From: Candidatus Aminicenantes bacterium
GTDB lineage: Bacteria; Acidobacteriota; Aminicenantia; Aminicenantales; UBA4085
Length of the DNA: 64,000 bases
NCBI GenBank assembly: GCA_030691735.1
Contig: JAUYDS010000118.1
Coordinates: 21,536-85,535, forward strand
Reading direction: 5' to 3'
Part shown: piece after piece, positions 1 to 64,000 of the stretch
Layout: every line of letters begins with the position of its first letter
Numbering within the stretch: position 1 is the first letter of the stretch
Program-made: the position numbers and the translations under genes
The notes under the pieces: generated by a model
Told to the model about the DNA's origin: nothing
Database searches by the model: none
What the model saw: only the letters and a program-made list of their open reading frames with translations

Positions 1-1580
1 CGGAACGCCCAGCAGCCAGGGGACGGGGATCCGGGCCAGGCCGAGGAGGACCTTCGATTCCAGGCTTTTGAACTGCGTGCTCCAGAGAACGGAATTGAAA
101 AAATAGCTGACGGGACGGAGGTCCGAGTTCAATCCCGCCGGCCCCGCCTCGATCTTCGTCCGAAGGGCCTCGACCCGCAGGGGATGGAGACGCGCCGGAA
201 GCCGTTCCGGCGTCACGTAGCGGTTTTTCAGGCCGAACCGTCGCATCGTCCCGATCAGGTCCTCGGCTTCCACCGTCAGCGGCCCGGCGGACGCCAGGAA
301 AACGTTGGAATCGCCGGGCACGACCTTGACCATGGGGAACGCCTGCCGCAGCGTGTTGGCCATGATCGACAGGAATTTTTGGAGCTCCGGACCGATATAG
401 TTTTCGGCCGACGGCACGCGGAACGAGAAGACCCCGCCCTCGGCCAGCTTGTCTCGAACGCGAGCGAAGAATTCCTGCGTATAGAAGCGGTTGATCTGGG
501 CGGTGGCCGGTTCGGGAAGGTTCAGGATTACGGCGTCATAGACAGCCGCAGTCTCTTCCAAAAACGCCCGGCCGTCGTCATAAACAAGATGAACTCGTGG
601 GTTTCGAAGGGATCCCTTCGCGGCGTCGGGCTGGAAGCGCTCGGACAGCCGGATGATCTCGGGATCGAGCTCGACGTAATCCACGTCGGTCCGGGGATAT
701 TTGAGGATCTCGGCCAGGCTTCCGCCGGCGCCGCCCCCGATCAACAAGACCCGCCCGGCCTCGGGCCTCTGGAGCAGGGCGAAATGCACGGATTCTTCGG
801 CGGAAGCGAGGTCGGGGATGGAGTGGACGCGCAGCGAGTTGTTATAGAGGGTGACCTGTTCGGACGTTCGAATGACCTGCAGCTTGCCGTAGAGGCTGTC
901 TTTGGTTTGGATGAGGGCGAAGGGACGCCAGGCGAGCTTTTGGCTGGCAATGTCGGAAAAGAAAAGGGCGGCGTGGGCGGCCAAGGCCAGAGAGAAGACG
1001 AGAGCCGCCTTCCTGCCGTCCAAAAAGAAAAACACGGCTGTCGCCGAGACCGCCCCGACGACGGCCAGCGCCTGCCAATTGGACAACAGAGGGATGAGGG
1101 CGAGATAGGTCAGGAGACCGCCGGCGGCGGCGCCGATCGATTCCCAGAAATAGACCCGCGGCAGATGACCGTCGCTCTTAACCGTGAAAACGAAGATCGC
1201 CCCCAAAGGAAAATTCAAAAAGAAGGAGAGAACGAAAGCGAAGAGAAGGATCGGCCCGAGACCGATCAATTCTCCCGGCAAAATGCCCAGGATGAACCGG
1301 GAAAACCGCAGGCCCGCGAAACAGCCGGGGGCGACGAGGAGGACGCCGAGAAATAAGACCGCCAACCCCTTTCGTCCGGCCTCCCGCCCCGAGGCCCATA
1401 GGCTCCCGCATCCGCCCCACAAGAGCCAGGAGGCCAGGACGAGCCCGAAAACCAGCTCGTTGCCGTAGAACTGGGCGGCGAATTCCCTGAGGAGAAAGAT
1501 CTGGAACGAGGCGGCCAGTAGGCCGAGGAGCACAGCCGGCGGGGAGAACTTCAGGTCCAGATCCCCGGGACCTGATTCTG
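1..1580 (-). CDS. Polyamine aminopropyltransferase (spermidine synthase)-like protein with polytopic membrane N-terminal domain; 5' part of gene at ~1500-1580, gene continues past window start
   Basis: Minus-strand reading frame open from ~1580 to position 1 (absent from the ORF track because it is edge-truncated). Hand translation gives hydrophobic TM segments (IFLLREFAAQFYGNELVFGL) and a spermidine-synthase-like region (VKVVPGDSNVF...). The plus-strand ORF 184..1356 is its antisense shadow. Confidence 0.55.
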
Positions 1581-2672
1581 ACAGTTTGGACACGTCCCTT
1601 GCCTCAGATCGTTCCTGACGATCTTGTAGCCGCTTCTCTCGATGACCATCTTCCGGCATTTCGGACAGAAGGTGTTCTCGCCTTCGTGGCCGGGGATGTT
1701 TCCAGTGTAAACGTAGTGGAGACCCTCTTGGAGGGCGGTCTGCCGGAGCCTTTCGAGGGTCGAGATCGGCGTCGGGGGAAGGTTCTTGATGAGATACATG
1801 GGATGGAACTGGGTGAAGTGGAGCGGAACTTCCGGACCGATCTCCCGATGGAGCCATTGGGACATTCTCCGGATGTCCTCGACGGCGTCGTTCAAGGTCG
1901 GGATGACGAGATAGACGATCTCCATCCAGATCTTGGCCTTGGCGATGATCTTGATGGCCTCGAGGACCGGTTTTAATTCGCCCCGGACGTACGTCTTATA
2001 GAAGTCCTCGTCGAAGGACTTAAGATCGATCTTGATGGCCTCCACGACCTTGGTCAGGGCTTCGAGGGGCTCGGGATTGATGTGCCCGCCCGAGACGACG
2101 ACGCTCCGGACGCCTTGGCGCTTGGCTTCGACGGCGGTGTCGACCATGTATTCATAAAAGACCGTCGGCTCGGAGTATGTGTAGGCGATCGTGGGACAGC
2201 GATATTTGACCGCCGCGTCGGCGACGGCGCGGGGAGGAAAGTCCATGGCCTGGACCTGTTCCGGCCGGGCCTGCGAGATCTCCCAATTCTGGCAGAACTT
2301 GCAGTTGACGTTGCAGCCGGCCGTGGCGATGGACAGGGCGTCCGACCCCGGCAGGACGTGGAAAAAGGGCTTTTTTTCGATGGGATCGACGTTGACCGAG
2401 CAGGCTTTGCCGTAGACGAGCGTGTAATATGTCCCGCCGTCGTTCTGGCGGACGCCGCAGTAGCCTCGCTCCTTATCGCCCAGCTTGCAGCGTCGGGGAC
2501 AGAGGTCGCATTCGATCTCCCGGTCGGCCAGGCGCTTGTAATAGCGCGCCTCGACATGGGACAGGTTGACCGTCTGGCCGAAGGCGTAGAGATGATGAAG
2601 CGCCGGCCCGGGATCCGCGCTCAGAACGGCTCCCGCGCCGGCCGCCGTCCGGAAGAAAATCCGTCTTTTCAT
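1551..2672 (-). CDS. AmmeMemoRadiSam-system-type radical SAM enzyme (PFL-activating-enzyme-like) with twin-arginine-like N-terminal extension
   Basis: CNVNCKFC (Cx3Cx2C) radical SAM motif; conserved YYKRL...CDLCPRRC...DPIEKKPFFH...; C-terminal CPKC...CPNC zinc ribbon; N-terminus MKRRIFFRTAAGAGAVLSA resembles a Tat signal. Confidence 0.8.
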   Translation of the reverse strand: MKRRIFFRTAAGAGAVLSADPGPALHHLYAFGQTVNLSHVEARYYKRLADREIECDLCPRRCKLGDKERGYCGVRQNDGGTYYTLVYGKACSVNVDPIEKKPFFHVLPGSDALSIATAGCNVNCKFCQNWEISQARPEQVQAMDFPPRAVADAAVKYRCPTIAYTYSEPTVFYEYMVDTAVEAKRQGVRSVVVSGGHINPEPLEALTKVVEAIKIDLKSFDEDFYKTYVRGELKPVLEAIKIIAKAKIWMEIVYLVIPTLNDAVEDIRRMSQWLHREIGPEVPLHFTQFHPMYLIKNLPPTPISTLERLRQTALQEGLHYVYTGNIPGHEGENTFCPKCRKMVIERSGYKIVRNDLRQGTCPNCQNQVPGIWT

Positions 2673-2688
2673 GGGCTTGCTCGATCCC

Positions 2689-3594
2689 TCAGGCCGTTTC
2701 CTCGACGATCTGGATCCCCGAAAGCGTCGCCGTTCCCAGCCCCATCCGTTCCGCCGTCCGGAGATAAAGCGGTGCCCGCTTGTCTTCTTCCAAAGAGGGA
2801 AGCCCTTTCGCTTTCCGGAGATCCTCGACGATCCGCCAGCCGACGAAATCCGCCGCCACGGGGTCCAGGCTGAAGATCAACGCTTCATAGGTTTCCGCCC
2901 AGCGGGCGTGGTAGGAAGGGCCTCGATGGTATTGAACGACCAGGGCGTCCAGGATCGTCAGCCGGTGTTTCGATTTGATCGACGGAACGTCGAAGAGCTC
3001 GGCGACGAAGGGATTGCAGTTGTCGTCATGGTATTTGTTGGGATTATGGATGGCGCCATAATAGTTTTTCAAGCCGGCCGTGATCCCGGCCGTCCCATGG
3101 TCTTTCAGCACGGCCAGGCTGACCGACGCGGTGACGAAGCTCGACTGGATGGCCGAGAACAGGCTTCCGATGTTGAGATGAATGATCGGCTCGCCGGGGT
3201 AACCCATACCGGCCGTGTCCGTCCCCATGATCTGAAAGACATCACCGCCGGAATTCAGGCGGTATCGAGCTTCCTTGAGCTCGCGGTTCGTCCGGTCCCA
3301 GACGACGATCTGTTTCTCTCGGATCCCCGCCGCGACCATGAGGCGGGCGAGGGGCAAGCTGACTTCGGGGGGCGTCGAGAGCTCGGGGGCGGCGATCGCG
3401 TTGACCTTGATCCCGACGCGATCGGCAGGCGCGAAGATCGTCCGCAGCCCCGCAACGCCATCGTTCTGGCCGGTGAGAAGACGGAAGCCGCGCTCGTACA
3501 TGTTCGCGAGGACCTTCGGCTCGACCTCGCCTTTTCGCGGAATAACCCCTTTTCCCCGGACGATCACGACCTTCGAGGCGGCCATCGGTGTCAA
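2689..3594 (-). CDS. DUF362 domain protein
   Basis: VVIVRGKG...IKVN...; the size and sequence pattern are typical of the DUF362 family; co-directional and adjacent to the radical SAM gene. Confidence 0.6.
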   Translation of the reverse strand: MTPMAASKVVIVRGKGVIPRKGEVEPKVLANMYERGFRLLTGQNDGVAGLRTIFAPADRVGIKVNAIAAPELSTPPEVSLPLARLMVAAGIREKQIVVWDRTNRELKEARYRLNSGGDVFQIMGTDTAGMGYPGEPIIHLNIGSLFSAIQSSFVTASVSLAVLKDHGTAGITAGLKNYYGAIHNPNKYHDDNCNPFVAELFDVPSIKSKHRLTILDALVVQYHRGPSYHARWAETYEALIFSLDPVAADFVGWRIVEDLRKAKGLPSLEEDKRAPLYLRTAERMGLGTATLSGIQIVEETA

Positions 3595-3677
3595 ATTACC
3601 CCAGCCGGCCGAGACTTGTCAATGCGGTCCGTTGCGGTTATATTAAGAGCCGGGACCTGAATCGATAGGAGTCAAGC

Positions 3678-4589
3678 ATGGAGAGGAAGATGTCGAGAAA
3701 AGAAATCGTCCTGATCCTGGCCCTGGCGGCGGCGCTCACTCCGCCGGCGCCGGGCTCTCAAAAAATCGGGGCGTCGTCCCTGACGTCGCTTCTTCCCCAG
3801 GTCGCCAATTGGAAGGCCGCGGAGGGCGTCCAACGCTATAGTCCGGAAACCCTTTACGAATTCATCGACGGGGCGGCCGAGGCGTATATCAGCTACGATT
3901 TCAAGGAGTTGATCGTCGCCGAGTTCCAGGGCGGCCGGACGAAAACGTCGCTGACGACCGAGATCTACGACATGGGATCGGAGCTGAACGCGTTCGGCAT
4001 CTACAGCGCCGAGCGCTTTTCCGAGAGCCGTTTCATCCCGGTCGGCGTTCAAGGCTACATCGAAGAGGGGACCTTGAATTTCCTGGCCGGCCGCTATTAT
4101 GTCAAGCTGATGGGCTATGAAGGCGGCGGCCAGACCGAGGAATTCCTGAAGCTTTTCGCCGAAGCCATCGTCGACAAGATAAAGAACCCGGGAGGTTTTC
4201 CGGTCCCTCTGCGGGCCTTTCCGAAGGAGGGGCTCGTCGCCAACAGCGAAAAGTTCATCCTGCGCAATGTCATGGGCTTCAAGTTCCTTAAGAACGGCTT
4301 CATCGCCAACTATAAGCAGGCCGGCCAGGAATTCGATGCCTTTCTCATCGACGGGAGGACCGCGGAAGAGGCCGAGGCGATGCTTAAGCAATACCTGGAT
4401 CATTTCGCCAAGAGCGACCCGGCCGCCGACAAGAGGACCACCGGAGCACATGTCAAGGACCCTTATCTTAAGAACGTCTTTGTGGCCAGAGCGGGTTCCT
4501 ATATCTGCGGCGTGACGAAGATCAAGGACGGCCAGGACGCGCTGGGAGAGAAAGTCCTGGCCGCGCTGGTCGACGGCTTGAAAAAATAG
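3678..4589 (+). CDS. Hypothetical secreted protein (N-terminal signal peptide)
   Basis: ORF with RBS (aggag) upstream; hydrophobic N-terminus LILALAAALTPPAPG; no recognised domain. Confidence 0.5.
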   Translation: MERKMSRKEIVLILALAAALTPPAPGSQKIGASSLTSLLPQVANWKAAEGVQRYSPETLYEFIDGAAEAYISYDFKELIVAEFQGGRTKTSLTTEIYDMGSELNAFGIYSAERFSESRFIPVGVQGYIEEGTLNFLAGRYYVKLMGYEGGGQTEEFLKLFAEAIVDKIKNPGGFPVPLRAFPKEGLVANSEKFILRNVMGFKFLKNGFIANYKQAGQEFDAFLIDGRTAEEAEAMLKQYLDHFAKSDPAADKRTTGAHVKDPYLKNVFVARAGSYICGVTKIKDGQDALGEKVLAALVDGLKK

Positions 4590-4632
4590 CTGCGCTTGGA
4601 CAAAAGGGTTTCCTCTCGTCTAAAATGATGCC

Positions 4633-5655
4633 GTGGAAAAGAACAAAGTCCTGACGATCTCGAGCGCGATCATGGCGATCTTCGTCGTGGGCGTCGTCCT
4701 CCGTCTGGCCAAATCGGTTCTCTTTCCGTTCTTCCTGGCCATCTTCTTCTACTTCGTTCTTTCACCCGCCCTGGATTTCCTGACGCGCAAGGCCAGGTTC
4801 CCCAAGAGCCTGGCCTTGGTCGTCATCATTCTGTTCACTTTTCTGGCCTTGTATCTGATGGGGCTGTTGTTCTATTCGAGCGGAGAAACGTTCGCCGCGG
4901 AGGTCCCCAAATACGGCCAGAAATTCAACCGCATGATCGAATCCCTTCAGGTCCAGCTCAAACTTCCCAAATCCAAGGTGGACCCGTTGGCCTGGCTGGG
5001 AGGACTCGATATCACCAAGATCAGATCGTTCTTCCTGTCATCGGTGGGCACGGTCATGACCTTCCTCTCCAACTTGTTCCTCGTCCTGATCTTTCTGATC
5101 TTCATGCTTGCCGGCCGGGGCAAGTTGAACGTCAAGATTAAGAGTTCCTTCGACTCACGGCGCTCCGCTCAGCTGATCAAGATCGTCGAGAACATCGACC
5201 GCCAGGTTCAGAAATACCTGGCCCTCAAGACCGTCAGCTGCATCGTCTCCGGGCTCCTGGCGGGGCTCATCATGGTCGTTTTCGGCCTGAATTTCGCCAT
5301 CCTTTTCGGGTTCCTGACGTTTCTCCTGAACTACATTCCCAACATCGGAGCGCTGATCGCCAAGATCCTGCCGTTCTTGTTCGCCCTGCTTCAGTTCGAC
5401 AGGCCCTGGCAGGCGATCTGGATGCTTGTCGTCCTCTTAGTGGTCGACGCCTTCATCGGTATGGTGGCCGAACCGAAGATGATGGGCACGAGATTGGGGC
5501 TCAGCCCGCTGGCCATTCTCTTCGCTCTCTTTTTCTGGGGCTGGCTGTGGGGCATCCCGGGCATGATCCTGTCCGTGCCGATGATGGTCATCCTGAAGAT
5601 CGTCTGTGCCAATATCCCCGAGCTGAAATTCATGGACGTGCTGCTCAAGCAATAG
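4633..5655 (+). CDS. AI-2E family transporter (PerM/UPF0118)
   Basis: Eight predicted TM segments; C-terminal WGWLWGIPGMILSVPMM motif typical of the family; GTG start. Confidence 0.8.
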   Translation: MEKNKVLTISSAIMAIFVVGVVLRLAKSVLFPFFLAIFFYFVLSPALDFLTRKARFPKSLALVVIILFTFLALYLMGLLFYSSGETFAAEVPKYGQKFNRMIESLQVQLKLPKSKVDPLAWLGGLDITKIRSFFLSSVGTVMTFLSNLFLVLIFLIFMLAGRGKLNVKIKSSFDSRRSAQLIKIVENIDRQVQKYLALKTVSCIVSGLLAGLIMVVFGLNFAILFGFLTFLLNYIPNIGALIAKILPFLFALLQFDRPWQAIWMLVVLLVVDAFIGMVAEPKMMGTRLGLSPLAILFALFFWGWLWGIPGMILSVPMMVILKIVCANIPELKFMDVLLKQ

Positions 5656-5669
5656 AGCGCCGTCCGCGG

Positions 5670-5835
5670 TCAAGGGACGAGCCTTCGCGGCGGAAGTACT
5701 CACCCATGTCTTATATTTACGGGTGAGTACGGCGGAAACGGATCCCCAGACGAAGTCTGGGGCCCCTGCCGCCGTGGACCCCCGGGCAAAGCCCGGGGCC
5801 CCGGGCTTTCCCTTGGCGGCCGACGGATCGCTCGG
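5670..5835 (-). repeat. Mosaic palindromic repeat element family A, copy 1 (reverse orientation), intergenic
   Basis: Contains the same modules as copies at 18305, 18636, 29501, 30124 and 49703: the GTCAAGGGACGAGCCTTCG end, a CCCCGGGC-AAA-GCCCGGGG hairpin, and a GTACTCACCC...GGGTGAGTAC hairpin. Confidence 0.85.
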
Positions 5836-5849
5836 CCGTGAGGGGACGA

Positions 5850-6620
5850 TCACTTCTTGAAGATGAACGTCTCCTGGGTCAGGGCTTTGATCTTTTGGCC
5901 GAAGAAGCTCTTGAGGGCCTTCTCGGCCGCCTTGAGCTCGGCCGCTTTCCGCGAGAGGCCGCTGGCCTTGGCCAGGGGTGTCTTGTTGACGAAGACTTCG
6001 ACGACGAATTCCTTTTTGTGATCGGGTCCGGTCGATTTCAGCAACTTATAGTGGGGGGCCGGAAGGTCCTCTTTTTGGAGGAATTCCTGGAGGGCCGATT
6101 TATAATTGTTGATGTCGAGCTGCTCCTCGTCCTTGATCTTCTTGAACGATCCGCGGAGGAGCTTCAGGTAGACATCCTGAGCCGCTTTGTAGCCGCCGTC
6201 GATGAAGATGGCGCCCACCACCGCTTCGAACGTCCCGGCCAGGATGCTCTCCTTCTTCCTGCCTCCGCTCTTCTCCTCGCCCCGGCCGACGCGCATGAAG
6301 TGGTCGAGCCGGATCTGCCGGGCATACTCCGCCAGGGCGATCGTGCTCGTCGCCGAGGATTTCAACTTCGACAGATCGCCCTCGGTGACCTCGGGGTAGG
6401 ATCCGTAGAAGAACGCGGCGGCGATCAGGCCGACGACGGAATCGCCCAGGAACTCCATCAATTCGTTGTCCCTGAACTTTTCGGCGTTCTCGTAGGCGAA
6501 GGAGCTGTGCGTCAGCGCCTGGAGGAGGAGGTCTTTGTTCCGAAACTGATAGCAAAGCTCACGTTCGAGCTCCGAGACGACGCTTGGTTTTTTTCTTTTT
6601 CTCAAGATGTTCCTCATCAT
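5850..6620 (-). CDS. rnc: Ribonuclease III
   Basis: NELMEFLGDS signature (ERLEFLGDA-like); C-terminal dsRBD. Confidence 0.9.
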   Translation of the reverse strand: MMRNILRKRKKPSVVSELERELCYQFRNKDLLLQALTHSSFAYENAEKFRDNELMEFLGDSVVGLIAAAFFYGSYPEVTEGDLSKLKSSATSTIALAEYARQIRLDHFMRVGRGEEKSGGRKKESILAGTFEAVVGAIFIDGGYKAAQDVYLKLLRGSFKKIKDEEQLDINNYKSALQEFLQKEDLPAPHYKLLKSTGPDHKKEFVVEVFVNKTPLAKASGLSRKAAELKAAEKALKSFFGQKIKALTQETFIFKK

Positions 6621-7900
6621 GATGGGAAAGGATAAACGACGCGGCCGCCGACGATCGTCATCACGGGGGCTCCTTTCAGCTTCCAGCCGTGAAAGGGGCT
6701 GTTCCGGCCTTTCGAAGCGAACGCCCCGGCGTCGACCACGACGTTCTGGTGCAGGTTGAGAATCGTCAGATCGGCGTCGGCTCCCACGGCGATCCGGCCT
6801 TTGGCCTGGAGGGAGAGGAGCTGAGCCGGTTTCGTCGAAATCATCTCGATGAAGCGCATGATCGAAATGATGTTCTTGTTGACCAGCCGGTCGAGGAGAA
6901 GAGACACGGCCGTCTCCAGCCCGACCATTCCGAACGGCGCCTTTTCGATCGGCGCGTCCTTCTCCTTGGTCGTATGCGGCGCATGGTCCGTGACGAAGAC
7001 GTCCACCGTGCCGTCCTTGACCGCGGCGATCAGAGCCCGGACGTCCTCGGCGCTCCGCAAAGGGGGGTTCACTTTGAGGGACGTCTCCCGTTTTTCCAGA
7101 TCCCCGTCGTCGAGGAGAAGATGATGCGGGGTGACCTCGGCGCTGATCCTTACGCCCCGCGACTTCGCTTCCCGGACGAAATGGGCCGCGCCTTTGGTGC
7201 TGAGGTGGGCGATATGGACCCGGGTCTCCAACGCTTCGGCCAGGATGATATCCCGGGCGACCATGATTTCCTCGGCCGCCGCCGGGATGCCCGGCAGTCC
7301 GAGCCGCCGCGACGCCGGCCCTTCGTGCATGACCCCGCCTTCCCAGAGCGGCCGGTCCTCGCAGTGGTCGATGACGAGCGCGCCCAGCGACTTCGCCGTT
7401 TCGAGCGCCCGTCGCATGACCCGATTATCCTGGACGCATCTCCCGTCGTCGGAGAAGGCGATGGCTCCGGCTGCGACGAGGTCGGCCATGTCCGTCACCT
7501 CCCAACCCAGAAGCCCCTTGGTCAGGGCTCCGATCGGGTAGACGTTCACGACGGCCTTCTTGGCGGCTTGGGCCAGAATGAATTCGGTCACGGCCCGCTC
7601 ATCGTTGGCCGGTTTCGTGTTCGGCATGGCGCAGACGGAGGTGAATCCTCCTCGGGCGGCCGCCCGGGCCCCCGTCTCGATGGTCTCCTTGGATGTCTGC
7701 CCGGGCTCGCGCAGGTGCGCATGCATATCGATGAAACCGGGCGCGACGACGAGGCGCGCGGCGTCGATGACGGTCGCGTCCCTGGCTTTGATCGAAGGTT
7801 TGATGTCGGCGATCCTGCCGCCGTCGATTAGAATGTCGAGGGTTTCGTCGACGGCGGACTTGGGATCGACGACCCGGCCGTTCTTGATCAGGATTTTCAC
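6617..7900 (-). CDS. pyrC: Dihydroorotase (cyclic amidohydrolase)
   Basis: PGFIDMHAHLREPG metal-binding HxH motif; ~427 aa; adjacent to pyrR. Confidence 0.8.
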   Translation of the reverse strand: MKILIKNGRVVDPKSAVDETLDILIDGGRIADIKPSIKARDATVIDAARLVVAPGFIDMHAHLREPGQTSKETIETGARAAARGGFTSVCAMPNTKPANDERAVTEFILAQAAKKAVVNVYPIGALTKGLLGWEVTDMADLVAAGAIAFSDDGRCVQDNRVMRRALETAKSLGALVIDHCEDRPLWEGGVMHEGPASRRLGLPGIPAAAEEIMVARDIILAEALETRVHIAHLSTKGAAHFVREAKSRGVRISAEVTPHHLLLDDGDLEKRETSLKVNPPLRSAEDVRALIAAVKDGTVDVFVTDHAPHTTKEKDAPIEKAPFGMVGLETAVSLLLDRLVNKNIISIMRFIEMISTKPAQLLSLQAKGRIAVGADADLTILNLHQNVVVDAGAFASKGRNSPFHGWKLKGAPVMTIVGGRVVYPFPS

Positions 7901-7952
7901 GCGGGGTCTCCTCGGAGACGCCGTTCTCCGGCCATATTCGGAACCTCTCCTG

Positions 7953-8507
7953 TCATTTCAGCGCAACGGGCTCCGTGATGAGGACCTCGTCGCGGCTGTC
8001 GATCTCTTTGAGGCGAACCTTGATGATCTCGCGCCGGGAGGAGGGGAGCTGCTTGCCGATATAGTCGGCGCGGATGGGAAGTTCGCGGTGGCCGCGGTCG
8101 ATGAGGACGAGCAGTTGGATCGATCTCGGCCGGCCCAAATCGAACAGGCCTTCCATGGCCGCCCGGATCGTGCGGCCGGTCATCAGGACGTCGTCGACGA
8201 GGATGACGTCCTTTTTGGCGATGGGGAAGGGGATGTCCGTCTTGGTCCCCTTGTGCGGCGTCTCGTTCTTCGAAAAATCGTCGCGGTAGCGGGTGATGTC
8301 CATGATGCCCACGGGGATATCCACGGCCTCCGTCTCCTTGATGATCCTGGAGATGCGCTTACCGATATAGATGCCGCGCGTGCGGATCCCGACGATGACG
8401 AGGGCTTTGAGGTTGCGGTTGCGTTCAAGGATCTCGGTGGCCATGCGGTCGATGACGCGCCGGATCTTCGTCGCGTCCATGACGCTGGCCTTGATCTTTT
8501 CAGTCAT
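7953..8507 (-). CDS. pyrR: Bifunctional pyrimidine operon regulator / uracil phosphoribosyltransferase PyrR
   Basis: PRTase motif VILVDDVLMTGRTIRAA; ~180 aa. Confidence 0.88.
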   Translation of the reverse strand: MTEKIKASVMDATKIRRVIDRMATEILERNRNLKALVIVGIRTRGIYIGKRISRIIKETEAVDIPVGIMDITRYRDDFSKNETPHKGTKTDIPFPIAKKDVILVDDVLMTGRTIRAAMEGLFDLGRPRSIQLLVLIDRGHRELPIRADYIGKQLPSSRREIIKVRLKEIDSRDEVLITEPVALK

Positions 8508-8527
8508 AATCCAACTCCTGGCCTATG

Positions 8528-9490
8528 TTATACCATATTTCGCGGAGACGAGATCTCATTCTTTTCGAAATACCTCCGGGCGTCCTCAAGGTCCTTGTGG
8601 ATCCGGGCCGCCAGCTCCCCGGCGTCGTGAAACGTCCGCTCGTCCCGGATCTTCTTCAAAAAGAACAGTTTGACGGCGGCGCCGTAGATGTTCTTCTTGA
8701 AATCGAGGATGTACGCCTCAATCGTGAGAGGGCGGGCGGCGCCGGGATCGGAGGGGAATGTCGGCCGGCTTCCCACGTTCGTCAGGGAACGGCGGTATTT
8801 TCCACCGATGTCCACGAGGGAGACGAACACGCCTTTGGGGATGATCTCGTTGGGGGTCTCGATATTGGCCGTGGGGAACCCGAGGCTTCGTCCCCGCGCC
8901 ACCCCCCGGACCACGTCGCCCTCGATATCGTACGGTCGACCGAGAAGTTGATTGGCGGTCCCGACATGGCCCAGCTTCAGAAGTTCGCGGATCGCGCTGG
9001 AGCTGACCACGAGGGATTTTTTGCGGACCGGCGGCACGACGAGGACGTCGAACCAGAGCCGTTTGCCGAATTTCCTTAGGGCCGGGATATCGCCGCGGCG
9101 GCCCTTGCCAAAACGGAAATCGGGGCCGACGATGACCGACCGGGCCTTCAGCTTCTTGACCAGGACCTTATGGACGAAATCCTTGCCGGAGAGACGGGCG
9201 AAGTCCGAGTTGAACGGAGCGACCAGGATCAGGTCGACGCCGAGGCCGGCGATGCCTTCGAGCCTCTGGTCGAGCGTCTGGATCATGCTGATCTTCTCGG
9301 AACCGAAGATCTTTTCGGGGTGGGGCGAAAAAGTGAGGACGCCGGAGAGGCAGTTTTTATCCGCGGCCTCGTTTACCACCAAGGACAGGATCTTCCGATG
9401 ACCCAAATGAAGGCCGTCGAAATTGCCAATGGCGAGAGCCGTTTTCCGGGGAAGGTCGGGCACTGCTTCGAGCGAGCGATAGATCTTCAT
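8528..9490 (-). CDS. ribF: Bifunctional riboflavin kinase / FMN adenylyltransferase
   Basis: GNFDGLHLGHRKIL N-terminal nucleotidyltransferase motif; C-terminal riboflavin kinase (GFPTANI). Confidence 0.9.
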   Translation of the reverse strand: MKIYRSLEAVPDLPRKTALAIGNFDGLHLGHRKILSLVVNEAADKNCLSGVLTFSPHPEKIFGSEKISMIQTLDQRLEGIAGLGVDLILVAPFNSDFARLSGKDFVHKVLVKKLKARSVIVGPDFRFGKGRRGDIPALRKFGKRLWFDVLVVPPVRKKSLVVSSSAIRELLKLGHVGTANQLLGRPYDIEGDVVRGVARGRSLGFPTANIETPNEIIPKGVFVSLVDIGGKYRRSLTNVGSRPTFPSDPGAARPLTIEAYILDFKKNIYGAAVKLFFLKKIRDERTFHDAGELAARIHKDLEDARRYFEKNEISSPRNMV

Positions 9491-9535
9491 GGGACTGATA
9501 TCATCCGGCGCTTGGGGCGGTGACCGCCCGCTTCA

Positions 9536-9832
9536 TCACATTTTTATGATGTTGGCCTGTTTCATGTAATTCATTTTGAGCTGGAGGAGACAGGATTCGA
9601 GGAACTTCTCTTCCTCCTCGTTGAGGTTGCCCTTAGTCCGGTCCTTGAGAAGGTCGAGCAAGTCGATGAGCCGTTTGGCGAAATCCAGGTTCCCCTCGGC
9701 CGTCTTTTTAAGCGGATCCTCCATCAGGCCGAGCTTGACCAGAGCTTGCGTATAGAAGGGGAAGACGATGGAGCTGAAATCGAGCGGCGGCAGGAATTCC
9801 TTGTCCTCGTCGTGTTGGTGTTCGTCGCTCAT
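9536..9832 (-). CDS. DUF1844 domain protein
   Basis: PPLDFSSIVFPFYTQALVKLGL..DP....NLD.A...IDLLDLLKDRTKGNL.EEEEKFLE..L..L matches the DUF1844 pattern; only the 3' part of the ORF-track entry 9536..10279 is real. Confidence 0.7.
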   Translation of the reverse strand: MSDEHQHDEDKEFLPPLDFSSIVFPFYTQALVKLGLMEDPLKKTAEGNLDFAKRLIDLLDLLKDRTKGNLNEEEEKFLESCLLQLKMNYMKQANIIKM

Positions 9833-9931
9833 CTTCGATTCGTCCTTTGGCCTGAGTGATGAGCCCTCATCATACTTGGAATCAGGCGAAAATTCAAGAA
9901 AACGAGCGACCTCTTTTCTCTTTTCACTACC

Positions 9932-10759
9932 TTGGTTACAATGGAACGTCATCCGAAAGAGGTCATTATGAAAAAAGCCGATTCTGCCGGACTCGGGTTT
10001 CAAAAACTCGTCGCGATCCTGGCCGCGCTGCGCGGACCGGAGGGCTGCCCGTGGGACAAAGAGCAGGACGAACGGTCCATCGCCAATTATTTCCTGGAAG
10101 AGGTCTACGAGGCGATCGATGCGCTTTTTCGGAACGACGTCGCGGAGTTGGCCGAGGAATTGGGCGACGTCCTGATGGAAGTCGTCTTCTTGGCCCGGAT
10201 CTACGAGGAGAGGGGAGAGTTTACCATCTCCGACGCGCTGGACGGCATCAATCGGAAGATGATCCGCCGGCACCCCCATGTTTTCGGCGGCAAAAAGGTC
10301 GATTCATCTCAACGTGTCCTGGACGAGTGGATTCGCCGGAAGAAAGCCGAAAAAAAGCGGAAATCGCATTTTGAGGGCATCTCCCGGCAGGCCCCCTCGC
10401 TTCTGGCCGCGTTCCAGATCGGTCAGCGAGTGGCCCATTTTGGATTCGACTGGCCCTCGCCCGATGAGGCTCTCAAAAAGGTCCGGGAGGAGATCGGCGA
10501 GCTCGAAGAGACCATGGCCCGGACGAATGTCGGTCGGATCGAGGAAGAGCTCGGCGACTGCTTTTTCGCTTTGGCCAATGTCGCCCGGAAGCTGGGTCTG
10601 AATCCGGAGACAGCTTTACGCCGGGCGAACGATAAATTCATCGAAAGATTCGCGAGACTCGAGAGGAAGCTCAAAGAAAAGGGGATGAAGCTGGGAAAGG
10701 CGAGCCTCGCCGAAATGGACGCGGTCTGGGAGGACATCAAGAAAAAGCGAAGATCCTAG
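9932..10759 (+). CDS. mazG: Nucleoside triphosphate pyrophosphohydrolase MazG
   Basis: LRGPEGCPWDKEQ...EE.YE..DA...ELGD tandem MazG domains; true start may be the internal Met at ~9968. Confidence 0.88.
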   Translation: MVTMERHPKEVIMKKADSAGLGFQKLVAILAALRGPEGCPWDKEQDERSIANYFLEEVYEAIDALFRNDVAELAEELGDVLMEVVFLARIYEERGEFTISDALDGINRKMIRRHPHVFGGKKVDSSQRVLDEWIRRKKAEKKRKSHFEGISRQAPSLLAAFQIGQRVAHFGFDWPSPDEALKKVREEIGELEETMARTNVGRIEEELGDCFFALANVARKLGLNPETALRRANDKFIERFARLERKLKEKGMKLGKASLAEMDAVWEDIKKKRRS

Positions 10760-10821
10760 GAGAGGCAGGAACTTCGATGGAAAGGGGGGCCAGCCGCTAT
10801 ATAAATTAGACCCTCCGTTTT

Positions 10822-11956
10822 TTATCCCGCGGGTTTTGTTTTCCGCAGGACCAGGCTGGCCTTGATGAAATCGTCCAGGTCGCCGTCGAGGACTCTGTCG
10901 GTATCTCCGGTTTCGAGGCGCGTCCGGGTGTCCTTGACCATCTTGTAGGGGTGGAGGACGTACGACCGGATCTGGTTGCCCCAGGCGATATCCGTCTTGG
11001 AGTCCTCCAGCAGTTCAACCTTTTCCAGTTTCCTCTTCCGCTCGAGCTCGTAGAGACGGGCCTTGAGGACTTTCATGGCCGAGGCCTTGTTTTTGTGCTG
11101 GGAACGTTCGTTTTGGCACTGGACGACGATCCCGGTCGGGATATGGGTGATCCGGACGGCCGAGTCCGTCGTGTTGACGTGCTGACCGCCCTTGCCGCCC
11201 GCGCGATAAGTGTCGATGCGGAGCTCGTCCGGGTTGACCTTGATCTCGATGTCCTCGTCCACCTCCGGATAGACGAAGACCGCGACGAACGACGTATGCC
11301 GCCGCTTGTTGGCGTCGAACGGGGAAATGCGGACCAGCCGGTGGACCCCGGTCTCCTGGCTGAGGTTGCCGAAGACATAGTCGCCCTCGATCCGGATCGT
11401 CGCGCTTTTCAGCCCGGCCTCTTCGCCCGGCTGCATATCCAGGATCTCGGTCTTGTATCCTTTGCGCTCGGCGTAGCGGAGGTACATCCGCATCAGCATG
11501 GAGGCCCAGTCCTGGGACTCCGTCCCGCCCGCGCCCGGATGGATGGTCAGGATCGCGTTGCGAGGGTCGTCGACCTCATAATAGAGCGTCTGCAGTTCGG
11601 CCTCTTCGAGGTGTTTGCCGAACGCCGCCAGGGCTAGATCGAAGTCCTTGTCGACGTTCTCGCCTTCCTTGGCCAGCTCGAGCAGGACGTCGACATCTTC
11701 TTTTTTCTGGTAGAGGGCGCTCAGGAACTGGACGTCACGCTCCAGCCGTTTCTTGCTCTGCTGGAGCGACTGGGACCGCTTTTGATCCTGCCAAACCTCG
11801 GGAGAGCCGAGCTGGCGGCCCAAGGCCTCGACCTGGGTTTTCTTATTGTCGAGGTCAAAGAAAACCTCGAAGCTCTTCGAATTTAGCGAAGCGCTCGCGG
11901 GTCTTGGCTTCGAGGTCGCTGAAATGTTCGGCGGGCAGGTTGTTGTTGGGGTTCAT
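10822..11956 (-). CDS. prfB: Peptide chain release factor 2 with programmed +1 ribosomal frameshift
   Basis: SPF motif and GGQ (GGKGGQHVN); frame-0 leader MNPNNNLPAEHFSDLEAKTRERFAKFEELRGFL ends at the in-frame TGA within the canonical CTTTGAC shift site (complement of 11854-11860); the main ORF continues in the +1 frame. Confidence 0.9.
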
Positions 11957-13473
11957 GGTCGTCTCTTTAACGGAGACATAATAAAGAAGATAGCGCTGAT
12001 TGTCAAGCACAAAAGGGAAAAAGCGTCGCCCCACCGGGCATAAAAAGTCAGTTTTATTGAAGGCGTGATCGTTCCGGTCAGGAACGTCTTCGTCTTGATC
12101 TCGGACTCCGTGACGACCCGGCCGTAGGGATCGATGATCCCGCTGATGCCCGTCGTCGCCGCCCGGAGAAGGAAGCGCCGGTTCTCAACGGCGCGAAAGA
12201 CGGCGTTGGCGAAGTGTTGATAGGGCGCCGAGGTCGTCCCGTACCAGCCGTCGTTGGTAATGGTCACGAGGAAGGCGGCCCCCTTTTTCGCGAAACGGCG
12301 GACGAGATCGGGAAAAATGACCTCGTAGCAGATGGGGGAGCCGAATCGCCAGTCCTTGAAGGCATGAAGGACGGGCTCGGTCCCCGGAGTGATCTCGCCG
12401 ATGGCATGGGTCATTTTTTCGATGAAGCCGAAGACTTTCTTGTACGGCGTATATTCGCCGAACGGGACCAGGTGCATCTTGGCGTATTTCGAGATCTTCA
12501 GGTCCGGGCCCAGGCAGAGCGCGGTGTTGAAGTAGAGCTCCCGCCCCGGCGGACCGGCGGTCTCGTTTGTCCCCAAAAGAAGGGTGCACTGCGAATCCTG
12601 GACGAACTGGGACAGGATGCGTTTGAAGCTCTGGTAGATCGCGTCGTCGCAGGTGAAGCACATCGGAACGGTGAACTCAGGCCAGATGATGAGCTTCGCG
12701 CCTTTTTCCGACGCCTGCCGGGTCAGATCGAGATGCTCCTCGAACAAGGTCAGGATGTCCTTGGGCGAGACCTCGTTCCAGTAAATATCGGAAGACACGT
12801 TCCCCTGGATGACGGCGGCGGTGAAGGTCCCCTTCCCCTCGGGGACTTTTTTCAAGCTCAAGAATCCGCCCAAATGGACGAGGACGAGGACGATCAGCCC
12901 GAAGGCGAACGGCGGTCTTTTGGAAGCGCGGATGGAATAGACGAACAGGCTCTGAAAGAGGACGAGGACAAACGAAACGCCATACACCCCGGTGATGGCC
13001 GCGATCTGGATGAAGGACAGATTCCTAGACTGGCTGAGCCCAAGAAGTCCCCAGGGAAATCCCGTCAGGAGATGGCTGAGGATGTATTCGAAAGCCACCC
13101 ACAAGAACGGTGCCGCGAAAAACGCCGCCGCAGGATGTTTTCGATGGATCCGGGAAAAGACGAATCCGAAGAACGCCCAGGTCGAGGCGAGCAGGAGGAT
13201 CAACGCGAGATAGATCAGGAGGCTGAAGATCGTCGAAAGATGGCCGTAATGCGCCGGCACGGCGGGGATCCAATACAGGAGGATCCCGTAGAAAACCGTG
13301 CCCGCGATCCAACCGGTCAGAAACGAGCGGCCGGGAGTCAGACGCGAGATCAGAAAAAGAAAAGGGATGAAGGAGATCCAAACGAAGAAGGGCAGGCCGA
13401 TCTTGGGAAAAGCGACGGCGGTGAGAATACCGGAAACAACGGCGACGGCGATATCGGTGAGCTTCAGCTTCAC
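11953..13473 (-). CDS. lnt: Apolipoprotein N-acyltransferase
   Basis: N-terminal polytopic membrane domain plus C-terminal CN-hydrolase domain (..IIWPEF..); likely GTG start after the SPOR gene stop; ATGA overlap with the prfB start. Confidence 0.85.
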   Translation of the reverse strand: MKLKLTDIAVAVVSGILTAVAFPKIGLPFFVWISFIPFLFLISRLTPGRSFLTGWIAGTVFYGILLYWIPAVPAHYGHLSTIFSLLIYLALILLLASTWAFFGFVFSRIHRKHPAAAFFAAPFLWVAFEYILSHLLTGFPWGLLGLSQSRNLSFIQIAAITGVYGVSFVLVLFQSLFVYSIRASKRPPFAFGLIVLVLVHLGGFLSLKKVPEGKGTFTAAVIQGNVSSDIYWNEVSPKDILTLFEEHLDLTRQASEKGAKLIIWPEFTVPMCFTCDDAIYQSFKRILSQFVQDSQCTLLLGTNETAGPPGRELYFNTALCLGPDLKISKYAKMHLVPFGEYTPYKKVFGFIEKMTHAIGEITPGTEPVLHAFKDWRFGSPICYEVIFPDLVRRFAKKGAAFLVTITNDGWYGTTSAPYQHFANAVFRAVENRRFLLRAATTGISGIIDPYGRVVTESEIKTKTFLTGTITPSIKLTFYARWGDAFSLLCLTISAIFFIMSPLKRRP

Positions 13474-13487
13474 GGGCGCGCCGCGCG

Positions 13488-14165
13488 TCAACCCTTCACG
13501 ACGAAAAAGTCGGTCTTCTTTTTCTTCAGGTCGACGGCGATCTTGTCCTGAGCGTCGGCGGCGTCCTGTTTGCTCTCGTAGGGGCCGATCTGGATCCGGT
13601 AGACGGGTTTTTTGTCCTGGGCCAGAGGCATCAGGACGATGGTCGGGTAGCCCAATTTCTCGACTTTTTGGGCAAATCCGTCGGCGGCTTCCTTGTTGTT
13701 GACCGCGCTGATCTGGACATAGAAGATGCCTTCCTGTTTTGCCGCGGCCAACTTTTTCTCGTCCGGGGCCGGTTTGACTTCGGCGGGTTTGCCCGGAGCG
13801 GTCGGAGGCTTGACCTCGCTTTTGGTTTCGACTTTGGCCCCGCTCCCCTCGTTGGACTTTTTCTCGGCAGGTTTCACCTCGGTCTTCGTCTCTGTCGGCT
13901 TGGCTTGGGGTTGGGTCGCCTGGCCTTGGGTCGGCCGGATCGTGACCGTCGGCTGAGCGTCCGCGGGGAGAGGCGATTTCTGGGCTAAGGCCTCGGTTTT
14001 GACCGCGGGGGCGCCGCCGGACCCGGCGACAAGCTGGGTCTGTTTCTTGCCGACGGAGATGCCGAGGAGAAAAATGCACACGCCGAAGGCCAGGATCGCC
14101 AGAAAAACGACGGCGAGCTGGGTGCTCGTGAACTTCAATTCGCGGAATTGTTTTTCGTTTGTCAT
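13488..14165 (-). CDS. SPOR domain-containing membrane protein
   Basis: N-terminal TM segment, Pro/Lys/Glu-rich linker, C-terminal SPOR-like domain (IFYVQISAV...GYPTIV...YRIQIGPY). Confidence 0.7.
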   Translation of the reverse strand: MTNEKQFRELKFTSTQLAVVFLAILAFGVCIFLLGISVGKKQTQLVAGSGGAPAVKTEALAQKSPLPADAQPTVTIRPTQGQATQPQAKPTETKTEVKPAEKKSNEGSGAKVETKSEVKPPTAPGKPAEVKPAPDEKKLAAAKQEGIFYVQISAVNNKEAADGFAQKVEKLGYPTIVLMPLAQDKKPVYRIQIGPYESKQDAADAQDKIAVDLKKKKTDFFVVKG

Positions 14166-14368
14166 GGTGGACCTTATGCTTTCCTCATTATATCACGATC
14201 CGACGCGGGCGGAACGAAAGGCCAGATCGGCGTCTTCGCCGCCCTCGATTTCGAGGACCTCGAGACCGTTCATCCGAGGTTAAAAACGCTCCGGCCCGGA
14301 CCGCCCAAATGATTTTCTTCACGTTGATTCCATTATAGAAAGGAGTCCTCGATAAGTCAATAAATTGT

Positions 14369-14398
14369 CTTGACAAAACATCTTCAATAAATTAATTT
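14369..14398 (+). promoter_or_regulatory. Putative sigma70-type promoter for the HU/IHF gene (TTGACA -35)
   Basis: TTGACA at 14369-14374 with an AT-rich -10-like hexamer about 17 nt downstream, about 25 nt before the CDS. Confidence 0.35.
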
Positions 14399-14421
14399 TA
14401 TGTCCTGTTAAGGAGTTCCCC

Positions 14422-14700
14422 ATGATCAAGAACGACATTGCCCTCGCGATCGAAAAGAAATCCGAATTCAACGGGGCGAAGTCGTTGTTGATCGTCGAAA
14501 CGATCCTCGAATGTCTCAAGGACGCGCTGGCCAAGAAGGAGAAAGTGGAGATCCGGGGATTCGGGAGCTTCAAGGTCGTGGCCAAAAAGACGGGTTACGG
14601 CCGGGACATCCGCCGCAAAAAACAGATCCACATCACCCAGGGCAAACGGATCAAGTTCCGCTCCGGCCAGGAGCTGAAGAACATCGCCGCCAAGTCGTAG
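14422..14700 (+). CDS. HU/IHF family DNA-binding protein
   Basis: IRGFGSFKV...R.....I.......KF..G..LK beta-arm motif; 92 aa. Confidence 0.85.
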   Translation: MIKNDIALAIEKKSEFNGAKSLLIVETILECLKDALAKKEKVEIRGFGSFKVVAKKTGYGRDIRRKKQIHITQGKRIKFRSGQELKNIAAKS

Positions 14701-14757
14701 ACTTGAATCCGCTCGCCCTCTCGTTTTTACGGACATCTCGAGGCAAGGGGGTTTGAC

Positions 14758-15699
14758 GTGGCCTACAAGAAACGACCTCTGTCCCCGGACGGACTGACGA
14801 CCTATCCTCTCCGGTCCCGCTCAAGCAAGGTCCGCGTCGCGGATTTCGCCAAGGTCTCGCGACCGGGCGATTCCGTCGCCCGTTTCGTCCGAAGTCTTCC
14901 GCGTTTTCTCGCGGCCCAGGAACTCCGGGAGCTGACGGCCGCGATGACGAACGCCCGCCGCGGCCGGAAGGTTTTGATCTGGGCCATGGGCGCTCACGTC
15001 ATCAAGGTCGGGCTCAGTCCCGTTCTCATCGATTTGATGAAGAACGGCTGGATCTCCGCCGTGGCGCTCAACGGCGCCGGCATCATCCACGATTTCGAAT
15101 TGGCCTACGCCGGAGCGACCTCCGAGGACGTGGAAAGCCAGGTCAAGGCGGGCCGCTTCGGCATGGCCCGGGAGACGGGGGAACGGTTGAACGGCGCGAT
15201 CCGCCGCGGCGCCGAAGACGGCCTGGGGCTGGGCGAATCCGTGGGCCGGATGATCGCGGGGTCCGATTTTCCGTTCAAGAAATGGAGCCTCTTGGGGACC
15301 GCCTATCGCCTGGGCGTTCCGGTTACGGTCCATGTCGCTATCGGGACGGACGTCATCCACATGCATCCCAGCGTCAGCGGCGAAGCGCTCGGAGCGACTT
15401 CTTTAAAGGATTTTTTCCTCCTGGCCGCGCTCGTCCGGGGGCTGAACGGCGGGGGCGTGTTCCTCAACATCGGATCGGCGGTCGTTCTGCCCGAGGTCTT
15501 TCTCAAAGCGGTGTCGCTTGTCCGGAATCAAGGCCGGACGCTCGACGGCTTCACGACGGCCGTCTTCGATTTTCACCATCACTATCGGCCCGCCCAGAAC
15601 GTGACCCGCCGGCCCCTGGGGAAGAAGGGGAAAGGGTATTATTTCGTCGGCCACCATGAGATCATGATCCCGCTGCTCGCCGCCGCTCTGGGGACCTGA
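14758..15699 (+). CDS. Deoxyhypusine synthase-like family protein (hypothetical)
   Basis: LIDLMKNGWISAVALNGAGIIHD resembles the IRYLV..N.VDVLVTTAGGVEED segment of DHS-like proteins; weak, by recall only. Confidence 0.35.
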   Translation: MAYKKRPLSPDGLTTYPLRSRSSKVRVADFAKVSRPGDSVARFVRSLPRFLAAQELRELTAAMTNARRGRKVLIWAMGAHVIKVGLSPVLIDLMKNGWISAVALNGAGIIHDFELAYAGATSEDVESQVKAGRFGMARETGERLNGAIRRGAEDGLGLGESVGRMIAGSDFPFKKWSLLGTAYRLGVPVTVHVAIGTDVIHMHPSVSGEALGATSLKDFFLLAALVRGLNGGGVFLNIGSAVVLPEVFLKAVSLVRNQGRTLDGFTTAVFDFHHHYRPAQNVTRRPLGKKGKGYYFVGHHEIMIPLLAAALGT

Positions 15700-15714
15700 C
15701 GACCCGCCGCTGAA

Positions 15715-16341
15715 TTATCCAGCGGATCCGCTTTTGATCCGGCCGGCGAGGAGCAATTCCTCGTAAAGCTCTTCCGCTTGCTCGATGGTCTCTTCCATCG
15801 ATCCGGACGTATCCACGACGTAGTCGGCGTATTCCAGCTTTTCCTCGGCCGGCATCTGAGTCCGGATCCTACGGCAGGCCTCTTCGCAACCGATCGCGTC
15901 GCGGTCCATCAGGCGTCGGACCTGGACCTCCTCCGGGCAGTAAACGACGACGACCTCGTCGAAGAATTCGGCGAATCCGGCCTCGATGGTCAGGGCCGCT
16001 TCGGAGACGTAGATCTTGACTCGGCCCTCTTGATCGAGCCGGGCGATGGTCTTCCTCTTCTTCTTCATAACCAGAGGATGGATGAGGGCGTCGATAAAAC
16101 GCCTCGCGTCCGCGTCCCCGAAGATGATCGCGCCGAGCTTCTTGCGGTCAATCGACCGGTCGGATTTGAGGAGGTCCTGGCCGAAGCGGGCGACGATCTT
16201 TGTCCAGGCCGGACGGCCCGGGGCCATGATCTCGCGAGCGACTTCGTCGGATTTGTCGATATGGCATCCGCGCCGGCGGAGAACGTCCCCGACGATGGAT
16301 TTTCCGGAAGCGATGCCCCCCGTCAGGGCAACGGTCAACAT
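15715..16341 (-). CDS. coaE: Dephospho-CoA kinase
   Basis: P-loop GGIASGKS at N-terminus; ~200 aa. Confidence 0.88.
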   Translation of the reverse strand: MLTVALTGGIASGKSIVGDVLRRRGCHIDKSDEVAREIMAPGRPAWTKIVARFGQDLLKSDRSIDRKKLGAIIFGDADARRFIDALIHPLVMKKKRKTIARLDQEGRVKIYVSEAALTIEAGFAEFFDEVVVVYCPEEVQVRRLMDRDAIGCEEACRRIRTQMPAEEKLEYADYVVDTSGSMEETIEQAEELYEELLLAGRIKSGSAG

Positions 16342-16357
16342 GCGAGGTTCCGCCTAC

Positions 16358-16717
16358 CTATTTCTTAGAGCCGCGGATGAACTTGAACTCTTTGTCGAAG
16401 CGGACGGCCACGCCCTGTTTCTTGTTCTTCTTGTTCGGTTTTTCCAGACGGACGGTCATCCCCCCGATCTGCAGCTTGAGACCCTGGCTCTCGGTGAGTT
16501 CCTTGGGCAGCTCGATGATGATGTTGAGCTTGGAGCCGACCACGACGCCCGAGTCCAGGCAGAGATAGGCGCCGGTCGAGCTGATGTTCTCGAGCTTCGC
16601 CACTTCCTTGAAATTCTTGCCCTGAGGCAGCGTGCCCTCGACGATGGCCGTCAGAGGCAGTTCGAAGCGCCATTCCCGGCGGCGATTAATGTCGACGGGC
16701 ACGCGGATCTTTTTCAC
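16358..16717 (-). CDS. PilZ domain protein (canonical c-di-GMP binding motifs)
   Basis: RRREWR (RxxxR) and NISSTG (D/NxSxxG) motifs. Confidence 0.75.
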   Translation of the reverse strand: MKKIRVPVDINRRREWRFELPLTAIVEGTLPQGKNFKEVAKLENISSTGAYLCLDSGVVVGSKLNIIIELPKELTESQGLKLQIGGMTVRLEKPNKKNKKQGVAVRFDKEFKFIRGSKK

Positions 16718-16788
16718 GAGCGTCCGGCCCTTGGGGGTTTTTTTGCGGCTGATGTGTTCATGGCGTTTCCACCCTTGTCCTTTCGATC

Positions 16789-17481
16789 TTAGAAGAGGGC
16801 CGAGTTGATGGCGTAGAGCGCCAGCTGGAGCCGGCTGTGCGTGTCGAGCTTGGCGTAGATGCTCTTGATGTGCGAGCGGACCGTGTTCTTGCTGATGAAG
16901 AGGATCTCGGCGATGTCGTCGTTGCTCTTGCCCTGGCCGATGAGCTTGAGGACCTGGAACTCGGTCGGCGTGAGCTGGTCGAGGGTCTTCTCCTTCATGT
17001 CGCGTCCGACGACCGAGATAATCCGGTCCATGATGCTGCTCATCTTGTCTCGCGGCAGCCAGATCTCGCCGCGGTGGATGACCCGGACGGCCTCCGGGAG
17101 CTGTCCCGAGGGGTCGTTCAAGTCGAAATAGCCTCGCGCCCCGACGTTGATGAGGCTGACGATCTCCTCGTGCGAGGGGATGTTCCCGATGAGGAGCATC
17201 TGCGATTTGAGCTGGTCCTTGGAGATCTCGCGGATCGCCTTGCAGATCTCGCGCATGTTGGGGAGCGTTTCGGTGCTGGCGAACAGGATGACGTGGGGTC
17301 GGAGCTTGCGGATCGAGTCCATGAAGGACTCGATGGTGTTCTTTTCGATGGTCACGACCTCGATCTGCGGGTCGATTTCAAGGGCCTTCAGGATCCCGGA
17401 CAGGATCAGGTCCGACGGGCAAAAGATGAGGACCTTGACCGTCGTCGCGTCCGAAGAAGACGGGAGTTTCTTTTTATTCAT
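16789..17481 (-). CDS. LuxR/NarL-family transcriptional regulator with atypical (Asp-less) receiver domain
   Basis: C-terminal HTH (LTPTEFQVLKLIGQGKSNDDIAEILFISKNTVRSHIKSIY); the receiver-like N-domain lacks the DD pair (LIFCPSD) and the phospho-acceptor Asp (ILFAST instead of LLDL). Confidence 0.7.
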   Translation of the reverse strand: MNKKKLPSSSDATTVKVLIFCPSDLILSGILKALEIDPQIEVVTIEKNTIESFMDSIRKLRPHVILFASTETLPNMREICKAIREISKDQLKSQMLLIGNIPSHEEIVSLINVGARGYFDLNDPSGQLPEAVRVIHRGEIWLPRDKMSSIMDRIISVVGRDMKEKTLDQLTPTEFQVLKLIGQGKSNDDIAEILFISKNTVRSHIKSIYAKLDTHSRLQLALYAINSALF

Positions 17482-17588
17482 GTGTTTTTGTGTCCCTTAG
17501 GCAATTTCGGTCCTGGCATTTCTCTCTGATTGGATGGAATTCTAATAAAACGAATCCGGGATGTCAACCCGCGGATGGGCGCGGCCTC

Positions 17589-17969
17589 TTACGGCTGGAC
17601 CTGGAAATTCCTGTCGAGCTTCACCGAAACGAGCTGGCTCCGGCTTTTGATCGAAACGTCCGATTTGACGAACGCGACTGTCCCGGAAAGACAAAGGTCG
17701 AACCGCTTTTCGAGAAAAAAGGTCTGCGGGACCCTGAGGCAAAGCAGGAGCTTGGTCCCGATCATCACCTTGGATTGAAGGCAGAGAACGGCCTCTTGGG
17801 CGCTGAGCGACGAGACTTCCGTCTGTTCCGAAAATTCCCGTTCGGCGGCGTCGAAGCCTTTGACCAGCGCGGGAAGAGAGAGCTCGAAGGACCGCTCCCT
17901 CTTCCGCGTTTCGGAAAAACCTTGAATGGAAGAGGTGCCGTTTATGTTCATATCCATGAGAGTGATCAA
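17589..17969 (-). CDS. PilZ domain protein (partially degenerate motifs)
   Basis: RKRER (RxxxR) present; second motif EVSSLS deviates from D/NxSxxG. Confidence 0.65.
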   Translation of the reverse strand: MITLMDMNINGTSSIQGFSETRKRERSFELSLPALVKGFDAAEREFSEQTEVSSLSAQEAVLCLQSKVMIGTKLLLCLRVPQTFFLEKRFDLCLSGTVAFVKSDVSIKSRSQLVSVKLDRNFQVQP

Positions 17970-18466
17970 GCCTCGGGTCGGATGATGTATTTGCTGTCGA
18001 ACTTGATCGTGACCTTCTGGCGGATGAGACGGTCGCGGTCGGCTTCGACTTGGGTCACTTTGCCTTTGATGACCATTTTCAGGGACTTGTCCTGGGCGAG
18101 CTTCTCCGGCAGGTCGATGATCAGTTTCAACCGCATGCCGATATTGATCGGATTCTTGAGGTAAAACGTCGATCCCTCGTGACTGATGTAGGTCAGGACC
18201 GTGTCCTCGGCGAATTCTTTTCCCTGGGCGTTCAAGCCCTCGACTTGGGTCGGCAGGGGAAAGGTGAATCCCTGATCCCGACCTGCCGGGGTGTGCGGAC
18301 CTTCGACGGCGGCCGGGGCGGCGGCAGGGGCCCCAGGCTTTGTCTGGGGATCCGTTTCCGCCGTACTCAGCCGCGTATTTACATCGCGGGTGAGTGCCCC
18401 GGGCTTTGCCCGGGGTTCCACTTCCGCCGCGAAGGCTCGTCCCTTGACATATGGCTCTTTTGTCAT
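17966..18466 (-). CDS. PilZ domain protein carrying an in-frame family A repeat insertion in its N-terminal region
   Basis: C-terminal PilZ fold (MRLKLIIDLPE...KGKVTQVE...VTIKFD); N-terminal residues 10-55 (RAFAAEVEPRAKPGALTRDVNTRLSTAETDPQTKPGAPAAAPAAV) are encoded by repeat element 18305..18448; RxxxR motif absent. Confidence 0.6.
   Translation of the reverse strand: MTKEPYVKGRAFAAEVEPRAKPGALTRDVNTRLSTAETDPQTKPGAPAAAPAAVEGPHTPAGRDQGFTFPLPTQVEGLNAQGKEFAEDTVLTYISHEGSTFYLKNPINIGMRLKLIIDLPEKLAQDKSLKMVIKGKVTQVEADRDRLIRQKVTIKFDSKYIIRPEA
18305..18448 (+). repeat. Mosaic palindromic repeat element family A, copy 2 (inside the PilZ gene 17966..18466)
   Basis: Shares the CCCCGGGCTTTGCCCGGGG hairpin, the GTACTCAGCCGCG...CGCGGGTGAGTG hairpin and the GAAGGCTCGTCCCTTGAC end with the other copies. 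Confidence 0.85.
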
Positions 18467-18635
18467 GATCGCTTCCTTATTCCGAATTCCTTTTCCTTGG
18501 CCTCGCCGTCAGCTTAAATCGGCCTCCAAGAGGGGTCAATCACCCCTAAAGATGAAAAAAGGGGTGATATTTCCCTTGGGGATTGTCACCTCCCGCATTG
18601 ACGATGAAGCAAGCTTCGTTTAACATGGAGGCCAC

Positions 18636-18774
18636 AGCGGCCGGGGCCCCGGGCTTTGCAGTCCTCATTCGCGAAGCGAATGAGGGCGGGCTTTGCTCGG
18701 GGGTCCACTTCCGCCGTACTCGCCCGTGAATATAAGCCACGGGCGAGTGGCGAGCCGAAGGCTCGTCCCTTGAC
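18636..18774 (+). repeat. Mosaic palindromic repeat element family A, copy 3 (intergenic)
   Basis: Modules: GGCCGGGGCCCCGGGCTTTG, the CCTCATTCGC-GAA-GCGAATGAGG hairpin, the GTACTCGCCCGTG...CACGGGCGAGTGG hairpin, and the GAAGGCTCGTCCCTTGAC end. Confidence 0.85.
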
Positions 18775-18794
18775 TGACGATTCGGAGAGTGGAT

Positions 18795-20609
18795 ATGCAA
18801 GCAGTCATTTTAGCCGCGGGCATGGGCAAACGCCTGGGAGATCTCACCCGGCATTCCACGAAATGCATGGTCAAGGTCAACGGCAAGCGCCTCATCGAAC
18901 ACGCCTTGGACGCCCTTTTGGCGGCCGGCATCCGGCATGTGGTGATGGTCGTCGGCCACGGCGCCGACGAGCTCAAAGCCTTCCTGGGAGACGCGTACAA
19001 GGGCGCCAGAGTCGATTATGTTCTCAATCCCATCTACGCGAAGAGCAATAACATTTATTCGCTGTTCCTCGTTCGCGCCTTCATGGAGGCCGATGATTCC
19101 CTTCTCCTTGAGAGCGACGTCATCTTCGACCCCGCCATCATCGAAGACTGTTTGGCCGATCCTTCGCCCAACCTGGCCATCGTGGCCAAGTTCCAGTCCT
19201 GGATGGACGGCACGGTCACCAAGCTCGATGACCGGGAATTCATCTCCTGTTTCGTTTCGAAGAAGGAGATCGTCTGGAGCGACCTGGATCAATATTTCAA
19301 GACCGTCAACATCTATAAACTGTCCAAGGCGTTCAGCAAGGAGAGGTTTTTCCCTTTTCTCGAGGTCTATATCCGGGCCAAGGGGCTCAATGAATATTAC
19401 GAGGAGGTCCTCAAAATCCTGACCTTCATCGATCAGGGAAGCATCAAAGCCTTCGACATCAGCGACAGGCTCTGGTATGAGATCGACGACCTCCAAGACC
19501 TCGACATCGCCGATGCCTTGTTCTCCCGCGGCTTGGACAAGCTCAAGGCTTTGTATCAGAGATTCGGCGGGTATTGGAGGTTCCCGGCGCTCAAGGATTT
19601 CTGCTATCTGGTCAATCCCTATTTTCCCGCGCCGCGGATGGTCCACGAGATGATCCGCAGCTTCCCCCAGCTCCTGACGAGCTATCCCTCGGGCCAAAAG
19701 GTCCAGAACCTGTTGGGCTCTAAGCTGCTCGGCTGTCCCCCCCAGCAGGTGCTCGTGGGCAACGGCGCCTCGGAGCTGATCAAAGGCCTCGTGCCGGAAT
19801 GCGGGGGACCGTTGGCCTTGTCCGTTCCGACGTTCGATGAATATCGGGCCGGCGCTCCCAAAGACCAATGGCGCGTTTTTTATCCGGCCCCCGGGACGTT
19901 CGACTATTCCGGCGATCAGCTGGCCGATTTCTGCGCCGCCCAGAAGGTCTCGACGCTGATTCTGATCAACCCCGACAACCCCAGCGGCCATTTTCTGGCG
20001 AAGTCGGATGTCCTCAGGCTCCTCGAGAGACTTCGGACGATGAACGTCCGGCTGATCCATGACGAATCCTTTGCCGATTTCGTCGACGGAACGACCGATC
20101 ACTCCCTGATCTCACCCGACATCCTGGACCGCTTTCCGAATCTCGTGGCGGTCAAGAGCATCAGCAAGTCCTACGGTGTGCCGGGTCTCCGCCTGGGGAT
20201 CATCGCCTCGGGGGATCTCGGTCTCCTGGAACGGGTGAAGAATCGCCTGTCCATCTGGAACATCAATTCCTTCGCCGAGCATTTCCTCCAGATCATCGAC
20301 AAATACAACCATGATTTCCGCCACGCCTGCCGCAACATCGGCGCGGAGAGAGAGCATCTGTTCGAACGGCTCCGGGAGATCTCCTTCCTCCGTCCGATTC
20401 CTTCCAAGGCGAATTATATTCTGTGCGAGGTCAAGGCGCCCTGGACCCCGACGCGTCTGGCCGAGACTCTCTTGAACGCCTCCTGGCTCTTCATCAAGGA
20501 CTGCACGGGGAAGATCGGTTTCGAAAAAACGCCCTGCATCCGGTTGACGGTTCGCGATCGGAACGATAACGAGTTTCTCATCTCGGCCTTGAAAGCCCTC
20601 GACAAGTAG
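18795..20609 (+). CDS. Bifunctional protein: N-terminal LicC-like CTP:phospho-alcohol cytidylyltransferase fused to C-terminal PLP-dependent class I/II aminotransferase-fold enzyme (CobD/HisC-like)
   Basis: N-domain: QAVILAAGMGKRL, NPIYAKSNNIYSLFL, LWYEIDDLQDLD (LicC-like). C-domain: VAVKSISKSYGVPGLRLGI PLP-lysine motif, INPDNPSG. Likely ATG at 18795 (GTG at 18789 possible). Confidence 0.7.
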   Translation: MQAVILAAGMGKRLGDLTRHSTKCMVKVNGKRLIEHALDALLAAGIRHVVMVVGHGADELKAFLGDAYKGARVDYVLNPIYAKSNNIYSLFLVRAFMEADDSLLLESDVIFDPAIIEDCLADPSPNLAIVAKFQSWMDGTVTKLDDREFISCFVSKKEIVWSDLDQYFKTVNIYKLSKAFSKERFFPFLEVYIRAKGLNEYYEEVLKILTFIDQGSIKAFDISDRLWYEIDDLQDLDIADALFSRGLDKLKALYQRFGGYWRFPALKDFCYLVNPYFPAPRMVHEMIRSFPQLLTSYPSGQKVQNLLGSKLLGCPPQQVLVGNGASELIKGLVPECGGPLALSVPTFDEYRAGAPKDQWRVFYPAPGTFDYSGDQLADFCAAQKVSTLILINPDNPSGHFLAKSDVLRLLERLRTMNVRLIHDESFADFVDGTTDHSLISPDILDRFPNLVAVKSISKSYGVPGLRLGIIASGDLGLLERVKNRLSIWNINSFAEHFLQIIDKYNHDFRHACRNIGAEREHLFERLREISFLRPIPSKANYILCEVKAPWTPTRLAETLLNASWLFIKDCTGKIGFEKTPCIRLTVRDRNDNEFLISALKALDK

Positions 20610-20686
20610 CTCCGGCGGCTTTTCGGTTGGCCGATCGATAAAGCGAGGGATATACCTTTTGATCTGGTCTCCCATCCTATATGTCG

Positions 20687-20715
20687 TTGACAAATCAAGG
20701 GATGGACGATAGAAT
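20687..20715 (+). promoter_or_regulatory. Sigma70-like promoter upstream of proS (TTGACA-17-TAGAAT)
   Basis: TTGACA 20687-20692, 17-nt spacer, TAGAAT 20710-20715, about 30 nt upstream of the GTG start. Confidence 0.5.
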
Positions 20716-20744
20716 GTCTGGAGATTTCACCCCTGGAGAAGATC

Positions 20745-22199
20745 GTGAGCAAAGACGAACGACAGGTCAAGAAGATCACCCCGAAGACCGAGGATTTTTC
20801 CCGCTGGTATGTCGAGATCGTCCAGAAGGCGGAACTTGCCGATTACACGCCGATGAAGGGGATGATGGTCATCCGGCCGTACGGCTATGCCATATGGGAG
20901 AACATCCAGCGGCTGATGGACCAGCGGATCAAGGCGACCGGACACGTCAACGCTTATTTTCCGCTTTTCATTCCGGAGAGCTTTCTGAAAAAAGAGGCCG
21001 AGCATGTCGCCGGATTCACGCCCGAGGTGGCTTGGGTCACCATGGGCGGCAAGGAAGAACTGGAAGAAAGACTGGCCGTCCGCCCCACGTCCGAGGCCAT
21101 CATCGGCTATATGTACTCGAAGTGGATCAAATCCTGGCGCGATCTGCCGATCTTATATAATCAATGGGCCAACATCGTCCGCTGGGAGAAAGTGACGCGG
21201 CCCTTTCTCCGGACGACCGAGTTCCTCTGGCAGGAAGGCCATACTTGCCACGAGACCGCCGAGGAGGCCGAGGCCGAGACGCTCAAGGTCCTGGGCTTCT
21301 ACAAGGAATTCTGCGAGACCGAATTAGCCATCCCCGTCCTCGCCGGGCGCAAGACCCTTCGAGAGAAGTTCGCCGGCGCCCAAATGACCTACGCCATAGA
21401 AGCGTTGATGTCGGACGGGAAAGCGCTTCAGATGGGAACGTCGCACAACCTGGGCCAACATTTTTCCAAGGCTTTCGACATCAAGTTCGAGGACCGCAGC
21501 CAGACCCTCCAGTACGTCTGGCAGACCTCCTGGGGCACGACGACCCGCATGATCGGAGCGCTGATCATGGCCCATGGAGATGACTCCGGGCTGAGACTGC
21601 CTCCCCGCGTCGCGCCGATCCAGGCCGTGATCGTGCCTATCTCCATGGGCAACTGGAAAGAAAGCATCTTGCCAAAGGCCCGCGCCGTCGAAGACAATCT
21701 GAAGAAAGCCGGCGTCCGAGTCTCCCTGGACGCTCGGGAGGAGTTCACCCCGGGTTGGAAATTCTCCGAGCACGAAATGCGGGGCATCCCCCTGAGGATC
21801 GAGATCGGGCCCCGGGATGTCGCGGCCGGCCAGGCGGTCCTCGTCCGCAGGGACAGGAAGACCAAGGAGACGGCGCCGCTGGATGTGCTGACGGTCAAAG
21901 TGCCGGCCCTGCTCGACGAGATCCAGGCCTCCCTGTTCCAGGAAGCGACGAAGTTTCTCGCGGACAACACGCGCGCGGCCGGAACATATGAGGAATTCAA
22001 GGACATCCTCGAAAACAAAAAAGGATTCGTGACAAGCCTGTGGTGCGGATCCGAATCCTGCGAGGACAAGATCAAGAACGAGACCATGGCCACGATCCGG
22101 ATCATCCCGCTCGAAAACGAAGAGCGGTCCGGCCGGGGCGCCTGCGTTTGCTGCGGCCAGGAGGCGAAGATCCTGGCCTATTTCGCCCGGGCCTACTAG
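20745..22199 (+). CDS. proS: Proline--tRNA ligase (archaeal/eukaryotic-type short form)
   Basis: Class II aaRS motifs; ~480 aa without INS editing domain; C-terminal zinc-binding-like domain; GTG start. Confidence 0.88.
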   Translation: MSKDERQVKKITPKTEDFSRWYVEIVQKAELADYTPMKGMMVIRPYGYAIWENIQRLMDQRIKATGHVNAYFPLFIPESFLKKEAEHVAGFTPEVAWVTMGGKEELEERLAVRPTSEAIIGYMYSKWIKSWRDLPILYNQWANIVRWEKVTRPFLRTTEFLWQEGHTCHETAEEAEAETLKVLGFYKEFCETELAIPVLAGRKTLREKFAGAQMTYAIEALMSDGKALQMGTSHNLGQHFSKAFDIKFEDRSQTLQYVWQTSWGTTTRMIGALIMAHGDDSGLRLPPRVAPIQAVIVPISMGNWKESILPKARAVEDNLKKAGVRVSLDAREEFTPGWKFSEHEMRGIPLRIEIGPRDVAAGQAVLVRRDRKTKETAPLDVLTVKVPALLDEIQASLFQEATKFLADNTRAAGTYEEFKDILENKKGFVTSLWCGSESCEDKIKNETMATIRIIPLENEERSGRGACVCCGQEAKILAYFARAY

Positions 22200-22207
22200 A
22201 AAAGAGA

Positions 22208-22840
22208 ATGCGCAACGATTTTTCCTCCCTCCGGGAGAAAATGGTCGAGGTCCAGATCGCGGGGCGGGGGATCAGAGACCTCAAAGTCCTCGAGGCCATG
22301 CGCGGCGTCCCTCGCGATGCGTTCGTGCCCGAGGACTTGAAGGGCCTCGCTTACGCCGATGAACCCTTGCCGATCGGACATGGGCAGACTATTTCCCAGC
22401 CCTACATCGTCGCCTATATGACCGACGTCCTCGAGCTCAAAGGCGGGGAGAGCGTGCTGGAGATCGGAACGGGTTCGGGGTATCAAACGGCCGTGCTGGC
22501 CAGCATCGCCAAGGAGGTTCGTACGGTCGAGACCGTCGCCGCCCTGTCTGAGGGGGCTCAGGGCTTGTTGAACAGCTTGGGATTCACGAACATCCGTTTC
22601 AAGATCGGGGACGGGACGTTCGGCTGGGAGGAGTTCGCGCCCTATGACGCGATCATGGTCACGGCCGCGCCGGCGGCCATCCCCAAAGCCCTGAAGGAAC
22701 AGCTCCGCATCGGCGGACGAATGATCGTCCCCGTCGGTGCCGAAGATCAACAGCTCGTTCTGATCCGCCGCGAGGAGACCTCGTTCCCGGAAACGCGTCT
22801 GCTGCCCGTTCGATTCGTCCCCCTCGTCTCGGTCCATTGA
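22208..22840 (+). CDS. pcm: Protein-L-isoaspartate O-methyltransferase
   Basis: SAM-binding VLEIGTGSGYQTAVLA; ISQPYIVA motif; start at the internal Met of ORF 22040..22840. Confidence 0.88.
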   Translation: MRNDFSSLREKMVEVQIAGRGIRDLKVLEAMRGVPRDAFVPEDLKGLAYADEPLPIGHGQTISQPYIVAYMTDVLELKGGESVLEIGTGSGYQTAVLASIAKEVRTVETVAALSEGAQGLLNSLGFTNIRFKIGDGTFGWEEFAPYDAIMVTAAPAAIPKALKEQLRIGGRMIVPVGAEDQQLVLIRREETSFPETRLLPVRFVPLVSVH

Positions 22841-22929
22841 AGCGGAGCGGGGATCCCTCCCGATCACCGAAAAAAAACCTTGCCGTGCGGTCCTTCTCGT
22901 TTTATGATTTAAAAACGACAGAGGTCAAG

Positions 22930-23400
22930 ATGACAAGACGAATGACGGGCTCATTTCTTTTAACGCTCCTCGCCGGCAGCCTGCTCTTCTGTCAAGGGGT
23001 CCGCCGCGACAAGTTCATCAAGATCTACCTTCCCGATGGACGATCCGTCACAGCCGAGCTGGCCGTGTCGGACGAGGAACGCCAGCGCGGTCTGATGTTC
23101 CGGGAAAAGCTCCAGCTTGATCAGGGGATGCTGTTCGTGTTCGAAAGGGAATCCGCATATGCCTTCTGGATGAAGAACACGCTGATCCCGCTGGACATGT
23201 TGTGGGTTGACAAAGACCGGAGGATCGTTCACATCTGGCGGAACGTCCCGCCCTGCAAGGAGGATCCCTGTCCTTCCTATGCGCCGGACCGGCCCGGGCT
23301 TTATGTGCTCGAGCTCGCGGCCGGCGCGTCCGACCGCTTCGGGCTCAAGCTGTTCGATCGGCTCGAATTCACGCTTCCCAAGATCAAGCCGCGTTCATGA
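22930..23400 (+). CDS. DUF192 domain protein (secreted)
   Basis: Signal peptide plus conserved IPLDMLWVDKDRRIV / GxxxVLEL pattern of DUF192 (COG1430). Confidence 0.65.
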   Translation: MTRRMTGSFLLTLLAGSLLFCQGVRRDKFIKIYLPDGRSVTAELAVSDEERQRGLMFREKLQLDQGMLFVFERESAYAFWMKNTLIPLDMLWVDKDRRIVHIWRNVPPCKEDPCPSYAPDRPGLYVLELAAGASDRFGLKLFDRLEFTLPKIKPRS

Positions 23401-24281
23401 GCGTTCTGGCCGGATATATTAAATCTCTCAAACGCCTCGAGGTCGAGGAGCTGGCCGATATCTATATCTATCGTCCCCTGGCCTTTCTCCTGGTCAAAGG
23501 CATCTACCGGACCAATATCACCCCCAATCAGATCACCATGGTCTCCCTGCTCGTCGGCATCTTGGCCGGCATCAGCTTCGGAGTGGGCTGTCGCCCGGCC
23601 GTCATTTTTGGCGGGATGATCTATGGACTGTCCATCGTCCTCGACTGCGCCGACGGTCAGCTCGCCCGGCTTAAAAAGAACGGGACGCGGCTGGGCCGGA
23701 TCCTGGACGGTCTGATCGATTACATCGTCACCGTGGCCGTTTATCTCGGGATCGGCATTGGTCTCGCGCCCGCTTCGGACCATCCTCTCCTGTGGTGGGT
23801 CATCCTCGCCGCGACCGGGGCCAGCCACGTTTTCCATTCCCTCTCGGTCGATTACTACCGAAGCCGTTTTCTCGATCATGTCGAGGGTTCGTCCGCTTCC
23901 GACGAGGACGACTTCCGGTCGTTTAAAGCCGATCTGGACGCTCTCAGCGCGAGCCAAGGCCAGCTCCTTCGCAAAGCGGTTATCGGCCTGTACCTGAGAT
24001 ATCTGAACCTTCAGAAGAGAATGACCTCCCGGGCGGCCGGCGCCGGCCGAGGCCGACGGGTCAGCGCGGACGCGTTTTACGCCAGGAACAAGACGGCCAT
24101 GCGCGGCTGGACTCTTCTCGGCTCGTCCATGGGAGGCCTGCTGCTGATCATATCGGCCTTCCTTGGGCGGTTCGATATCTATTTCTGGGGGAGGATCGTC
24201 GTGATGAACCTCTGGGCGGCGGTCATGTATATCGTCCAGTTCAGGATCGATCACGGCCCGGCCGAAGAAACCGCGCCTTAG
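23397..24281 (+). CDS. CDP-alcohol phosphatidyltransferase family protein
   Basis: DCADGQLARLKKNGTRLGRILDGLIDYI matches D-G-x2-A-R-x8-G-x3-D-x3-D; multiple TM segments. Confidence 0.8.
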   Translation: MSVLAGYIKSLKRLEVEELADIYIYRPLAFLLVKGIYRTNITPNQITMVSLLVGILAGISFGVGCRPAVIFGGMIYGLSIVLDCADGQLARLKKNGTRLGRILDGLIDYIVTVAVYLGIGIGLAPASDHPLLWWVILAATGASHVFHSLSVDYYRSRFLDHVEGSSASDEDDFRSFKADLDALSASQGQLLRKAVIGLYLRYLNLQKRMTSRAAGAGRGRRVSADAFYARNKTAMRGWTLLGSSMGGLLLIISAFLGRFDIYFWGRIVVMNLWAAVMYIVQFRIDHGPAEETAP

Positions 24282-24287
24282 CTCGGG

Positions 24288-25427
24288 TCAGCTTGAACGG
24301 CGGATGAGCGCGTCGAGCTCGCCGGCGACGTTGGCCGAAGCCGAATCCCGTCCCAAGAGGGACTTAATCCGGCGGAACTCGTCTTTCATCGCCGACCGGA
24401 TATCCTCGGACCCAAGGATCGTCTTTACTTCGCGGACGAGATTGTCGGCCGTGAAATCCCGTTGGATGAGTTCCGCAACGATCCTTTTCCCGGCGAGGAT
24501 ATTGACGATGCTATAGTCCTTGACCTTGACCAGCTTCACTCCGGCCTTGTACGTCAACGACGATAGGCGGTAGAAGGCGATCAGGGGGGTTTCGAGCAGG
24601 GCGGTTTCGAGGTTGGCCGTCCCGCACGCGGAGAGAACCAGGTCGGCGGCGGCCATCGCTTCGTACGCGTTCTCGCCCAGGATCTTGATGTCCGGAGCGT
24701 CGCGCGGCAGACGGGCCTGGAGAATGCCGGGGTCGAGGTTCTCGGCCAGCACGAATACGAATTGGGCCGGGATCTCTTGCCGGATCTTCTTCAGGGCTTC
24801 GACCAGGACCGGCATATGGAACCGGATCTCGCTCCGCCGGCTTCCCGGCATAATAACGATCAGTTTCTTGTCCGGATCCATCCCGTTCCTCGAGAGGAAC
24901 TCGTCCCGGCCGAACGCCGCGCGGACGCGTTCGAGGAGAGGATGGCCGACGAATCGGGCGGGGACGCCCGCCTTTCGGTAAATGTCCTCCTCGAAGGGAA
25001 AGATGAGGCACATTTCGCGGACGTATTTCTTGACGGTCTTCAGCCGGCCTTTTCTCCAAGCCCAGACGGTCGGGCCGATATAGTATAGAACGGGCACGCC
25101 GAGCCGGTGGAGCTTTTTGGCCAGGCGCAGGTTGAAATCGGGCGAATCGATGAGCACCGCGGCCGCCGGCCGACGGGTTTCGACCTCGCTCCGGATCCGG
25201 TTGAAGATCCGACGGATCCGGGGCAGGTGGGAGATGACTTCGAACAGTCCGACCACGGCCAGAGCGTCCATCGGAACGAGGATGTCCACCCCTTCCGCGG
25301 CCATCTTCGTCCCGCCGATACCGAAGAAGCGGATCCCGGGATGGAGGGCCCGGAAACAGCGGACGACCTCCGCGCCGTAGTTCTCGCCCGATTTTTCGCC
25401 GGCAATGATGAGCAGAGAATCGGTCAT
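24288..25427 (-). CDS. lpxB: Lipid-A-disaccharide synthase
   Basis: GT19 family; N-terminal LIIAGEKSGE and central motifs; start at internal Met (MTDSLLII) of ORF 24288..25697. Confidence 0.85.
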   Translation of the reverse strand: MTDSLLIIAGEKSGENYGAEVVRCFRALHPGIRFFGIGGTKMAAEGVDILVPMDALAVVGLFEVISHLPRIRRIFNRIRSEVETRRPAAAVLIDSPDFNLRLAKKLHRLGVPVLYYIGPTVWAWRKGRLKTVKKYVREMCLIFPFEEDIYRKAGVPARFVGHPLLERVRAAFGRDEFLSRNGMDPDKKLIVIMPGSRRSEIRFHMPVLVEALKKIRQEIPAQFVFVLAENLDPGILQARLPRDAPDIKILGENAYEAMAAADLVLSACGTANLETALLETPLIAFYRLSSLTYKAGVKLVKVKDYSIVNILAGKRIVAELIQRDFTADNLVREVKTILGSEDIRSAMKDEFRRIKSLLGRDSASANVAGELDALIRRSS

Positions 25428-25969
25428 TTCTTGTCCGGCCGTCCGTAATACGTGACCTCGGCCTTGACCTTGCCGTCCTGGCCGTAATAAAAGAACCATT
25501 TGTCGTAGGTGGTTTCCTCGTTGTAAGTCCTGATCGCGGTCTTTCCCGACGCGCTGACGACGCCGACGATGCCGACGTTCGAAACCGACGAGAGGTTGGC
25601 TTGGGGTACCGCCAGGAGCTGCAGACCGCCGGATTGAGATGGGGCGCCCGTCCTGGGGCCGCGCGTCATGCTCGTCTGTTGGACGAGGACGTCCCATTTT
25701 CCGTCCTTGGTCATAGGATCGGGAAAGAGGCGCCGCAGATACCTTTTTTTATACAGCTCGTCCATGGTCCGGGGGAATTGTCCGGGGTTCTTTGTCTGGT
25801 AACGGCGGATGGCCTCGACGTATTGGTTGCCGCGAAAGATGAGCTCGTCCTCGTTCTCCCGCTGGATCTGAGTCTGCCAGACGGGCACGGCGACGAGAAT
25901 GCCGATGGCCAGGACCGAGGCCGCCACGAGCAGCATGACGATGGTGTAGCCCTCGTTCCGCGACATCAC
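25424..25969 (-). CDS. Pseudopilin-like protein (atypical prepilin N-terminus)
   Basis: N-terminal GYTIVMLLVAASVLAIGIL hydrophobic helix resembling the class III signal but lacking Glu+5. Confidence 0.5.
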   Translation of the reverse strand: MMSRNEGYTIVMLLVAASVLAIGILVAVPVWQTQIQRENEDELIFRGNQYVEAIRRYQTKNPGQFPRTMDELYKKRYLRRLFPDPMTKDGKWDVLVQQTSMTRGPRTGAPSQSGGLQLLAVPQANLSSVSNVGIVGVVSASGKTAIRTYNEETTYDKWFFYYGQDGKVKAEVTYYGRPDKK

Positions 25970-26403
25970 CAGGTGTTGTAGGGCGTCCCGTCCAGACTTT
26001 TATCTTCCGAGCTCGAATGCACGTCCACGACCCCGAACGCTTGTCCGGGCTCGAGCTCGTCCACGGTCGGCTGTTCTTTGACCTCGATCCAAGCGTCGGA
26101 TTTGCCGGTGATGGGATCCGCCGGGATCTTTCTCAAATATTTCTCGTCCACGAGGGCTTGGAGCGAGTCCGGATATTTGCTCTTGTCCGTATAGTACTGG
26201 TCGATGAGCTTGCGCAGTACGAAGAGGGTCTCTTTGAGCACGGATTCGCGGGCTTTTTTCATGGCGTTTTGGTACTGGGGGAGGGCCAGGCCGACCAGAA
26301 TGCCGATCAGGGTGAAGACGATGACCATTTCGATCAGCGTGAAGCCTTTGGATTTGCGGCGAAACATCATGGGGTCCTCACCAGTCCCTGTAGTTGGTCC
26401 CAT
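25966..26403 (-). CDS. Type II secretion / type IV pilin-like pseudopilin (GspG-like)
   Basis: KGFTLIEMVIVFTLIGIL prepilin cleavage/methylation motif; ends ...DGTPYNTW as in GspG. Confidence 0.8.
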   Translation of the reverse strand: MGPTTGTGEDPMMFRRKSKGFTLIEMVIVFTLIGILVGLALPQYQNAMKKARESVLKETLFVLRKLIDQYYTDKSKYPDSLQALVDEKYLRKIPADPITGKSDAWIEVKEQPTVDELEPGQAFGVVDVHSSSEDKSLDGTPYNTW

Positions 26404-26866
26404 CGAGAGCCTTGCGGCGGCTCTTGGTGTAGACGTCGAAGATGTTCTGTTCGCCCCAGGACGAAGCGTCAGGAGCGTCCTGGCTCGACAGCAAGCCCCA
26501 TTCCGTCGATCGGGTCATGGGGTCCGAGGGGACACGGCGGAGGAACCTCATCAGCTTTTCCTCGCCCTTTTTGTTCTTGGCCTCGGATTTGATCTTGACG
26601 CCTTTGACGAGCGTCTCCAGGTCCGGCGGATACCCATCGGTGGAGTCATCCACTTCGATCCTCTTCTCGTCGGCCATCTTTTTATAATCGTCGATCGCTT
26701 CCCGAATGATCCGGAGATTGCGATGCAGTTCGATCTCCTTCTCCCGCTGGACGGCGATCTTGGTCAGGGGTAGGATGGCGCCGGCCAGGACGACCAGGAT
26801 GGCGGCCGCCACGAGAAGCTCCGTGAGGCTAAATCCGTCTTGCCGAGGCATTGTGCTCGTCCTCAT
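26378..26866 (-). CDS. Type II secretion / type IV pilin-like pseudopilin (GspG-like paralog)
   Basis: DGFSLTELLVAAAIL prepilin motif; C-terminal DGTNYRDW. Confidence 0.75.
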   Translation of the reverse strand: MRTSTMPRQDGFSLTELLVAAAILVVLAGAILPLTKIAVQREKEIELHRNLRIIREAIDDYKKMADEKRIEVDDSTDGYPPDLETLVKGVKIKSEAKNKKGEEKLMRFLRRVPSDPMTRSTEWGLLSSQDAPDASSWGEQNIFDVYTKSRRKALDGTNYRDW

Positions 26867-26918
26867 GACCCAAGGCGATCGGGCGAAGCCCCGATGGATC
26901 TATTGTCTTAGCGTGCGA

Positions 26919-29111
26919 TTAGTACCGGCCCCGGCGGTCGGAACGGGGGCCCGAGCCCTGGGGCTTTTTATATCGCGGTTCCTGGTCCCGGTTGGGCTGA
27001 CCTTCGCGGGGCGGCGCCTCTTCTCCGGGATTCGAGTTCTCTTCGAGGGCCTTCATACTTAGTTTTATCTTGCCGCCCTCTTCGACGTTAAGGACTTTGA
27101 CGCTGACGGTCTGTCCTATTTTCAGGACGTCGCGGACGCTCGAGACCCGGTAGTTGGCGATCTCGGAGACATGCATCAGTCCGACGAGGTTGGGCAGGAT
27201 CTCGACGAAGGCGCCGTATTCCTCGATGCGGACGACCTTGCCGGTGTAAGTCCGGCCGACCTCGGCCTCGGCGGTGATCTCGATGATCATCTGCTTGGCC
27301 TTCTCGGCCGCCTCCACGTCGGTCGAGGCGATGGTGATCTTGCCCGTCTCATCGACGTCGATCTTGGCCTTGGTCAGAGCGACGATGCGCTTGATGACCT
27401 TGCCCGCGGGTCCGATGACCTCGCCGATCTTCTCCGGGCTGATGAACAGAGTGAAGATATGGGGGGCATAGGGGGAAATGTCCGGGCGGGGCGCCGGGAT
27501 GGCTTCCTTCATCTTTTCGAGCACTTGGAGGCGGGCGACCCGCGCTTTGTCCAGAGCCTCGCGGATGATGTCCATGGAAATGCAGTCGAGCTTCAGGTCG
27601 AGCTGGATGGCCGTGACGCCCTTGTCCGTGCCGGAGACTTTAAAGTCCATGTCGCCGAAGTGGTCTTCCAGTCCGGCGATGTCGGTCAGGATGGCGTAGC
27701 GGTCGCCCTCCTTGACCAGGCCGATGGCGATGCCGGCGACGACCATGGATAGCGGCACTCCGGCGTCCATGAGCGCAAGCACTCCGCCGCAGACCGTGGC
27801 CATCGACGACGAGCCGTTCGATTCCATGATGTCGGAGACGATGCGGACCGTGTAGGGGAACTTCTCCTCGGTGGGCATGGCGGGCAGGATGGATTTCTCG
27901 GCCAGGGCGCCGTGACCGATCTCGCGCCGGCCGGGTCCGCGGAGGAAGCCCACTTCGCCGACCGAAAAGGGAGGGAAGTTATAATGGAGCATGAACCGCT
28001 TCTTGGTCTCCTCGCCCAGGCTGTCCAGCCGCTGGGCGTCCTCGGGCGTTCCCAAGGTCACGGTGGCCAGGCATTGTGTCTCGCCTCGGGTGAAGACGGC
28101 CGAGCCGTGCGTCCGAGGCAGCATCCCGATCTCAATCGAGATCGGCCGGATGTCGTCGAAGCCGCGGCCGTCCACGCGCCGGCGCTTGTCCAGGATCAGG
28201 CGGCGGGCGAGCTTTTCCTCGAGTTTATTGAAGAGTTCTTTTGTTTCGAAGCGCTCTTTGGCGTTCTCTTGGGGGATGGCCTCGATGAGGCCTTTCAGGA
28301 TCGCGGTTACGGCCTCTTCGCTGGCTTTCTTGCCGGGCGTCTGGATGGCCTCGAACAAGGTCGATCCGATCTTCGTTTCGATCTCGGCCAGTTTCGACGC
28401 GTCGGGCAGATTGGGGGTGAAGGTGCGTTTCTTGATGCCGAGCTTCTGGTAGAGCTCCTTCTGAATATCGATGATCTGGCGGATGGGACCCATGGCCGCG
28501 GCGATGGCGCCGAGGATCTTTTCCTCGTCGACCTCGTTGGCTCCGGCTTCGATCATGGTCACGCCTTCTCCCGTTCCGACCACGAGCAGGTTGAGGGGGC
28601 TGATTTCACGTTCCTTGGCCGTTGGGTTGATGACGTACCGATCGTTGATCAGGCCGACCTTGACCGCGCCGATGGGCGTGGTGAAGGGAATGTCGGAAAA
28701 GTACAGCGCCGCCGAAGCGCCGATGAGGCCGAGCGTATCGGGCTCGTTCTCGATGTCGGCCGACAGGAGCAGGCCGACGACCTGCGTCTCGAAGAAATAG
28801 CCGTCGGGGAAAAGGGATCGGACGGGCCGGTCGATCAGCCGGGCGACGAGGATCTCGCGCTCCGAAGGCCGGCCTTCGCGCTTGAAAAAGCCCCCGGGGA
28901 TCTTCCCGGCGGAGTAGGTGTTCTCCCGGTAATCGACGATCAGGGGAAGAAAGGGCTTGTCCTCTTTGGCCTCCCGTTTGGAGGTCGCGGCGACGAACAT
29001 GACCGTATCGCCGTAGCGAACGAGCGCGGAGCCGTCCGCCTGTTTGGCGATCTTGCCGATCTCTATGGATAAGATGCGCTGATTGATCTCAAGACTGATT
29101 GTGTGAGACAT
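26919..29111 (-). CDS. pnp: Polyribonucleotide nucleotidyltransferase (PNPase)
   Basis: Two RNase PH domains, KH and S1 domains; 730 aa. Confidence 0.92.
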   Translation of the reverse strand: MSHTISLEINQRILSIEIGKIAKQADGSALVRYGDTVMFVAATSKREAKEDKPFLPLIVDYRENTYSAGKIPGGFFKREGRPSEREILVARLIDRPVRSLFPDGYFFETQVVGLLLSADIENEPDTLGLIGASAALYFSDIPFTTPIGAVKVGLINDRYVINPTAKEREISPLNLLVVGTGEGVTMIEAGANEVDEEKILGAIAAAMGPIRQIIDIQKELYQKLGIKKRTFTPNLPDASKLAEIETKIGSTLFEAIQTPGKKASEEAVTAILKGLIEAIPQENAKERFETKELFNKLEEKLARRLILDKRRRVDGRGFDDIRPISIEIGMLPRTHGSAVFTRGETQCLATVTLGTPEDAQRLDSLGEETKKRFMLHYNFPPFSVGEVGFLRGPGRREIGHGALAEKSILPAMPTEEKFPYTVRIVSDIMESNGSSSMATVCGGVLALMDAGVPLSMVVAGIAIGLVKEGDRYAILTDIAGLEDHFGDMDFKVSGTDKGVTAIQLDLKLDCISMDIIREALDKARVARLQVLEKMKEAIPAPRPDISPYAPHIFTLFISPEKIGEVIGPAGKVIKRIVALTKAKIDVDETGKITIASTDVEAAEKAKQMIIEITAEAEVGRTYTGKVVRIEEYGAFVEILPNLVGLMHVSEIANYRVSSVRDVLKIGQTVSVKVLNVEEGGKIKLSMKALEENSNPGEEAPPREGQPNRDQEPRYKKPQGSGPRSDRRGRY

Positions 29112-29132
29112 GGTTTTCGGTGAAGGGGGCCT

Positions 29133-29399
29133 TTACTTGCGAAGCCCGAGCTTTTGGATCAGTTTTTCGTAGCGGCCGCTGTCTTCCTTTTTCAGGTAGG
29201 CCAGAAGCCGTTTCCGTTGCCCGACGAGCTTCATCATGCCCATAGGGGAATGATGGTCGGTCTTGAACGCGGTCATATGCCGGCTCAGCTGGCTGATCCG
29301 CTCGCTGAGGAGCGCGATCTGGACCTCGGCCGAGCCCGTGTCCGTCGGATGGACTTTGTTCTCGGTGATGAGCTTGTCTTTCTTGTCTTTCGTCAACAC
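29133..29399 (-). CDS. rpsO: 30S ribosomal protein S15
   Basis: 88 aa; GSAEVQIALLSERI...L..H....KD.HS..GL; conserved rpsO-pnp synteny. Confidence 0.92.
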   Translation of the reverse strand: MLTKDKKDKLITENKVHPTDTGSAEVQIALLSERISQLSRHMTAFKTDHHSPMGMMKLVGQRKRLLAYLKKEDSGRYEKLIQKLGLRK

Positions 29400-29500
29400 T
29401 TTAATTTTTCTCCTTTAAATCGTTGATATCATAGCAAAAATGGATGGGGATGTAAACCCGGGGAGACCCGCGGCGGGCCGGATAGGCGCCGGCCCATATG

Positions 29501-29568
29501 TCCACGGCGGCCGGGGCCCCGGGCTTTGCCCGGGGGTCCACTTCCGCCGCGAAGGCTCGTCCCTTGAC
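29501..29568 (+). repeat. Mosaic palindromic repeat element family A, copy 4 (minimal form, intergenic)
   Basis: TCCACGGCGGCCGGGGCCCCGGGCTTTGCCCGGGGGTCCACTTCCGCCGCGAAGGCTCGTCCCTTGAC: the two ends plus the core hairpin only. Confidence 0.85.
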
Positions 29569-29646
29569 GATCGCCGGGAATAGGGTTGTAGAAGGGAAGC
29601 AGCCCCTCTGTTCGTCGTTGGAAGGGTCAAGGTCGGTGGTTGCGGC

Positions 29647-29865
29647 TTACTTGGCCAGCGCTTTTTTGCGCTGCAGAAGCTGTTTGGCGTAGCGTGATCT
29701 CAGAAATCCCTGGGCGACCTTGACCTCGTTCAGCTTGACATCGATCTCGGCCAGGGTCATCTTGTTGATCTTCTTGTTGCCTTCCGCCTTATTCTGTTCG
29801 GCGTCGCCGGCGGCCTGGGCTTCGGCCTTTGGCCCGGGCTTGGCGGTCTCTTTTTTGTCTGCCAT
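29647..29865 (-). CDS. Hypothetical small Lys/Ala-rich protein
   Basis: 72-aa ORF upstream (in transcription) of rpsO-pnp; no recognised domain. Confidence 0.4.
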   Translation of the reverse strand: MADKKETAKPGPKAEAQAAGDAEQNKAEGNKKINKMTLAEIDVKLNEVKVAQGFLRSRYAKQLLQRKKALAK

Positions 29866-30016
29866 ACGTTTTTCCTTGTGTTTATTAATCTTTCTTTTTC
29901 CGAATGATGATAACAGAATTCTCCGTCCGGGTCAATATGATATCGCGAATACGCCGTTCATCTGCTATTGATGGATTTATATTCAGGCGAACAGGCTATG
30001 TCCAGGCGGCGGTTAT

Positions 30017-30121
30017 AATCCCCCCACACCCCCCCTTTACTTGGCGGGAAATCAGGTTCCCCCTTTCCTAAAGCGGGCAATCAGTTCCCCCCTTTTCTAA
30101 AGGGGGGTTAGGGGGGATTAT
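30017..30121 (+). repeat. Repeat family B: tandem C5-8/G5-8 clamp hairpins (CCCCCTTTTCTAAAGGGGGG...GGGGGGATTAT)
   Basis: About 40 nt nearly identical to 46612-46652; several CCCCC-(A/T-rich loop)-GGGGG hairpins. Confidence 0.7.
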
Positions 30122-30123
30122 CA

Positions 30124-30303
30124 ACGGCGGCCGGGGCGGCGGCAGGGGCCCCAGGCTTTGCAGTCCTCATTTGCGAAGCGAATGAGGGCAGGCTTTGTCT
30201 GGGGATCCGTTTCCGCCGTACTCAGCCGCGTATTTACATCGCGGGTGAGTGCCCCGGGCTTTGCCCGGGGGTCCACTTCCGCCGCGAAGGCTCGTCCCTT
30301 GAC
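30124..30303 (+). repeat. Mosaic palindromic repeat element family A, copy 5 (longest form, intergenic)
   Basis: Contains all modules (the CCTCATTTGCGAAGCGAATGAGG hairpin, the GTACTCAGCCGCG hairpin, the core CCCGGG hairpin and both ends). Confidence 0.85.
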
Positions 30304-30478
30304 CTTGGAGTTCCTCTCTAAAGACGACCGAATCTGGGAAAATAGAACCGTCCCCTGTTCCCATTTGACCCGCTTGAATTTAGGGATTGAGTTGTCTGTC
30401 ACCGAAATTGGGGAGCGAATTGACTTCCCCCTGGGCCTATGATATTTCTCAACCTACGTTTTTTGAGGAGGCTCGGGA

Positions 30479-32140
30479 ATGCAGGCCATCGGTCTCCAAT
30501 TCGTCGATTGGGTCATCATCCTCTTTTACTTCGCCTTCATCATCGGCATGGGCTTCTATCTGAAAAGATACACCAGGAGCGAGGAGGATTTCTTCCTGGC
30601 CGGCCGCCGCAACAGCGCTTGGGTGGCGGGCCTGGCCTTCCTCTCGGCCAATCTCGGCGCCCTCGAGCTCCTCGGCATGACCGGCAACACCTATAAGTAC
30701 GGGATGTACGTGGCCCACTTCTACTGGATCGGGGCCATCCCGGCCATGCTCTTCCTCGGCATCTTCATGATGCCGTTCTACTACAGCAGCCGGATCAAGT
30801 CCGTCCCCGGCTATCTTAAACTCCGCTTTGACGAGAAGACGCGCGTCCTCAACGGCTTCGCTTTCGCCATCATGACCCTCCTCGTTTCCGGGATCAACCT
30901 CTACGCCATGGCCCTCGTCCTGCACACGTTCGTCGGCTGGAACTGGGACGTGAGCATGTGGGCTTCGGCTGTGACCGTGGCCGCCTACGTCACGCTGAGC
31001 GGCCTGATGTCGGCCATCTTCACCGAGATCATCCAGTTCTTCCTCATCTGGTTCGGATTATTCCTGGTGTCCGTCCTGGGCATCGTCGAGATCGGTAGTC
31101 TGAGCGAAATCATGCGCCGCGTCCCGGAGGCCTTTTCCAAACTGTGGTCCACGTCGGGGGACCCGACCCAGAACGGAATGATGGTCACCTGGGGCGGGAT
31201 CGTCATGGGACTCGGGTTCGTCCTGTCTTTCGGGTACTGGACGACGGATTTCCTGGTCGTTCAGCGGGCGTTCTCGGCCAAAAATCTCCGCTCGGCGCGG
31301 ATGACCCCGATCATCGCCTCGTTCTTCAAGATGGCCGTGCCGTTCATCGTCATCGTCGCCGGGCTGCTCGCGCTCGTCCTGTCCAAGGATCCCAATTCCG
31401 GTTTCGCCCTGATGAGCGACGGCGGCAAACTGAACTACGACTCGGCTTTGCCCATGCTCATCGCCCGCTATTTCCCGCGCGGGCTGGCCGGCCTCGGCAT
31501 CACCGCCCTCCTGGCCGGGTTCATGGCCGGCCAGGCCGGCAACATCAGCGCTTTCAACACCGTCTGGACCTATGACATCTATCAGTCGGTCATCAACAAA
31601 AAAGCTTCGCCCAAGCACTTGTTGCGGATGGGCCGGATGGCCACCATCGTCGGGATAATCCTTAGCGTCGCCACGGCCTACTGGGCCAAGAGCATGCCCA
31701 CGATCATGGACTACATGCAGGCCATTTTCTCCTGGGTCAACGCGCCGCTGTTCGCGACCATGCTCCTGGGCATGTTCGTCAAGTGGATCACTCCGGCCGG
31801 GGCCTTCTGGGGCCTGATCGCCGGGATGGGCTCGTCGATCACGATGTACTTGGCGGTCAAGTTCGCCTGGATCCCCATGAGCGCCGTCACCCTGTCCAAG
31901 GTCGCCAGCGACATGGCCGCCAACTTCTGGAGGGCCTGGTGGGCTTGGCTCATCTGCTTCGTGGTCACGATCGGCGTCAGCCTGTTCACCAAGAAGAAGC
32001 CCGAGGCCGAGCTCGTCGGCCTGGTCAAGGGTCTGACCGCGGAGACGGTGGGGGAGGCGGGGCCCTGGTACAAGACCCCGGTGTTCTACGCCGTTCTGTC
32101 CCTGATCATTTTTGCCCTGTTGAATATCTATTTCTGGTAA
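30479..32140 (+). CDS. Sodium:solute symporter family (SSF) transporter
   Basis: 553 aa, 13-14 TM segments, SSF N-terminal signature (FFLAGRRNSAWVAGLAFLSANLGA). Confidence 0.85.
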   Translation: MQAIGLQFVDWVIILFYFAFIIGMGFYLKRYTRSEEDFFLAGRRNSAWVAGLAFLSANLGALELLGMTGNTYKYGMYVAHFYWIGAIPAMLFLGIFMMPFYYSSRIKSVPGYLKLRFDEKTRVLNGFAFAIMTLLVSGINLYAMALVLHTFVGWNWDVSMWASAVTVAAYVTLSGLMSAIFTEIIQFFLIWFGLFLVSVLGIVEIGSLSEIMRRVPEAFSKLWSTSGDPTQNGMMVTWGGIVMGLGFVLSFGYWTTDFLVVQRAFSAKNLRSARMTPIIASFFKMAVPFIVIVAGLLALVLSKDPNSGFALMSDGGKLNYDSALPMLIARYFPRGLAGLGITALLAGFMAGQAGNISAFNTVWTYDIYQSVINKKASPKHLLRMGRMATIVGIILSVATAYWAKSMPTIMDYMQAIFSWVNAPLFATMLLGMFVKWITPAGAFWGLIAGMGSSITMYLAVKFAWIPMSAVTLSKVASDMAANFWRAWWAWLICFVVTIGVSLFTKKKPEAELVGLVKGLTAETVGEAGPWYKTPVFYAVLSLIIFALLNIYFW

Positions 32141-32155
32141 AGAGGGAAGAAATCC

Positions 32156-32380
32156 ATGGCCGAGAACGTCAAAAAAATGAAACCGATTTGGTTTTTTGTC
32201 GGACTGGTCTTGCTCGTCATGGGCGGCGTGATCCTGGCCACGGGGCTGTACGACCTGATCGCGCGCGTCGAATCCAAGACCGTTCTGGCCCGCCTCCATC
32301 CGAACATCTGGTGGGGCTGCCTGATGGTCCTGGCCGGAGCGATCTTCGTTCTGACGAATAAAAATGCCAGCGTCGAATAA
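32156..32380 (+). CDS. Small two-TM membrane protein immediately downstream of the SSF transporter
   Basis: 74 aa, two hydrophobic helices; 15-nt gap to the symporter stop suggests co-translation. Confidence 0.5.
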   Translation: MAENVKKMKPIWFFVGLVLLVMGGVILATGLYDLIARVESKTVLARLHPNIWWGCLMVLAGAIFVLTNKNASVE

Positions 32381-32522
32381 ACAAGGCCCGCCGGTCACTC
32401 TTGGGAGAAAACCCTTGGCGCGGGTTTCCTCCCAACGGTCCGGCGGGAAAATCCCGCCGTCCCTGCCCTCCTTCCAAGGAGCTTCATGCCACGAATCGAT
32501 ACGGTCGGCCGATCAGGGCGTC

Positions 32523-33674
32523 TTGGTTCGCCAAATCCAGGCAAAATTCAGATCCCTTTTCAAGGACGAACCCATTCTGGTCCGCTCGCCCGGCCGGGTC
32601 AACCTCATCGGAGAACACACCGACTACAACGAAGGCTTTGTCCTGCCGGCCGCTGTCGATAAAGCCATCTACTTCGCCGTTGCGCCGAAAAAAGGCGCCG
32701 TGGGATCTCTTCATGCTTTTGATCTCGATCAGAGCCACGAGTTCGAAATCGCCCGGCCGGTCCGGAGCGACAAAGGCTGGCCGAACTACCTGATGGGCGT
32801 CGTCGATCAGCTCGGCAAGGCCGGCGCCGCGGTCGGGGGCTTCGCCTGCGTTTTCGGAGGTGATATCCCCATCGGCTCGGGGATGTCGTCGTCGGCGGCG
32901 ATCGAGGCCGGACTGGCCTTCTCTCTAAACCGGATCTTCAGCCTGGGGCTCGACCCGCTGAAGCTCGTCAAGCTGGCCCAAAAGGCCGAAAACGAGTTCG
33001 TCGGGGTCCGCTGCGGGATCATGGACCAGTTCATCAACATCTTCGGCCGGCCGAGATCGGTCCTCAAGCTCGACTGCCGGAGCCTGGATCATCAATATTT
33101 TCCCTTCGAACGGGCCGACCTGCGTATCGTCCTGTGCGACACGCTCGTCAAACGGGAACTGGCCGCCTCGGAATACAACGTCCGGCGGGCCCAGTGCGAA
33201 GCGGGAGTGAAAATCCTGGCCAAGCACGCACCGGGCCTCCTCAGCTTGCGGGACGTATCGCTCGAGCTCCTCGAAGCCCAACGCTCCGAATTCGATCCCA
33301 TCATCTATAAAAGATGCGATTACGTCGTGCACGAGAACTTGAGGGTCGAGGAAGCCTGTTCCGACCTGAAAAAGGGCGATTTCACCGCGTTCGGCCGCAG
33401 GATGAACGGCTCGCACGACGGTCTTCGCGACGATTATCAGGTGAGCTGTCGCGAACTGGACGTTCTCGTCGAGGCGGCGGGCGATGTCCCGGGCGTTCTC
33501 GGCGCCCGGATGATGGGCGCCGGATTCGGCGGCTGCACGATCAACCTCGTCGAAGAGACCGCGATCGAGGCGCTGAAAGAAGGGGTTGTCAAGTCCTATA
33601 AGGATATATTCGGCCGAGAGCCGAAAATCTATATCAGCAGCCTGAGATCAGGCACGGATATCATCAAAATCTAA
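32523..33674 (+). CDS. galK: Galactokinase
   Basis: PGRVNLIGEHTDYN signature; GHMP kinase motif PIGSGMSSSAA; start uncertain (TTG at 32523 proposed; no in-frame ATG before the conserved N-terminus). Confidence 0.8.
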   Translation: MVRQIQAKFRSLFKDEPILVRSPGRVNLIGEHTDYNEGFVLPAAVDKAIYFAVAPKKGAVGSLHAFDLDQSHEFEIARPVRSDKGWPNYLMGVVDQLGKAGAAVGGFACVFGGDIPIGSGMSSSAAIEAGLAFSLNRIFSLGLDPLKLVKLAQKAENEFVGVRCGIMDQFINIFGRPRSVLKLDCRSLDHQYFPFERADLRIVLCDTLVKRELAASEYNVRRAQCEAGVKILAKHAPGLLSLRDVSLELLEAQRSEFDPIIYKRCDYVVHENLRVEEACSDLKKGDFTAFGRRMNGSHDGLRDDYQVSCRELDVLVEAAGDVPGVLGARMMGAGFGGCTINLVEETAIEALKEGVVKSYKDIFGREPKIYISSLRSGTDIIKI

Positions 33675-33686
33675 TGGGAGGAGAAA

Positions 33687-36600
33687 TGATGTTTACAACG
33701 ATGAGGAGAGTCTCCATCGGCTTTTTTGTGGCGGCGGTTTGTTTCCTGGGCTTGTCTTTGACGAGCTACGCCCAGAGCCCGGTCACCACGGACGACTTCA
33801 ACCAGTTCACCTGGAGGTGGGTCGGCCCGGTAACGTTCTCGGGCCGGATCACGGAGTTCGCCGTGCCGCGCGGCCAGACGACGACCTACTATGTCCTGAC
33901 GGCCAGCGGCGGGTTGTGGAAGACCGAGGACAGCGGGACGCATTTCGAGCCCATCTTCGACAAGTACGGCAATATGAGCATGGGCTACATGGCGATCGCT
34001 CCGTCCAATCCGAACATCCTGTATCTGGGGACAGGCGAGCCGATGCACGCCCGCTCGAGCACCCACGGCAACGGCATGTGGAAATCCGCTGACGCCGGTA
34101 AGACCTGGGCCAAGATCGGCTTGGAAAAGAGCTATTTTATTCCCAGGGTCGCGGTGGATGCCAAGAACCCGGACATCGTCATCGTCGCCGCCGAGGGCAA
34201 GCTCTACGACAACGAGCCGGACTGCGAACGCGGCCTCTATAAAAGCACGGACGGCGGCAAGAGCTGGACGAACATCTTCCCGGTCAAGGACCGCGGGGTG
34301 GGCGACTTTGTCCTCGACCCGCGCAACTCCGATGTCATCATCGCCGCGGCGTACAAGACCTTCCGCCGGGCATGGACCTACATCGACCGGCAGGCGGGCA
34401 ACCACCTCTACAAGACGACCGACGGCGGAAAGACCTGGAAAAAGCTGACCAACGGCCTGCCCACGGACATGGACCTGGGCCGAACCGGTCTCAGCCTTTT
34501 CGAGAAGAACCCGAACATCCTGGTCGCCCGCCTCGATGAGGAGATAAACCTGGGTTTTCCTCTTCGCGACGGCGTGGCCAATTTCCGGGCCGCCGGAGGC
34601 CCCGGCGGGGGCGGTGGAATGGGCGGCGGGGCCGGTCTGTTCACCGATGAATACACTCTGGCCAAGTTCAAAACGTTCAAGGTCAATCCCGAGCTGGCCA
34701 AGCTGGCGCCTAAATTTACCCCGATCGTTGCCGAGACCGATGCCGACCTGGTCAAGAAACTGAACGAGCTCATCCAGGATAAGGATTTCCTGACGAAGAG
34801 CGGAGCGGATGTGGCCAAGATCAACGCCGCGGCCCGCAAGGTTTACGCTAAAAACGATAACCTCTTGGGCGCGATCACCGAGATCGATAAGCTCCTGAAG
34901 GCCGAAGCCCCAAAGCCGGATTCGGATGAGGCCAAGGGGCGGTTCCAAATCATTAACCGGCATGTCCTCGAGATGTTGTACGGCGGCGTCCTCCGCAACC
35001 AGCAGCCGACGAAACGGTCGGGCGTCATCTATCGGACCGAGGACCAGGGCGAGACCTGGAAGCGGATGACGGAATACAAGCTGTCGGGCGGCAGCGCTCA
35101 GGTCAACCAGACCGAGGGCGGCTATTATGGCCGGATCGTTCTCGACCAGATTAACGACCAGGTCATGTATTGCTCCGACACGAACGCCACGGTCTCCACC
35201 GACGGCGGCAAGACGTTCAAAGCGACCGGTTGGGACAGCGGCAACTACAAGCTCCACGTCGACCATCGCGGGATCTGGGTCGATCCGCAGAACGGCAACC
35301 ACATCCTGAGCGCGAACGACGGCGGGACGGGCGAAACCTGGGACGGCGGTAAGCACTGGAGCCAGAAGGCGACGATCAGCGCCCAGCAGTTCTACGATGT
35401 CTCCGCGGATAACCTCCAGCCGTACAACATCATGGGTGGGACCCAGGACAACGGCGCCTGGCTCGGACCTTCGCAGAACCGCAACAGCTACGGCGTTTAT
35501 GCGGCCGACTGGACCTATCTGCCGACGGGCGACGGCTTCTATGTCGTCCGCGACTGGTGGAATCCCGAATACGTTTACTATGAGAGCCAATTCGGCTCTT
35601 CGAGCCGGCAGAATCTGTCCAACGGCGAGACGATCTCGATGACCAAGAGGACAACGCCGGAGGAAGCGGCCGCCGGCGTGCCCGCCCAGCGCTACCAGTG
35701 GAACGCGCCGATCGTCCTGTCTCCCCACAACCCGGGTATCGTCTACATCTGTTCCCAGTTCGTCCACCGCTCCCTGAGCCGGGGAGAACGCGGCACGTTC
35801 GTCACGATCAGCCCCGACCTGACCAAGGCCAGCAAGGAGCGGATCGCCCTCTCAAAAAAGACCAATCTTCAATACGCGGCGATCTACAGCTTTGCCGAGT
35901 CAGCCAAGAAGCCCGGCCTCTATTGGGCGGGCACGGACGACGGCAACCTCCAGATGTCGCCCGACGGAGGAGTGACCTGGGTCAACATCACCGCCCAGTT
36001 CTACGACGCGGCGGGCAAACCGAAAAAGGACGTCAAGGGCGCCCTGATTCCCTACGACCGCTGGGTCAAGAAGGTCATGCCTTCTCAGCACGACGAAAAA
36101 ACGTGCTATGTCGCTTTCACCGGATACCGGACGCACAACGAGGACAAGACCTACGTCTATGTGACGCGCGACCTGGGAAAAACCTGGACGGACATCTCCG
36201 GCGGGCTGATGAATCCGCTCTTCGACCTCGAGGAGGACCCGGACAATCCGAACGTGCTTTATATCGCCGGTGACTACGGCATCCAGGTGACGATCGACCA
36301 GGGCAAGACCTGGACGAACTTCTCCACCGCGGCGCCCAGTGTCGTAGTCCGCGACCTCTTCATTCAGAAGCGCAACCGGGACCTCGTCATCGGGAGCTAC
36401 GGCCGCGGCATCTATATCGCCGACATCGCTCCGATCAAGGAGTTCAAGGCCGAGACGTTCCAGAAGGATGCTTATCTCTTCGACGTTGAGGACACGATCC
36501 GCTGGAACCGTTTCGAAAGGAGGGGCGAGACTCTGGGCGAGTTCGCCAAGGTCGACAATCCGCCGCTCGGCTCGACGATCTACTACTACCTGAAGGCGGA

Positions 36601-36883
36601 GCCCAAGTCGGTCAAGCTGACGGTCAAAGACCTCGAAGGCAACGTCATGCAAGAGATCACGGGAACGGCGAAAAAAGGCCTCCAGAAGGCGGCCTGGAAC
36701 CTGACCCGGACAACTCCGGGCGCCCCGGCCGGCGGCCAGCGCGGCGCGGGCGGAGGCGGCGGCCAGCGCGGCATGGGCGGCGCTCGGGCGGACGCCGGGA
36801 TTTACAAGGTCACCTTGAACGTGGACGGGAAGGACGTCGAGACCAAGAAGATGAATGTCCTTCCGGATCCGTTGTTTAAGTGA
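33687..36883 (+). CDS. Large secreted BNR/Asp-box repeat protein (sortilin/VPS10- or GH74-like beta-propeller) with Gly-rich low-complexity inserts
   Basis: At least ten S/T-x-D-x-G-x-T-W/F Asp-box motifs (KTEDSGTHF, KSADAGKTW, KSTDGGKSW, KTTDGGKTW, RTEDQGETW, ...); signal peptide; poly-Gly segments. Confidence 0.65.
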
Positions 36884-37200
36884 CAATTGTTGAATAATCG
36901 ATTTTCGGCGATGAAAAAGAGTCGATAGAGGATTCAATCGTATATTGAATAAATTAACGCGAGCGAAGATCCGGGAACGGCCGAAGCGACCATGGAGGGT
37001 TTAGCCTTTCCGAGCCGTCTTTCGAGGGCAGCCGATCCGGAAGAGATCGGCCGGCGAAGCATGTTTGAGCTTCCCGGCGAACTCCCGTAATTCGGAAGCC
37101 GGGAAGCGAGTTCTGAGCCGCCGAGAAGGACGGTGAGGAAACGGCGTTAAAAACCCGAGTCGGGAGCAAGGCCGATTCCGGATCTGAGCGAGGAGGATGA

Positions 37201-39288
37201 ATGAAGCGCAAAAACACAACAAGCGCGATCACGGCCGTGTTCGCGGCCCTGGCCTTCTTCGGCCTCGGCGCGACGGGAACGGCTCAGGATTTCACGAAAT
37301 ATCACAACTACGCGGAACTGTCGGCCATGCTCCAGAACCTGGCCGGCGCCAACAAGACCCTGGTCAAGCTGGAGTCCATCGGCAAGACGCTGGAGAAGCG
37401 CGATATCTGGGCGGTCCAGATCGCCAATCCCGGAGGCGTTCCGCTCGCGGAACGGCCCGGTCTGCTGATTGCGGCCAACTTCGAGGCAGACCATCTGATC
37501 GGCAGTGAACTGGCGATGTTCATCGCCGACTATCTCGTCAAGAACTACGCCTCGAATGCCAACGTCAAGCAGCGGCTGGATAACTCTGTCATTTATATCC
37601 TGCCCCGGATCAATCCCGACGGGGCCGAGTTCATGTGGGCGCCTTTGAAATGGGCGCGTCGGACGAACACCCGGCCGTTCGACGACGACAACGACGGCCG
37701 CATCGACGAGGACGGGCCCGTGGACCTCAACAAGGACGGCCTTATCACCGTCATGCGGGTCAAGGACCCCAACGGCGATTACATCATCGACCCCGATGAA
37801 CCCCGCTTGATGCGGAAGGCCGATCCCAAGAAAGGCGAACGGGGCGAATACGCGATCTACCGCGAAGGGATCGACCAGGACAAGGACGGCTTCATCGGCG
37901 AGGACGGGCCCGGCGGCGTCAACGTCAACCGGAACTTCATGCACGAATATCCCTACACCAAGACGGAAGCCGGGCGCTACATGGTCAGCGAGAGCGAGAC
38001 GCGGGCCGTCCTGGAATGGATGTTGGCCCACCGCAACGTGGCCGCGATCCTGACCTTCGGCGAAAGCGACAATCTGATCGTCCCGCCGAACACGAGCGGA
38101 CGGCTCTCCTCTTCCAAACAGATCGACCTCGTCGAGTTCGCCAACGCGACCGTGGCCGGCGCCAACCGCGTCGGCATATTCGCGTCAGCCGGCGGATTCG
38201 GCGGACGGGGAGGAGGTCGTGGCGGCGGAGGGGGCGAAATGATCATCAGCGAGGAGATGCTGAGCCAGCTCATGGCCGCCGGCGGTGGCCAGTTCATCAT
38301 GGGCGGCGCAGGAGGCGGAGGACGCGGGGGCCAGCAGACGGCGGCTCAGCAGCCGGCCAGCGCCCGCGCCCAACAGCCGGCTCGGGCCGCGGCGACCACG
38401 GTCAACGCGGCCGATATCGACTATTTCCGGTTGATCGGCGCCAAATACGTCGAGCTGACCGGGATTCGGCAACAGCCGCTCGTCGTCAATCCCGAAGGCG
38501 CTTTCTTCCAATACGGATATTATCAATTCGGCGTTCCTTCTTTTTCGACGCCGGGCTGGGGTTTGCCTGAAGCTCAGCGCGGCCAAAGCATGGGCATGCC
38601 TGGAATGGGACAGGGAGGGCAGCTTCCCGCCGGCGGGCAGGCTCAGGCCGCGGCCATGATGGGCCAGCGCGGGGCCGGCGGCGGACAGAGAGGCGCCGGC
38701 ACGACTGGTATGACCGGAACCGCCGCCGCGGGCGGCGGCGAACAGGCTCAGTCTTACGACCGCCAGCTCCTGCAGTGGATGGACAAGGAGAAGATCGACG
38801 GCTTCGCGGCCTGGACCAAAACCAAACATCCGGATCTCGGCGAGGTCGAGATCGGCGGGTTCAAGCCCTATGTTTCGGTCGATCCTCCCGCGGCTAAGAT
38901 CGCCGAACTGGGCAAGTCCCACGCCGAGTTCGCTCTCTATCTGTCGTCGATTTTCCCGAAGGTCGGCATCGCCAAGCTCGAGGCCACGAACCACGGCGGC
39001 GGCATTTTCCGGATCAAGGCCGAAGTCGAGAACAGCGGCTTCCTGCCGACCGCTCTCGGACAGGGCGTTACGACCCGGGCGGTTAAGGCGACCATGGTCC
39101 AACTTCAGGTCGCCCCGGAATCGATCATCTCCGGAAACGCGAAAACGAACAGCGTCCAAACGCTGGCCGGCTCCGGCGACCGGGTGAAGTTCGAATGGCT
39201 GATCAAGGCCAAGGCCGGCGACGCCATCGAGCTCAAAGTCGTGTCCCAGAAGGCGGGCGCGGACAAGCGGTCGGTGGTCCTGAAGTGA
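37201..39288 (+). CDS. Peptidase M14 (zinc carboxypeptidase)-family protein with Ca-binding-like DxDxDG inserts and Gly-rich region
   Basis: N-terminal YHNYAEL...IG.T.E.R.IW fold start typical of M14; FDDDNDGRIDEDGPVDLNKDG and DQDKDGFIGEDG motifs; first zinc motif reads EADH rather than HxxE. Confidence 0.6.
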   Translation: MKRKNTTSAITAVFAALAFFGLGATGTAQDFTKYHNYAELSAMLQNLAGANKTLVKLESIGKTLEKRDIWAVQIANPGGVPLAERPGLLIAANFEADHLIGSELAMFIADYLVKNYASNANVKQRLDNSVIYILPRINPDGAEFMWAPLKWARRTNTRPFDDDNDGRIDEDGPVDLNKDGLITVMRVKDPNGDYIIDPDEPRLMRKADPKKGERGEYAIYREGIDQDKDGFIGEDGPGGVNVNRNFMHEYPYTKTEAGRYMVSESETRAVLEWMLAHRNVAAILTFGESDNLIVPPNTSGRLSSSKQIDLVEFANATVAGANRVGIFASAGGFGGRGGGRGGGGGEMIISEEMLSQLMAAGGGQFIMGGAGGGGRGGQQTAAQQPASARAQQPARAAATTVNAADIDYFRLIGAKYVELTGIRQQPLVVNPEGAFFQYGYYQFGVPSFSTPGWGLPEAQRGQSMGMPGMGQGGQLPAGGQAQAAAMMGQRGAGGGQRGAGTTGMTGTAAAGGGEQAQSYDRQLLQWMDKEKIDGFAAWTKTKHPDLGEVEIGGFKPYVSVDPPAAKIAELGKSHAEFALYLSSIFPKVGIAKLEATNHGGGIFRIKAEVENSGFLPTALGQGVTTRAVKATMVQLQVAPESIISGNAKTNSVQTLAGSGDRVKFEWLIKAKAGDAIELKVVSQKAGADKRSVVLK

Positions 39289-39299
39289 GGAGGCGAGAG

Positions 39300-41117
39300 A
39301 TGAACAACCAGACAATCAACAACAGGAAAGGGACCTTCCGCGTCGTCAAGTCTCTCCTCGCCGTGTTGGCCCTGCTGGCCCTGATCCCCCAGGGCGGATT
39401 GACCCAGAAGTTCGCTTCGGACCCGCCGTTCAAGGTCAAGATCGATTTTAACCGCTGGCACGACACGGCTGAGATGTACGCCGACATGCGGCGGATGGAG
39501 CAGGCCTGGCCGAAGTTCGTCAAGGTCAACGTGATCGGCAAGAGCTACGAAGGCCGCGACATCATCGCCGTGACGATCAACAACCCCGACACGGGATCGG
39601 ACCTGAGCAAGGCGGCCATGATGATCGAGGCCAACGTCCACGGAAACGAGATCCAGGGCGGCGAGATCTGTCTTTATACGGTCTGGTATCTCATGGAGAA
39701 TTACGGCCGGCTCGATCAGGTCACCAGGCTCGTCAACGAGCGCGTTTTCTACATCATCCCGACGATCAACCCCGACGGCCGGCAGTACTTCTTCGAGAGC
39801 CCCAGCGCCAGCGCCCGGTCCGGCCATGTGCCGACGGACGACGACAGCGACTTCCAGTTCGACGAGGACAAGCCGGACGACCTCAACGGCAACGGCGTTA
39901 TCGAGCAGATGCGGAAATACCTGCCCGGTAAGGGAAACTACCGGCCGAGCGCGGTCGACCCGCGGATGATGGAAGCCTCTCCCTTCGGTGAGAAGGGTGA
40001 CTACATCATGCTCGGCTCGGAGGGTATCGATAGCGACCACGACGGCCGCGTGGACGAGGACGCCGCCGGCGGCTACGACGGGAACCGGAACTATCCCTTC
40101 GACTGGCAGCCGAACTACATCCAGAGCGGGGCCATGGATTTCCCGACCCAGCTCCCCGAGGCCAAGGCCGAAGTCGATTTCATCTTCGCTCACCCCAACA
40201 TCTCCGGCGTCCAGTCTTATCACAACAACGGCGGCATGATCCTGCGCGGCCCCGGCGCGGAAGCCGTGGGAGATTATCCGACGAGCGACATCCGGGCCTA
40301 TGACGAGCTCGGACGGATGGGCGAGAGGATCCTGCCGTTCTATCGCTATATCGTCATCTGGAGCGGCCTCTACACCGTCCACGGAGGGTTCATCGATTGG
40401 ACCAACGACGGCATGGGCATCCTGTCGTTCTCCAACGAGCTGTGGAGCGGCGAGCAGTACTTCACCAGCCCCGAGCTCAAGGAGCAGCAGAAGGACCCCA
40501 ACAGCCCGATCGCGCCCCAGAAGTCGCGCTATTTTTTCAACGACAAGGTCGAGTTCGGCGCCCAGTTCATGGAGTGGAAGAAGTTCAATCATCCCCAGTT
40601 CGGCGAGGTCGAGATCGGCGGCACGTGGAGGAAATTCACCAGCCGCGTCCCGCCCCGGTTCATGAACGAGGAACTCTGTCACCGCAACATGGCCTTCACC
40701 TTGATCCAGGCCGACGAGATGCCGATGATCAAGATGGGCGGGGCGGCGGCGGCGGAGAAGATCGGCGGCGACGTCTACCGCCTCTTCGTGAACATCGCCA
40801 ATCCCAAGGTTGCGCCGACGATCCTGGAGCGGGTCGCCCCGAACGGAATCATCCGGCCCGACCTGCTGACCCTCGACGGCAAAAACGTCGAAATCATTTC
40901 CGCGAGCTGGATCAGCGACGAGGAGACCTACAAAGTGAAGCCGGCCGTGACCCAGTTCATCGACCAGAAGAACCTGAAGCGGATCATGCTCCGGAACGGA
41001 CTGGCCGGCAGGACGGCCCGGACGATCATGTACATCGTCAAAGGCTCGGGCGAGGTGACGGTCAAATACGACTCCGTCAAGGGAGGAACCGCCAGCAAGA
41101 CATTGAAGCTGCAATAA
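39300..41117 (+). CDS. Peptidase M14 (zinc carboxypeptidase)-family protein, paralog with canonical HGNE zinc motif
   Basis: IEANVHGNE (HxxE); signal peptide; DDDSDFQFDEDKPDDLNGNG and DSDHDGRVDEDAAGGYDGN Ca-binding-like loops; start at the internal Met of ORF 39195..41117 with RBS. Confidence 0.7.
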   Translation: MNNQTINNRKGTFRVVKSLLAVLALLALIPQGGLTQKFASDPPFKVKIDFNRWHDTAEMYADMRRMEQAWPKFVKVNVIGKSYEGRDIIAVTINNPDTGSDLSKAAMMIEANVHGNEIQGGEICLYTVWYLMENYGRLDQVTRLVNERVFYIIPTINPDGRQYFFESPSASARSGHVPTDDDSDFQFDEDKPDDLNGNGVIEQMRKYLPGKGNYRPSAVDPRMMEASPFGEKGDYIMLGSEGIDSDHDGRVDEDAAGGYDGNRNYPFDWQPNYIQSGAMDFPTQLPEAKAEVDFIFAHPNISGVQSYHNNGGMILRGPGAEAVGDYPTSDIRAYDELGRMGERILPFYRYIVIWSGLYTVHGGFIDWTNDGMGILSFSNELWSGEQYFTSPELKEQQKDPNSPIAPQKSRYFFNDKVEFGAQFMEWKKFNHPQFGEVEIGGTWRKFTSRVPPRFMNEELCHRNMAFTLIQADEMPMIKMGGAAAAEKIGGDVYRLFVNIANPKVAPTILERVAPNGIIRPDLLTLDGKNVEIISASWISDEETYKVKPAVTQFIDQKNLKRIMLRNGLAGRTARTIMYIVKGSGEVTVKYDSVKGGTASKTLKLQ

Positions 41118-41135
41118 AAAAATAGGAAAAATAGG

Positions 41136-41214
41136 AGACACATATGGAATTCCTCAGTATTTGCGAAAATCGAGTATCCATACCGAATTCTAAAGAATTC
41201 GGTATATGTCCCCA
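41136..41214 (+). repeat. Repeat family C hairpin (ATACCGAATTC-TAAA-GAATTCGGTAT) upstream of tRNA-Gly
   Basis: Perfect 11-bp inverted repeat containing EcoRI sites; related copies at 41411 and 47093. Confidence 0.7.
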
Positions 41215-41317
41215 ATCTCTTGGATCTCCTCCAGGTTGACAAGAGGGGCGTTTCCGTTTAAATTCTATCTCCCGCCGGCCGACGACGACTCTTTCCGGGG
41301 GAGGGAGAGCGGGCATA

Positions 41318-41389
41318 GCTCAATGGTAGAGTACGGGCTTCCCAAGCCCGGAGTTGTGGGTTCGAGTCCCATTGCCCGCTCTATCTCCC
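41318..41389 (+). tRNA. tRNA-Gly (anticodon CCC)
   Basis: Cloverleaf: acceptor GCGGGCA/TGCCCGC, anticodon stem CGGGC/GCCCG with loop TTCCCAA, T-arm GTGGGTTCGAGTCCCAT. Confidence 0.85.
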
Positions 41390-41410
41390 CCAGTTTAAAG
41401 GTGATGAAGA

Positions 41411-41452
41411 GGGGACACGTACCGAATTCTCCGGAATTCGGCACAGGTCCCT
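41411..41452 (+). repeat. Repeat family C hairpin (GGGGACACGTACCGAATTC-TCCG-GAATTCGGCACAGGTCCC) downstream of tRNA-Gly
   Basis: About 18-bp imperfect inverted repeat, 22 nt after the tRNA; could act as a terminator. Confidence 0.65.
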
Positions 41453-41481
41453 CCGTTGAAAATGTGTCCTCTTGTTTTAAA

Positions 41482-42306
41482 ATGAAGACCTGGCACCTGC
41501 TCATCGAACCCGCCCCCTTGACAGGCTCCCTCAACATGGCCGTCGATGATTTCCTGTTCCATTCCGCGGTGTCGACGGGCCGCACGTTTCTTCGGTTCTA
41601 CCAGTGGCAGCGGCCGACGGCCTCCCTCGGAGCGACGCAGAACGTGGCCAAGGTCATCGACCTCGATTTCTGCCGCAATCATGGGATCGATGTCGTCCGC
41701 CGGATCACCGGGGGCAAGCTCGTCCTCCACCATCGGGAGATCACCTATTCGATCTGTTCCTCTGATGAGGCGACGTTCACGCCGACCCTGGCCGGCTCGT
41801 ACAAGCTCATTTCCCGGGCGCTTCTCCGCGGCCTGGAAAAAATGGGGATTCGGCCCTCGTCGGCCGAACAGGCGCCGCCGTTCTACGCGAAGAGCGATCT
41901 GCCCTGTTTCTCTCATCCGGCCCGGGATGAGATCGAAGTCGACGGCAAGAAGATCATCGGCAGCGCCCAGAAAAGGACCGGGAGCCGGTTCCTTCAGCAC
42001 GGCTCAATCCCGCTGGCCCATGATGAAGGCCTGCTCAAAGCCGTATCGCTCCGGGGAGCGGACCCGGCCGAGATCCGGATGACCTCTCTTTCCGAGGTCT
42101 TGGGCCGGCCCGTCGATTTCGCTTGGGCGGTCGAGCGGCTGGCCGTGGGATTCAAAGAGTTCTTCGGAGTTCGGTTCGAGCCGTTGGCGTTCGGAGCCGA
42201 GGACCTGGTCCGCATCCGCGATATCCAACGGTCTAAATACGATGACGAGGAATGGACGCTCCGCGGCAGGACCCGCGTCGGGGCCCCGACAGACCTTGAT
42301 TCCTGA
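41482..42306 (+). CDS. Lipoate-protein ligase A / octanoyltransferase family (BPL_LplA_LipB catalytic domain)
   Basis: Catalytic-domain-only protein (~275 aa) with the conserved lysine region (KKIIGSAQKRTGSRFLQHGSI). Confidence 0.7.
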   Translation: MKTWHLLIEPAPLTGSLNMAVDDFLFHSAVSTGRTFLRFYQWQRPTASLGATQNVAKVIDLDFCRNHGIDVVRRITGGKLVLHHREITYSICSSDEATFTPTLAGSYKLISRALLRGLEKMGIRPSSAEQAPPFYAKSDLPCFSHPARDEIEVDGKKIIGSAQKRTGSRFLQHGSIPLAHDEGLLKAVSLRGADPAEIRMTSLSEVLGRPVDFAWAVERLAVGFKEFFGVRFEPLAFGAEDLVRIRDIQRSKYDDEEWTLRGRTRVGAPTDLDS

Positions 42307-42353
42307 TCCGTCCGGTGCTACTATCTTGTTGACAGAACGAATGAGGGACGCCC

Positions 42354-43247
42354 ATGAACGAAGCCGATGAACTCCTCAAGCTCGACCTCAAAGACCTTCC
42401 GGTCCTCAAGCCCCTGGCTTACGACGATCTCCATCAGAAGGCCTTGAAGAACCTCTACTTGGAGCTCGGAACGGGCGCAGTGAACTTTCTTCTTTCGCCG
42501 TCCTATTCCGTCCTCCACCCCGCGCCCAACGAGACGATCAACGAGCTCATCACCCAGAAGGAGGGGCTCCTCGACTACCTCAAGGAATGCCTCATTCAGA
42601 ACTTGGCCGCCTATTCCGTGCTGATCGAGGTCAACAGCTATTTCATCGAACAGAACAACTACCTCCTGCTGGCCCGACTGAGGGAAAAGGACTCGGGCGG
42701 CCGGCGCTACGAGATCAAGTTCTATACCCACGCCCCGATGGAGATCCTGACCCATTACGAGGACAAGATCTACATCGGCCGCGACTTCGTCGAAATCTAC
42801 AATTTCAAACGGAAATATTTCGGCATCCGGGAGCTCATCGTCTCGCTCAAGGACCAATCGGAGAAGCTCGAGCGCAAAGCCTCAGAGAAGCTGACCAAGC
42901 CGCTGGGCTACAAGTCGTTCTTTCAGGAGATCAAGGAATCCGTCGGCGAACTGAACGCCGAATGTCTGGCGATCCTCGAGCCGCTGCCGCCCTATCTCGA
43001 TTTCGCCAAGCTTGGCGAGCAGGACCTGATCGACATCAACGCCCAGTACCGGTCCATCAACCACTACCTCATCGAGCTCCACGACGAGGTCGGGGAATTC
43101 GAGAACCTGCTCCGGTTCAAGATGGAGATCGACTTTGTCCGCTACGTGACGAAGTACAAGAAGGACCTGACCAACCTGATCTCGTATTTCAACATCAAGA
43201 TCAACGGCGCCCTGTCGCAGCGCATCTTCCATTCCCGCCATAAATAG
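42354..43247 (+). CDS. Hypothetical protein (no recognised domain)
   Basis: 297-aa ORF with typical codon usage; predicted helical, Lys/Glu-rich. Confidence 0.45.
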   Translation: MNEADELLKLDLKDLPVLKPLAYDDLHQKALKNLYLELGTGAVNFLLSPSYSVLHPAPNETINELITQKEGLLDYLKECLIQNLAAYSVLIEVNSYFIEQNNYLLLARLREKDSGGRRYEIKFYTHAPMEILTHYEDKIYIGRDFVEIYNFKRKYFGIRELIVSLKDQSEKLERKASEKLTKPLGYKSFFQEIKESVGELNAECLAILEPLPPYLDFAKLGEQDLIDINAQYRSINHYLIELHDEVGEFENLLRFKMEIDFVRYVTKYKKDLTNLISYFNIKINGALSQRIFHSRHK

Positions 43248-43264
43248 GCCTGAGGTCCCGTTCC

Positions 43265-44590
43265 TCAGATCGTTTTGGCGGGCCTTTTGATCTCTTCGAT
43301 GCGGATGTCGGCGTAGGACGTGGACAGCGTGATCGAGGGCTTTCCCGTTTCTTCCTGGAAAGCCTTGATCAGGGATTCCCCGTTGGTCTCCTCGAGCGAA
43401 GGCCTTTCGGCCAGGTTCCATAGAATGCGGGCGGACCTTGTCCGGCCTTCGAACGGGAACCGCCCTCCCGCCGGCCAGCCGAAGCGGATCGCGGCATAAG
43501 TGGCTTGAACGTCGATCGGCCCGGTCACGGCATCCGGCTCGAGGACCAGGTCGCCGTGGTTCAGGCGGACGGTGGTTTTCCCGGTGAAACCCAGGATTTC
43601 GACGTTCTGGTTGGAGGTTTTGATGCGGATCTCCCCGGCCGCGACGGATCGGGCCCGGATCTCCATGTTGGTCCCCTCGATCCGGAGATCGCCCTTCAGA
43701 TCGTCCAGCAGGACGCGGGCGTAGTTGTCAGTGATCAAGAGGGAACCGGCGACGGCCCTGACTTCGATGTCGGAGTGGTGACCGCGGATCGTCGTCGGCC
43801 CGACCTCGGTCAGGACAATGGGTTCATAGGAGCTTCCGACCTCGACCTCGGCCTTGAGCCCCTTGCCCGTCACCCGCGAATGCGAGCCCTTGACGACGAC
43901 CTTCCCGGCGATATTCTCCAGCTCCACGTCGCCGTAGCTGTGGTCGAGGAGCAGTCCGCCCCGGACGCCAATCACGGTGATCTTGGCGTGCGGGCAGGTG
44001 ACCTGGCAGTCGGTCCGGGCATTGAGGATCGACACATCCTCATAGCTGCTGCTGACGATCAGCCCCCCGGCGATGTCCGACGCTTGAATCTCGCCGTGGG
44101 GATTGACGATGTCCGTCTTTCCCGTCCCGGCGGTTTTGACCAATCCATAGGAATTCTTGACCAGGACCTCCATCCCGGCGGGGACCGAGATCTTGAAATG
44201 GGTCTCGAAGTTCTTGCGCTTGAACGCCTCGCGGTTCGTCGACAGGACGAGCGTCGGCTCGCTCCGGTTGACGACCATCTTCATCTGGTCCGCGATTTTC
44301 CGGGCTTCGTCCCCGTTCTTGCGGGTGATGCTCTTTTTGAACACGATCGTGATCTTGTCGGTCTCCGTTCCCTGGATCTCGACGCTGCCATGGGCGTTGA
44401 TCACCTGGAGCTCCCGGGGAAGGGGGGCGGAGATCTCCTGCGATTCCTCGAAGACGAACTCCTCGCCCCGTCCGAACAGAAAAAGATCGCCTCCGTCCCA
44501 GGCGATGTCGAGCTTCCCCGTCTTGGCGTAGTAAATGAAAATGCCGGCGCCGATGATCAATAAGACGAGGAAGATCTCCCGGGCTTTCAT
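43265..44590 (-). CDS. DUF4097 (LiaG/YvlB-like putative adhesin) domain protein with N-terminal TM anchor
   Basis: Repetitive beta-strand-rich G-x-I/V-x-V pattern typical of DUF4097; N-terminal TM helix. Confidence 0.65.
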   Translation of the reverse strand: MKAREIFLVLLIIGAGIFIYYAKTGKLDIAWDGGDLFLFGRGEEFVFEESQEISAPLPRELQVINAHGSVEIQGTETDKITIVFKKSITRKNGDEARKIADQMKMVVNRSEPTLVLSTNREAFKRKNFETHFKISVPAGMEVLVKNSYGLVKTAGTGKTDIVNPHGEIQASDIAGGLIVSSSYEDVSILNARTDCQVTCPHAKITVIGVRGGLLLDHSYGDVELENIAGKVVVKGSHSRVTGKGLKAEVEVGSSYEPIVLTEVGPTTIRGHHSDIEVRAVAGSLLITDNYARVLLDDLKGDLRIEGTNMEIRARSVAAGEIRIKTSNQNVEILGFTGKTTVRLNHGDLVLEPDAVTGPIDVQATYAAIRFGWPAGGRFPFEGRTRSARILWNLAERPSLEETNGESLIKAFQEETGKPSITLSTSYADIRIEEIKRPAKTI

Positions 44591-44817
44591 GGTTTAGCCT
44601 GCGGCCCAGGGCCGGGCGTCTCTCCCTCCCGGTTCTCTTTCTTCTCCTGGAGCCCGTTATAGAGCTTGAGCCCGCCCCAGACGATGAGGATCACGGGCCA
44701 GAGCTTCCAAAGGGTATCCCAGATACGGATGTCGAAATTCTCGAGGAAGAAGATCGCCCCGATGACGATCAGGATCACTCCCCAAACGAGCGGGTCTTTG
44801 CGGCGATGCTGTGACAT
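44587..44817 (-). CDS. Small membrane protein with LiaF/LiaI-like TM region (DUF5668-like)
   Basis: LENFDIRIWDTLWKLWPVILIVWGGLKL motif shared with the C-terminus of the next gene. Confidence 0.55.
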   Translation of the reverse strand: MSQHRRKDPLVWGVILIVIGAIFFLENFDIRIWDTLWKLWPVILIVWGGLKLYNGLQEKKENREGETPGPGPQAKP

Positions 44818-44830
44818 GGTGACTCCTTTG

Positions 44831-45328
44831 TCAGGCTTTCTTTTTGATGAAATAATCGGAGATCATTTTCAGGCCGATGACGATGATGATCACGGGCCAG
44901 AACTCGAAGATCCGGTCGTAATCGATGATCTCAAAATTGCTCAAGAGGAAAATGACGCCCAAGCCCATCAGAACGAGACCCCAGAAAGCCGAGCCTGACC
45001 GCGGGGCCAGCCGGGTGTCGGCCGCGCCCGGCGGCGGCGCGGCTTGAGCGGGCTCCGCCTCCGACAGGGCCTTTTGGTTGATCGCCTTGGCCGTCTGCAC
45101 GGCCTCAAGGATCTGATAGATGTAGAATGCGGCGAAGACGAGGGGCAGAAAGGGATGCGGGCCGTGCGGCATCATGGAGATGGCGCCGGCGAAGATGATG
45201 AAGAATAAGAGGGCCTTCGTCGGCTCGCCGTTGTAAAGCTGGCCGGCTCCGGGGAAGAACCCCGAGAGGATGCCGGCGGCTGCGGGCGACTTCGGCGGTC
45301 TTTTTTGAATGATGATCGAGTCGGTCAT
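44831..45328 (-). CDS. Membrane protein with TM2-like N-domain and LiaF/LiaI-like C-terminal TM region
   Basis: GFFPGAGQLYNG (TM2/DUF5683-like) plus LSNFEIIDYDRIFEFWPVIIIVIGLKMI. Confidence 0.55.
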   Translation of the reverse strand: MTDSIIIQKRPPKSPAAAGILSGFFPGAGQLYNGEPTKALLFFIIFAGAISMMPHGPHPFLPLVFAAFYIYQILEAVQTAKAINQKALSEAEPAQAAPPPGAADTRLAPRSGSAFWGLVLMGLGVIFLLSNFEIIDYDRIFEFWPVIIIVIGLKMISDYFIKKKA

Positions 45329-45350
45329 GTTATACCTCCATGGTTGAGTT

Positions 45351-45845
45351 TCATTCGTCGGTCTTGCCTAAAGGATTGACCTTCTTGAGCGAGACGAGAA
45401 CGTTGTCGGCCACGCCGCCAAGGCTGTCCGTGAGCGACCCGGCCTTGGCGTAAAGTTTTTCGACCTGGCTGTAGCCCAGGTGGAGTTGACGGTTGATGGC
45501 CTTGTTGATCTGGGTCTTGGCCGGGCTAAAGACGTAGAAGGTGAACAGGGTGAGGACAACGGCCGCGGCGGCGAAGGCGGGTTGGAGCGAAGGCCGGAGC
45601 AGAACATCCAGGCCGAACCTGAATCTCCGGCGGGCGGGGATGGCATAGAGCGTCTCGCGCAGGTCCGCGGGCGGCTCGACCTCGGGGAAGCGGGACAGAG
45701 ACGCATCCGCCGTCCTCAGGGAGGCCAGGAGCGCCGCGCAGTCCGGACAGGCGTCGAGGTGCCGTTCGACGGCGGCCCACTCGTCGGGACCGAGTTCGGC
45801 GTCGGCGTAAGCCGCTAGAAGATCCTCGATCTTGTCACAGGTCAT
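45351..45845 (-). CDS. Anti-sigma factor (zf-HC2 type) with one TM segment
   Basis: N-terminal H-x3-C-x2-C (HLDACPDCAA) motif; central TM helix; overlaps the sigma gene stop. Confidence 0.75.
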   Translation of the reverse strand: MTCDKIEDLLAAYADAELGPDEWAAVERHLDACPDCAALLASLRTADASLSRFPEVEPPADLRETLYAIPARRRFRFGLDVLLRPSLQPAFAAAAVVLTLFTFYVFSPAKTQINKAINRQLHLGYSQVEKLYAKAGSLTDSLGGVADNVLVSLKKVNPLGKTDE

Positions 45846-46395
45846 GGGCGTTCTCCTTGCGGTTCCGCAAGATCTTGGCCAGTTGGAGCCGGCCGCGATT
45901 GATGCGCGACTTCACCGTTCCGACCGGAAGGGTCAGGATTTCCGCGACCTCTTCGTAGGTCTTGCCCTGGAGCTCCTTGAGGATGATGGCCATCCGCATG
46001 TCGTTGGGCAGGTCGTTCAGCCCCCGCCACAGCATCTTCCGGTTTTCTTCCTCGACAAGGCCGCGCTCCGGATCATCGGCGGCCGCCGCGCTCTGGATAT
46101 GCTCGTCGAAGTCATCCCGCTGTTTCTTCTCCCATTTCGTCCGGCGGTATTCGTCGATGAGGTGGTTCTTGGCCAGGGTCAGGAACCAGACCGTGAAATT
46201 CCTGCCGAAATCGTATTTGGACAGAGCGTGATGGAGCTTGACGAAGATGTCCTGGGTCAGGTCCTGGGCCTCCTGGAAGCTGCCGGCGAACTGATAGGAC
46301 ATATTGAAGATCTTCTTAGAGTAGAGGTCGACGAGCATTTTCCAGGCTCCTTCCCGGCCGTCCAGGCAATCTCGGATGATCGCTTCCAAGTTCAT
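45835..46395 (-). CDS. RNA polymerase ECF-type sigma factor
   Basis: Sigma70 region 2 (TQDIFVKL...YD....F..WF) and region 4 (TYEEVAEILTLPVGTVKSRI). Confidence 0.85.
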   Translation of the reverse strand: MNLEAIIRDCLDGREGAWKMLVDLYSKKIFNMSYQFAGSFQEAQDLTQDIFVKLHHALSKYDFGRNFTVWFLTLAKNHLIDEYRRTKWEKKQRDDFDEHIQSAAAADDPERGLVEEENRKMLWRGLNDLPNDMRMAIILKELQGKTYEEVAEILTLPVGTVKSRINRGRLQLAKILRNRKENAHDL

Positions 46396-46507
46396 TCACG
46401 ACATCCCGATAGACGATAAACGGAGCCCGAGAGTTCCCTGACGGCTTGATGGATGGTCAGATATTTCCTGCGTCGGCCTATGGGCCCAATTTTCATGGAT
46501 GCGCCTA

Positions 46508-46652
46508 ATCCCCCTTGATCCCCCTTTAGAAAAGGGGGATTCCGAGAATTGACCCAGCTATTATAAAGGAGGATCTGAGATTTTATCCCCCCTTTTCTAA
46601 AAAGGGAGTCCCAGCTTCTTTCCCCCCCTTCTAAAGGGGGGAGGGGGGATTA
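46508..46652 (+). repeat. Repeat family B: tandem C/G-clamp hairpins (second locus)
   Basis: CCCCCTTTAGAAAAGGGGG, CCCCCCTTTTCTAAAAAGGGAG, CCCCCCCTTCTAAAGGGGGGAGGGGGGATTAT; the terminal ~40 nt match the 30082-30121 locus. Confidence 0.7.
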
Positions 46653-47036
46653 TTTCTTTTTCGAGGGAACCGTCAGCGTTTCCAGAGTATTCCCTTTTAT
46701 ATCAATAACTTTCAGGTCGATGGAGATGGCCGTCACGTCGGCCCGGATGAAGGCGTCCTGGGGACCACCAATGATGGGAAACGCGTTTTTCCCGGGCTCT
46801 GGATCGAACTTGAAAAGCCGGTGGTAATGGCCGGATATAGCTAAATCTATCCCGCCTTCGTTCAGGAGCGGCCCGTGGATGATGGCCGGCTTCGCCGCGT
46901 TCTGGAGATGGGCATGCAGGGGAGCGATGAGAGCGGAGATGATCAAGAGCCGGGCGATGGATTTCCAGTGGTCCGACATGGCGGCCGCCTTTCGTCGATG
47001 ACGTTCGAATCCTCGGGGGAACATTAACAAATTCAA
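46650..47036 (-). pseudogene. C-terminal fragment of a calcineurin-like metallophosphoesterase (possible gene remnant)
   Basis: Contains only the late GHYH (GHxH) motif region of metallophosphoesterases, ~110-128 aa; flanked on both sides by repeat families B and C. Confidence 0.4.
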
Positions 47037-47092
47037 GAAACGGGGTCAAACCGATGCGGCCCCAAGGCTGACCGTCGAACAGTTTCCAAGAC

Positions 47093-47200
47093 GAGGGGGG
47101 ACACGATACCCAGGAGAAAAGAATTTGTAGAGAATTCGCAGACACATACCGAATTCAGAGCGAAGCGAGGAATTCGGTATGTGTCTGCGAATTCCCCCCA
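47093..47200 (+). repeat. Repeat family C long hairpin (25-bp perfect inverted repeat GAATTCGCAGACACATACCGAATTC / GAATTCGGTATGTGTCTGCGAATTC)
   Basis: Perfect 25-bp arms with 13-nt loop, flanked by a G7/C7 outer inverted repeat; related to 41136 and 41411. Confidence 0.75.
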
Positions 47201-47332
47201 TGGTCTCCAACGGGGCAGGGAATCATGTCCCCGAAACTGTTCGACGGTCAGGCCCCGGGAGGCGATTGACATTTCTATATTCGACTATTATTATATAAAA
47301 AGTAGGAATTAACAATTCGAGGAGATACGCTC

Positions 47333-48178
47333 ATGAACGCGACGCGGACCATCCGGCAGGTCTTTTCCGGCCGGCCCACGCTCGAAGGGGCCGGCGTCCG
47401 GCTGAAAAGGATCTTCGGATTCAACGAGGTCCCCGTCTTCGATCCTTTTCTGATGATGGACGATTTCGGCGCGTCCGACCCGGAGGATTATGTCGCGGGA
47501 TTCCCCTGGCATCCGCACCGCGGGATCGAGACGGTGACATACATGCTCCACGGGACGGTCGAGCACGGGGACAGCCTGGGCAACAAAGGGACGATCGGGG
47601 ACGGCCAGGTCCAGTGGATGACGGCCGGCTGCGGCATCATCCATCAGGAGATGCCGCAGCCGCAGGAGGATTATCTCCGCGGACTGCAGCTCTGGGTAAA
47701 CCTTCCGGCCAAGAACAAAATGATGCCGCCCCGATACCGGGACATCCGGGCCGCCGATATCCCCGACCACAAGGACAAGAACGGGGTCAGGGTCAAAGTG
47801 ATCGCCGGCCGGTATAAGGACGCCATCGGTCCGGTCAAAGACATCGTCCGCGGCCCCGAATATCTGGATGTTCACCTGCCCGCCGGGAAACCGTTCGAGC
47901 ACGGCATCGCTCGAGGACAGACCGTCTTCGTCTACGTGCTCGAGGGCGAAGGCGCGTTCGACGCGGGAAAAAAGACGATCACGGCCGGACGACTCGCGCT
48001 TTACGGCGACGGCGAAAGGATCTCGGTCGAAGCGGGTCGGGATGGCGTCCGGTTCGTCTGCATTTCGGGACAGCCGATCGGCGAGCCCGTGGCCTGGGGC
48101 GGCCCCATCGTCATGAACATACAGGAGGAGCTGGACCTGGCCTTCCGGGAATACCGGAACGGGACGTTCATCAAATAG
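47333..48178 (+). CDS. Pirin family protein
   Basis: Cupin metal-binding motifs HPHRGIETVTYMLHG...H; ~280 aa. Confidence 0.88.
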   Translation: MNATRTIRQVFSGRPTLEGAGVRLKRIFGFNEVPVFDPFLMMDDFGASDPEDYVAGFPWHPHRGIETVTYMLHGTVEHGDSLGNKGTIGDGQVQWMTAGCGIIHQEMPQPQEDYLRGLQLWVNLPAKNKMMPPRYRDIRAADIPDHKDKNGVRVKVIAGRYKDAIGPVKDIVRGPEYLDVHLPAGKPFEHGIARGQTVFVYVLEGEGAFDAGKKTITAGRLALYGDGERISVEAGRDGVRFVCISGQPIGEPVAWGGPIVMNIQEELDLAFREYRNGTFIK

Positions 48179-48191
48179 GCCAGATTAGGGA

Positions 48192-48232
48192 CACAGACCG
48201 TAAGTGGACCTAGGTCCACTTACGGTCTGTGG
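48192..48232. terminator. Bidirectional hairpin between convergent pirin and GH28 genes
   Basis: Perfect 19-bp inverted repeat CACAGACCGTAAGTGGACC-TA-GGTCCACTTACGGTCTGTG. Confidence 0.6.
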
Positions 48233-49977
48233 ACATGTTTTGCTCGGGGAGGAATGTTATTGAGTTCGCGAACGGTGGACGGGCCGACCTCCGGTTCTAT
48301 TTTGACGGCCGATCGGGCCGGCCGGAAATCGTTGCCGCTGAGGACGATGTCGTTCGTCCGCCGACCCGAGAACCGGAAGAACTCATCTGTTCCCAGAGCG
48401 GCCCGGCAGTTCCGGACCAGAGCCCCTTCGACCTGATGGAAAAGCACCGCCGGCGCGGTCTTGGCTTTTTCTGTCGCGGCCTGGCGCCCCACAAACCCGT
48501 CCAATTCGAGGCCCTGGACCTCATCCAGGCACAGAGCGCTTTCCCACTTCGCGTATTCCAGGCCGTCCCAGACGATCTCGACGTTCCTCAGCTTGAGGTT
48601 CCGGGCCCATTTGAACGTCAGGGCGTGAACGGCCTTATCGTAAGGCGCGGCTGGGTCGTGGGCGATGAACAGCGTCACGTTGTCCATCGTGATCCCCTCC
48701 AGCCAGCTGTCGGGATGCCCGTTGCAGACGCTGGCGCCCTGGCCGCGGGCGATGACGTTGGTGATCTTCACGTTCCGGATCCGCCCGGCCGGCCGGTCGT
48801 CCTCTTTTTTCCAATTCTTGTGCACCTCGCTCCGTTTCTTGATGTTGAAATGGAACGGCTCGCCGTCGCCCCACCAGAACCAGGCATAGCGGACGCAGTC
48901 GATGGTCAGATTGGACAGGACGACGTTCTCCACCACGCCGCCGTCGAAGTTCATGAAGGAGATGCCGCGATTGGCCTTGGTGATCACGCAGTTGTCGATG
49001 GTGACGTTCCGGACCGCGTTCATGTTGCCGTCGCAGAACTTGATGGCGCTCGAGGCGGAGGAGAGGCGGCAGTTGGTCACGGTGATGTTCTCGCAGGGGA
49101 GGGCCGGGCCGAACCAGTTCATGGAATAAAAGACGAGCGCGTCGTCGCCGGTTTCGATGGTGCAGTTCGAGATGCGGAGGTCCCTGCAGCCGTCAGGATC
49201 GATGCCGTCGGCCCAGACGCCGTCCTTGAGGCTGGAGCGGATGAATACGCCGTCGATGACCGTCCGTTCACAGCCGTAGAGATGCATGGTCCAAGACGGG
49301 GAATCGATGAAATTCAGGCCGCTGATGCGGACGTCCCGGCAGCGCAGCAAAAGAACGAGCTTCCCGAACTGGTCCTCCTTGGGGAAGCTGCGGACGAGCG
49401 GTTTGCCGAGCTTTTCCATCTCGACCTGGTTCGGGTAAATGAAGTCGTCGTGAAAATCTCCCTTCGGCCGGTAAACATAGCCGCCCTGGCCGTCGATGGT
49501 GCCCCGGCCTTCCAGGCTGATCTGGGTCAGGTCTTCGCCGTAGAACAGGGCGTCCTTGTCGAACGCCGCTTTGTTTTTGATCGAATAGATCGTCGCCCCC
49601 GCTTCGACGAAGAAACGGACATGGCTGCGGAGATGGATCGTCCCCGTCGCATATTGCCCCGGCGGAACATAGACCTGGCCGCCGCCCGCCGCGGCGCAAG
49701 CGTCCACGGCGGCCGGGGCCCCGGGCTTTGCCCGGGGGTCCACTTCCGCCGTACTCGCCCGTGGATACAAGCCACGGGCGAGTGGCGAGCCGAAGGCTCG
49801 TCCCTTGACCGCCTTTTGGATCGCCGCTTGAGCGCTCCCGGCCTTCGTTCCCGTCGCCCCGAAGTCCCGGATGTTGAAGATTTTTTGGCCCGACTGGCCG
49901 GCGAGGGCGGAAGGAATGAAAACGATCCCTCCCCAAACGATGATCCCGATCATTCTTCTGGCGAGCACGGTTCTCAT
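48220..49977 (-). CDS. Glycoside hydrolase family 28 (polygalacturonase-like) secreted enzyme carrying an in-frame family A repeat insertion
   Basis: GH28 parallel beta-helix motifs (NFIDSPSWTMHL, DGIDPDGCRDLRISNC, TGDDALVF); signal peptide; 34 extra residues (VKGRAFGSPLARGLYPRASTAEVDPRAKPGAPAA) between the conserved AIQKA and VDACAAAGGG. Confidence 0.8.
   Translation of the reverse strand: MRTVLARRMIGIIVWGGIVFIPSALAGQSGQKIFNIRDFGATGTKAGSAQAAIQKAVKGRAFGSPLARGLYPRASTAEVDPRAKPGAPAAVDACAAAGGGQVYVPPGQYATGTIHLRSHVRFFVEAGATIYSIKNKAAFDKDALFYGEDLTQISLEGRGTIDGQGGYVYRPKGDFHDDFIYPNQVEMEKLGKPLVRSFPKEDQFGKLVLLLRCRDVRISGLNFIDSPSWTMHLYGCERTVIDGVFIRSSLKDGVWADGIDPDGCRDLRISNCTIETGDDALVFYSMNWFGPALPCENITVTNCRLSSASSAIKFCDGNMNAVRNVTIDNCVITKANRGISFMNFDGGVVENVVLSNLTIDCVRYAWFWWGDGEPFHFNIKKRSEVHKNWKKEDDRPAGRIRNVKITNVIARGQGASVCNGHPDSWLEGITMDNVTLFIAHDPAAPYDKAVHALTFKWARNLKLRNVEIVWDGLEYAKWESALCLDEVQGLELDGFVGRQAATEKAKTAPAVLFHQVEGALVRNCRAALGTDEFFRFSGRRTNDIVLSGNDFRPARSAVKIEPEVGPSTVRELNNIPPRAKHVHRP
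49703..49809 (+). repeat. Mosaic palindromic repeat element family A, copy 6 (inside the GH28 gene)
   Basis: TCCACGGCGGCCGGGGCCCCGGGCTTTGCCCGGGGGTCCACTTCCGCC-GTACTCGCCCGTG...CACGGGCGAGTGG-...GAAGGCTCGTCCCTTGAC. Confidence 0.85.
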
Positions 49978-50245
49978 CGCCCGGCCTCCTTGTTCAAAGG
50001 CATTGTCCCTATCATTGCGATGTCGCCGGCGGTTGTCAAGGCGGGGGCCCAATCCCGCGGCTCCGCCTCATTCATCCGGGGGATATGCGGCCCTGCCCTT
50101 GCTATTTGGATGCGAAATGCATAGAATTAATGGCAATTTTGAGAGTAGAAACGCTGGACCGATCGTTAAGCGCGAAGCGATATGATCACGTCTGACTTTC
50201 AAACTCTCAAAAGGATGTCATGTCGACTCGGGTGAGAGGTATAGT

Positions 50246-51334
50246 TTGAAGAGTCTGAACATCGGTGAATTGACGGCAAGGATCCCGATCATCCAGGGCG
50301 GTATGGGCGTCCGGATCTCTTTGTCCGGCCTGGCCGCGGCCGTAGCCAACGAAGGCGGCATCGGCGTCATCGCTACGGCCGGACTCGGCATGTTCGAACC
50401 GGATCTGTTCACGGCATTCCTGGAGGCGAACTCCCGGGCCCTGCGAAAAGAGATCCGTAAGGCCAGAGAAATGACCAAGGGCCTCTTGGGGGTCAATATC
50501 ATGGTGGCGCTGTCCAACTACGCCGAACTGGTCCGCACCGCCGTGGAGGAAAAGATCGATATCATCTTCTCCGGCGCGGGTCTGCCGCTGAACCTGCCGG
50601 AATTCGTCACGAACACCGGCGGGACGAAACTCGCCCCGATCGTGTCCTCGGCCCGGGCGGCCGGCATCATCATTCGCAAATGGTTTGGGAAATACGGCTA
50701 TCTCCCGGATGCATTCGTCGTCGAAGGCCCCTTGGCCGGAGGACATCTCGGCTTCAAAAAAGAACAGATCGAGGATCCCGGGTTCTCGCTGGAGAAGCTG
50801 ATCCCCGAGGTCATCGCCGAGGTGCGGCCCTACGAAGAGAAGCATCAGAGGAGGATCCCGGTGATCGCGGCCGGCGGAATCTATACGGGCGCTGATATCT
50901 GCCGCTTCATGAATATGGGCGCTTCGGGCGTCCAGATGGCCACGCGCTTCGTCTGCACGGACGAATGCGACGCCTCCGCCGAATTCAAACAGGCCTTCTT
51001 GGAATCCAAAAAGGACGACCTGGTCATCATCCAAAGCCCGGTCGGGATGCCGGGGCGGGCTATCCAGAACCAATTTCTCGAGGATGTCCGGGCCGGTATG
51101 AAAAAACCTTTCAGCTGCCCCTATCACTGCATCATCACCTGCAACCCGGAGACCAGCCCTTACTGCATCGCCCTGGCGCTCGCCAGCGCATGCAACGGAA
51201 AACTCAACCGCGGGTTCGCCTTCGCCGGAGCGAACGCCTACCGCTGTGATCGGATCATCTCGGTGCGGGAACTCTTTGCCGAACTCTCGGCCGAATATAA
51301 CGCCGCCGCCCAAACTCAAACGGCCCGGCTTTAG
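50246..51334 (+). CDS. NAD(P)H-dependent flavin oxidoreductase, nitronate monooxygenase / FabK-like family
   Basis: IIQGGMGV... TIM-barrel FMN-binding signature; GGHLG motif. Confidence 0.75.
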   Translation: MKSLNIGELTARIPIIQGGMGVRISLSGLAAAVANEGGIGVIATAGLGMFEPDLFTAFLEANSRALRKEIRKAREMTKGLLGVNIMVALSNYAELVRTAVEEKIDIIFSGAGLPLNLPEFVTNTGGTKLAPIVSSARAAGIIIRKWFGKYGYLPDAFVVEGPLAGGHLGFKKEQIEDPGFSLEKLIPEVIAEVRPYEEKHQRRIPVIAAGGIYTGADICRFMNMGASGVQMATRFVCTDECDASAEFKQAFLESKKDDLVIIQSPVGMPGRAIQNQFLEDVRAGMKKPFSCPYHCIITCNPETSPYCIALALASACNGKLNRGFAFAGANAYRCDRIISVRELFAELSAEYNAAAQTQTARL

Positions 51335-52383
51335 TGTTCGTGGCGGTGATGAACGTCCGGCCAGTGGCCGTGGACGTGGTCCAACTCTTCGTGCTCATGT
51401 TCGTGCGCGTGCGGCTCCGCCCCAGGCCCCTTGTGCGCGTGGAAGTGGTGTGAGTCGCCGTGTGTATGGGCATGTTCGTGGACGAGACGCTCATGACGGT
51501 GCCGGTGCGCATGTCTTTCGCTGATGATCAGAGCGACGCCGAGACCCATGAGGATTGCGCCCGGGACGAGGACCCAGCGGGCCGGCTCGGGCAGAACGAG
51601 GAGCGAGACCAGCGTGCCGACGAAGGGGGCGAAACTGAAGAAAGCCCCCGTCCGGAACGCCCCGATCCCTCGTAACGCCTTGATGAAAAAAACCAGGCTG
51701 AGGCCATAGCTGAACGCGCCGAGGACGAGTCCGGCCGCGGCCGCGACCCAGGAAGACATCTTCGATCCCAGGGCGATGGCCGTCCCCAGAGAAAAAACCC
51801 CCGCGGCCAGGCCTTTGATCCGGGTGATCTGGACCGGGCTCTTGTCCGAGATCTTGCGCATGAGATTGTTGTCGAGCCCCCAGCCTATGATGGCGGCCAG
51901 GACGAGAAGCGATCCGGTCACGGCGAATTCGTTCCGTCCGGGGTCCCAGCTTAGAAAAACGCCGGCGCAGGTCATGAAGACAAGAGCCAGCCAGATCCTC
52001 CGTCCCGCGCTTTCCTTGAAGATGAACACGGCGATCAGAGCCGTAGCGATCCCCTCCAGATTGAGGAGCAGGGACGCGGCATATCCGGACAACCGGTCCA
52101 GCCCGAACATCAGACAAACGGGCGCGACGATGCCGCCCGCCAGGATCGATCCGGCCAGCCAGGGCCAATCGTGTTTTCGCAGCGGAGGAGACGGATCTTC
52201 TTTGTTCTTGAGGAAAACTTTGTGGCCGATGGAATAGAGGGTCAAGCCGACCGATGCACCCAGATAGAGCAATCCGGCCAAAGCGAGAGGCGACAGGTCC
52301 TCGAGGAGCAGTTTGGAAAGCGGCGTGCTCAGACCGAACAGGACCGCGGAGGCGATGACATTAAGATAAGGGCGCTTACTCAA
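51331..52383 (-). CDS. DMT superfamily (EamA-like) transporter with His-rich C-terminal tail
   Basis: Ten TM segments; the C-terminal ~55 aa contain more than 20 His (HAHRHRHERLVHEHAHTHGDSHHFHAH...HEHEHEELDHVHGHWPDVHHRHEH). Confidence 0.7.
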   Translation of the reverse strand: MSKRPYLNVIASAVLFGLSTPLSKLLLEDLSPLALAGLLYLGASVGLTLYSIGHKVFLKNKEDPSPPLRKHDWPWLAGSILAGGIVAPVCLMFGLDRLSGYAASLLLNLEGIATALIAVFIFKESAGRRIWLALVFMTCAGVFLSWDPGRNEFAVTGSLLVLAAIIGWGLDNNLMRKISDKSPVQITRIKGLAAGVFSLGTAIALGSKMSSWVAAAAGLVLGAFSYGLSLVFFIKALRGIGAFRTGAFFSFAPFVGTLVSLLVLPEPARWVLVPGAILMGLGVALIISERHAHRHRHERLVHEHAHTHGDSHHFHAHKGPGAEPHAHEHEHEELDHVHGHWPDVHHRHEH

Positions 52384-52453
52384 TCCGTTGCCTACGGTCG
52401 ATTATACGAACGAAGGCCTCCGCGGGCAAGCGCGGGGTCAGCGAAAATAAAGC

Positions 52454-52482
52454 TTGCAATACCGACGGATTTCGCCTATACT
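52454..52482 (+). promoter_or_regulatory. Sigma70-like promoter upstream of the DEAD-box helicase (TTGCAA-17-TATACT)
   Basis: Good match to consensus with 17-nt spacer, ~120 nt upstream of the start. Confidence 0.45.
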
Positions 52483-52600
52483 CCCTTTCTAGACATCTGG
52501 TAGGAAATAGTCAAAACCGCTTATTCTTCCCTCCTCGAGAGATAGTTGAGTCTGACGAAGATCCCCCTTATTCTGGAATTTAAATTACAAAGGATTTGTG

Positions 52601-53869
52601 ATGTTATTCAATGAACTGAACTTGAACCCCAAGCTTCTGCGCGGAATCGCGGAGCGGGGTTATACCGAGCTGACGGCCGTCCAGGAACGGACCCTCGCCG
52701 TCACGCTACGAGGGCGCGACGCGGCCGTCCAGTCCCAGACCGGGACCGGCAAGACGGCGGCCTTTTTGATCACACTGTTCGAGAGCCTGCTCGGCGGCGA
52801 CGCGCAGAGATGGCGGAGCGCCTTGATCATCGTCCCGACGCGCGAGCTGGCCGTCCAGATCGAAGGCGAAGCGCGTCTCTTGAACCGCCACCTCGGTTTC
52901 ACCATCGGTTGCTTTTACGGCGGCGTGGGATACGAGCTGCAGCAGGATCTGCTCCGCAAGGGCGTGAACATCATCATCGGCACACCCGGCCGGCTGATCG
53001 ACCTTAGTGAAAAAGGGCTTATGAAGCTGAAAGAGGTCGGGCTCCTCGTCATCGACGAGGCCGACCGCCTGTTCGACATGGGTTTTCTGCCCGATATAAA
53101 AAAACTTCTGCAGAAGATGACCTCGCCCCGCGTCCGACAGAGCATGCTCTTCAGCGCGACGCTCAGCCGGATCTCGCGGAAGGTCGCCGCGGACCATATG
53201 AACCGTCCGGAGTTCATCGAGTTGACGCCCGAGAACCTGACCGTGGACACGATCACCCAGGAGCTCTACCACGTCAAGAGCCATATCAAGCTCAACCTGC
53301 TGCTCGGCATCCTCCGCAAGGAGAATCCGCGCAACGCCCTGATCTTCGTCAACATGAGGCACTCCGCCTTTAAACTGGCCAAAAAGCTCGAGATCAACGG
53401 CTTTCGCGCCCGCTATATCTCCGGGGACCTGCCCCAGGTCAAGCGGCTGAAGGTCATCGACGACTTCATGACCGGCAAGTTCGCAATCCTTGTCGCCACC
53501 GACGTCGCCGCCCGAGGCCTCCACATCGAAGGTCTGGAGATGGTCGTCAACTACGACCTGCCCCAGGACCACGAGAATTATGTGCACCGCATCGGCCGGA
53601 CGGCCCGGGCCGGGAACACGGGCAAGGCCGTCTCCCTCGCCTGCGAGAAGTATTCGGAGCACCTGTACGGCATCGAGAACTTCATCAAGATGAGGATCCC
53701 GGAAAAGACCGCGGGCCTCGATATGTTCGCCACGGACCGGAGCCTGGAATACGCGCCCGAAAAACGGGACCGCCAGGACGGGGGCAAAAGATTCGGGTCC
53801 GGCCGAGGGGATGGAAAGCGGCCCGAACGGTCCGGCCCGCGTTTCCAACGGCGCCCGTCCATGGCCTGA
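52601..53869 (+). CDS. DEAD-box ATP-dependent RNA helicase
   Basis: Q motif, AQSQTGTGKT (motif I), VIDEAD (motif II), SAT, HRIGRTAR (motif VI); basic Arg/Gly-rich C-tail. Confidence 0.9.
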   Translation: MLFNELNLNPKLLRGIAERGYTELTAVQERTLAVTLRGRDAAVQSQTGTGKTAAFLITLFESLLGGDAQRWRSALIIVPTRELAVQIEGEARLLNRHLGFTIGCFYGGVGYELQQDLLRKGVNIIIGTPGRLIDLSEKGLMKLKEVGLLVIDEADRLFDMGFLPDIKKLLQKMTSPRVRQSMLFSATLSRISRKVAADHMNRPEFIELTPENLTVDTITQELYHVKSHIKLNLLLGILRKENPRNALIFVNMRHSAFKLAKKLEINGFRARYISGDLPQVKRLKVIDDFMTGKFAILVATDVAARGLHIEGLEMVVNYDLPQDHENYVHRIGRTARAGNTGKAVSLACEKYSEHLYGIENFIKMRIPEKTAGLDMFATDRSLEYAPEKRDRQDGGKRFGSGRGDGKRPERSGPRFQRRPSMA

Positions 53870-53872
53870 CGT

Positions 53873-54982
53873 TCAGCGTTTCTTCAGTTCCGCGCAGCTG
53901 ATGCCGCGGGGATTGAAGCACTTGTTGCAGGAAATGCATTCCGATTTTCCAATCTCTCCCGCCCGGAATTTCTTGACCAGATAGGGCTCGCGGATGAACG
54001 GCCGGCTCAGGGAGATCAGGTCGGCCTTCCCCTCCCGGACGAATTTTTCCATGACGGCGAACGTCCGGTTCCCTCCGAGCCCGAAGACCGGGACGCGGAC
54101 CGCGCGCTTGACCGCCGCAGCGTTCTCCACGAAATAGCCTTCCTCATCCTCCGCTCTCAGCCCTTTCCAGACCGAGCCTTGGCCGGCCTCGGCCATGCCG
54201 CCGCTGACCTCGATCCCGTCGATCCCTTCGTTTTCGAGCCTCCGGGCGATCTCCACACTGTCCTCGAGATGGAGGCCGGTCGGAAAAAAATCGGTCGAAT
54301 TGAGCTTGACGATCAGCGGGAAATCCGGTCCGGCGATCCGTTTGATCCCCCGGACGATCTCGACGACGATCCGGGCGCGGCCGGCCGTGGATCCGCCCCA
54401 TTCGTCCGTCCGCCGGTTGGTGTGCGGCGAGATGAAGCTGCTGAGCAGATAGCCATGGGCGACGTGGAGCTGGGCGCCGTCGAATCCCGCCTCTCTCGCC
54501 CGCCGCCCGGCCTGGACGAAATCCCGGATGGTTCCCCGGATGTCCGCGTCCGTCATCTCGCGCGGCGTGGTCTTGACCGTCGGATCATAGACGGCGGAAG
54601 GGGCCATGGGAGTGCAGCCGCACAGCTTTTCCTTGGTCTGGCGGCCGGCGTGGGCGATCTGAAGGAAGATCTTGGTGGGGAAGGGGCGGACAGCTTCGGT
54701 GATCCTCCTCAGTCCTTCGACGAACCGGTCGTCGTAGACCCCGGTCTGTTTGGGGCTGGCCTTGCCGTTCGGGTTCACGTAGGCGTGTCCGGTGATGATC
54801 AGCCCGACCTCGCCCTCGGCCAGGCGCCTGTAGAGCTCGACGTGGCGGTCGGTCGCCGTCCCGTCGTCCTCGGCCATGAACTCGTGCGTGGCCGAGCGGA
54901 CGAACCGGTTCGCGACCAATAGCCCTCCGATCCTGATCGGCGCGAAAAGAACGGATTGTTCGTTCGATCTAATCATTGGCAT
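53873..54982 (-). CDS. NADH:flavin oxidoreductase (Old Yellow Enzyme family)
   Basis: OYE TIM-barrel motifs (RFVRSATHE, LQIAHAGRQ, GFDGAQLHVAHGYLL). Confidence 0.85.
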   Translation of the reverse strand: MPMIRSNEQSVLFAPIRIGGLLVANRFVRSATHEFMAEDDGTATDRHVELYRRLAEGEVGLIITGHAYVNPNGKASPKQTGVYDDRFVEGLRRITEAVRPFPTKIFLQIAHAGRQTKEKLCGCTPMAPSAVYDPTVKTTPREMTDADIRGTIRDFVQAGRRAREAGFDGAQLHVAHGYLLSSFISPHTNRRTDEWGGSTAGRARIVVEIVRGIKRIAGPDFPLIVKLNSTDFFPTGLHLEDSVEIARRLENEGIDGIEVSGGMAEAGQGSVWKGLRAEDEEGYFVENAAAVKRAVRVPVFGLGGNRTFAVMEKFVREGKADLISLSRPFIREPYLVKKFRAGEIGKSECISCNKCFNPRGISCAELKKR

Positions 54983-55169
54983 TTCCTTGTCGCGCGGCTG
55001 ATCCCCCTCTTTGCCGCCTCTGAAAAGAGGCCGTGAGGGCTGCCGACGTCGCTATTTCCGGCTTATTTTATTGAAAATCGACCGAAATTGATACCGGAAT
55101 TCCCGGAACGGCTTGAATTGGCCCGATTTTCGCTGTATTTTAGCCTGGAATGCAACGATTTTTTGATCC

Positions 55170-55772
55170 TTGGGGTTTTTGACTATGAAGATGGACGAGC
55201 AAGAACTGATCGGCCGGATTCAGGCGGGCGACGAGTCCGCCTTCGCCGAGATCGTCCATATTTACAAGGACAAGATCGTGAATTTTTTATATCAGGTGAC
55301 GGGCGATTACCAGAGGGCCGTGGACCTCTCCCAGGAGACCTTTCTCCGGGTCTATTTCAAGGCCCATAAATACAAGCCCATCGCCCCGTTCTCGTCCTGG
55401 GTCTATGCGATCGCCTCGAACCTGGCCAAGACGGATCTAAAGAAAAAGTACCGGATGAACCAGGTCTCTCTCGACGACGTCCAGTACAGTGTCGAGGTCA
55501 GCACGCCGAGCGAGGAAAAGGCGGATTCCGGGCTGGTCCGGAACCTCCGCCAGGCGCTCGACGTTCTCAGCCCGCGATACCGCATCCCCGTCGTCCTCAA
55601 GGACATGGAGGGCTATTCGCAGGAGGAGATCGCCCGGATCATCAACCGGCCCATCGGGACGGTCAAGGCCAGGATCAGCCGGGGCCGGACCATGCTCAAG
55701 AAACAACTGGAGAAAGCGACGAGAGAGAATCCGACCTTCCAAAAAAGGGAGATCTTCGATGGACGATATTAG
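55170..55772 (+). CDS. RNA polymerase ECF-type sigma factor
   Basis: Region 2 (SQETFLRVYFKAHKYK...FSSWVYAIA) and region 4 (SQEEIARIINRPIGTVKARI). Confidence 0.85.
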   Translation: MGFLTMKMDEQELIGRIQAGDESAFAEIVHIYKDKIVNFLYQVTGDYQRAVDLSQETFLRVYFKAHKYKPIAPFSSWVYAIASNLAKTDLKKKYRMNQVSLDDVQYSVEVSTPSEEKADSGLVRNLRQALDVLSPRYRIPVVLKDMEGYSQEEIARIINRPIGTVKARISRGRTMLKKQLEKATRENPTFQKREIFDGRY

Positions 55773-56145
55773 TCTTCTCAGGAAGCTCGAGCGGGCCGCC
55801 GCGCCGCCGGATTTCGAACGGCGGGTGATGGCCCAGCTGGCGCGGAGACGGGCGGAACTTCCGCAGGTCCGTCGGGCCCAGGTCTTTCGGTATTCGCTGG
55901 CGGGAGCCGCGGCCGCGCTCCTCGTCTGTTTCCTGGCCCTCAACGTCTTTGTCCTGCGGAGCGGCCCGGACCGGCTGATGATAGCCGGCCGGGACAGGCT
56001 GGAATCGGCGTCTGCCGGCGGCGTCGTCTCCATCACCGAACCGCTGAGCTACAGGAACGAGGTCCGCAGCGTCTCCTATGAGCCGCAGACCGTCTATATT
56101 TTGGAGCAGGTCTCCAACGCTTCCAATAAATATATTCGTTATTAA
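55760..56145 (+). CDS. Putative anti-sigma factor (single TM)
   Basis: Small ORF overlapping the sigma gene end; one TM helix (AALLVCFLALNVFVL); positional inference. Confidence 0.55.
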
Positions 56146-56160
56146 GGAGGATTTCAGCCT

Positions 56161-57840
56161 ATGATGACAAGAACCATAAAAACCATCGCCCTTCCGGCCG
56201 CCTTCCTGATGATCGCGACCCTCGGCGCGCAGGCCGCGCCGATCGATCCGGCGAAGTCGGGCCTCGGCGAACAGAAGATCGAAGAGATCACCAAGATGGT
56301 CGCGCCGTCCGTCGTCCGGGTCGAAGCCCGCAACGGCATGCGCAAGGTCGCCACGGGCGTCGTCATCAACAAGGACGGCTATATCGTCACGACCGCCCTC
56401 ATCTCCCCGCGCGACGAGGAGATCAGCGTCCTGACCACGGACGGAAAACGGCTCAAGGCCGAATTCAAGGGCCTCGACACGCAGACCCACGTCGCCTTGA
56501 TCCAAGTGAAGGAAAAAGGGCTGACGCCGATCGCCCTGGGCAAGGCGGCCGACATGAAGCCGGGCGCCTGGATCGGCGTCGTCGGCCTGTCGCCGGAGAA
56601 CACCGCGGCCGTGACGCAGGGCATCGTCAGCTCGGTCGCCGCCGACAAGCTGCGGCTGAACGTCTGGGTCGTCCCCGGCATGAGCGGCAGTCCCGTGGTC
56701 AACGGGTCCGGCCAGATGGTCGGCCTGCTCCGCGGCGCCTACACGGACGAACAGCCCTTCGTCTTCGAGTTCCGGGAGCAGCAGGTCGTCGGCTCCGGGA
56801 CGGTCATCAGCCGGGCCGAGGCTCCCTCCTCCGGCATGGCCCTGGCCGTTCCCGTCGACATCGTTCAGTCCATCGCTTCGGACCTCGAAAAGAAAGGCAA
56901 GGTCGAGCGCGGCTGGCTGGGCGTCCAGGCCGGGGAGCGGCAGGACGGCAAGCTCGAGGTCGCCGAGGTCGAGCCCAAGAGCCCGGCCGAGCTGGCCAAA
57001 ATCAAAGAAGGCGATGTCATCGTCAAGATCGACGGCAAGGACATCGCTTCAGGCGAAGCGCTGCAGTGGGAGATCCGGAGCCGGAAGCCCGGCCAGGACA
57101 TCACGGTCAGGATCGAGCGCAACGGCAAGCCGCAGGACCTCAAGGTCAAACTCGGCGAATACACCGAAGAGGACGCCAAGAGGGAGCTGTTCCAAGCCTT
57201 CCCAAGGCTCTTCCCGCCGGAAACCCCGGCTCCCGGACGCTCCGCTCCTCAGGCCCAGCCCAAGGTCTGGGCCCTGCCCAAAGGCAAGTTGGGCATCCTT
57301 CCGTTCGCCTGGGAATCGAGAAAATTCATCGGCGTGACGCTCCAGGAACTGAACAAAGACTCGGTCGGGGCGCTGTTCGGGATCAAGGACGGGATCGGCC
57401 TCCTCGTGGCCGAGATCACCGCCGACGGACCGGCCGCCAAAGCCGGTCTCAAGGTCGGCGACCTCATCCTGAAGGCCGACGGCAAGCGCCTCCAGGCCGT
57501 GAGCGAACTGAGCGATATGCTCCAGGACAAGAAAAAAGGCGACAAGGTCAAGATCGAGCTCATGCGGGACAAGAAGACGATGACCTTGGACATCGAGATC
57601 GGAGAAGAAGAGAGCGGTCCGGAGGAACTCCTTTTCCGCGGTCTCAGCGATTATTCCACGACCATGCCGGAGCTTCTGAAGCGAAACGATGAGTCGAGCA
57701 AGAAGCAGATCGAGGAGTTCTTTCGGAAGAACGAAGAGACGGTCAAAAAGTTCCAGGACGAGCTGAAAAAGAAATCGACGATCCGGAATGAATACGGAAA
57801 GATCATCCGCATTATCAGTGATTCCGGCGAGATCGAATAA
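56161..57840 (+). CDS. HtrA/DegP-like trypsin-fold protein with two PDZ domains, non-canonical catalytic residues
   Basis: Signal peptide; trypsin-like domain with GMSGSP (Ser present) but YIVTTALIS in place of YVVTNNHVV (His->Leu) and THVALIQ in place of SDIALIQ (Asp->His); two PDZ domains. Confidence 0.65.
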   Translation: MMTRTIKTIALPAAFLMIATLGAQAAPIDPAKSGLGEQKIEEITKMVAPSVVRVEARNGMRKVATGVVINKDGYIVTTALISPRDEEISVLTTDGKRLKAEFKGLDTQTHVALIQVKEKGLTPIALGKAADMKPGAWIGVVGLSPENTAAVTQGIVSSVAADKLRLNVWVVPGMSGSPVVNGSGQMVGLLRGAYTDEQPFVFEFREQQVVGSGTVISRAEAPSSGMALAVPVDIVQSIASDLEKKGKVERGWLGVQAGERQDGKLEVAEVEPKSPAELAKIKEGDVIVKIDGKDIASGEALQWEIRSRKPGQDITVRIERNGKPQDLKVKLGEYTEEDAKRELFQAFPRLFPPETPAPGRSAPQAQPKVWALPKGKLGILPFAWESRKFIGVTLQELNKDSVGALFGIKDGIGLLVAEITADGPAAKAGLKVGDLILKADGKRLQAVSELSDMLQDKKKGDKVKIELMRDKKTMTLDIEIGEEESGPEELLFRGLSDYSTTMPELLKRNDESSKKQIEEFFRKNEETVKKFQDELKKKSTIRNEYGKIIRIISDSGEIE

Positions 57841-57980
57841 AATAAATGCAAGGAATAGAGTGTCGTCGTAATGACAATTAGGAAAAGGTGTGATTGCCAC
57901 GTCATCACGCTCTCGCGTGATGGCTCGCAATGACTTTAAAAATTATAATGTCATCGTCATTCTCCCTTCGGTCGCCTTTT

Positions 57981-58562
57981 TTACAGATCAAGCCATTTAT
58001 CGAGATACTCTTCGAATTCCTCGGGTGAAAGCCGCGGGCCCTCGAACAATCCCTTGCCCAGCCTCTGCCGCAGGGCTTCATAGAGAATGATCCCCACCGA
58101 GACCGACAGATTCAGGCTCTGGACCATCCCAAACATAGGGATCTTGATCTTGTAGTCGGCGTATCGCAGCGCCTCGAGCGAGATGCCTTCGGATTCACTG
58201 CCGAAGACGACGGCGAGCGGCTGGGTATAATCCACTTGGGTGTGGAAAACGGCGTCCGGGCCGAGATGCGTGGCGGCGATCTTGAAACCCTGCTTCTTAA
58301 GCTCGAGCAGGCAATCCTTGGTCTTGGGGTAGAAATGAAAATTCAGCCATTTGTCGGCGCGGGTGGTGATCGCCTGGTTGATGGGCAGGGGATCCTCGCT
58401 CGAGCCGATGACGTCCACGTGCATGATCCCGGCCGCGTCGCAGGTCCGGAGCGCGGCGCTGGCGTTGTGAGCGTTGGTGACCTGTTCGAGGACGACCCGC
58501 AGGTCGGGTTGACGGAGGGACAGGACCCGCCTGACCTTCGCCATGCGTTCTTCGGTCGGCAT
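57981..58562 (-). CDS. trmH: tRNA (guanosine-2'-O)-methyltransferase, SpoU/TrmH family
   Basis: SPOUT motifs (NLGAILRTADAAG-like NASAALRTCDAAG; VVFGSESEGIS; IPMFGMVQSLNLSV). Confidence 0.85.
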   Translation of the reverse strand: MPTEERMAKVRRVLSLRQPDLRVVLEQVTNAHNASAALRTCDAAGIMHVDVIGSSEDPLPINQAITTRADKWLNFHFYPKTKDCLLELKKQGFKIAATHLGPDAVFHTQVDYTQPLAVVFGSESEGISLEALRYADYKIKIPMFGMVQSLNLSVSVGIILYEALRQRLGKGLFEGPRLSPEEFEEYLDKWLDL

Positions 58563-58638
58563 AGCTTGACTATAGCAGAGTCATTTCGGCGGGGTCAAAC
58601 CTCATTTTCAGGAAAAGCGGATGTCCATCCGCCTCGCT

Positions 58639-59193
58639 TTAGGGAAGGAGGAGCAATTTGGCGATCAGGATGCCATAAGTGATGAGGGAGCCGGCGAGTG
58701 CCCGGTATTCCTTGTTCTTTTGATAGAGCGCCCCGTCGAATTTCGTTCCGCCCGGACCCATGACCCGCTTCCACCGGGGCAAGAACAGCGGGACTTTCTT
58801 TCTATATTCCTCGTACTCCTTGGGGAAAAGCCGTTTCATGCGCTCCCGTTCCTCGAGGATGACCGGCGGGTAGAAGATGAGGAAATAGGCGACGAAAAGC
58901 CCCCCGCACCACCAGGAGTGAGTGGCGAGGGCGATGCTCAGACCAAGGAGGAAGTTCCCGAAATAGAGGGGATTCCGGGTGTATCGATACGGCCCGGACA
59001 CGGCCAGCGATTTTTCTTTTCGGATGTGGCCCGAGGCCCAGGCCCGGATGAACAGGCCGAGGGCGCAGACGGCGAGACCGATGAAAATCGACCGCCAGGT
59101 CGGCCTGGCCAGGACGAGGATCGCGACGAGGACGAACAACCCGGACCGGACCCGCCACCGGTAGATCGTCCTGGCGGTCTTGGATTCAGGCAT
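58639..59193 (-). CDS. Isoprenylcysteine carboxyl methyltransferase (ICMT/PEMT) family membrane methyltransferase
   Basis: SGPYRYTRNPLYFG motif; 4-5 TM segments. Confidence 0.75.
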   Translation of the reverse strand: MPESKTARTIYRWRVRSGLFVLVAILVLARPTWRSIFIGLAVCALGLFIRAWASGHIRKEKSLAVSGPYRYTRNPLYFGNFLLGLSIALATHSWWCGGLFVAYFLIFYPPVILEERERMKRLFPKEYEEYRKKVPLFLPRWKRVMGPGGTKFDGALYQKNKEYRALAGSLITYGILIAKLLLLP

Positions 59194-60172
59194 TTTCCTT
59201 GAGACTCAGTCGGACCATGGCCGAAACTTCCGCGGGCGTCACGAGCTTCAGGCACTCCATGGAATCACAGGAGCGCTTGTAGCACGAACTGCAGGCGATC
59301 TCATGATAAACGAACTTGTCCCGCGAATGAAAGGGGCCGTTCCTTTTCGGGGTCGTCGGGCCGAAGATCCCGACGACCGGAACGGACAGGGCACAGGCCG
59401 CCTGCATGGCGAACGTGTCGCCGCTCACGACGAGCGCCGACTCCTTGATCAAGGCTAGACTTTCCTGGACAGAGAGAAACGGGGCCAGGGGAACGCCCGT
59501 GGCTTGGTTCACGCGCTTGGCTAGGGTTTCTTCCTCCGGGGTTCCCCACAGGAGTAGGGGAGTCATGGACTCGTTCTTGAGGTCATTAAGGACGGCGATC
59601 CAGCTCTCGGGAAACCAGCGCTTCGTCGGCCAGGCCGCGCCGACGTTGAACAGCACGAGCTGTTTGCTCGCGGGGGGGATGATGTCCGCGATTTTTTTCT
59701 TCATGGAATTCCGGAGGGTCTCCGGGAGATCGAGTGGAAATTCATATTTGTCTTCGCTGATCCCCGCCAAGCGGAGGAGCCGCAGGTTCTTGCCGATGAC
59801 ATGGCCGGTTTCGGAGGCCTCTTCGAGCCGGTCGGTATAGAACAAGGCGGCCGAAGGCTCTTTCAGGTTCTTGCGATGGAACCCGAACCGTTTCCGGGAA
59901 CCGGATATCCGGGTGATGAATCCGGACTTGAGGAGACCCTGGAAGTCGAATGCGGCCTGATCGGGATTCCTGAGCTTTTTTCGCCAGCCGGGCGATCCGA
60001 CGACGACGATCTCGTCGATGCCGCGAACAAAGTCGAGGATGTCCTTGCCTTTGGGCTCGACGACCCAGGCGATGCGAGCGGCCGGAAAATTCTTGCGCAA
60101 AGCCGCGAACGCCGGCAGGGTGTGGATGATATCGCCCAGCGAACTCATCCGGATGATCAGGATGTTTTGCAT
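59186..60172 (-). CDS. Glycosyltransferase family 9 (ADP-heptose:LPS heptosyltransferase)
   Basis: ILIIRMSSLGDIIHTLPAF N-terminal signature of GT9. Confidence 0.85.
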   Translation of the reverse strand: MQNILIIRMSSLGDIIHTLPAFAALRKNFPAARIAWVVEPKGKDILDFVRGIDEIVVVGSPGWRKKLRNPDQAAFDFQGLLKSGFITRISGSRKRFGFHRKNLKEPSAALFYTDRLEEASETGHVIGKNLRLLRLAGISEDKYEFPLDLPETLRNSMKKKIADIIPPASKQLVLFNVGAAWPTKRWFPESWIAVLNDLKNESMTPLLLWGTPEEETLAKRVNQATGVPLAPFLSVQESLALIKESALVVSGDTFAMQAACALSVPVVGIFGPTTPKRNGPFHSRDKFVYHEIACSSCYKRSCDSMECLKLVTPAEVSAMVRLSLKENA

Positions 60173-60175
60173 GAC

Positions 60176-60676
60176 CTAGATGCGGGATCTCCGTCGCCGC
60201 TTGTTGAATTTGCCTAAAATGCGGGGGATGACCTCGGACGTGGAGCGGATCTTCGGCCCGCCGGCAATGGCGATCCGCCCTCCGTAGGCCAGAACGGTCT
60301 CTCTCTCCGGAACGGTTTTTTTGGTGTAATCCGAGCCCTTGGCATGGACGTCCGGTTTGAGCGTCCTCAGGATCCTTTCGACGTTCGGCTCCTTGAAGAT
60401 CGTGAGATAGTCGATGCAGGCGAACGCGGCGAGGATCTCGGCGCGCTCTCGCTCGGGCAGGATGGGCCGCCCCGGTCCTTTGAGCCTCCGGATCGAGGCA
60501 TCGCTGTTGAGGGCGACGATCAGGACGTCGCCGCATTTTTTGGCGGCCAGCAGATACCGGATATGCCCGGCGTGGACGAGGTCGAAGCCTCCGTTGGCCA
60601 GGACGATGGTCCGGCCTCTGTTCCGTTCCCGGCGGACGATCTCCCGGAGCCGGGAGAGAGATTTGAGCTTCTTCAC
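60176..60676 (-). CDS. D-glycero-beta-D-manno-heptose 1-phosphate adenylyltransferase (HldE domain II as separate gene)
   Basis: Cytidylyltransferase-like motif IVLANGGFDLVHAGHIRYL; GTG start overlapping the stop of the upstream kinase gene (GTGA). Confidence 0.8.
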   Translation of the reverse strand: MKKLKSLSRLREIVRRERNRGRTIVLANGGFDLVHAGHIRYLLAAKKCGDVLIVALNSDASIRRLKGPGRPILPERERAEILAAFACIDYLTIFKEPNVERILRTLKPDVHAKGSDYTKKTVPERETVLAYGGRIAIAGGPKIRSTSEVIPRILGKFNKRRRRSRI

Positions 60677-61680
60677 TGTTCGGCGACGATGGCCTGTTTG
60701 AGTTCGAGCGGCGTCACTGTGGCCGTCCCTTTCTTCATGACCACGATGCCGCCGGCGAAGTTGGCCAAACGGGCGGCCTGGAGGAACGTTGCCCCGCAGG
60801 CCAGGGCGGCCGTGAAGACGCTGATGACGGTGTCGCCGGCGCCCGTGACGTCGACGATGTCCGTCGTCCCGAAGATGGGAAGATGGACCGGCGGCTTGCC
60901 CTTCTGAAAAAGGGCCATCCCTTTGGACCCCCGGGTGATGAGAAGCGCGGGCGATTGAAGCTTTTTGAGAAGTATTCGTCCGGCCTCGACCAACCGATCC
61001 GGGTCGTCGTCGAGCCGGATCTTCAGGGCTTCTTCGACTTCGGGCTCGTTGGGCGTGGCGATGGTGACGCCGGCGAAGCGGAGGAGCCTGAACCGGGAGT
61101 CCAGCGCCACCGCCAGACCGGCTTTTTTGAGCGACGGGAGCGCGGCCTTGAAGAGGTCCTCTTTGACCGTATCGTAGTGGTAATCCGAGATGAGCAGGGC
61201 GTCGCACTCCTTCTCCGCCTTATGGAGGGCTTGCCGGATCTTCTGTTTTAGGGCGGCGGTATCCGGGACGCGGCCTTCGCGGTCGATGCGCAGGATCTGC
61301 TGCTTCTTCGTGTTCTCCTCGCCGGCCAGGATACGAGTTTTGAGGGGAGTAGCGTAGCCTCTTTCCACGATCAAGCCGTCCGTGGCGATGCCGCGTTTTT
61401 TCAGGATATTCCTGACGGCCCGTCCCGATTCGTCGGCGCCGACGACGCCGATGGGAACCGGCTCTACGCCGAGCGCCCGCAGGTTGAGGAGCGAATTGCC
61501 CGCGCCGCCCAGGGTGAATTCTTTTTTGTGATAGGACAGGATCAGCACCGGAGCTTCACGCGAGATCCGCCGCGTGGTCCCGAAGAGATATTCGTCCAAG
61601 ATGATATCGCCCCAGACCGCGATGCGGACAAGAGGGAATTTGTCGATGACGGCGAACAGTTCCCGGATGTGCTCTTTCAT
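60673..61680 (-). CDS. D-glycero-beta-D-manno-heptose 7-phosphate kinase (HldE domain I / RfaE1, PfkB family)
   Basis: PfkB carbohydrate kinase motifs (GGAGN..., DVTGAGDT); start at the internal Met MKEHIREL of ORF 60673..61809. Confidence 0.8.
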   Translation of the reverse strand: MKEHIRELFAVIDKFPLVRIAVWGDIILDEYLFGTTRRISREAPVLILSYHKKEFTLGGAGNSLLNLRALGVEPVPIGVVGADESGRAVRNILKKRGIATDGLIVERGYATPLKTRILAGEENTKKQQILRIDREGRVPDTAALKQKIRQALHKAEKECDALLISDYHYDTVKEDLFKAALPSLKKAGLAVALDSRFRLLRFAGVTIATPNEPEVEEALKIRLDDDPDRLVEAGRILLKKLQSPALLITRGSKGMALFQKGKPPVHLPIFGTTDIVDVTGAGDTVISVFTAALACGATFLQAARLANFAGGIVVMKKGTATVTPLELKQAIVAEQ

Positions 61681-61772
61681 GGGCGTGTTCTGTCTCAAAT
61701 TTTTATCAGAATTGGGGGAAAAGGTCAAATTCCGTTGAAAAAGCCGCCGAAATCGACTATAACTTAACGCGC

Positions 61773-61858
61773 GCCGGAGTGGCGGAACTGGCAGACGCGC
61801 TGGACTCAAAATCCAGTCCCTGGAAACAGGGGTGTGGGTTCGATTCCCTCCTCCGGCA
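61773..61858 (+). tRNA. tRNA-Leu (anticodon CAA)
   Basis: Acceptor GCCGGAG/CTCCGGC, anticodon loop CTCAAAA, long variable arm, T-arm GGTTCGATTCC. Confidence 0.85.
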
Positions 61859-62274
61859 CACTCTCAACACTTTATAAATAAGTAAGTTACGAGGGCCTCC
61901 GAATAGGTCCGTCCCCCTCTTTCGGTTCATGGTCAATGGAGCCAAAATACCATAAAATACGCAAGTTTCAACCCTCAACACAAAAGGTGAGACGAAAGGT
62001 CGTTTTCCCTCGCCCCCGCAAAAAAGCGGAAAGAAAATGGAGTGTCTTTTTTCGCCATAGATTCGGCCAATGAATCTATTCGACGTTGGACATCGCCGGC
62101 CACGTCAAATTTTGTTCGCATTTTCGGGGCCATCGTTCCTTCTTCAATTGGCTGCCTGTAACATGACGAGATCGTAAGCTCGAGCCATTGAGCGATGAAC
62201 CTTTATCTCTTCTTTATTATGGGCTTTACGCCAATGCCCACCGGGGAAAGGTGCGGAAAGCGGGCGTCTCCCCC

Positions 62275-62310
62275 TTGACTCATTACGGCCACAAAGAAGT
62301 ATAATGACCA
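62275..62310 (+). promoter_or_regulatory. Near-consensus sigma70 promoter (TTGACT...TATAAT) in the AT-rich islet
   Basis: TTGACT 62275-62280, TATAAT 62300-62305 (18-19 nt spacer). Confidence 0.4.
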
Positions 62311-62398
62311 TCCAGCGTCGCTTCGCTCCGATCAGTGGCCGTTTTGAACCGGAATCACTGGCCGGATTGACCGGAATATACAAGAAGGGGAGGTTATA

Positions 62399-62560
62399 AT
62401 GGGAGTCCTTCACAACGGGAAAGAAAAGTTAGAAAATCTTATAAGAAAAACTAGAATTCAAAGGAACGAGCAGAAAAAGAGGACACAAAGAAAGAGCGAA
62501 AAAAATAAGCTTATATTGCAGCTTACGATTCCTTCCCGTCGGGGAAGAAGAAAAAAATGA
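62399..62560 (+). CDS. Hypothetical small highly basic protein (53 aa, Lys/Arg-rich, rare codons)
   Basis: RBS AAGGGGAGG 6 nt upstream of ATG; below the 60-aa cut-off of the ORF track; AGA/AGG/ATA/TTA codons atypical for the rest of the window. Confidence 0.3.
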   Translation: MGVLHNGKEKLENLIRKTRIQRNEQKKRTQRKSEKNKLILQLTIPSRRGRRKK

Positions 62561-62615
62561 TTACAGTCAATAATCTTGATTGAAAAAAACAATTTAAGCT
62601 TTAAAGGAGTTAACA

Positions 62616-62852
62616 GTGAAAGAACTCGTTGAAATGATTGTCAAATCATTAGTGGACAAGCCAGACCAAGTGAAGGTTTCCCAATTAGACGGCCAACAGA
62701 GCTCAATCATCGAATTAAATGTTGCTCCGGAAGATGTAGGTAAGGTTATTGGGAAGCAGGGAAGAAACGTTCAGGCCATCAGAGTTATTTTGGGTGCTGC
62801 AGGAATGAAGCTGAAAAAGAGAATTAATCTCGAGATTATAGAAAAAAGATAA
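62616..62852 (+). CDS. KH-domain RNA-binding protein KhpA-like
   Basis: MKELVEMIVKSLVDKPDQVKVSQ......IELNVAPEDVGKVIGKQGRNVQAIRVIL matches the KhpA/UPF0109 KH fold (GKQG = GxxG loop); RBS AAAGGAG. Confidence 0.7.
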   Translation: MKELVEMIVKSLVDKPDQVKVSQLDGQQSSIIELNVAPEDVGKVIGKQGRNVQAIRVILGAAGMKLKKRINLEIIEKR

Positions 62853-63537
62853 CTTGGTCAGGATGGGAAAATGATTGTCTGTTGGCGTTGATTGTCGTTT
62901 GGCATAAGGGGAAAAAAGAGGAATCACCAAAAAAAGAAGCAAATCAATGACAAAAGAAAAAGAGAAAAGAGACAGAGAAAAAAAAGAAAAGGCGAAAAGA
63001 AAAAGAGAAAAAAGCGGGAAAGAGAAAAATAGAACTTCAAAGGATAAGAATTTCGTTTTCCGCTACACTGGCTGAATAAGCATTCATCCGCCGGTTTTAC
63101 CTCGTCCCATCCTCAGGGATGATAAATCGTGACAAGATGGGATTTCAAATCGAGTTTAAAATAGCGGAAGGCGGGCCAAGGAACCGCGGGCAAGCTCAAG
63201 AACGCCGGACTCCCTGCTGCCTACGTCGAAACGGAACTTCAGCCAGTTAAACAATATCTCCTTCCGTTCGTTGGGGCCTACGAGATCGCCACGTCGCTTC
63301 GCTCCTCGCGATGACAGGCTCTATCGGCAATTTTGGGCTCCGTCAGAAGACTTGCTCCCGCCGCAGATTGTCATTAAACTTAAGTTCTAATCTTCATAGA
63401 AAACATGGACAGCAAGAGAATGGGGACTTCTAGGAAAATCCTGGCAGCTTATCTCGTCCTGCCGCTTATAGGGTCACCACTCCAGAATTACCGTAACACC
63501 GATATTTTTATTTAGATGGAAGCCTAAAGGGGGAGGG

Positions 63538-64000
63538 ATGGGATTAGGAGCAATGATTAAGAAGGGGAAGGGTAATCTTCTCCAAAAAACGGCCCTGGCC
63601 GCATATAAGCTGGCGGTTGTGTTTGCCGCGCTAATTGTCACTCCGGCGGCCGGCCGGGCGGAACCGTGTCCCGGCCCCCAAGCTGCCGCGGAACACATCC
63701 CAGGCCTTTCCGTCCGGCTGACTTCTCCCAACGGCGGCGAAGTCTGGAAAGCCGGAGAAAAGCGGACGATTACCTGGCTTGTTTCTGAAGGGGCTGACAT
63801 CACAGGCATCACCATCCTCTACTCCACGGATTCCGGATCCACGACGGAGCTTGTAAAGAGCCTTCAGGAGAATCCTGCTTCCTTTACCTGGAACGTCCCG
63901 CATCTCGCGTCAACGGGCTGCCTTGTGTTGATCGAAGTGTCCGACTTGAAGGGCAACCGCGCCCGGGATCAAAGTGACTCAACCTTCACCATCACGAAGC
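63538..64000 (+). CDS. Hypothetical secreted protein (N-terminal part; continues past window end)
   Basis: Open frame from ATG 63538 to the window end; signal peptide (LAVVFAALIVTPAAGRA); repeated ...SP.GGE.W..G....I.W... / Y.W.VP pattern of a small beta-sandwich domain. Confidence 0.5.
   Translation, partial: MGLGAMIKKGKGNLLQKTALAAYKLAVVFAALIVTPAAGRAEPCPGPQAAAEHIPGLSVRLTSPNGGEVWKAGEKRTITWLVSEGADITGITILYSTDSGSTTELVKSLQENPASFTWNVPHLASTGCLVLIEVSDLKGNRARDQSDSTFTITK

Follow-up and report, generated by a model that had tools for sequence, protein, structure and literature searches.

An AmmeMemoRadiSam-type radical SAM enzyme of Aminicenantes with a twin-arginine-signal-like leader and a candidate envelope-facing partner set

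Does a radical SAM (rSAM) enzyme that begins with an apparent twin-arginine (Tat) signal really carry one, and, if so, on which side of the membrane and with which partners might it act? The question is raised by a minus-strand gene near the start of the window (the whole 64-kb stretch of Aminicenantes DNA that was analysed). In the reading that we favour, with a probability of roughly 60%, the window holds the Aminicenantes version of a widespread AmmeMemoRadiSam variant that is predicted to be Tat exported and envelope facing, with the neighbouring DUF362 protein possibly travelling as a hitchhiker. The argument is computational throughout and draws on the following features.

1..1593, minus strand: 5' part (~530 of ~720 codons) of a gene for a polytopic membrane protein whose central domain is spermidine-synthase-like (AdoMet/dcAdoMet-binding); from frame translation and an HMM match (E=3.5e-201)
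1551..2672, minus strand: gene for a radical SAM enzyme of the AmmeMemoRadiSam type, 373 aa; from PF04055 and TIGR04337 profile matches
2292..2315, minus strand: CX3CX2C radical SAM cluster motif (C120, C124, C127); invariant alignment columns
2574..2672, minus strand: leader, residues 1-33 (MKRRIFFRTAAGAGAVLSADPGPALHHLYAFG), with a twin-arginine n-region, an h-region that is rich in G/A and weakly hydrophobic, and A-F-G as a possible cleavage site; from motif conservation, position outside the confident fold and the lack of another start
2661..2666, minus strand: twin-arginine codons AGA CGG (R3, R4); conserved in orthologs and across phyla
2689..3585, minus strand: gene for a DUF362 protein, 298 aa, no signal peptide, LarA-like fold; from PF04015, homolog starts and AF2/Foldseek
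3678..4589, plus strand (divergent): gene for a DUF6599 protein with an N-terminal signal peptide (MERKMSRKEIVLILALAAALTPPAPG...); PF20244, 157 bits

The rSAM and DUF362 genes had been reported as a pair in an earlier note on this DNA, and both their positions on the minus strand and their family assignments were borne out by the PF04055, TIGR04337, and PF04015 matches. The 1551-2672 product is a member of the radical SAM superfamily by its cysteine motif, its PF04055 match (71 bits against a cutoff of 29.5, residues 116-268), and its TIM-barrel-type fold. The TIGR04337 (AmmeMemoSam_rS) profile matched residues 42-372 over model positions 1-333 of 349, with 389 bits against a cutoff of 220, and the PFL-activase-like core spans residues 41-373 behind a 40-residue leader, in agreement with the core start at about residue 40 that had been proposed. 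C120, C124, and C127 were invariant in both a 61-sequence ortholog alignment and a 30-sequence cross-phylum alignment, and further conserved cysteines lie near the N terminus (C55, C58, C62, and C72) and the C terminus (C336, C339, C361, and C364). The AF2 model had a high-confidence core, mostly with pLDDT >85, and its top Foldseek matches were PFL-AE, RlmN, NifB, and viperin, the best solved structure being PFL-AE (3cb8_A; TM 0.80 normalised to target, rmsd 2.9 Å). PflA (PDB 3cb8, 3c8f) is also the closest solved sequence (E=7e-6) and likewise has its CX3CX2C site early in a partial TIM barrel, whereas the window enzyme is extended by a Cys-rich segment at the N terminus, a CxxC...CxxC module at the C terminus, and the Tat-type leader. 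Identity with PflA itself was rejected (TIGR02493, 59.5 bits against a cutoff of 232), and no glycyl-radical enzyme gene was found near the window rSAM gene.

The leader ahead of this core begins MKRRIFFRTAAGAGAVLSA... (MKRRIFFR...). Tat signals carry the consensus (S/T)-R-R-x-F-L-K near the N terminus, followed by an uncharged, moderately hydrophobic h-region of ~13-20 residues and a small-x-small signal peptidase site, and the K-R-R-I-F-F-R of the window conforms to this motif. Among the 120 closest orthologs, all 118 that could be analysed have RR, and 102 of the 118 have F at the RRxF position, giving the leader consensus [KN]-R-R-x-F-[FLI]-[KR]; R3, R4, and F6 were invariant in the 61-sequence alignment, and these three residues were at least 90% conserved in the cross-phylum alignment. 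The stretch after the motif is variable and uncharged in the orthologs (median 17 residues, mean Kyte-Doolittle hydropathy 0.93, n=118), with at least 13 uncharged residues in 97 of 118. The h-region in the window is short, 11 uncharged residues (TAAGAGAVLSA) and then D20, and the residue that follows RR is Ile, not a polar one. L-Y-A-F-G/S, conserved at residues 28-33 of the ortholog leaders, could give a putative A-x-G cleavage site. The leader was poorly modelled (pLDDT <50 at residues 1-21 and 25-33) and belongs to no confidently folded domain.

From codon 1 to codon 143 of the gene there is no alternative in-frame ATG, GTG, or TTG, which settles the start-codon question raised earlier: the leader must be translated. 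A Shine-Dalgarno-like element, GAGGGA, lies 12 nt upstream of the ATG at 2672, and independent gene callers also gave 373-aa products. Much more remote relatives from many phyla begin with the motif as well, and there the rest of the leader varies in sequence and length. Leaders of the RR/KR-x-F type were present in ~57 of 82 related genomic loci, from >15 phyla, and in 28 of the best 150 50%-identity cluster representatives (enriched close to the query, with 12 of the top 25 and 0 of the last 25). Because no other start is available, RR is universal among the analysable orthologs, and the motif recurs in distant phyla, the leader is neither a chance feature nor a start artefact. On these comparisons the Tat motif is under selection, RR being kept while the rest of the leader varies, and the N-terminal extension behaves, as far as sequence can tell, like a real twin-arginine signal. 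The earlier description of a Tat-signal-like extension was thus upheld, as was its status as an addition to the family, whose classical members are ~335 aa long and leaderless.

The same note had taken DUF362 to stand in for the usual AmmeMemo partners. The absence of those partners was confirmed: the whole window lacks Memo and AMMECR1 genes, and none occurs within ~8 kb (or to the contig end) of the rSAM gene in 10 Aminicenantes-type loci. The substitution was not, for a Memo-AMMECR1 fusion (TIGR04336 plus TIGR04335) adjoins the DUF362-rSAM pair in loci from Acidobacteriota, KSB1, Planctomycetota, and deltaproteobacteria. Memo and AMMECR1 genes lie beside rSAM relatives of this clade in ~35 other loci, and hydrophobic signal peptides were found on 26 of 27 scorable Memo-AMMECR1 fusions, 7 of them with a lipobox. 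The DUF6599 gene adjoins the cluster in 15 loci from Aminicenantes and Acidobacteriota. By their predicted signals, the partners would thus be exported too: DUF362 outside Aminicenantes by RR signals, the Memo-AMMECR1 fusions by their own signals, and DUF6599 by its signal peptide. Compared with the classical AmmeMemoRadiSam system (TIGR04337 rSAM, TIGR04336 Memo-like protein B, and TIGR04335 AMMECR1-like protein A), the likeness lies in the TIGR04337 score and in the TIGR04336/TIGR04335 genes beside clade relatives. Unlike the classical rSAM enzyme, which is presumably cytoplasmic, the window enzyme has a Tat-type leader and no Memo or AMMECR1 gene nearby, and the clade differs in that its Memo and AMMECR1 are fused and bear Sec or lipoprotein signals and in its extra conserved partners (DUF362, the polytopic spermidine-synthase-like protein, DUF6599, and NapH-like or DsbD_2 proteins).

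Fusion proteins bear on the side of the membrane at which the rSAM domain would lie; topology was called from hydropathy and the positive-inside rule. In 10 DsbD_2-rSAM fusions, K/R-rich loops alternate and the C-terminal rSAM domain follows TM6 on the non-positive side. Five clusters of TM-FMN_bind-rSAM fusions, only 48-58% identical to the query P0148, were found; the flavinylation motif VD-x-V-SGAT was present in the three FMN_bind-rSAM sequences checked (P0148, P0157, and P0128), and no TM segment separates FMN_bind from rSAM in P0148 or P0157. P0153 consists of a signal peptide, Memo, AMMECR1, and rSAM, and P0126 and P0137 consist of a signal peptide, a beta-propeller or CBM, and rSAM. 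The fusions to DsbD_2, to FMN_bind, and to a signal peptide with either Memo plus AMMECR1 or a beta-propeller or CBM would place the rSAM domain outside the membrane. In 27 of the 82 loci, genes for a NapH-like Fer4_5 polyferredoxin or DsbD_2 lie no more than 6 kb away, and neither the window operon nor its counterparts in the Aminicenantes loci have a NapH/NosR/DsbD/FMN_bind-type module beside them. The resemblance to NosR/NapH/PceC and DsbD modules extends to PF12801 (Fer4_5), PF04205 (FMN_bind, with SGAT), and a DsbD-like TM domain, each fused to or beside clade rSAM genes. The FMN_bind domains of NosR/NapH/PceC-type modules are flavinylated by ApbE. Modules of the NapH, DsbD, and FMN_bind types are described, in the available part of PMC8238504, as carrying electrons to extracytosolic reductases, and that part does not contain the terms "radical SAM," "Memo," or "AMMECR1."

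The strongest alternative, unlikely but with an appreciable share of our belief, accepts the leader as a real element for membrane targeting or chaperone binding but keeps catalysis at the cytoplasmic side of the membrane. The enzyme would either be tethered at the inner face, next to its polytopic partner, or bear a NarG-like, chaperone-bound remnant; the cytoplasm would provide AdoMet and flavodoxin/ferredoxin, and nothing but the products or partners would lie outside. This alternative accords with the established knowledge that AdoMet and the usual reductants are cytoplasmic, and two NosR-like fusions with an ambiguous TM count (P0133 and P0139) may put the rSAM domain, which could then be cytoplasmic, at the place of NosR's cytoplasmic Fe-S domain. 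Moreover, ~20 of the 82 relatives have very hydrophobic Sec-like or TM N termini without RRxF. Such termini are implausible as exporters of a folded Fe-S protein, so that part of the family, at the least, may simply be anchored in the membrane. Signals are also absent from the Aminicenantes DUF362 proteins and from the AMMECR1 proteins beside Tat-type rSAM enzymes at L043 and L048. Against this, RR is essentially invariant here, whereas remnant signals lose it, and we know of no functional Tat signal that keeps its passenger domain inside; the DsbD_2-rSAM, TM-FMN_bind-rSAM, and signal peptide-Memo-AMMECR1-rSAM architectures all point outward; and cleavable signals of the Sec, lipoprotein, or Tat type are present on the partner proteins.

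Several points count against export itself. AdoMet is synthesised in the cytoplasm, and the analysis identified no exporter for it; moving an Fe-S enzyme by the Sec route is difficult to square with known biology; FMN_bind domains are occasionally cytoplasmic; and several host lineages (Acidobacteriaceae) are aerobes, in whose periplasm an oxygen-labile cluster would pose a problem. The Ile after RR, the short h-region, and the signal-less AMMECR1 proteins noted above also lie on that side. The absence of tat genes from the window is uninformative on export; in favour of it, tatA and tatC adjoin the cluster in one locus. The earlier remark that it would be unusual for a radical SAM enzyme to be exported holds, and it gains strength from the comparative data. 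The literature found describes no radical SAM enzyme outside the cytoplasm, and on that showing a confirmed case would be the first extracytoplasmic system of its kind.

The DUF362 gene was confirmed as the adjacent, co-directional partner, ending 16 nt upstream of the rSAM start codon, and in 30 of 82 related loci a DUF362 gene of the same orientation directly precedes the rSAM gene. Its ATG at 3585 is favoured over the TTG at 3594 of the ORF listing (ORF 2689-3594): only 8 codons lie between the TTG and the upstream stop, and 99 of the best 120 homologs are 297-298 aa long and begin M-x-x-SKVV. PF04015 matched with 61 bits against a cutoff of 24 over profile positions 1-199 of 200. The idea that this protein binds an Fe-S cluster, a property claimed for some DUF362 proteins by way of fused ferredoxin domains, found no support for its subfamily: profile searches found no Fer4 domain in it, no cysteine occurs among the columns conserved at 93% or more in 29 rSAM-linked DUF362 proteins, and the modelled fold is LarA-like (pLDDT 91). 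The top PDB matches in Foldseek were the LarA-family structures 9q3k, 7s91, 4nar, and 9eia (probability 1.0, TM normalised to query 0.42-0.49); at the sequence level, no solved structure was matched, nor was PF09861 in the profile search. DUF362 shares Pfam clan CL0471 with the LarA/DUF2088 nickel-pincer-nucleotide racemases (PMC11770544). LarA enzymes depend on NPN and have an NPN-tethering Lys and a Ni-binding His. The window protein is shorter than LarA (298 versus 400-480 aa), no lar genes were seen, and the motifs K161-D-H-G and H180-N-P-N-K-Y-H-D are invariant. The protein probably binds a cofactor.

The polytopic membrane protein had been missed. Its GTG start at 1593 overlaps the 3' end of the rSAM gene by 43 nt, an overlap identical in loci L001 and L002, and the gene runs off the window start. 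PF01564 (at domain level only) and PRK03612 matched the full-length L002 ortholog, and no other neighbour is kept as widely as a spermidine-synthase-like gene, present in 39 of 82 loci and also beside an FMN_bind-rSAM fusion. Like the membrane polyamine aminopropyltransferases (PRK03612; NF037959, "fused MFS/spermidine synthase"), the protein has an N-terminal multi-TM block and then a SpeE-like Rossmann domain with GGGxG and E-x-D; unlike them, it has a second, C-terminal TM block. A true spermidine synthase or polyamine aminopropyltransferase was rejected, with L002 scoring 98 bits against 250 for TIGR00417 and 129 against 472 for PRK03612, and with N-L-P-[DE]-P in most orthologs at the position of D-x-x-D-P, which we take to be the catalytic motif of E. 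coli SpeE. The soluble domain is flanked by TM helices, and since the far-side loops are strongly positive (K+R 2.5 versus D+E 0.2), it is predicted to face outward, another difference from PRK03612.

These results leave little room for an autonomous two-gene module in which an Fe-S DUF362 protein replaces Memo and AMMECR1, which we regard as improbable. The lack of Memo and AMMECR1 in the window and the Aminicenantes-type loci fits it, as do the DUF362(Tat)-rSAM(Tat) pairs without a nearby Memo gene in several other phyla (L014, L017, L022, L027, and L034). Opposed to it are the conserved, translationally coupled third gene, which makes the unit at least three genes, the 13 loci in which DUF362, rSAM, and Memo-AMMECR1 occur together, and the lack of conserved cysteines and the LarA-like fold of this DUF362 subfamily. 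An ordinary cytoplasmic enzyme with a mis-called start or a chance RR, for which one could cite the long spurious ORF extensions that high-GC DNA yields elsewhere in the window and the slightly non-canonical leader, is effectively refuted by the missing alternative start and by the conservation of the leader as protein in 120 orthologs and across phyla; the Shine-Dalgarno-like element and the independent gene calls also speak against it.

For the favoured reading, a Tat-exported and envelope-facing variant, the ~80 related loci suggest an enzyme system working outside the cytoplasm. The rSAM enzyme would receive its [4Fe-4S] cluster(s) in the cytoplasm, and the Tat translocase would read the K-R-R-x-F-F-R leader and move the folded enzyme to the outer face of the cytoplasmic membrane. 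The Aminicenantes DUF362 protein would most likely bind it before transport and be co-exported as a hitchhiker, because an RR signal of its own is lacking in 10 of 10 Aminicenantes-type loci (and in all of the best 120 homologs) but is retained in 20 of 20 loci of other types. Outside, the pair would work with the coupled polytopic protein, through its outward spermidine-synthase-like nucleotide-binding domain, and with the secreted DUF6599 protein; in other lineages, lipoprotein or secreted Memo-AMMECR1 fusions would be the partners, and NapH-like polyferredoxin, DsbD_2, or flavinylated FMN_bind proteins would supply the reducing electron. The substrate would probably be an envelope or membrane component. 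The most detailed form of the proposal is more tentative, and we put it slightly short of an even bet: a multi-phylum AmmeMemoRadiSam clade would perform extracytoplasmic radical AdoMet chemistry, with the rSAM enzyme exported folded via Tat (DUF362 hitchhiking in Aminicenantes), reduced by NapH-like, DsbD_2, or flavinylated FMN proteins, and given an AdoMet-derived substrate by the outward spermidine-synthase-like domain, while Memo and AMMECR1 act on an envelope lipid or polymer.

Known Tat hitchhiker pairs include the small and large subunits of [NiFe]-hydrogenase and DmsA/DmsB. As in such pairs, the RR signal here is on the cofactor-bearing partner, and the signal-less partner encoded next to it is proposed, in this case from the loss of its own signal in Aminicenantes, to be co-exported once the two have assembled; the general mechanism is summarised in the accessible part of PMC10924467.

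The radical SAM gene of the window was found in a tight minus-strand series (DUF362, radical SAM, and polytopic membrane protein genes), with a DUF6599 gene diverging from it.

Genes of the operon in the window and the divergent DUF6599 gene
2689-3585 (ATG start) or 2689-3594 (TTG start), minus strand: DUF362 gene; PF04015, 61 bits
1551-2672, minus strand: radical SAM gene, 373 aa; begins 16 nt past the DUF362 gene
1-1593, minus strand: polytopic membrane protein gene, partial, continuing beyond the window; GTG start; 43-nt overlap with the radical SAM gene
3678-4589, plus strand: DUF6599 gene, divergent; signal peptide; PF20244

The enzyme matched PF04055 and, over residues 42-372, the AmmeMemoRadiSam radical SAM model TIGR04337 (389 bits against a cutoff of 220 in the HMM search), and the polytopic protein contained a spermidine-synthase-like domain (PF01564, matched on full-length orthologs). 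The order ribF-pyrR-pyrB-dihydroorotase-RNase III-AI-2E-DUF6599, followed by the divergent DUF362-radical SAM-spermidine-synthase-like series, was also present in a 4-Mb Aminicenantes contig and in others. The earlier note had proposed a two-gene module of radical SAM enzyme and DUF362; the overlap of the third gene with the radical SAM gene and the spermidine-synthase-like neighbor in 39 loci contradict this, and both that proposal and readings of the locus as an artefact deserve little weight. A promoter and terminator scan gave no signal exceeding shuffled expectation. Several antisense ORFs of 100 to 390 aa opposite the three genes (for example, window 184-1356, 2082-2873, and 2671-3660, plus strand) were rejected as genes; they are low-complexity shadow ORFs, rich in Arg, Gly, and Pro, of the kind that DNA of 60% GC commonly produces. 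The AI-2E family transporter gene adjoining DUF6599 (window 4633-5655) was rejected as a general partner; linkage was seen in six Aminicenantes-type loci and in no other phylum except at planctomycete locus L085, where such a gene lies by the cluster, perhaps by coincidence.

The leader MKRRIFFRTAAGAGAVLSADPGPALHHLYAFG precedes the conserved radical SAM core. No in-frame ATG, GTG, or TTG was present between codons 1 and 143 of the ORF, so the core cannot be produced without the leader, and a start-codon artefact was ruled out. All 120 best homologs (66 to 87% identity, full coverage) retained the leader; the RR pair was present in each of the 118 that were analysable, as well as in the 2 sequences that the filter dropped, and the phenylalanine of RRxF was present in 102 of the 118, followed by F, L, or I and then by K or R. 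Taken together, these results established that the N-terminal extension is genuine, as the earlier note had claimed. Past the motif, the stretch in the 118 analysable homologs was uncharged and G/A-rich (median, 17 residues; mean hydropathy, 0.93); the window protein, with an h-region of 11 residues and an Ile directly after RR, was at the short end of the range. In the AF2 model, pLDDT was <50 at residues 1-21 and 25-33, and the core was confident, its nearest fold being the PFL-activating enzyme 3cb8 (TM 0.80 over the target; rmsd, 2.9 A).

When 1.84 billion cluster representatives were searched exhaustively and without a profile, 1551 relatives were obtained at E<=1e-30.

N- and C-terminal classes among the best 150 of the 1551 representatives plus the window protein
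Without extension, about 335 aa: 72
RR-type leader: 28
C-terminal fusion: 22
N-terminal fusion to membrane or exported domains: 13
Sec-like or TM N-terminus: 7
Other N-terminal extension: 5
Fragment: 4

The extension was absent from the 72 representatives of about 335 aa. Leader-bearing forms were concentrated in the closest relatives: the top 25 representatives included 12 Tat-type proteins, 7 N-terminal fusions, and 2 Sec-like proteins, and the last 25 of the best 150 included no Tat-type protein. Rank enrichment was used as the measure because an NJ tree of 147 representatives resolved no single "exported" clade; signal-bearing forms fell into at least two clusters, with too few representatives in the window protein's own cluster. 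The leader is not restricted to Aminicenantes; in a cross-phylum alignment (n=30), R3, R4, and F6 were at least 90% conserved, and the remainder of the leader was free in sequence and length. In 22 of the 150 representatives (P0166, P0167, P0190, P0196, and about 18 more), proteins of about 700 to 1150 aa had a long C-terminal extension behind a leaderless radical SAM domain.

A locus scan with a 10-sequence alignment as the query, one genome per species, and ORFs classified with HMMs built for the analysis identified 80 loci in more than 15 phyla. Heuristic classification of the leaders of 82 radical SAM proteins gave 59 Tat-like, 11 Sec/TM-like, and 12 unflagged; by-eye reassignment, which touched about 14 of the 82, gave about 57 RR/KR-x-F leaders, about 20 Sec-like or TM leaders, and about 5 that were absent or truncated. 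In 30 loci, a close DUF362 relative lay directly upstream of the radical SAM gene in the same orientation. About 35 loci had a Memo-AMMECR1 fusion (TIGR04336 plus TIGR04335) no more than 6 kb away, 39 had the spermidine-synthase-like polytopic protein no more than 3 kb away, and 27 had NapH-like polyferredoxin, DsbD_2, or FMN_bind membrane proteins inside the 6-kb range; DUF6599 was nearby in 15. By these counts, DUF362 is a partner of the radical SAM enzyme, as the earlier note had it, but belongs to a larger system alongside the AmmeMemo partners and does not take their place. The 64-kb window contained no Memo or AMMECR1 gene and carries a reduced, locally Memo-less version of that system. 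A hydrophobic signal peptide was found in 26 of 27 scorable Memo-AMMECR1 fusions, with a lipobox in 7 of these. Two Thermodesulfobacteriota loci (L043:575-1141 and L048:162-755) are a misfit to this pattern, with an unfused AMMECR1 of about 190 aa, lacking a signal, directly upstream of a Tat-type radical SAM gene. Acidobacteriota-type clusters (L020:13048-14064 and also L016, L023, L024, L018, and L026) contained a second DUF362 paralog (PF04015, 155 to 176 bits), separate from the radical SAM-adjacent copy, with an RR motif and then a TM-like segment.

The radical SAM-adjacent DUF362 protein had its own RRxFL signal in 20 of 20 non-Aminicenantes-type loci and had no leader in any of 10 Aminicenantes-type loci or of its 120 best homologs, 99 of which were 297 to 298 aa long. 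A PDB sequence search gave no match, and only fold comparison was informative: the confident AF2 model (pLDDT 91, pTM 0.92) had significant PDB matches only to LarA-family nickel-pincer-nucleotide enzymes (probability, 1.0; E values down to 1.6e-5; TM 0.42 to 0.49 normalised to the query), which agrees with the common Pfam clan of DUF362 and LarA (PMC11770544). The residues conserved across phyla were K, D, H, N, and R (K..KDHG..KN.xG..NPNKYH). Because no cysteine was among them, the suggestion that DUF362 binds Fe-S found no support in the radical SAM-linked subfamily, for which the annotation "LarA-like, Tat-exported partner" would replace "iron-sulfur protein." A cofactor-binding fold, as modeled, would fit the Tat route.

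For the spermidine-synthase-like protein and the NosR-like fusions, TM counts from the hydropathy of single sequences were too noisy and gave way to alignment-averaged hydropathy and loop charge; all topology assignments are heuristic. Several independent architectures are predicted to place the radical SAM domain outside. DsbD_2-radical SAM fusions formed at least nine clusters, and in their alignment (n=10), loops 2, 4, and 8 were K/R-rich (3.6 to 4.8 K+R against 0.2 to 1.4 D+E), with the C-terminal linker and radical SAM domain after TM6 predicted on the opposite side. A TM-FMN_bind-radical SAM architecture was found in representative P0148 and its four closest matches (48 to 58% identical to it; some from Planctomycetota); P0148 and P0157 carried the flavinylation motif VD-x-V-SGAT with no hydrophobic segment separating FMN_bind from the radical SAM domain, and one such gene sits between a DsbD_2/Fer4_5 membrane protein and a spermidine-synthase-like protein. 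FMN_bind, NapH-like, and DsbD modules are described as components of extracytosolic electron transfer in the available portion of PMC8238504, which makes no mention of "radical SAM," "Memo," or "AMMECR1." In addition, P0153 combined a signal peptide, Memo, AMMECR1, and radical SAM in a single chain, and P0126 and P0137 combined a signal peptide with a beta-propeller or CBM and radical SAM. In the spermidine-synthase-like protein, the soluble domain between TM7 and TM8 is predicted to face outward because the far-side loops were strongly positive (K+R 2.5 to 2.6 against D+E 0.2). In one Omnitrophota locus, a Tat-type radical SAM gene and a spermidine-synthase-like gene were directly followed by tatA and an incomplete tatC homolog (L072:11434-11929; phmmer E of about 1e-9 against E. 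coli TatA and TatC). The window encoded no homolog of either, an absence that is uninformative for export.

We put the probability of true export of the radical SAM enzyme at 0.6. The enzyme would acquire its clusters in the cytoplasm and then leave folded via Tat, and the signal-less Aminicenantes DUF362, whose gene abuts the radical SAM gene, may be a hitchhiker. Both would act on the outer face of the cytoplasmic membrane, together with DUF6599 and the polytopic protein whose gene is translationally coupled, and electrons would come from membrane conduits of the kind seen in other lineages, not beside the Aminicenantes operon. An enzyme that is membrane tethered yet faces the cytoplasm seems less likely. 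Several observations argue against export: the Sec-like leaders on about 20 relatives are a poor fit to an Fe-S passenger, NosR-like fusions may hold the domain inside, some partners (those in L043 and L048) have no signals, and export leaves the AdoMet source unexplained.

Radical SAM enzymes depend on AdoMet and on a donor of low-potential electrons, and are for that reason generally regarded as cytoplasmic. A conserved clade of exported members, if real, would overturn that assumption; it would also imply that the periplasm offers both AdoMet (or a pre-loaded equivalent) and a source of low-potential electrons. No account of an exported radical SAM enzyme was found in the literature searched, and papers pairing radical SAM with Tat concerned exported substrates or unrelated proteins only; "AmmeMemoRadiSam" received passing mentions only. 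Memo-AMMECR1-radical SAM gene contexts were reportedly described by Burroughs et al. 2019 (JBC 294:10211), who are said to have tied Memo contexts to nucleotide-base and isoprenoid modification. The window enzyme belongs to the AmmeMemoRadiSam family by HMM and, as modeled, resembles PFL-activase-type enzymes in fold. The window-type system differs from AmmeMemoRadiSam in having compartment signals on all soluble components and added membrane partners; it is a variant of AmmeMemoRadiSam and would be more novel than that if export were confirmed experimentally. We know of no biochemical function for Memo and AMMECR1, which are conserved from bacteria to humans and linked to human disease. The membrane partners of the envelope-located version are defined, and it has lipoprotein anchors and electron conduits of its own, which would narrow the places to look for a substrate to the membrane or the cell envelope; its carriers include Acidobacteriaceae and Planctomycetota, and cultivated members, not necessarily carriers, exist in these phyla.

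In an alignment of 32 orthologs of the spermidine-synthase-like protein, most had N-L-P-[DE]-P in place of the D-x-x-D-P motif of aminopropyltransferases, and GGGxG and E-x-D were kept, which suggests a changed reaction or substrate. At L086:2488-8016, an ECF-type sigma factor and a pair of proteins with squalene-hopene-cyclase C-terminal-like domains are encoded upstream of the DsbD_2/Fer4_5, FMN_bind-radical SAM, and spermidine-synthase-like operon, an arrangement that may point to a connection with isoprenoids or the envelope.

Follow-up and report, generated by a model that had tools for sequence, protein, structure and literature searches.

RPEs of Rickettsia are palindromic repeats of ~100-150 nt without transposase coding, many of which lie in frame in unrelated genes that seem to be functional, adding a conserved peptide compatible with the fold of the host protein (PMC10969869; PMC3733652). 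RAYTs are believed to move REPs tagged with GTAG/GTRG, of which intragenic copies are known (PMC3733652; PMC3337134). Classical MITEs such as Correia, ERIC and Nezha are small, abundant and non-autonomous, and are occasionally intragenic with open frames (PMC10969869). We analysed a repeat family in Candidatus Aminicenantes that can be compared with each of these systems.

Six copies of the repeat lie in the window, by which we mean the whole 64,000-nt stretch of DNA that was analysed (Table 1). The initial annotation had proposed six copies with common ends and a core hairpin with a TTT loop, and these proposals were borne out. All six were recovered at or within a few bases of where they had been placed, and the exact 18/19-mer (C)GAAGGCTCGTCCCTTGAC is present in 6/6 (0.04 expected by chance; 0/100 shuffles reached 6), the 3' end common to all copies being an exact 19 nt. 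The hairpin CCCCGGGC-TTT-GCCCGGGG (H1) also occurs in every copy, in copy 3 split by another module. Folded as DNA, the long form has an MFE of -45.1 kcal/mol (z = -7.8 against shuffles) and copy 3 one of -47.3 kcal/mol (z = -5.2); covariation, at 2 double changes, was not above shuffles and gave no independent support for the hairpins. The stop-free frame that had been taken as a sign of an active element does exist, but is expected by chance, as we estimated that each frame is open with a probability of ~0.56-0.70 in 63-102 nt of ~70% G+C DNA. With boundaries corrected to (G/A)GCGG at the left and TTGAC at the right, the six repeats are genuine copies of a small hairpin-rich mobile DNA element. 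No match to the family was found in Rfam (even at E up to 1, and with no RPE-type family among the results), plasmids, viral contigs or the literature; the family is apparently undescribed and frequent in uncultured Aminicenantes.

Table 1. Copies of the repeat in the window (assigned from sequence), with their targets, host genes and surroundings; neighbouring genes are from Pfam.
Feature	Position	Strand	Description	Target	Surroundings
Copy 1	5669-5821	-	Nested, composite		Between an AI-2E transporter gene (4633-5655, +) and an RNase III gene (5850-6620, -), whose 3' ends converge
Copy 1, outer element	5669-5695 (3' part), 5774-5821 (5' part)	-	Short type		
Copy 1, inner unit	5696-5773		78-nt B-type unit	Directly after internal GTCCAC of outer element	
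Copy 2	18308-18448	+	141-nt composite: left end, B-type unit, H1 hairpin, tail	TTCGAC, 18302-18307	Within host gene
Copy 2 host gene	17966-18466	-	PilZ-domain protein, 166 aa here vs 119-120 aa in relatives; identity from source names of homologues ('PilZ domain-containing protein'), Pfam itself giving no hit on the window protein		
Copy 3	18636-18774	+	139 nt, long form with H3 inside the H1 loop	GCCAC, 18631-18635	~20 nt upstream of start of nucleotidyltransferase/aminotransferase gene (18789/18796-20609, +)
Copy 4	29506-29568	+	Minimal 63-nt short form	TCCAC, 29501-29505	~100 nt upstream of rpsO (S15, 29133-29399, -)
Copy 5	30126-30303	+	178-nt composite: left end, B-type unit containing H3 (30165-30187), H1, tail	TCAAC, 30121-30125	Intergenic; neighbours are a 72-aa ORF (29647-29865, -) and, on the other side, a sodium:solute symporter gene (30479-32140, +)
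Copy 6	49708-49809	+	Canonical 102-nt long form: short form plus 39-nt H2 block	TCCAC, 49703-49707	Within host gene
Copy 6 host gene	48220-49977	-	GH28 / pectate-lyase-fold glycoside hydrolase, 585 aa here vs ~551 aa in relatives		

The element is G+C-rich and non-autonomous and ranges across the family from 63 to ~180 nt, with dominant length classes of 63 and 101/102 nt. Its left end is (G/A)GCGGCCGGGG followed by H1, and at its right end another hairpin, which is GGCGAGCC-GAA-GGCTCGTC in long forms and only 3 bp in the short form, precedes CCTTGAC; the left and right hairpins are dissimilar. The short form of copy 4 consists, in order, of GGCGGCCGGGG, H1, GTCCACTTCCGCCG and CGAAGGCTCGTCCCTTGAC. 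In copy 3, the H3 palindrome CCTCATTCGC-GAA-GCGAATGAGG lies at 18663-18685 within the loop of H1, bordered by a 9-nt direct duplication of GGGCTTTGC, while positions 30189-30303 of copy 5 match copy 2 at 99% identity along 115 nt (repeat family D6). On the reverse strand, the order in H1 is GTGG-AC-hairpin, similar to REPs tagged with GTAG/GTRG: one unit has a GTGG tag 5' of the stem, as degenerate GTAG REPs do. The tail unit, unlike GTAG REPs, is tagged GTCA.

The two further hairpin modules are present or absent as first described, and the mosaic build is real. Nesting accounts for part of it: because an internal GTCCAC sits just 3' of H1, elements nest in one another, and independent nested insertions at two loci (L021 and L052) each lie directly after this motif. 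Gain and loss of hairpin modules at one site adds to it, with precise 39-nt and 19-nt hairpin indels between orthologous sites. Since H3 has its 9-nt flanking duplication and H2 has no TCSAC site at its left junction, insertion at TCSAC leaves part of the mosaic unexplained. Tandemly duplicated modules were seen at one locus (L033), and two others (L036 and L039) have a common 3' flank and different 5' flanks, so that one breakpoint coincides with the element.

The family has been mobile recently. Close relatives provided five filled-versus-empty pairs, for copies 2, 3, 4 and 6 and the inner unit of copy 1, and the differences are exact (63, 78, 102, 139 and 141 nt) with an ambiguity of at most 2 nt ('AC'). 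Removal of 18308-18448 (copy 2) or of 18636-18774 (copy 3) yields a gap-free alignment to contig L087. At copy 4, precisely 63 nt are missing from the empty site in L085 (GGCGATC/GTGGAC), and L084 is filled. The empty site of copy 6 in L079 reads CAAAAGGCG/GTGGACGCT, with ~99% identity around the site and 96-97% identity over kilobases (blastn). Contigs L088 and L089, with an RNase III protein identical to that of the window, read GGGGGTCCAC/TTCCGCCG at the copy 1 site, lacking both the 78-nt unit and a 19-nt hairpin. For copy 5, no empty site was found among relatives.

The insertion point lies immediately 3' of a pre-existing TCSAC, in one orientation relative to the motif, and this target resembles the element's own 3' end, TTGAC. 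In the 5' flanks of 53 canonical copies, positions -5 to -1 are T (38), C (47), C (26) or G (22), A (43) and C (50), with no conservation beyond -5 upstream and none in the 3' flank. This strict target, the nested insertions and the two in-frame copies in protein genes had been missed by the initial annotation, which had instead described TCAA(C/G)GG as a 7-bp terminal inverted repeat. The left five bases of that repeat are target DNA already present in empty sites, so the repeat is not real; TCAAC stands to the left of copy 5 only, and the other copies have TCCAC, TCGAC or GCCAC. Target-site duplications, which were also to be looked for, are absent from all five filled/empty pairs and from the two nested insertions. 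The proposal of a proliferating MITE/REP-like element thus stands for a non-autonomous, REP-like, mosaic and recently mobile element, and falls for the MITE anatomy.

A genome scan found at least 78 loci outside the window across at least 14 assembly accessions, giving 88 copies for analysis together with those of the window; nearly all of the loci listed are labelled Aminicenantes/Acidobacteria or carry generic binning labels. Presence in at least 14 species-level Aminicenantes genomes shows that the family is not restricted to the window, and it is lineage-specific to Aminicenantes (Acidobacteriota). Copies occur in both orientations and in all intergenic configurations, many of them in untranslated positions on the 5' or 3' side (such as ahead of rpsO or between convergent genes), as well as within coding sequences. 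The family is ~92% identical across species in which orthologous proteins are only 65-85% identical. A GGCGGAC variant is private to one genome (9/18 JBEKTZ copies, 0 elsewhere), which points to amplification within a lineage.

By description, the element is like RPEs in lying in frame in host proteins, where the insert is a predicted disordered loop. It differs from RPEs in its host, a free-living and environmental member of an unrelated phylum, and in its defined 5-nt target, exact empty sites, nested insertions, modular build and translation in several frames and orientations. With REP/BIME/REPIN sequences it shares short G+C-rich hairpin units in mosaic clusters, high copy number, long-term uniformity within a lineage and intragenic copies (PMC3733652; PMC3337134). 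Unlike these, about a fifth of the copies are intragenic, the units are direct and not inverted as in a REPIN doublet, and the transposing unit is a whole 63-180 nt array with fixed asymmetric ends. As IS200/IS605 elements and their palindrome-associated non-autonomous derivatives (PATEs) are described, the element has neither inverted repeats nor target duplication, lies 3' of a 4-5 nt motif at its left end and has subterminal hairpins near both ends; it differs from them in that no tnpA/tnpB partner or full-length element was found for the family.

On balance, the family is probably a REP/BIME-like and RPE-like non-autonomous element moved in trans by a RAYT-type or IS200/IS605-type HUH transposase acting on single-stranded DNA. 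IS200/IS605-type transposition has as its signature a specific 4-5 nt target next to one end, subterminal hairpins and the lack of both terminal inverted repeats and target-site duplication, and it is from these features, together with the REP-like GTGG tag of H1 and the private GGCGGAC variant, that we infer such an enzyme. A RAYT-like or IS200/IS605 TnpA-like HUH tyrosine transposase would make its cuts 3' of TYSAC, both in the left flank and at the right end ('peel and paste'), with the hairpins as its putative binding sites. The cognate transposase suggested earlier was sought with IS608 TnpA, IS200 TnpA and E. coli RAYT (tblastn and phmmer; the IS608 and RAYT queries were checked against PDB 2a6m and 4er8), and nothing was found in 648 kb around ~90 copies. 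No link between the family and any kind of transposase emerged, no gene family recurred beside copies in all-vs-all clustering of neighbours, and a metagenome scan for left ends followed by sequence other than the tail or H2 yielded 4 hits and 0 autonomous elements. IS200/IS605 elements usually show lagging-strand bias and typically have similar left and right hairpins; the Aminicenantes hairpins are not alike, and orientation relative to local GC skew showed no bias (n = 66, p = 0.52), a weak test with 8-kb flanks. No obvious guide-to-cleavage-site complementarity was seen in the element.

It is unlikely that another recombinase acts in trans, whether IS110/IS1111 with a bridge RNA, an IS91 rolling-circle HUH enzyme, or a tyrosine or serine recombinase on folded hairpins as in integron attC sites. 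Asymmetric ends without inverted repeats, sequence-specific targeting and the short 'AC' overlap of target and end would suit it, and the habits of IS91, which inserts beside a tetranucleotide without duplication, and of IS110 elements, which share a 2-nt core with the target, are comparable. Core sites of bridge RNAs and recombinases are normally constrained on both sides, however, and conservation here is limited to the 5 nt that flank the insertion point on one side. The neighbourhoods of the sampled copies contain no gene of these kinds, the sole tyrosine recombinase seen being an insertion host and not a neighbour, and attC-type core sites (GTTRRRY) are absent from the window copies. Slightly less probable again is movement without a dedicated enzyme, by template switching at hairpins, microhomology (AC) and gene conversion or recombination between copies. 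The indels at orthologous sites, the tandem duplication in L033, the breakpoint of L036 and L039 and the 2-nt microhomology at junctions fit this explanation, but slippage cannot carry an element, entire and exact, to new loci that are unlinked, and the constant orientation to a 5-nt motif is far more specific than 2-nt microhomology. The uniformity of the family across species likewise argues for sequence-specific recognition.

It is very improbable that the repeats are structured RNA or DNA signals (terminators, mRNA stabilisers, regulatory hairpins or protein-binding sites) kept by selection for function. The hairpins are very stable, many copies lie in untranslated positions, and REPs are known to be exapted in such ways (PMC3733652), but presence varies between near-identical relatives, copies lie in both orientations, in all intergenic configurations and in coding sequence, and no U-tract follows the hairpins. 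The covariation and Rfam results above also stand against a selected structure. The MITE model of the first annotation, an internally deleted DDE-transposase IS with terminal inverted repeats and cut-and-paste movement with target duplication, is close to refuted: size, copy number, palindromic character and the lack of an own ORF fit, as does a 7-nt end similarity (TCAACGG/CCTTGAC) in the copy at 30121, but the supposed inverted repeat disappears into target DNA, GGCGGCC... and ...CCCTTGAC, which are the true ends, do not form inverted repeats, conservation is in the 5' flank only, no autonomous or parent IS with these ends was found, and the target-site duplications that accompany 15-30 bp terminal inverted repeats in Correia, ERIC and Nezha are missing.

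Two window copies, 2 and 6, are in frame with their host genes and are read on the minus strand. Copy 2 separates codons 6 and 7 of the PilZ-domain gene by 47 aa (VKGRAFAAEVEPRAKPGALTRDVNTRLSTAETDPQTKPGAPAAAPAA), and homologues of the protein lack precisely these residues in alignments. Copy 6 adds 34 aa (VKGRAFGSPLARGLYPRASTAEVDPRAKPGAPAA) to the GH28 protein; these are missing from all GH28 homologues aligned, which carry Pfam PF00295, PF12708 and PF13229. In an AlphaFold2 model, residues 58-86 of this insert have pLDDT <50 and the rest is a confident beta-helix fold, which predicts a disordered loop for the insert. Family-wide, at least 13 host proteins were confirmed by Pfam or homologues, including NuoN, the LigA adenylation domain, DPP-IV/S9 peptidase, GNAT, iPGM, an LptD-like protein, a PD40 propeller, M20 peptidase, histidine kinase, the tyrosine recombinase, DAG kinase, Ser/Thr kinase and alpha/beta hydrolase; MsrB, PilN, CCA-adding enzyme and sugar kinases are labels that come only from precomputed Pfam or the names given by the sources. 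The insert of LigA is 61 aa long and takes the place of a 4-residue loop that immediately precedes motif III in E. coli LigA. Between them, the copies use at least 3 different frames and orientations of translation. As the main unit lengths are multiples of 3 nt (63, 39, 78, 102, 141 and 180) and several reading frames are open, insertions at GTS-GAS (Val-Asp/Glu) codons and other TCSAC sites survive as in-frame loops in genes that remain functional.

All six copies of the palindromic repeat proposed in the initial annotation were present in the window, and a repeat finder recovered the same family. The exact 18-mer GAAGGCTCGTCCCTTGAC occurs in every copy (six matches against 0.04 expected; none of 100 dinucleotide-preserving shuffles reached six), and both the left motif (T/G)NNAC-(G/A)GCGGCCGGGG and the common core hairpin CCCCGGGC-TTT-GCCCGGGG (H1) recur as first described. 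In the orientation of copies 2-6, the left end of the element is (G/A)GCGGC(C/A)GGGG, directly followed by H1 and then GTCCACTTCCGCCG, and the tail is CGAAGGCTCGTCCCTTGAC. An optional 39-nt block consists of the hairpin H2 (TACTCGCCCGTGG...CCACGGGCGAGTG) and GCGAGC; the shortest form, copy 4, measures 63 nt, and the common long form, represented by copy 6, measures 102 nt. A second unit of 78 nt, named "B-type", is found in copies 1, 2 and 5 and has a similar left end and H1 and a terminal H2-type hairpin, while in copies 3 and 5 the palindrome H3 (CCTCATTCGC-GAA-GCGAATGAGG) lies within an H1-type hairpin loop. Single-strand folding is well beyond that of shuffled sequences, with -45.1 kcal/mol and z = -7.8 for the long form and z ~ -5 for the composites. 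H1 begins 11 nt from the left end; at the right end, the long form has an 8-bp hairpin that stops 7 nt before the terminus and the short form a stem of only 3 bp, and the left and right end hairpins are dissimilar. Covariation across 40 long-form copies (94.9% of cells pair, with 2 double changes, no better than shuffles) was uninformative because the copies are too alike.

Positions of the repeat copies and of other features discussed in the text; positions are those of the window except where another locus is named
Feature	Position	Strand	Remark
Copy 1	5669-5821	-	contains B-type unit
Copy 2	18308-18448	+	in PilZ-domain gene
Second-family hairpin cluster	18536-18585		intergenic
Copy 3	18636-18774	+	contains H3
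Copy 4	29506-29568	+	minimal form
Second-family hairpin cluster	30030-30120		intergenic
29-nt tandem array	30030-30106
Copy 5	30126-30303	+	contains B-type unit and H3
Two paralogous genes	37201-41117		695 and 605 aa
Palindrome	41183-41213		flanks tRNA-Gly(CCC)
tRNA-Gly(CCC)	41309-41381
Palindrome	41411-41441		flanks tRNA-Gly(CCC)
Second-family hairpin cluster	46506-46650		intergenic
Copy 6	49708-49809	+	long form, in GH28 gene
tRNA-Leu(CAA)	61773-61859
Low-G+C region	61860-64000		47% G+C
78-aa ORF	62616-62852		KH-like by eye only
A-rich tandem repeat	62952-63034
Isolated H1+H3 hairpin, locus L030	4003-4060		CCCCGGGCTTTGCAGTCCTCATTCGCGAAGCAAATGAGGGCGGGCTGAAGCCCGGGG
Element, locus L046 (JBEKTZ010000002.1)	2572-2676		between iPGM halves

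Other repeats were observed in the window. A second small-hairpin family, CCCCC(C)TTT(T)CTAAAGGGGG(G), forms clusters of two to three, one of them immediately left of copy 5, and a similar hairpin (GGGGTGAT/ATCACCCC) lies between copies 2 and 3. The palindromes on either side of tRNA-Gly(CCC), CCGAATTCTAAAGAATTCGG and GGGGACA...CCGAATTCTCCGGAATTCGG, are an 84% inverted-repeat pair, and their loop motif TTCTAAAG is that of the C/G-rich hairpin family. Right after tRNA-Leu(CAA), G+C falls from ~60% and there are few credible ORFs; this region could be an integrated-element remnant or a non-coding region. Several direct-repeat families (D3-D5, D19) are unrelated to the element and are due to repeated Asp-rich DxDxDG...DEDG motifs in two adjacent paralogous genes.

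Empty sites in close relatives revealed exact insertions. For copy 6, precisely the corresponding 34 residues are missing from every GH28 homologue inspected, one of them 97% identical; in the DNA of that relative (L079, ~99% identical to the window around the site and 96-97% over kilobases) the site is CAAAAGGCG|GTGGACGCT, where the bar marks the place of precisely 102 additional bases in the window. At the site of copy 4, contig L085 reads GGCGATC|GTGGAC with exactly 63 nt absent, and L084 is filled. Copies 2 and 3 are both missing in L087, to which the window aligns gap-free over 351 nt once the two copies are removed. In copy 1 it is the nested 78-nt unit that is missing in L088 and L089 (RNase III identical), where the site reads GGGGGTCCAC|TTCCGCCG. 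For copy 5 no empty site was found, and there is no record of the 72-aa protein next to it. In each empty-site case the inserted block runs from (G/A)GCGG to TTGAC or GTAC, and the sequence immediately 5' of it is a pre-existing TCCAC, TCGAC or GCCAC. No target-site duplication was seen in the five filled/empty comparisons or in two nested insertions, the sole boundary ambiguity (at most 2 nt) being the dinucleotide AC common to the target and the element's end.

The same target was read from the left flanks of 53 canonical copies among the matches listed, in which the five positions are T in 38, C in 47, C in 26 or G in 22, A in 43 and C in 50, with no conservation further upstream or in the right flank. 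Hairpins are not enriched upstream of target sites (p = 0.31). The element itself holds an internal GTCCAC just 3' of H1, and at L021 and L052, which are unrelated loci, the internal GTCCAC of a short element is directly followed by a whole long one; these nested insertions are natural replicates of the target rule. Since the empty sites show that the left 5 nt are target DNA, the 7-nt terminal inverted repeat of the initial annotation is an artefact, and the true ends, GGCGGCCGGGG... and ...GGCTCGTCCCTTGAC, are asymmetric and not inverted copies of each other. The element inserts in one orientation 3' of TCSAC, without terminal inverted repeats or target-site duplication, and nests at its own internal target. 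We are highly confident that it represents a mobile, TCSAC-targeted, duplication-free and non-autonomous family.

The modules underlying the mosaic architecture first described are real; nesting accounts for part of the architecture and remodelling in place for another part. At two pairs of orthologous sites with flanks 93-97% identical (L055/L065 and L010/L068), a long form faces a short form, and the two differ by precisely one 39-nt H2 block and also in H1. In copy 1, a precise 19-nt H1 hairpin is missing in relatives of the window strain. H3 is bordered on both sides by a 9-nt direct duplication, GGGCTTTGC, and is also found inverted and alone with H1. The TCSAC rule leaves the duplication, inversion and solitary occurrence of H3 unaccounted for. 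At locus L030, an isolated H1+H3 hairpin has neither left-end motif nor tail, so this module, at least, can exist apart from the full element.

Copies are not limited to the window: a search for the 19-mer tail in one genome per prokaryotic species returned at least 78 loci in at least 14 assembly accessions, and the window and the matches listed together hold at least 88 copies. Among the matches listed, the main length classes are 63 nt (~15 copies), 102 nt (~26) and 101 nt (12), and the loci are mostly labelled Candidatus Aminicenantes or Acidobacteria, with generic automated labels ("uncultured Eubacteriales" or "bacterium") on four accessions (CAZLAM, CAZZCH, CAZGJS and JAUYCZ). One contig labelled Spirochaetes (L039, JAPLSM010000184.1) that carries the element is probably mis-binned, since its 3' flank is orthologous to that of the element-bearing locus L036 of MAG CAZGJS. 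On the 5' side L036 and L039 are unrelated, and the breakpoint at the element could stem from rearrangement or from chimeric assembly. Copies from different genomes are ~92% identical with the search tail left out, against 65-85% protein identity of GH28 orthologues, and among the matches listed identity within genomes (0.946) is similar to that between genomes (0.921). A GGCGGAC variant is private to one genome (JBEKTZ), where 9 of 18 copies have it and none elsewhere among the matches listed, a pattern that points to amplification inside one lineage.

The element has no match in Rfam: covariance models matched only two tRNAs in the whole window, and at E up to 1 the stretch 18250-18820 gave only chance-level matches, to mir-149 (22 bits against a gathering threshold of 79) and to the ClpQY promoter (19.7 against 42). 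The family was absent from plasmids (blastn) and from viral contigs (scan), and the literature open to searching, by sequence and by subject, yielded no description of it.

Translation runs through two of the six copies in the window. A GH28 glycoside hydrolase (585 aa) gains 34 aa from copy 6, and a PilZ-domain protein gains 47 aa from copy 2, placed behind codon 6, and is 166 aa long against 119-120 aa in all relatives. At other loci, spanning ORFs and Pfam matches placed a 180-nt element in the adenylation domain of NAD-dependent DNA ligase (LigA) and in-frame copies in NuoN, a DPP-IV/S9 peptidase, a GNAT acetyltransferase, iPGM, an LptD-like protein, a PD40 propeller protein, an M20 peptidase and a histidine kinase. 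Protein searches added a tyrosine recombinase, DAG kinase/YegS, a Ser/Thr kinase and an alpha/beta hydrolase; MsrB, the CCA-adding enzyme, PilN, ribulokinase, a PIN-domain protein and glucokinase are putative hosts named from precomputed Pfam or source names only. Pfam or homologues confirm at least 13 of the host proteins. With a crude gene caller, 18 of the 75 classifiable copies among the matches listed lie inside genes, and intergenic copies occupy all configurations of flanking genes. An element at locus L046 lies in an open frame that runs from the C-terminal half of iPGM through the element to an iPGM N-terminal half; this may be a case of two gene parts, tandem or permuted, that the element joins without a stop codon.

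The stop-free frames pointed out in the initial annotation are present but unremarkable in themselves at ~70% G+C. Translation uses three frames, one on the opposite strand (VKGRAF(GSPLARGLYPRAST)AEVDPRAKPGAPAA) and two on the same strand (TAAGAPGFARGSTSAAKARPLT and GGRGPGLCPGVHFRR...EGSSLD). Read from the opposite strand the target is GTS-GAS, which puts insertions directly ahead of Val-Asp or Val-Glu codons. Every verified coding copy has a length divisible by three (63, 102, 141 or 180), which is what selection requires, and among the matches listed the 101-nt subfamily was found outside genes only. AlphaFold2 models the GH28 protein with a mean pLDDT of 85.9; residues 58-86 of the insert, which break an N-terminal helix, lie below 50, and the beta-helix is confidently modelled. 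In LigA, a loop of 4 residues (160-163 in E. coli) immediately preceding motif III is replaced by 61 residues. One peptide search returned mostly short spurious ORFs and is no measure of coding-insertion frequency; a separate exhaustive search of representative proteins gave 83 matches, an underestimate because insert-bearing proteins cluster with insert-free orthologues. Dozens of "hypothetical proteins" of 40-100 aa (P0121-P0176, many with Q8O91_... tags) are translated intergenic copies in public Aminicenantes MAGs.

Lacking terminal inverted repeats and target-site duplications, the family fails two defining tests of a classical MITE. A short specific target at one end, asymmetric ends, subterminal hairpins and no duplication are the hallmark of "peel and paste" transposition by the HUH Y1 enzymes of IS200/IS605. 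Placement immediately 3' of a specific target of 4-5 nt that adjoins the left end, without inverted repeats or duplication, likewise matches an IS200/IS605-derived non-autonomous element (PATE), and TCSAC is similar to TTGAC, the terminus of the element itself. We propose that the element would be mobilised in trans by a single-strand HUH Y1 transposase of IS200/IS605 or RAYT type, and that one nuclease could cut after TYSAC at both the target and the element terminus. On the reverse strand, H1 reads as GTGG-AC-stem, the tail as GTCA-AGG-stem and the B-type H2 as GTAC-stem; the first is reminiscent of REPs tagged GTAG/GTRG, whose movement is attributed to RAYTs and which have documented intragenic copies (PMC3733652; PMC3337134), with GTGG tag variants known in O. 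terrae (PMC3733652).

The cognate transposase anticipated in the initial annotation was not found. Using IS608 TnpA, IS200 TnpA and RAYT as queries (the IS608 and RAYT queries validated against PDB), tblastn and phmmer gave none in 648 kb around ~90 copies, and phmmer gave no match at E up to 10 among 5,366 ORFs. Weak tblastn matches to Y1 transposases in two loci (L002 and L024) were ordinary genes, such as one for a DapF-like protein. Clustering of ORFs around the copies showed no recurrent mobility gene, the only large cluster being joined by the element's own peptide. No RAYT gene flanked by repeats was present near the ~90 sampled copies; with about one RAYT per genome, just one or two such neighbours are expected in this sample. 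An autonomous IS with the same ends was seen neither in the 648 kb of flanks nor in a targeted metagenome scan: tail-less left-end motifs in the fetched loci were chance coding matches (L045 and L052) or a decayed copy (L010), and the four metagenome matches to a left end followed by neither tail nor H2 were a point mutant, a composite, a truncated copy at a locus orthologous to L021 and one chance match. Orientation showed no bias relative to replication (mean flank GC skew 0.003 in element orientation, n = 66, p = 0.52), for which 8-kb flanks are a weak proxy. The missing mobility gene and autonomous version, the lack of orientation bias and of upstream hairpin enrichment, and the unlike end hairpins count against an HUH enzyme. 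We put an HUH single-strand DNA transposase acting in trans at close to an even prospect, if anything slightly under; blending this with the case for mobility, the overall reading of a mobile family moved by such an enzyme comes out a little better than even.

The family is RPE-like in action, REP/BIME-like in build and of IS200/IS605-derived type in its insertion rule, and every one of its properties is already known separately in other bacteria. With Rickettsia palindromic elements (RPEs) it shares in-frame palindromic insertion into functional ORFs with a conserved peptide; the likeness is one of mode of action in hosts that are Aminicenantes MAGs, and homology is not claimed. With REP/BIME it shares G+C-rich imperfect palindromes, here H1, H2, H3 and the tail hairpin, combined in several mosaics at high copy number. 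It departs from their extragenic location in that copies also lie inside genes, although intragenic REPs are documented (PMC3733652). Its membership of the RAYT/REP or IS200/IS605 systems must await an enzyme.

A further reading is that the family is adapted to live in coding sequence, beyond mere tolerance. The independent building blocks (63-nt core, 39-nt H2 block and 78-nt B unit, giving 102, 141 and 180) are all multiples of three, for which the chance with three independent lengths is ~1 in 27; together with at least three open frames and a target whose reverse complement encodes Val-Asp/Glu, this suggests that the element could be a "protein-colonising" transposon. We consider it unlikely that the family is such an independently evolved RPE-like transposon, moved by an HUH or RNA-guided enzyme. 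If it were, a conserved flexible peptide (VKGRAF...PGAPAA) would have been added to dozens of proteins, essential ones included, and the mobilising enzyme may be of an HUH or RNA-guided type so far unlinked to such elements. One possibility is that the three-hairpin unit would double as a TnpB-type guide-RNA scaffold, with the flank beyond TTGAC as guide.

The family has practical effects in Aminicenantes MAGs, where it gives rise to spurious "hypothetical protein" calls and makes real proteins longer, with a risk of misleading annotation, and the repeat may act as a marker of mis-binned contigs. Short-read contigs of close relatives (L084, L086, L088 and L089) stop inside or at the edge of the element, so the repeat fragments short-read assemblies of these populations. 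The movement of small palindromic repeats such as RPEs and REPs, and the way in which proteins tolerate them, are largely unsettled questions. The family described here offers unusually clean natural evidence on the two of them: near-identical relatives have exact filled and empty alleles, the target is 5 nt long, elements nest in one another, and the hosts include essential enzymes (DNA ligase and NADH dehydrogenase subunit N) in a widespread, uncultured bacterial class.

Follow-up and report, generated by a model that had tools for sequence, protein, structure and literature searches.

How might a response regulator that a histidine kinase cannot switch be controlled, and do the PilZ genes around it point to c-di-GMP as its input? 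The switching of bacterial pseudo-receivers has been described as largely unknown (PMC12632262), and the question is raised here by four minus-strand open reading frames at positions 16358-18466 of the window, i.e. the whole 64-kb stretch of DNA that was analysed. They encode, in this order, PilZ_A, PilZ_B, a LuxR/NarL-type regulator and PilZ_C, and are followed by coaE. We consider the cluster a good candidate for a system in which a second messenger controls a 'dead' receiver domain. It brings together an unphosphorylatable regulator and a predicted, intact c-di-GMP receptor in what is probably one operon, adds two paralogs that may be naturally 'binding-dead', along with a candidate DNA target, and provides a compact test case across many species, with four small proteins suited to a heterologous host.

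Organisation and conservation of the cluster

The first-pass annotation had described three stand-alone PilZ genes flanking a LuxR-family regulator, and all four genes were found at its coordinates; they lie on the minus strand. They encode the degenerate, non-canonical single-domain PilZ paralog PilZ_A (17966-18466, 166 aa), the likewise degenerate single-domain paralog PilZ_B (17589-17957, 122 aa), an atypical response regulator (16789-17481, 230 aa) and the canonical single-domain PilZ_C (16358-16717, 119 aa, GTG start). The dephospho-CoA kinase gene coaE (15715-16341, minus strand; Pfam CoaE, E 7e-47) follows PilZ_C after 16 nt. The listed open reading frame of PilZ_B (17589-17969) begins at a TTG at 17969; translation probably starts at the ATG at 17957, which gives a 122-aa form identical to the NCBI-called 'hypothetical protein' P0121.

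Conservation of the cluster in related genomes had been named beforehand as a refuting test. The order A-B-regulator-C-coaE was kept in 77 of the 78 assessable Aminicenantes species-level genomes, and PilZ_B is absent from one genome (L008). Neither this test nor the other one named, an alignment that would reveal the catalytic aspartate, refuted the idea. The uncultured Aminicenantes are known here only from metagenome-assembled genomes. According to dN/dS, all genes of the cluster are under purifying selection, and constraint is much stronger on the regulator than on its neighbours: its identity across species is 77-96% and its dN/dS 0.02-0.12, compared to 45-79% and 0.14-0.45 for CoaE, and dN/dS values of 0.06-0.32 for PilZ_A and 0.07-0.52 for PilZ_B. 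Such a strong constraint fits a protein with several partners.

The gap between the regulator and PilZ_C has a median of about 50 nt across the loci (71 nt in the window), and in 75 loci PilZ_C and coaE lie a median of 4 nt apart. In neither gap was a promoter or terminator predicted, and the regulator, PilZ_C and coaE probably share one transcript. The neighbours of the cluster are housekeeping genes, with no histidine kinase among them and no linked flagellar, pilus or glycosyltransferase genes, which would be plausible PilZ targets. An Rfam search of the intergenic regions gave no significant match to a known RNA or riboswitch. GGDEF or EAL genes were found neither in the window nor in the flanks of 80 loci (approximately 0.9 Mb), a result which is uninformative because a single syntenic region was sampled; that c-di-GMP is present in the organism we infer only from the invariant motifs of PilZ_C.

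The aspartate-less receiver of the regulator

The regulator consists of a pseudo-receiver domain (residues approximately 15-136), a WLPR motif (141-144), a predicted long helix (144-162) and a GerE/LuxR-type helix-turn-helix domain (168-224), the last of which matches Pfam GerE (PF00196) with 71.6 bits. Pfam Response_reg gave no match to the protein, and HMMER aligned it over its full length to the NarL/MctR models and to the LiaR, NarL and DosR chains. In the AlphaFold2 (AF2) model (pLDDT 72) it has a (beta-alpha)5 domain and a helix-turn-helix domain, and Foldseek matched this model with LiaR/VraR, RcsB, DesR and NarL, the receiver domain of DesR being superimposed with a TM-score of 0.82-0.84 and an rmsd of 2.5.

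From the strings LIFCPSD and ILFAST, both present in the protein, it had been proposed that the receiver has lost its acidic pocket and the phospho-acceptor aspartate. Alignments to LiaR/VraR, NarL and DosR, from which the active-site residues were mapped, confirmed this and showed that the rest of the active site is gone as well, in every ortholog. All five positions are replaced: C21 and P22 stand for the acidic DD pair, A68 for D57, G99 for T87 and L121 for K109. Among 81 regulator orthologs, C21 was present in all and P22 in 80, and position 68 was occupied by Ala in 77, Thr in three and Ser in one, and by Asp in none. Residues 101-160 form an invariant stretch. Judged by its sequence, the regulator fits the definitions of an atypical response regulator and of an aspartate-less pseudo-receiver in PMC12632262, and with all phosphorylation chemistry lost from the receiver, a kinase cannot switch it. 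A search of 1.8 billion representatives returned one full-length cluster at 75% identity and then ordinary NarL-family members of at most 35%, with no relatives in between. Degenerate receivers and an E-x-W-x-x-R segment are found in many of the latter too.

The WLPR motif, found in 120 of 120 database homologs of the regulator, lies in register with W131-L-T-R134 of VpsT in the alignment to 3kln. VpsT, QstR, BrpT and CsgD form a group of LuxR-type regulators whose receivers work independently of phosphorylation (PMC6237807, PMC7288161). The regulator shares with this group the combination of a receiver and a GerE domain and a GE(I/M)WLxR segment, which in the regulator runs into the predicted long helix after the receiver fold; its motif is exactly the WLPR of QstR and BrpT, and neither the regulator nor VpsT has Lys at the K109 position. 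In VpsT-type regulators an extra helix behind the receiver fold forms the nucleotide-dependent dimer interface; in the regulator, the helix directly after WLPR was predicted by AF2 at only moderate confidence, with 10-residue block means of 84, 70 and 57. The VpsT-type motif has been defined as W[F/L/M][T/S]R (PMC7288161); the regulator departs from it with Pro in the third position, and has E130 in the place of K120 of VpsT. WLPR-bearing QstR is independent of c-di-GMP, and the substitution P129T restores dependence; BrpT, which also has WLPR, was reported as independent too (PMC6237807), and is listed in one review as a weak c-di-GMP binder with a Kd of 135 uM (PMC10519070). VpsT and QstR keep a dispensable acceptor Asp, whereas the regulator lacks all five active-site residues. 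LiaR/VraR and NarL resemble the regulator more in sequence and fold than VpsT does, and VpsT was ranked 28th among the Foldseek matches of the regulator, behind LiaR, RcsB and NarL. With the NCBIfam CsgD model the regulator scored 58 bits against a cut-off of 250.

One canonical and two degenerate PilZ proteins

PilZ_C is the only one of the three PilZ proteins to reach the Pfam PilZ (PF07238) threshold (26.6 bits, cut-off 22.5), and its database orthologs are annotated with PF07238 or as PilZ domain-containing protein. The motifs RRREWR and NISSTG, noted at first reading as those of a canonical PilZ domain, are in PilZ_C, and RRxxxR and NxSxxG occurred together in 79 of 79 orthologs. PilZ_C is thus predicted to be a c-di-GMP receptor, with nucleotide binding suggested by these motifs.

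The three proteins are paralogs (BLASTP, E 2e-16 to 9e-18). PilZ_A was matched with PilZ_C by BLASTP (E 9e-18) and with the PilZ_C profile by hhalign (99.6%, E 8e-24), and PilZ_B with the same profile by hhalign (99.4%, E 5.6e-21). Pfam PilZ was matched in five of 19 PilZ_A orthologs; neither PilZ_B of the window nor any of 19 PilZ_B orthologs had a Pfam match. None of the three PilZ profiles had a sequence-level match to a solved PilZ chain, and a structure model was therefore needed. The AF2 model of PilZ_B (pLDDT 84) is a six-strand barrel, of which the top Foldseek matches were the PilZ domains of MotI/DgrA, 4xrn, Alg44, BcsA, MrkH, YcgR and PA0012. Both PilZ_A and PilZ_B carry the PilZ fold, as judged for PilZ_A from the sequence comparisons and for PilZ_B from the predicted structure in addition.

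The binding motifs of PilZ_C are missing from both paralogs. For PilZ_B, RKRER and EVSSLS had been put forward as the equivalent motifs. Both strings are present, but RKRER is one residue off the register of R13 and R17 of PilZ_C, where PilZ_B has K and S. RKRER is also poorly kept, being G-K-R-E-R in most orthologs, and an RxxxR pattern was found in 29 of 78; [DN]xSxxG was found in 0 of 78, with Gly replaced by Glu. In PilZ_A the reported lack of RxxxR was borne out: the window copy has G and G at the aligned positions, and the pattern, which occurs in 33 of 79 orthologs, is displaced by one residue. Only one of the 79 has [DN]xSxxG, Asp/Asn being replaced by Tyr or Phe; SxxG is kept in 64, and [YF][IM]SHxG is conserved. 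With RxxxR and [D/N]xSxxG missing, PilZ_A and PilZ_B are filed as non-canonical PilZ proteins, and both are probably c-di-GMP-blind. According to the alignment with the closest relative (L001), which lacks them, residues 8-53 of PilZ_A (18308-18445) are a dispersed repeat inserted in frame.

The PilZ proteins XAC1133 and XCC6012 of Xanthomonas resemble PilZ_A and PilZ_B in having a PilZ fold from which both binding motifs have been lost, and a role as protein-protein adaptors is presumed for them (bioRxiv 10.1101/2020.02.11.943704; PMC3131395). The likeness is confined to the fold, with no sequence relation beyond it, and in contrast to the Xanthomonas proteins, PilZ_A and PilZ_B have a canonical PilZ protein of the same cluster as a recent paralog.

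Promoters and possible control of the regulator

The regulator gene is preceded by a sigma-70-type promoter on the minus strand (17539-17567; TTGACA, 17 nt, TAGAAT) that matches the consensus in 11 of 12 positions. In an alignment of 79 upstream regions, TTGACA and TAnnAT were each kept in 90% or more. Upstream of PilZ_A, sequence conservation marks a second promoter and a heptamer element (18511-18568, minus strand). The element is composed of ATCACCCC (18568-18561), TTCATC (18556-18551) and AGGGGTGAT (18547-18539), the last of which is fused to the -35 sequence TTGACC (18539-18534); the -10 sequence TAAGCT (18516-18511) is weak. GGTGATTGAC was present in 75 of 75 PilZ_A upstream regions, and the whole arrangement was visible in 76 loci. 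The only other match to the inverted heptamer pair in the window is a hairpin adjoining the core of a dispersed repeat.

An RNA hairpin was also considered for the palindrome at the PilZ_A promoter and was rejected, as in one clade the left arm ATCACCCC has changed to ATCCCCC and the invariant right arm has not compensated for it. The TCACCCC heptamer element, invariant and adjoining the PilZ_A promoter, may instead be an operator; binding by another factor or an extended -35 is also possible. Within 60 nt upstream of the regulator -35, TCACCCC occurred in 23 of 78 loci (with at least two copies in 15), compared to a background of 0.4% of 60-nt windows. This recurrence is seen in one clade, and the regulator promoter of the window genome is without them.

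Control of the regulator by PilZ proteins, proposed at first reading in place of control by a kinase, is plausible; a physical contact is proposed from the synteny and the probable co-transcription. The arrangement is less novel than had been supposed, as PilZ proteins are already known to contact both a transcription factor and a receiver domain (PMC10912698; bioRxiv 10.1101/2020.02.11.943704). The single-domain PilZ protein TssZ (PA0012) of Pseudomonas aeruginosa binds the LuxR/LasR-type transcription factor HinK, a partnership found in a yeast two-hybrid screen (PMC10912698). As proposed here for the Aminicenantes pair, a stand-alone canonical PilZ protein and a factor with a LuxR-type helix-turn-helix domain would let c-di-GMP reach transcription via protein contact, and the PA0012 structure, 8u0i, was among the fold matches of PilZ_B. 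In Aminicenantes, however, the pairing is suggested by gene linkage, with synteny that extends across a class-level lineage; the regulator is Asp-less, and two degenerate PilZ paralogs lie alongside the canonical one. The PilZ adaptor HapZ of P. aeruginosa binds the receiver domain of SagS (bioRxiv 10.1101/2020.02.11.943704), and thus also joins a single-domain PilZ protein to a partner with a receiver fold. HapZ modulates phosphotransfer in SagS, a hybrid histidine kinase whose receiver is functional, whereas the Aminicenantes regulator is without phosphotransfer and has its DNA-binding domain on the same polypeptide.

Our tentative reading, which we hold to be possible rather than probable, is that the cluster serves Aminicenantes as a c-di-GMP output module specific to the lineage. 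Its regulator would be an orphan NarL/LuxR-family transcription factor that is not switched by a kinase, with its own strong and conserved promoter from which PilZ_C and coaE are probably transcribed as well. By binding to the regulator, in the presence or absence of c-di-GMP, PilZ_C would alter its dimerisation or its DNA binding, as TssZ may serve to illustrate with HinK and HapZ with the SagS receiver domain. The presumably c-di-GMP-blind PilZ_A and PilZ_B would be expressed from the separate promoter with its weak -10 and with the heptamer element against its -35. If this element is the operator of the regulator, the regulator would control PilZ_A and PilZ_B, and these two may in turn occupy the same surface of the partner, as decoys or adaptors. 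In its most specific form, which we consider unlikely, the canonical PilZ protein replaces a histidine kinase: PilZ_C, c-di-GMP-loaded or free, would dock on the Asp-less receiver and switch dimerisation, and the blind paralogs, under the TCACCCC operator, would compete for the same surface and give feedback. Such a partner switch at the protein level would give a pseudo-receiver a defined on/off mechanism. Should the link between PilZ proteins and regulator hold, it would provide a further route from c-di-GMP to transcription, define the input of an aspartate-less receiver and offer a first handle on regulation in Aminicenantes.

Mere co-regulation would account just as well for the synteny of the PilZ genes with the regulator. 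The regulator would then control transcription of the PilZ genes, perhaps via the heptamer element, without contact between the proteins, and would itself have another input or be constitutively active; the targets of the PilZ proteins would lie elsewhere, for instance in the machinery of motility, secretion or polysaccharides, as is the case for most single-domain PilZ adaptors. We regard this explanation as doubtful, though a serious one. The operator-like element at the PilZ_A promoter and the heptamers at the regulator promoter of one clade have the appearance of a plain regulator-target relation, and none of ten longer relatives of the regulator has PilZ fused to a receiver and helix-turn-helix, their additional domains being duplicated REC/GerE, PAS or kinase domains. 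In addition, PsR-type regulators are often active unmodified (PMC12632262), and QstR with its WLPR dimerises without a cofactor (PMC6237807). PilZ_C, however, lies downstream of the regulator in an apparent single transcript instead of having its own regulated promoter, and the housekeeping genes around the cluster do not include a plausible PilZ target. If the link fails, the cluster is a regulator plus its regulon.

Control of the pseudo-receiver by its cysteines C21, at the first DD position, and C80, in helix 3, or by a small ligand, which would resemble the redox-switched atypical regulators RitR and Hp1021 and make the PilZ genes neighbours in a shared regulon, is quite improbable. Cys-based redox control and ligand binding are both documented for pseudo-receivers (PMC12632262), and C21, found in every locus ortholog, and C80 are both invariant in a 52-sequence alignment, but this leaves three PilZ paralogs attached to the regulator in nearly all genomes unexplained. 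Direct, VpsT-like binding of c-di-GMP by the regulator would involve W141 and R144, where the predicted long helix begins. This was weighed seriously for the in-register WLPR/WLTR alignment; the invariance of WLPR, the helix predicted after it, in the position of helix 6 of VpsT, and the weak binding listed for BrpT also speak for it. It is very improbable because WLPR is the c-di-GMP-independent QstR variant, with Glu in the place of K120 and VpsT not the nearest fold, which leaves room for a c-di-GMP input in trans.

Gene cluster and probable transcription units

ORF calling gave five minus-strand genes in 15715-18568 of the window: PilZ_A (17966-18466), PilZ_B (17589-17957), the LuxR-type regulator (16789-17481), PilZ_C (16358-16717) and coaE (15715-16341). 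The same gene calls recurred on an independent assembly, and by its homologs the window belongs to Candidatus Aminicenantes (Acidobacteriota). Around the cluster lie housekeeping genes, encoding a SPOR protein, HU, Lnt, an NTP-transferase/aminotransferase fusion and ProRS, and no histidine kinase occurs among them. Across loci from 80 species-level genomes, the order A-B-regulator-C was complete in 75; two loci (L009, L076) have all four genes with PilZ_C truncated where the contig stops, two others (L035, L045) lack their upstream part through a cut, and L008 lacks PilZ_B, ~290 nt separating PilZ_A from the regulator (L008:3011-3302). L009 also carries an NTP-transferase/aminotransferase gene between PilZ_B and the regulator (L009:4053-5858), a gene which in the window is divergent and upstream of the cluster.

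The median gaps are 157 nt between PilZ_B and the regulator, ~50 nt between the regulator and PilZ_C and 4 nt between PilZ_C and coaE. The regulator promoter (TTGACA/TAGAAT, 17567-17539, minus strand) matches 11 of 12 consensus positions, TTGACA and TAnnAT each being kept in ≥90 % of the loci aligned, and neither a promoter nor a minus-strand terminator was predicted in the regulator-C gap. The transcription units are therefore likely to be A-B and regulator-C-coaE.

Convergent with coaE lies a gene (14758-15699, plus strand) whose conserved product of 313 aa has 61-93 % identity across the loci and no Pfam match at E ≤0.001. At 62001-64000 the G+C content falls to 0.47, compared to 0.57-0.64 elsewhere in the window.

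The three PilZ proteins

PilZ_C alone scored above the Pfam PilZ threshold (26.6 bits, cut-off 22.5), and PilZ_A and PilZ_B had no family match in Pfam or NCBIfam. Despite this, A and B are PilZ domains, since the three proteins are paralogs by BLASTP (E 2e-16, 9e-18 and 5e-16), profiles built from A and B orthologs match the C profile with 99.6 and 99.4 % probability, respectively, and the first PDB matches of the PilZ_B AF2 model (pLDDT 84, six long strands, 16 disordered N-terminal residues) are PilZ domains, among them MotI/DgrA, 4xrn (a P. aeruginosa PilZ domain with c-di-GMP), Alg44, BcsA, MrkH, YcgR, PlzD and PA0012. An identical sequence to PilZ_B is annotated as 'hypothetical' in an NCBI MAG.

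Among the orthologs, taken from 80 species-level genomes, PilZ_C is fully canonical (RRxxxR and [DN]xSxxG both 79/79). PilZ_B shows RxxxR in 29/78 and [DN]xSxxG in 0/78, with a conserved Glu in place of Gly, and PilZ_A shows them in 33/79 and 1/79, retaining [YF][IM]SHxG. In profile alignments the equivalents of R13/R17 of PilZ_C are K/S in B and G/G in A. The RKRER which the first-pass annotation had read in PilZ_B (mostly G-K-R-E-R in orthologs) does fit the pattern, but one residue out of register with R13/R17, so the match is formal only. By their motifs A and B are non-canonical PilZ proteins, a class known to be common (bioRxiv 10.1101/2020.02.11.943704). Their genes are not in decay, as their dN/dS (0.06-0.32 and 0.07-0.52) is comparable to that of CoaE (0.14-0.45).

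PilZ_A carries, in frame after codon 7, one copy of a dispersed, REP/MITE-like repeat of ~140 nt, adding 46-47 residues to the disordered N-terminal tail. In the closest relative (L001) the insertion is absent and the start codon is the same. The repeat occupies six window sites (5669-5687, 18306-18448, 18634-18774, 29521-29568, 30256-30303 and 49723-49809), with six exact copies of the 19-mer core CGAAGGCTCGTCCCTTGAC compared to 0.09 expected and five of an adjoining 29-mer.

An aspartate-less pseudo-receiver

Pfam detected only the GerE HTH in the regulator. It aligns over its full length (residues 14-229) with NarL, MctR, LiaR/VraR and DosR. Its AF2 model (pLDDT 72) shows five beta-alpha units together with a long helix (144-162) and a four-helix HTH, and the isolated receiver domain superposes on that of DesR with TM 0.82-0.84. 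All five receiver active-site positions are substituted, the DD pair by C21 and P22, the acceptor D by A68, T by G99 and K by L121. Among 81 orthologs C21 occurs in 81 and P22 in 80, and position 68 is Ala in 77, Thr in 3 and Ser in 1. The aspartate is thus absent in 81/81, and the first-pass annotation's observation of a PilZ cluster with an Asp-less regulator stands, with refinements. In current nomenclature (PMC12632262) the regulator is an atypical response regulator with an aspartate-less pseudo-receiver.

The constraint on the regulator is unusual, far above that on neighbouring coaE: identity across the 80 species is 77-96 % (median 80 %) compared to 45-79 % (median 54 %) for the adjacent housekeeping CoaE, dN/dS is 0.02-0.12, and residues 139-230 are nearly invariant. 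A scan of 1.8 billion representatives gave one full-length cluster at 75 % identity, none between 75 and ~35 %, and others at ~35 % or below.

Promoter element and possible modes of control

Upstream of PilZ_A, every locus has ATC(A/C)CCC, TTCA(T/C)C and (A/G)GGGTGAT fused to a TTGACC -35 (18568-18534, minus strand, in the window), followed by a weak -10, TAAGCT. The 10-mer GGTGATTGAC occurs in 75/75 upstream regions, and some genomes have three clean heptamers, e.g. ATCACCC N5 ATCACCC N3 GGGGTGAT in L012. An RNA hairpin was rejected: the left arm is changed in one clade and the right arm uncompensated, so the element is a DNA site. We regard this as a new cis element. NarL-family proteins bind paired heptamers, which the arrangement resembles. 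TCACCCC also lies just upstream of the regulator's -35 in 23/78 loci, which are mutually related and exclude the window genome (at least two copies in 15; background 0.4 % of 60-nt windows). The simplest reading is that the regulator may bind these heptamers as a candidate operator.

We tentatively suggest, as the best supported of the possible models, that PilZ_C senses c-di-GMP and acts by direct contact on the kinase-independent regulator. The regulator would in turn use the heptamer element to control PilZ_A and PilZ_B, which would be c-di-GMP-blind adaptors or decoys. TssZ-HinK (PMC10912698) and HapZ-SagS REC (bioRxiv 10.1101/2020.02.11.943704) are precedents for both kinds of contact, whereas in the Aminicenantes cluster we infer it. 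The arrangement, earlier called potentially novel, is a variation on PilZ-adaptor logic that is already known, rather than a new category. The earlier proposal of PilZ-mediated rather than kinase-mediated control withstood both refuting checks named with it (the aspartate is truly absent and the cluster is conserved), and is retained as conjecture. The main rival, plain co-regulation of the cluster genes with no contact, we consider somewhat unlikely. It is doubtful that the pseudo-receiver is under Cys- or ligand-based control via C21 and C80, both invariant in a 52-sequence alignment. The cluster offers a compact, conserved test case for control of an aspartate-less receiver.

Very little probability is given to VpsT-like direct sensing of c-di-GMP by the regulator. 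Its invariant GEIWLPRD is in register with VpsT DEMWLTRK, which contains the c-di-GMP motif W[F/L/M][T/S]R (PMC7288161), but the third motif position is Pro and a near-invariant Glu, E130, aligns with K120. WLPR is exactly the variant of QstR and BrpT (PMC6237807); QstR is active at low c-di-GMP and becomes c-di-GMP-dependent when P129T restores WLTR (PMC6237807), and one review gives the binding of BrpT as very weak, 135 uM (PMC10519070). As, in addition, VpsT ranks only 28th among the structural matches, with LiaR, RcsB and NarL ahead, direct sensing is unlikely, and the input to the regulator could instead come in trans.

Beyond its orthologs, many of the closest relatives of the regulator (P0165-P0290, at most 35 % identity) combine degenerate receiver active sites with E-x-W-[ILV]-x-R, which suggests that VpsT/QstR-like atypical regulators may form a wide, little-studied group outside Vibrio. 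A few have the exact VpsT motif WLSR.
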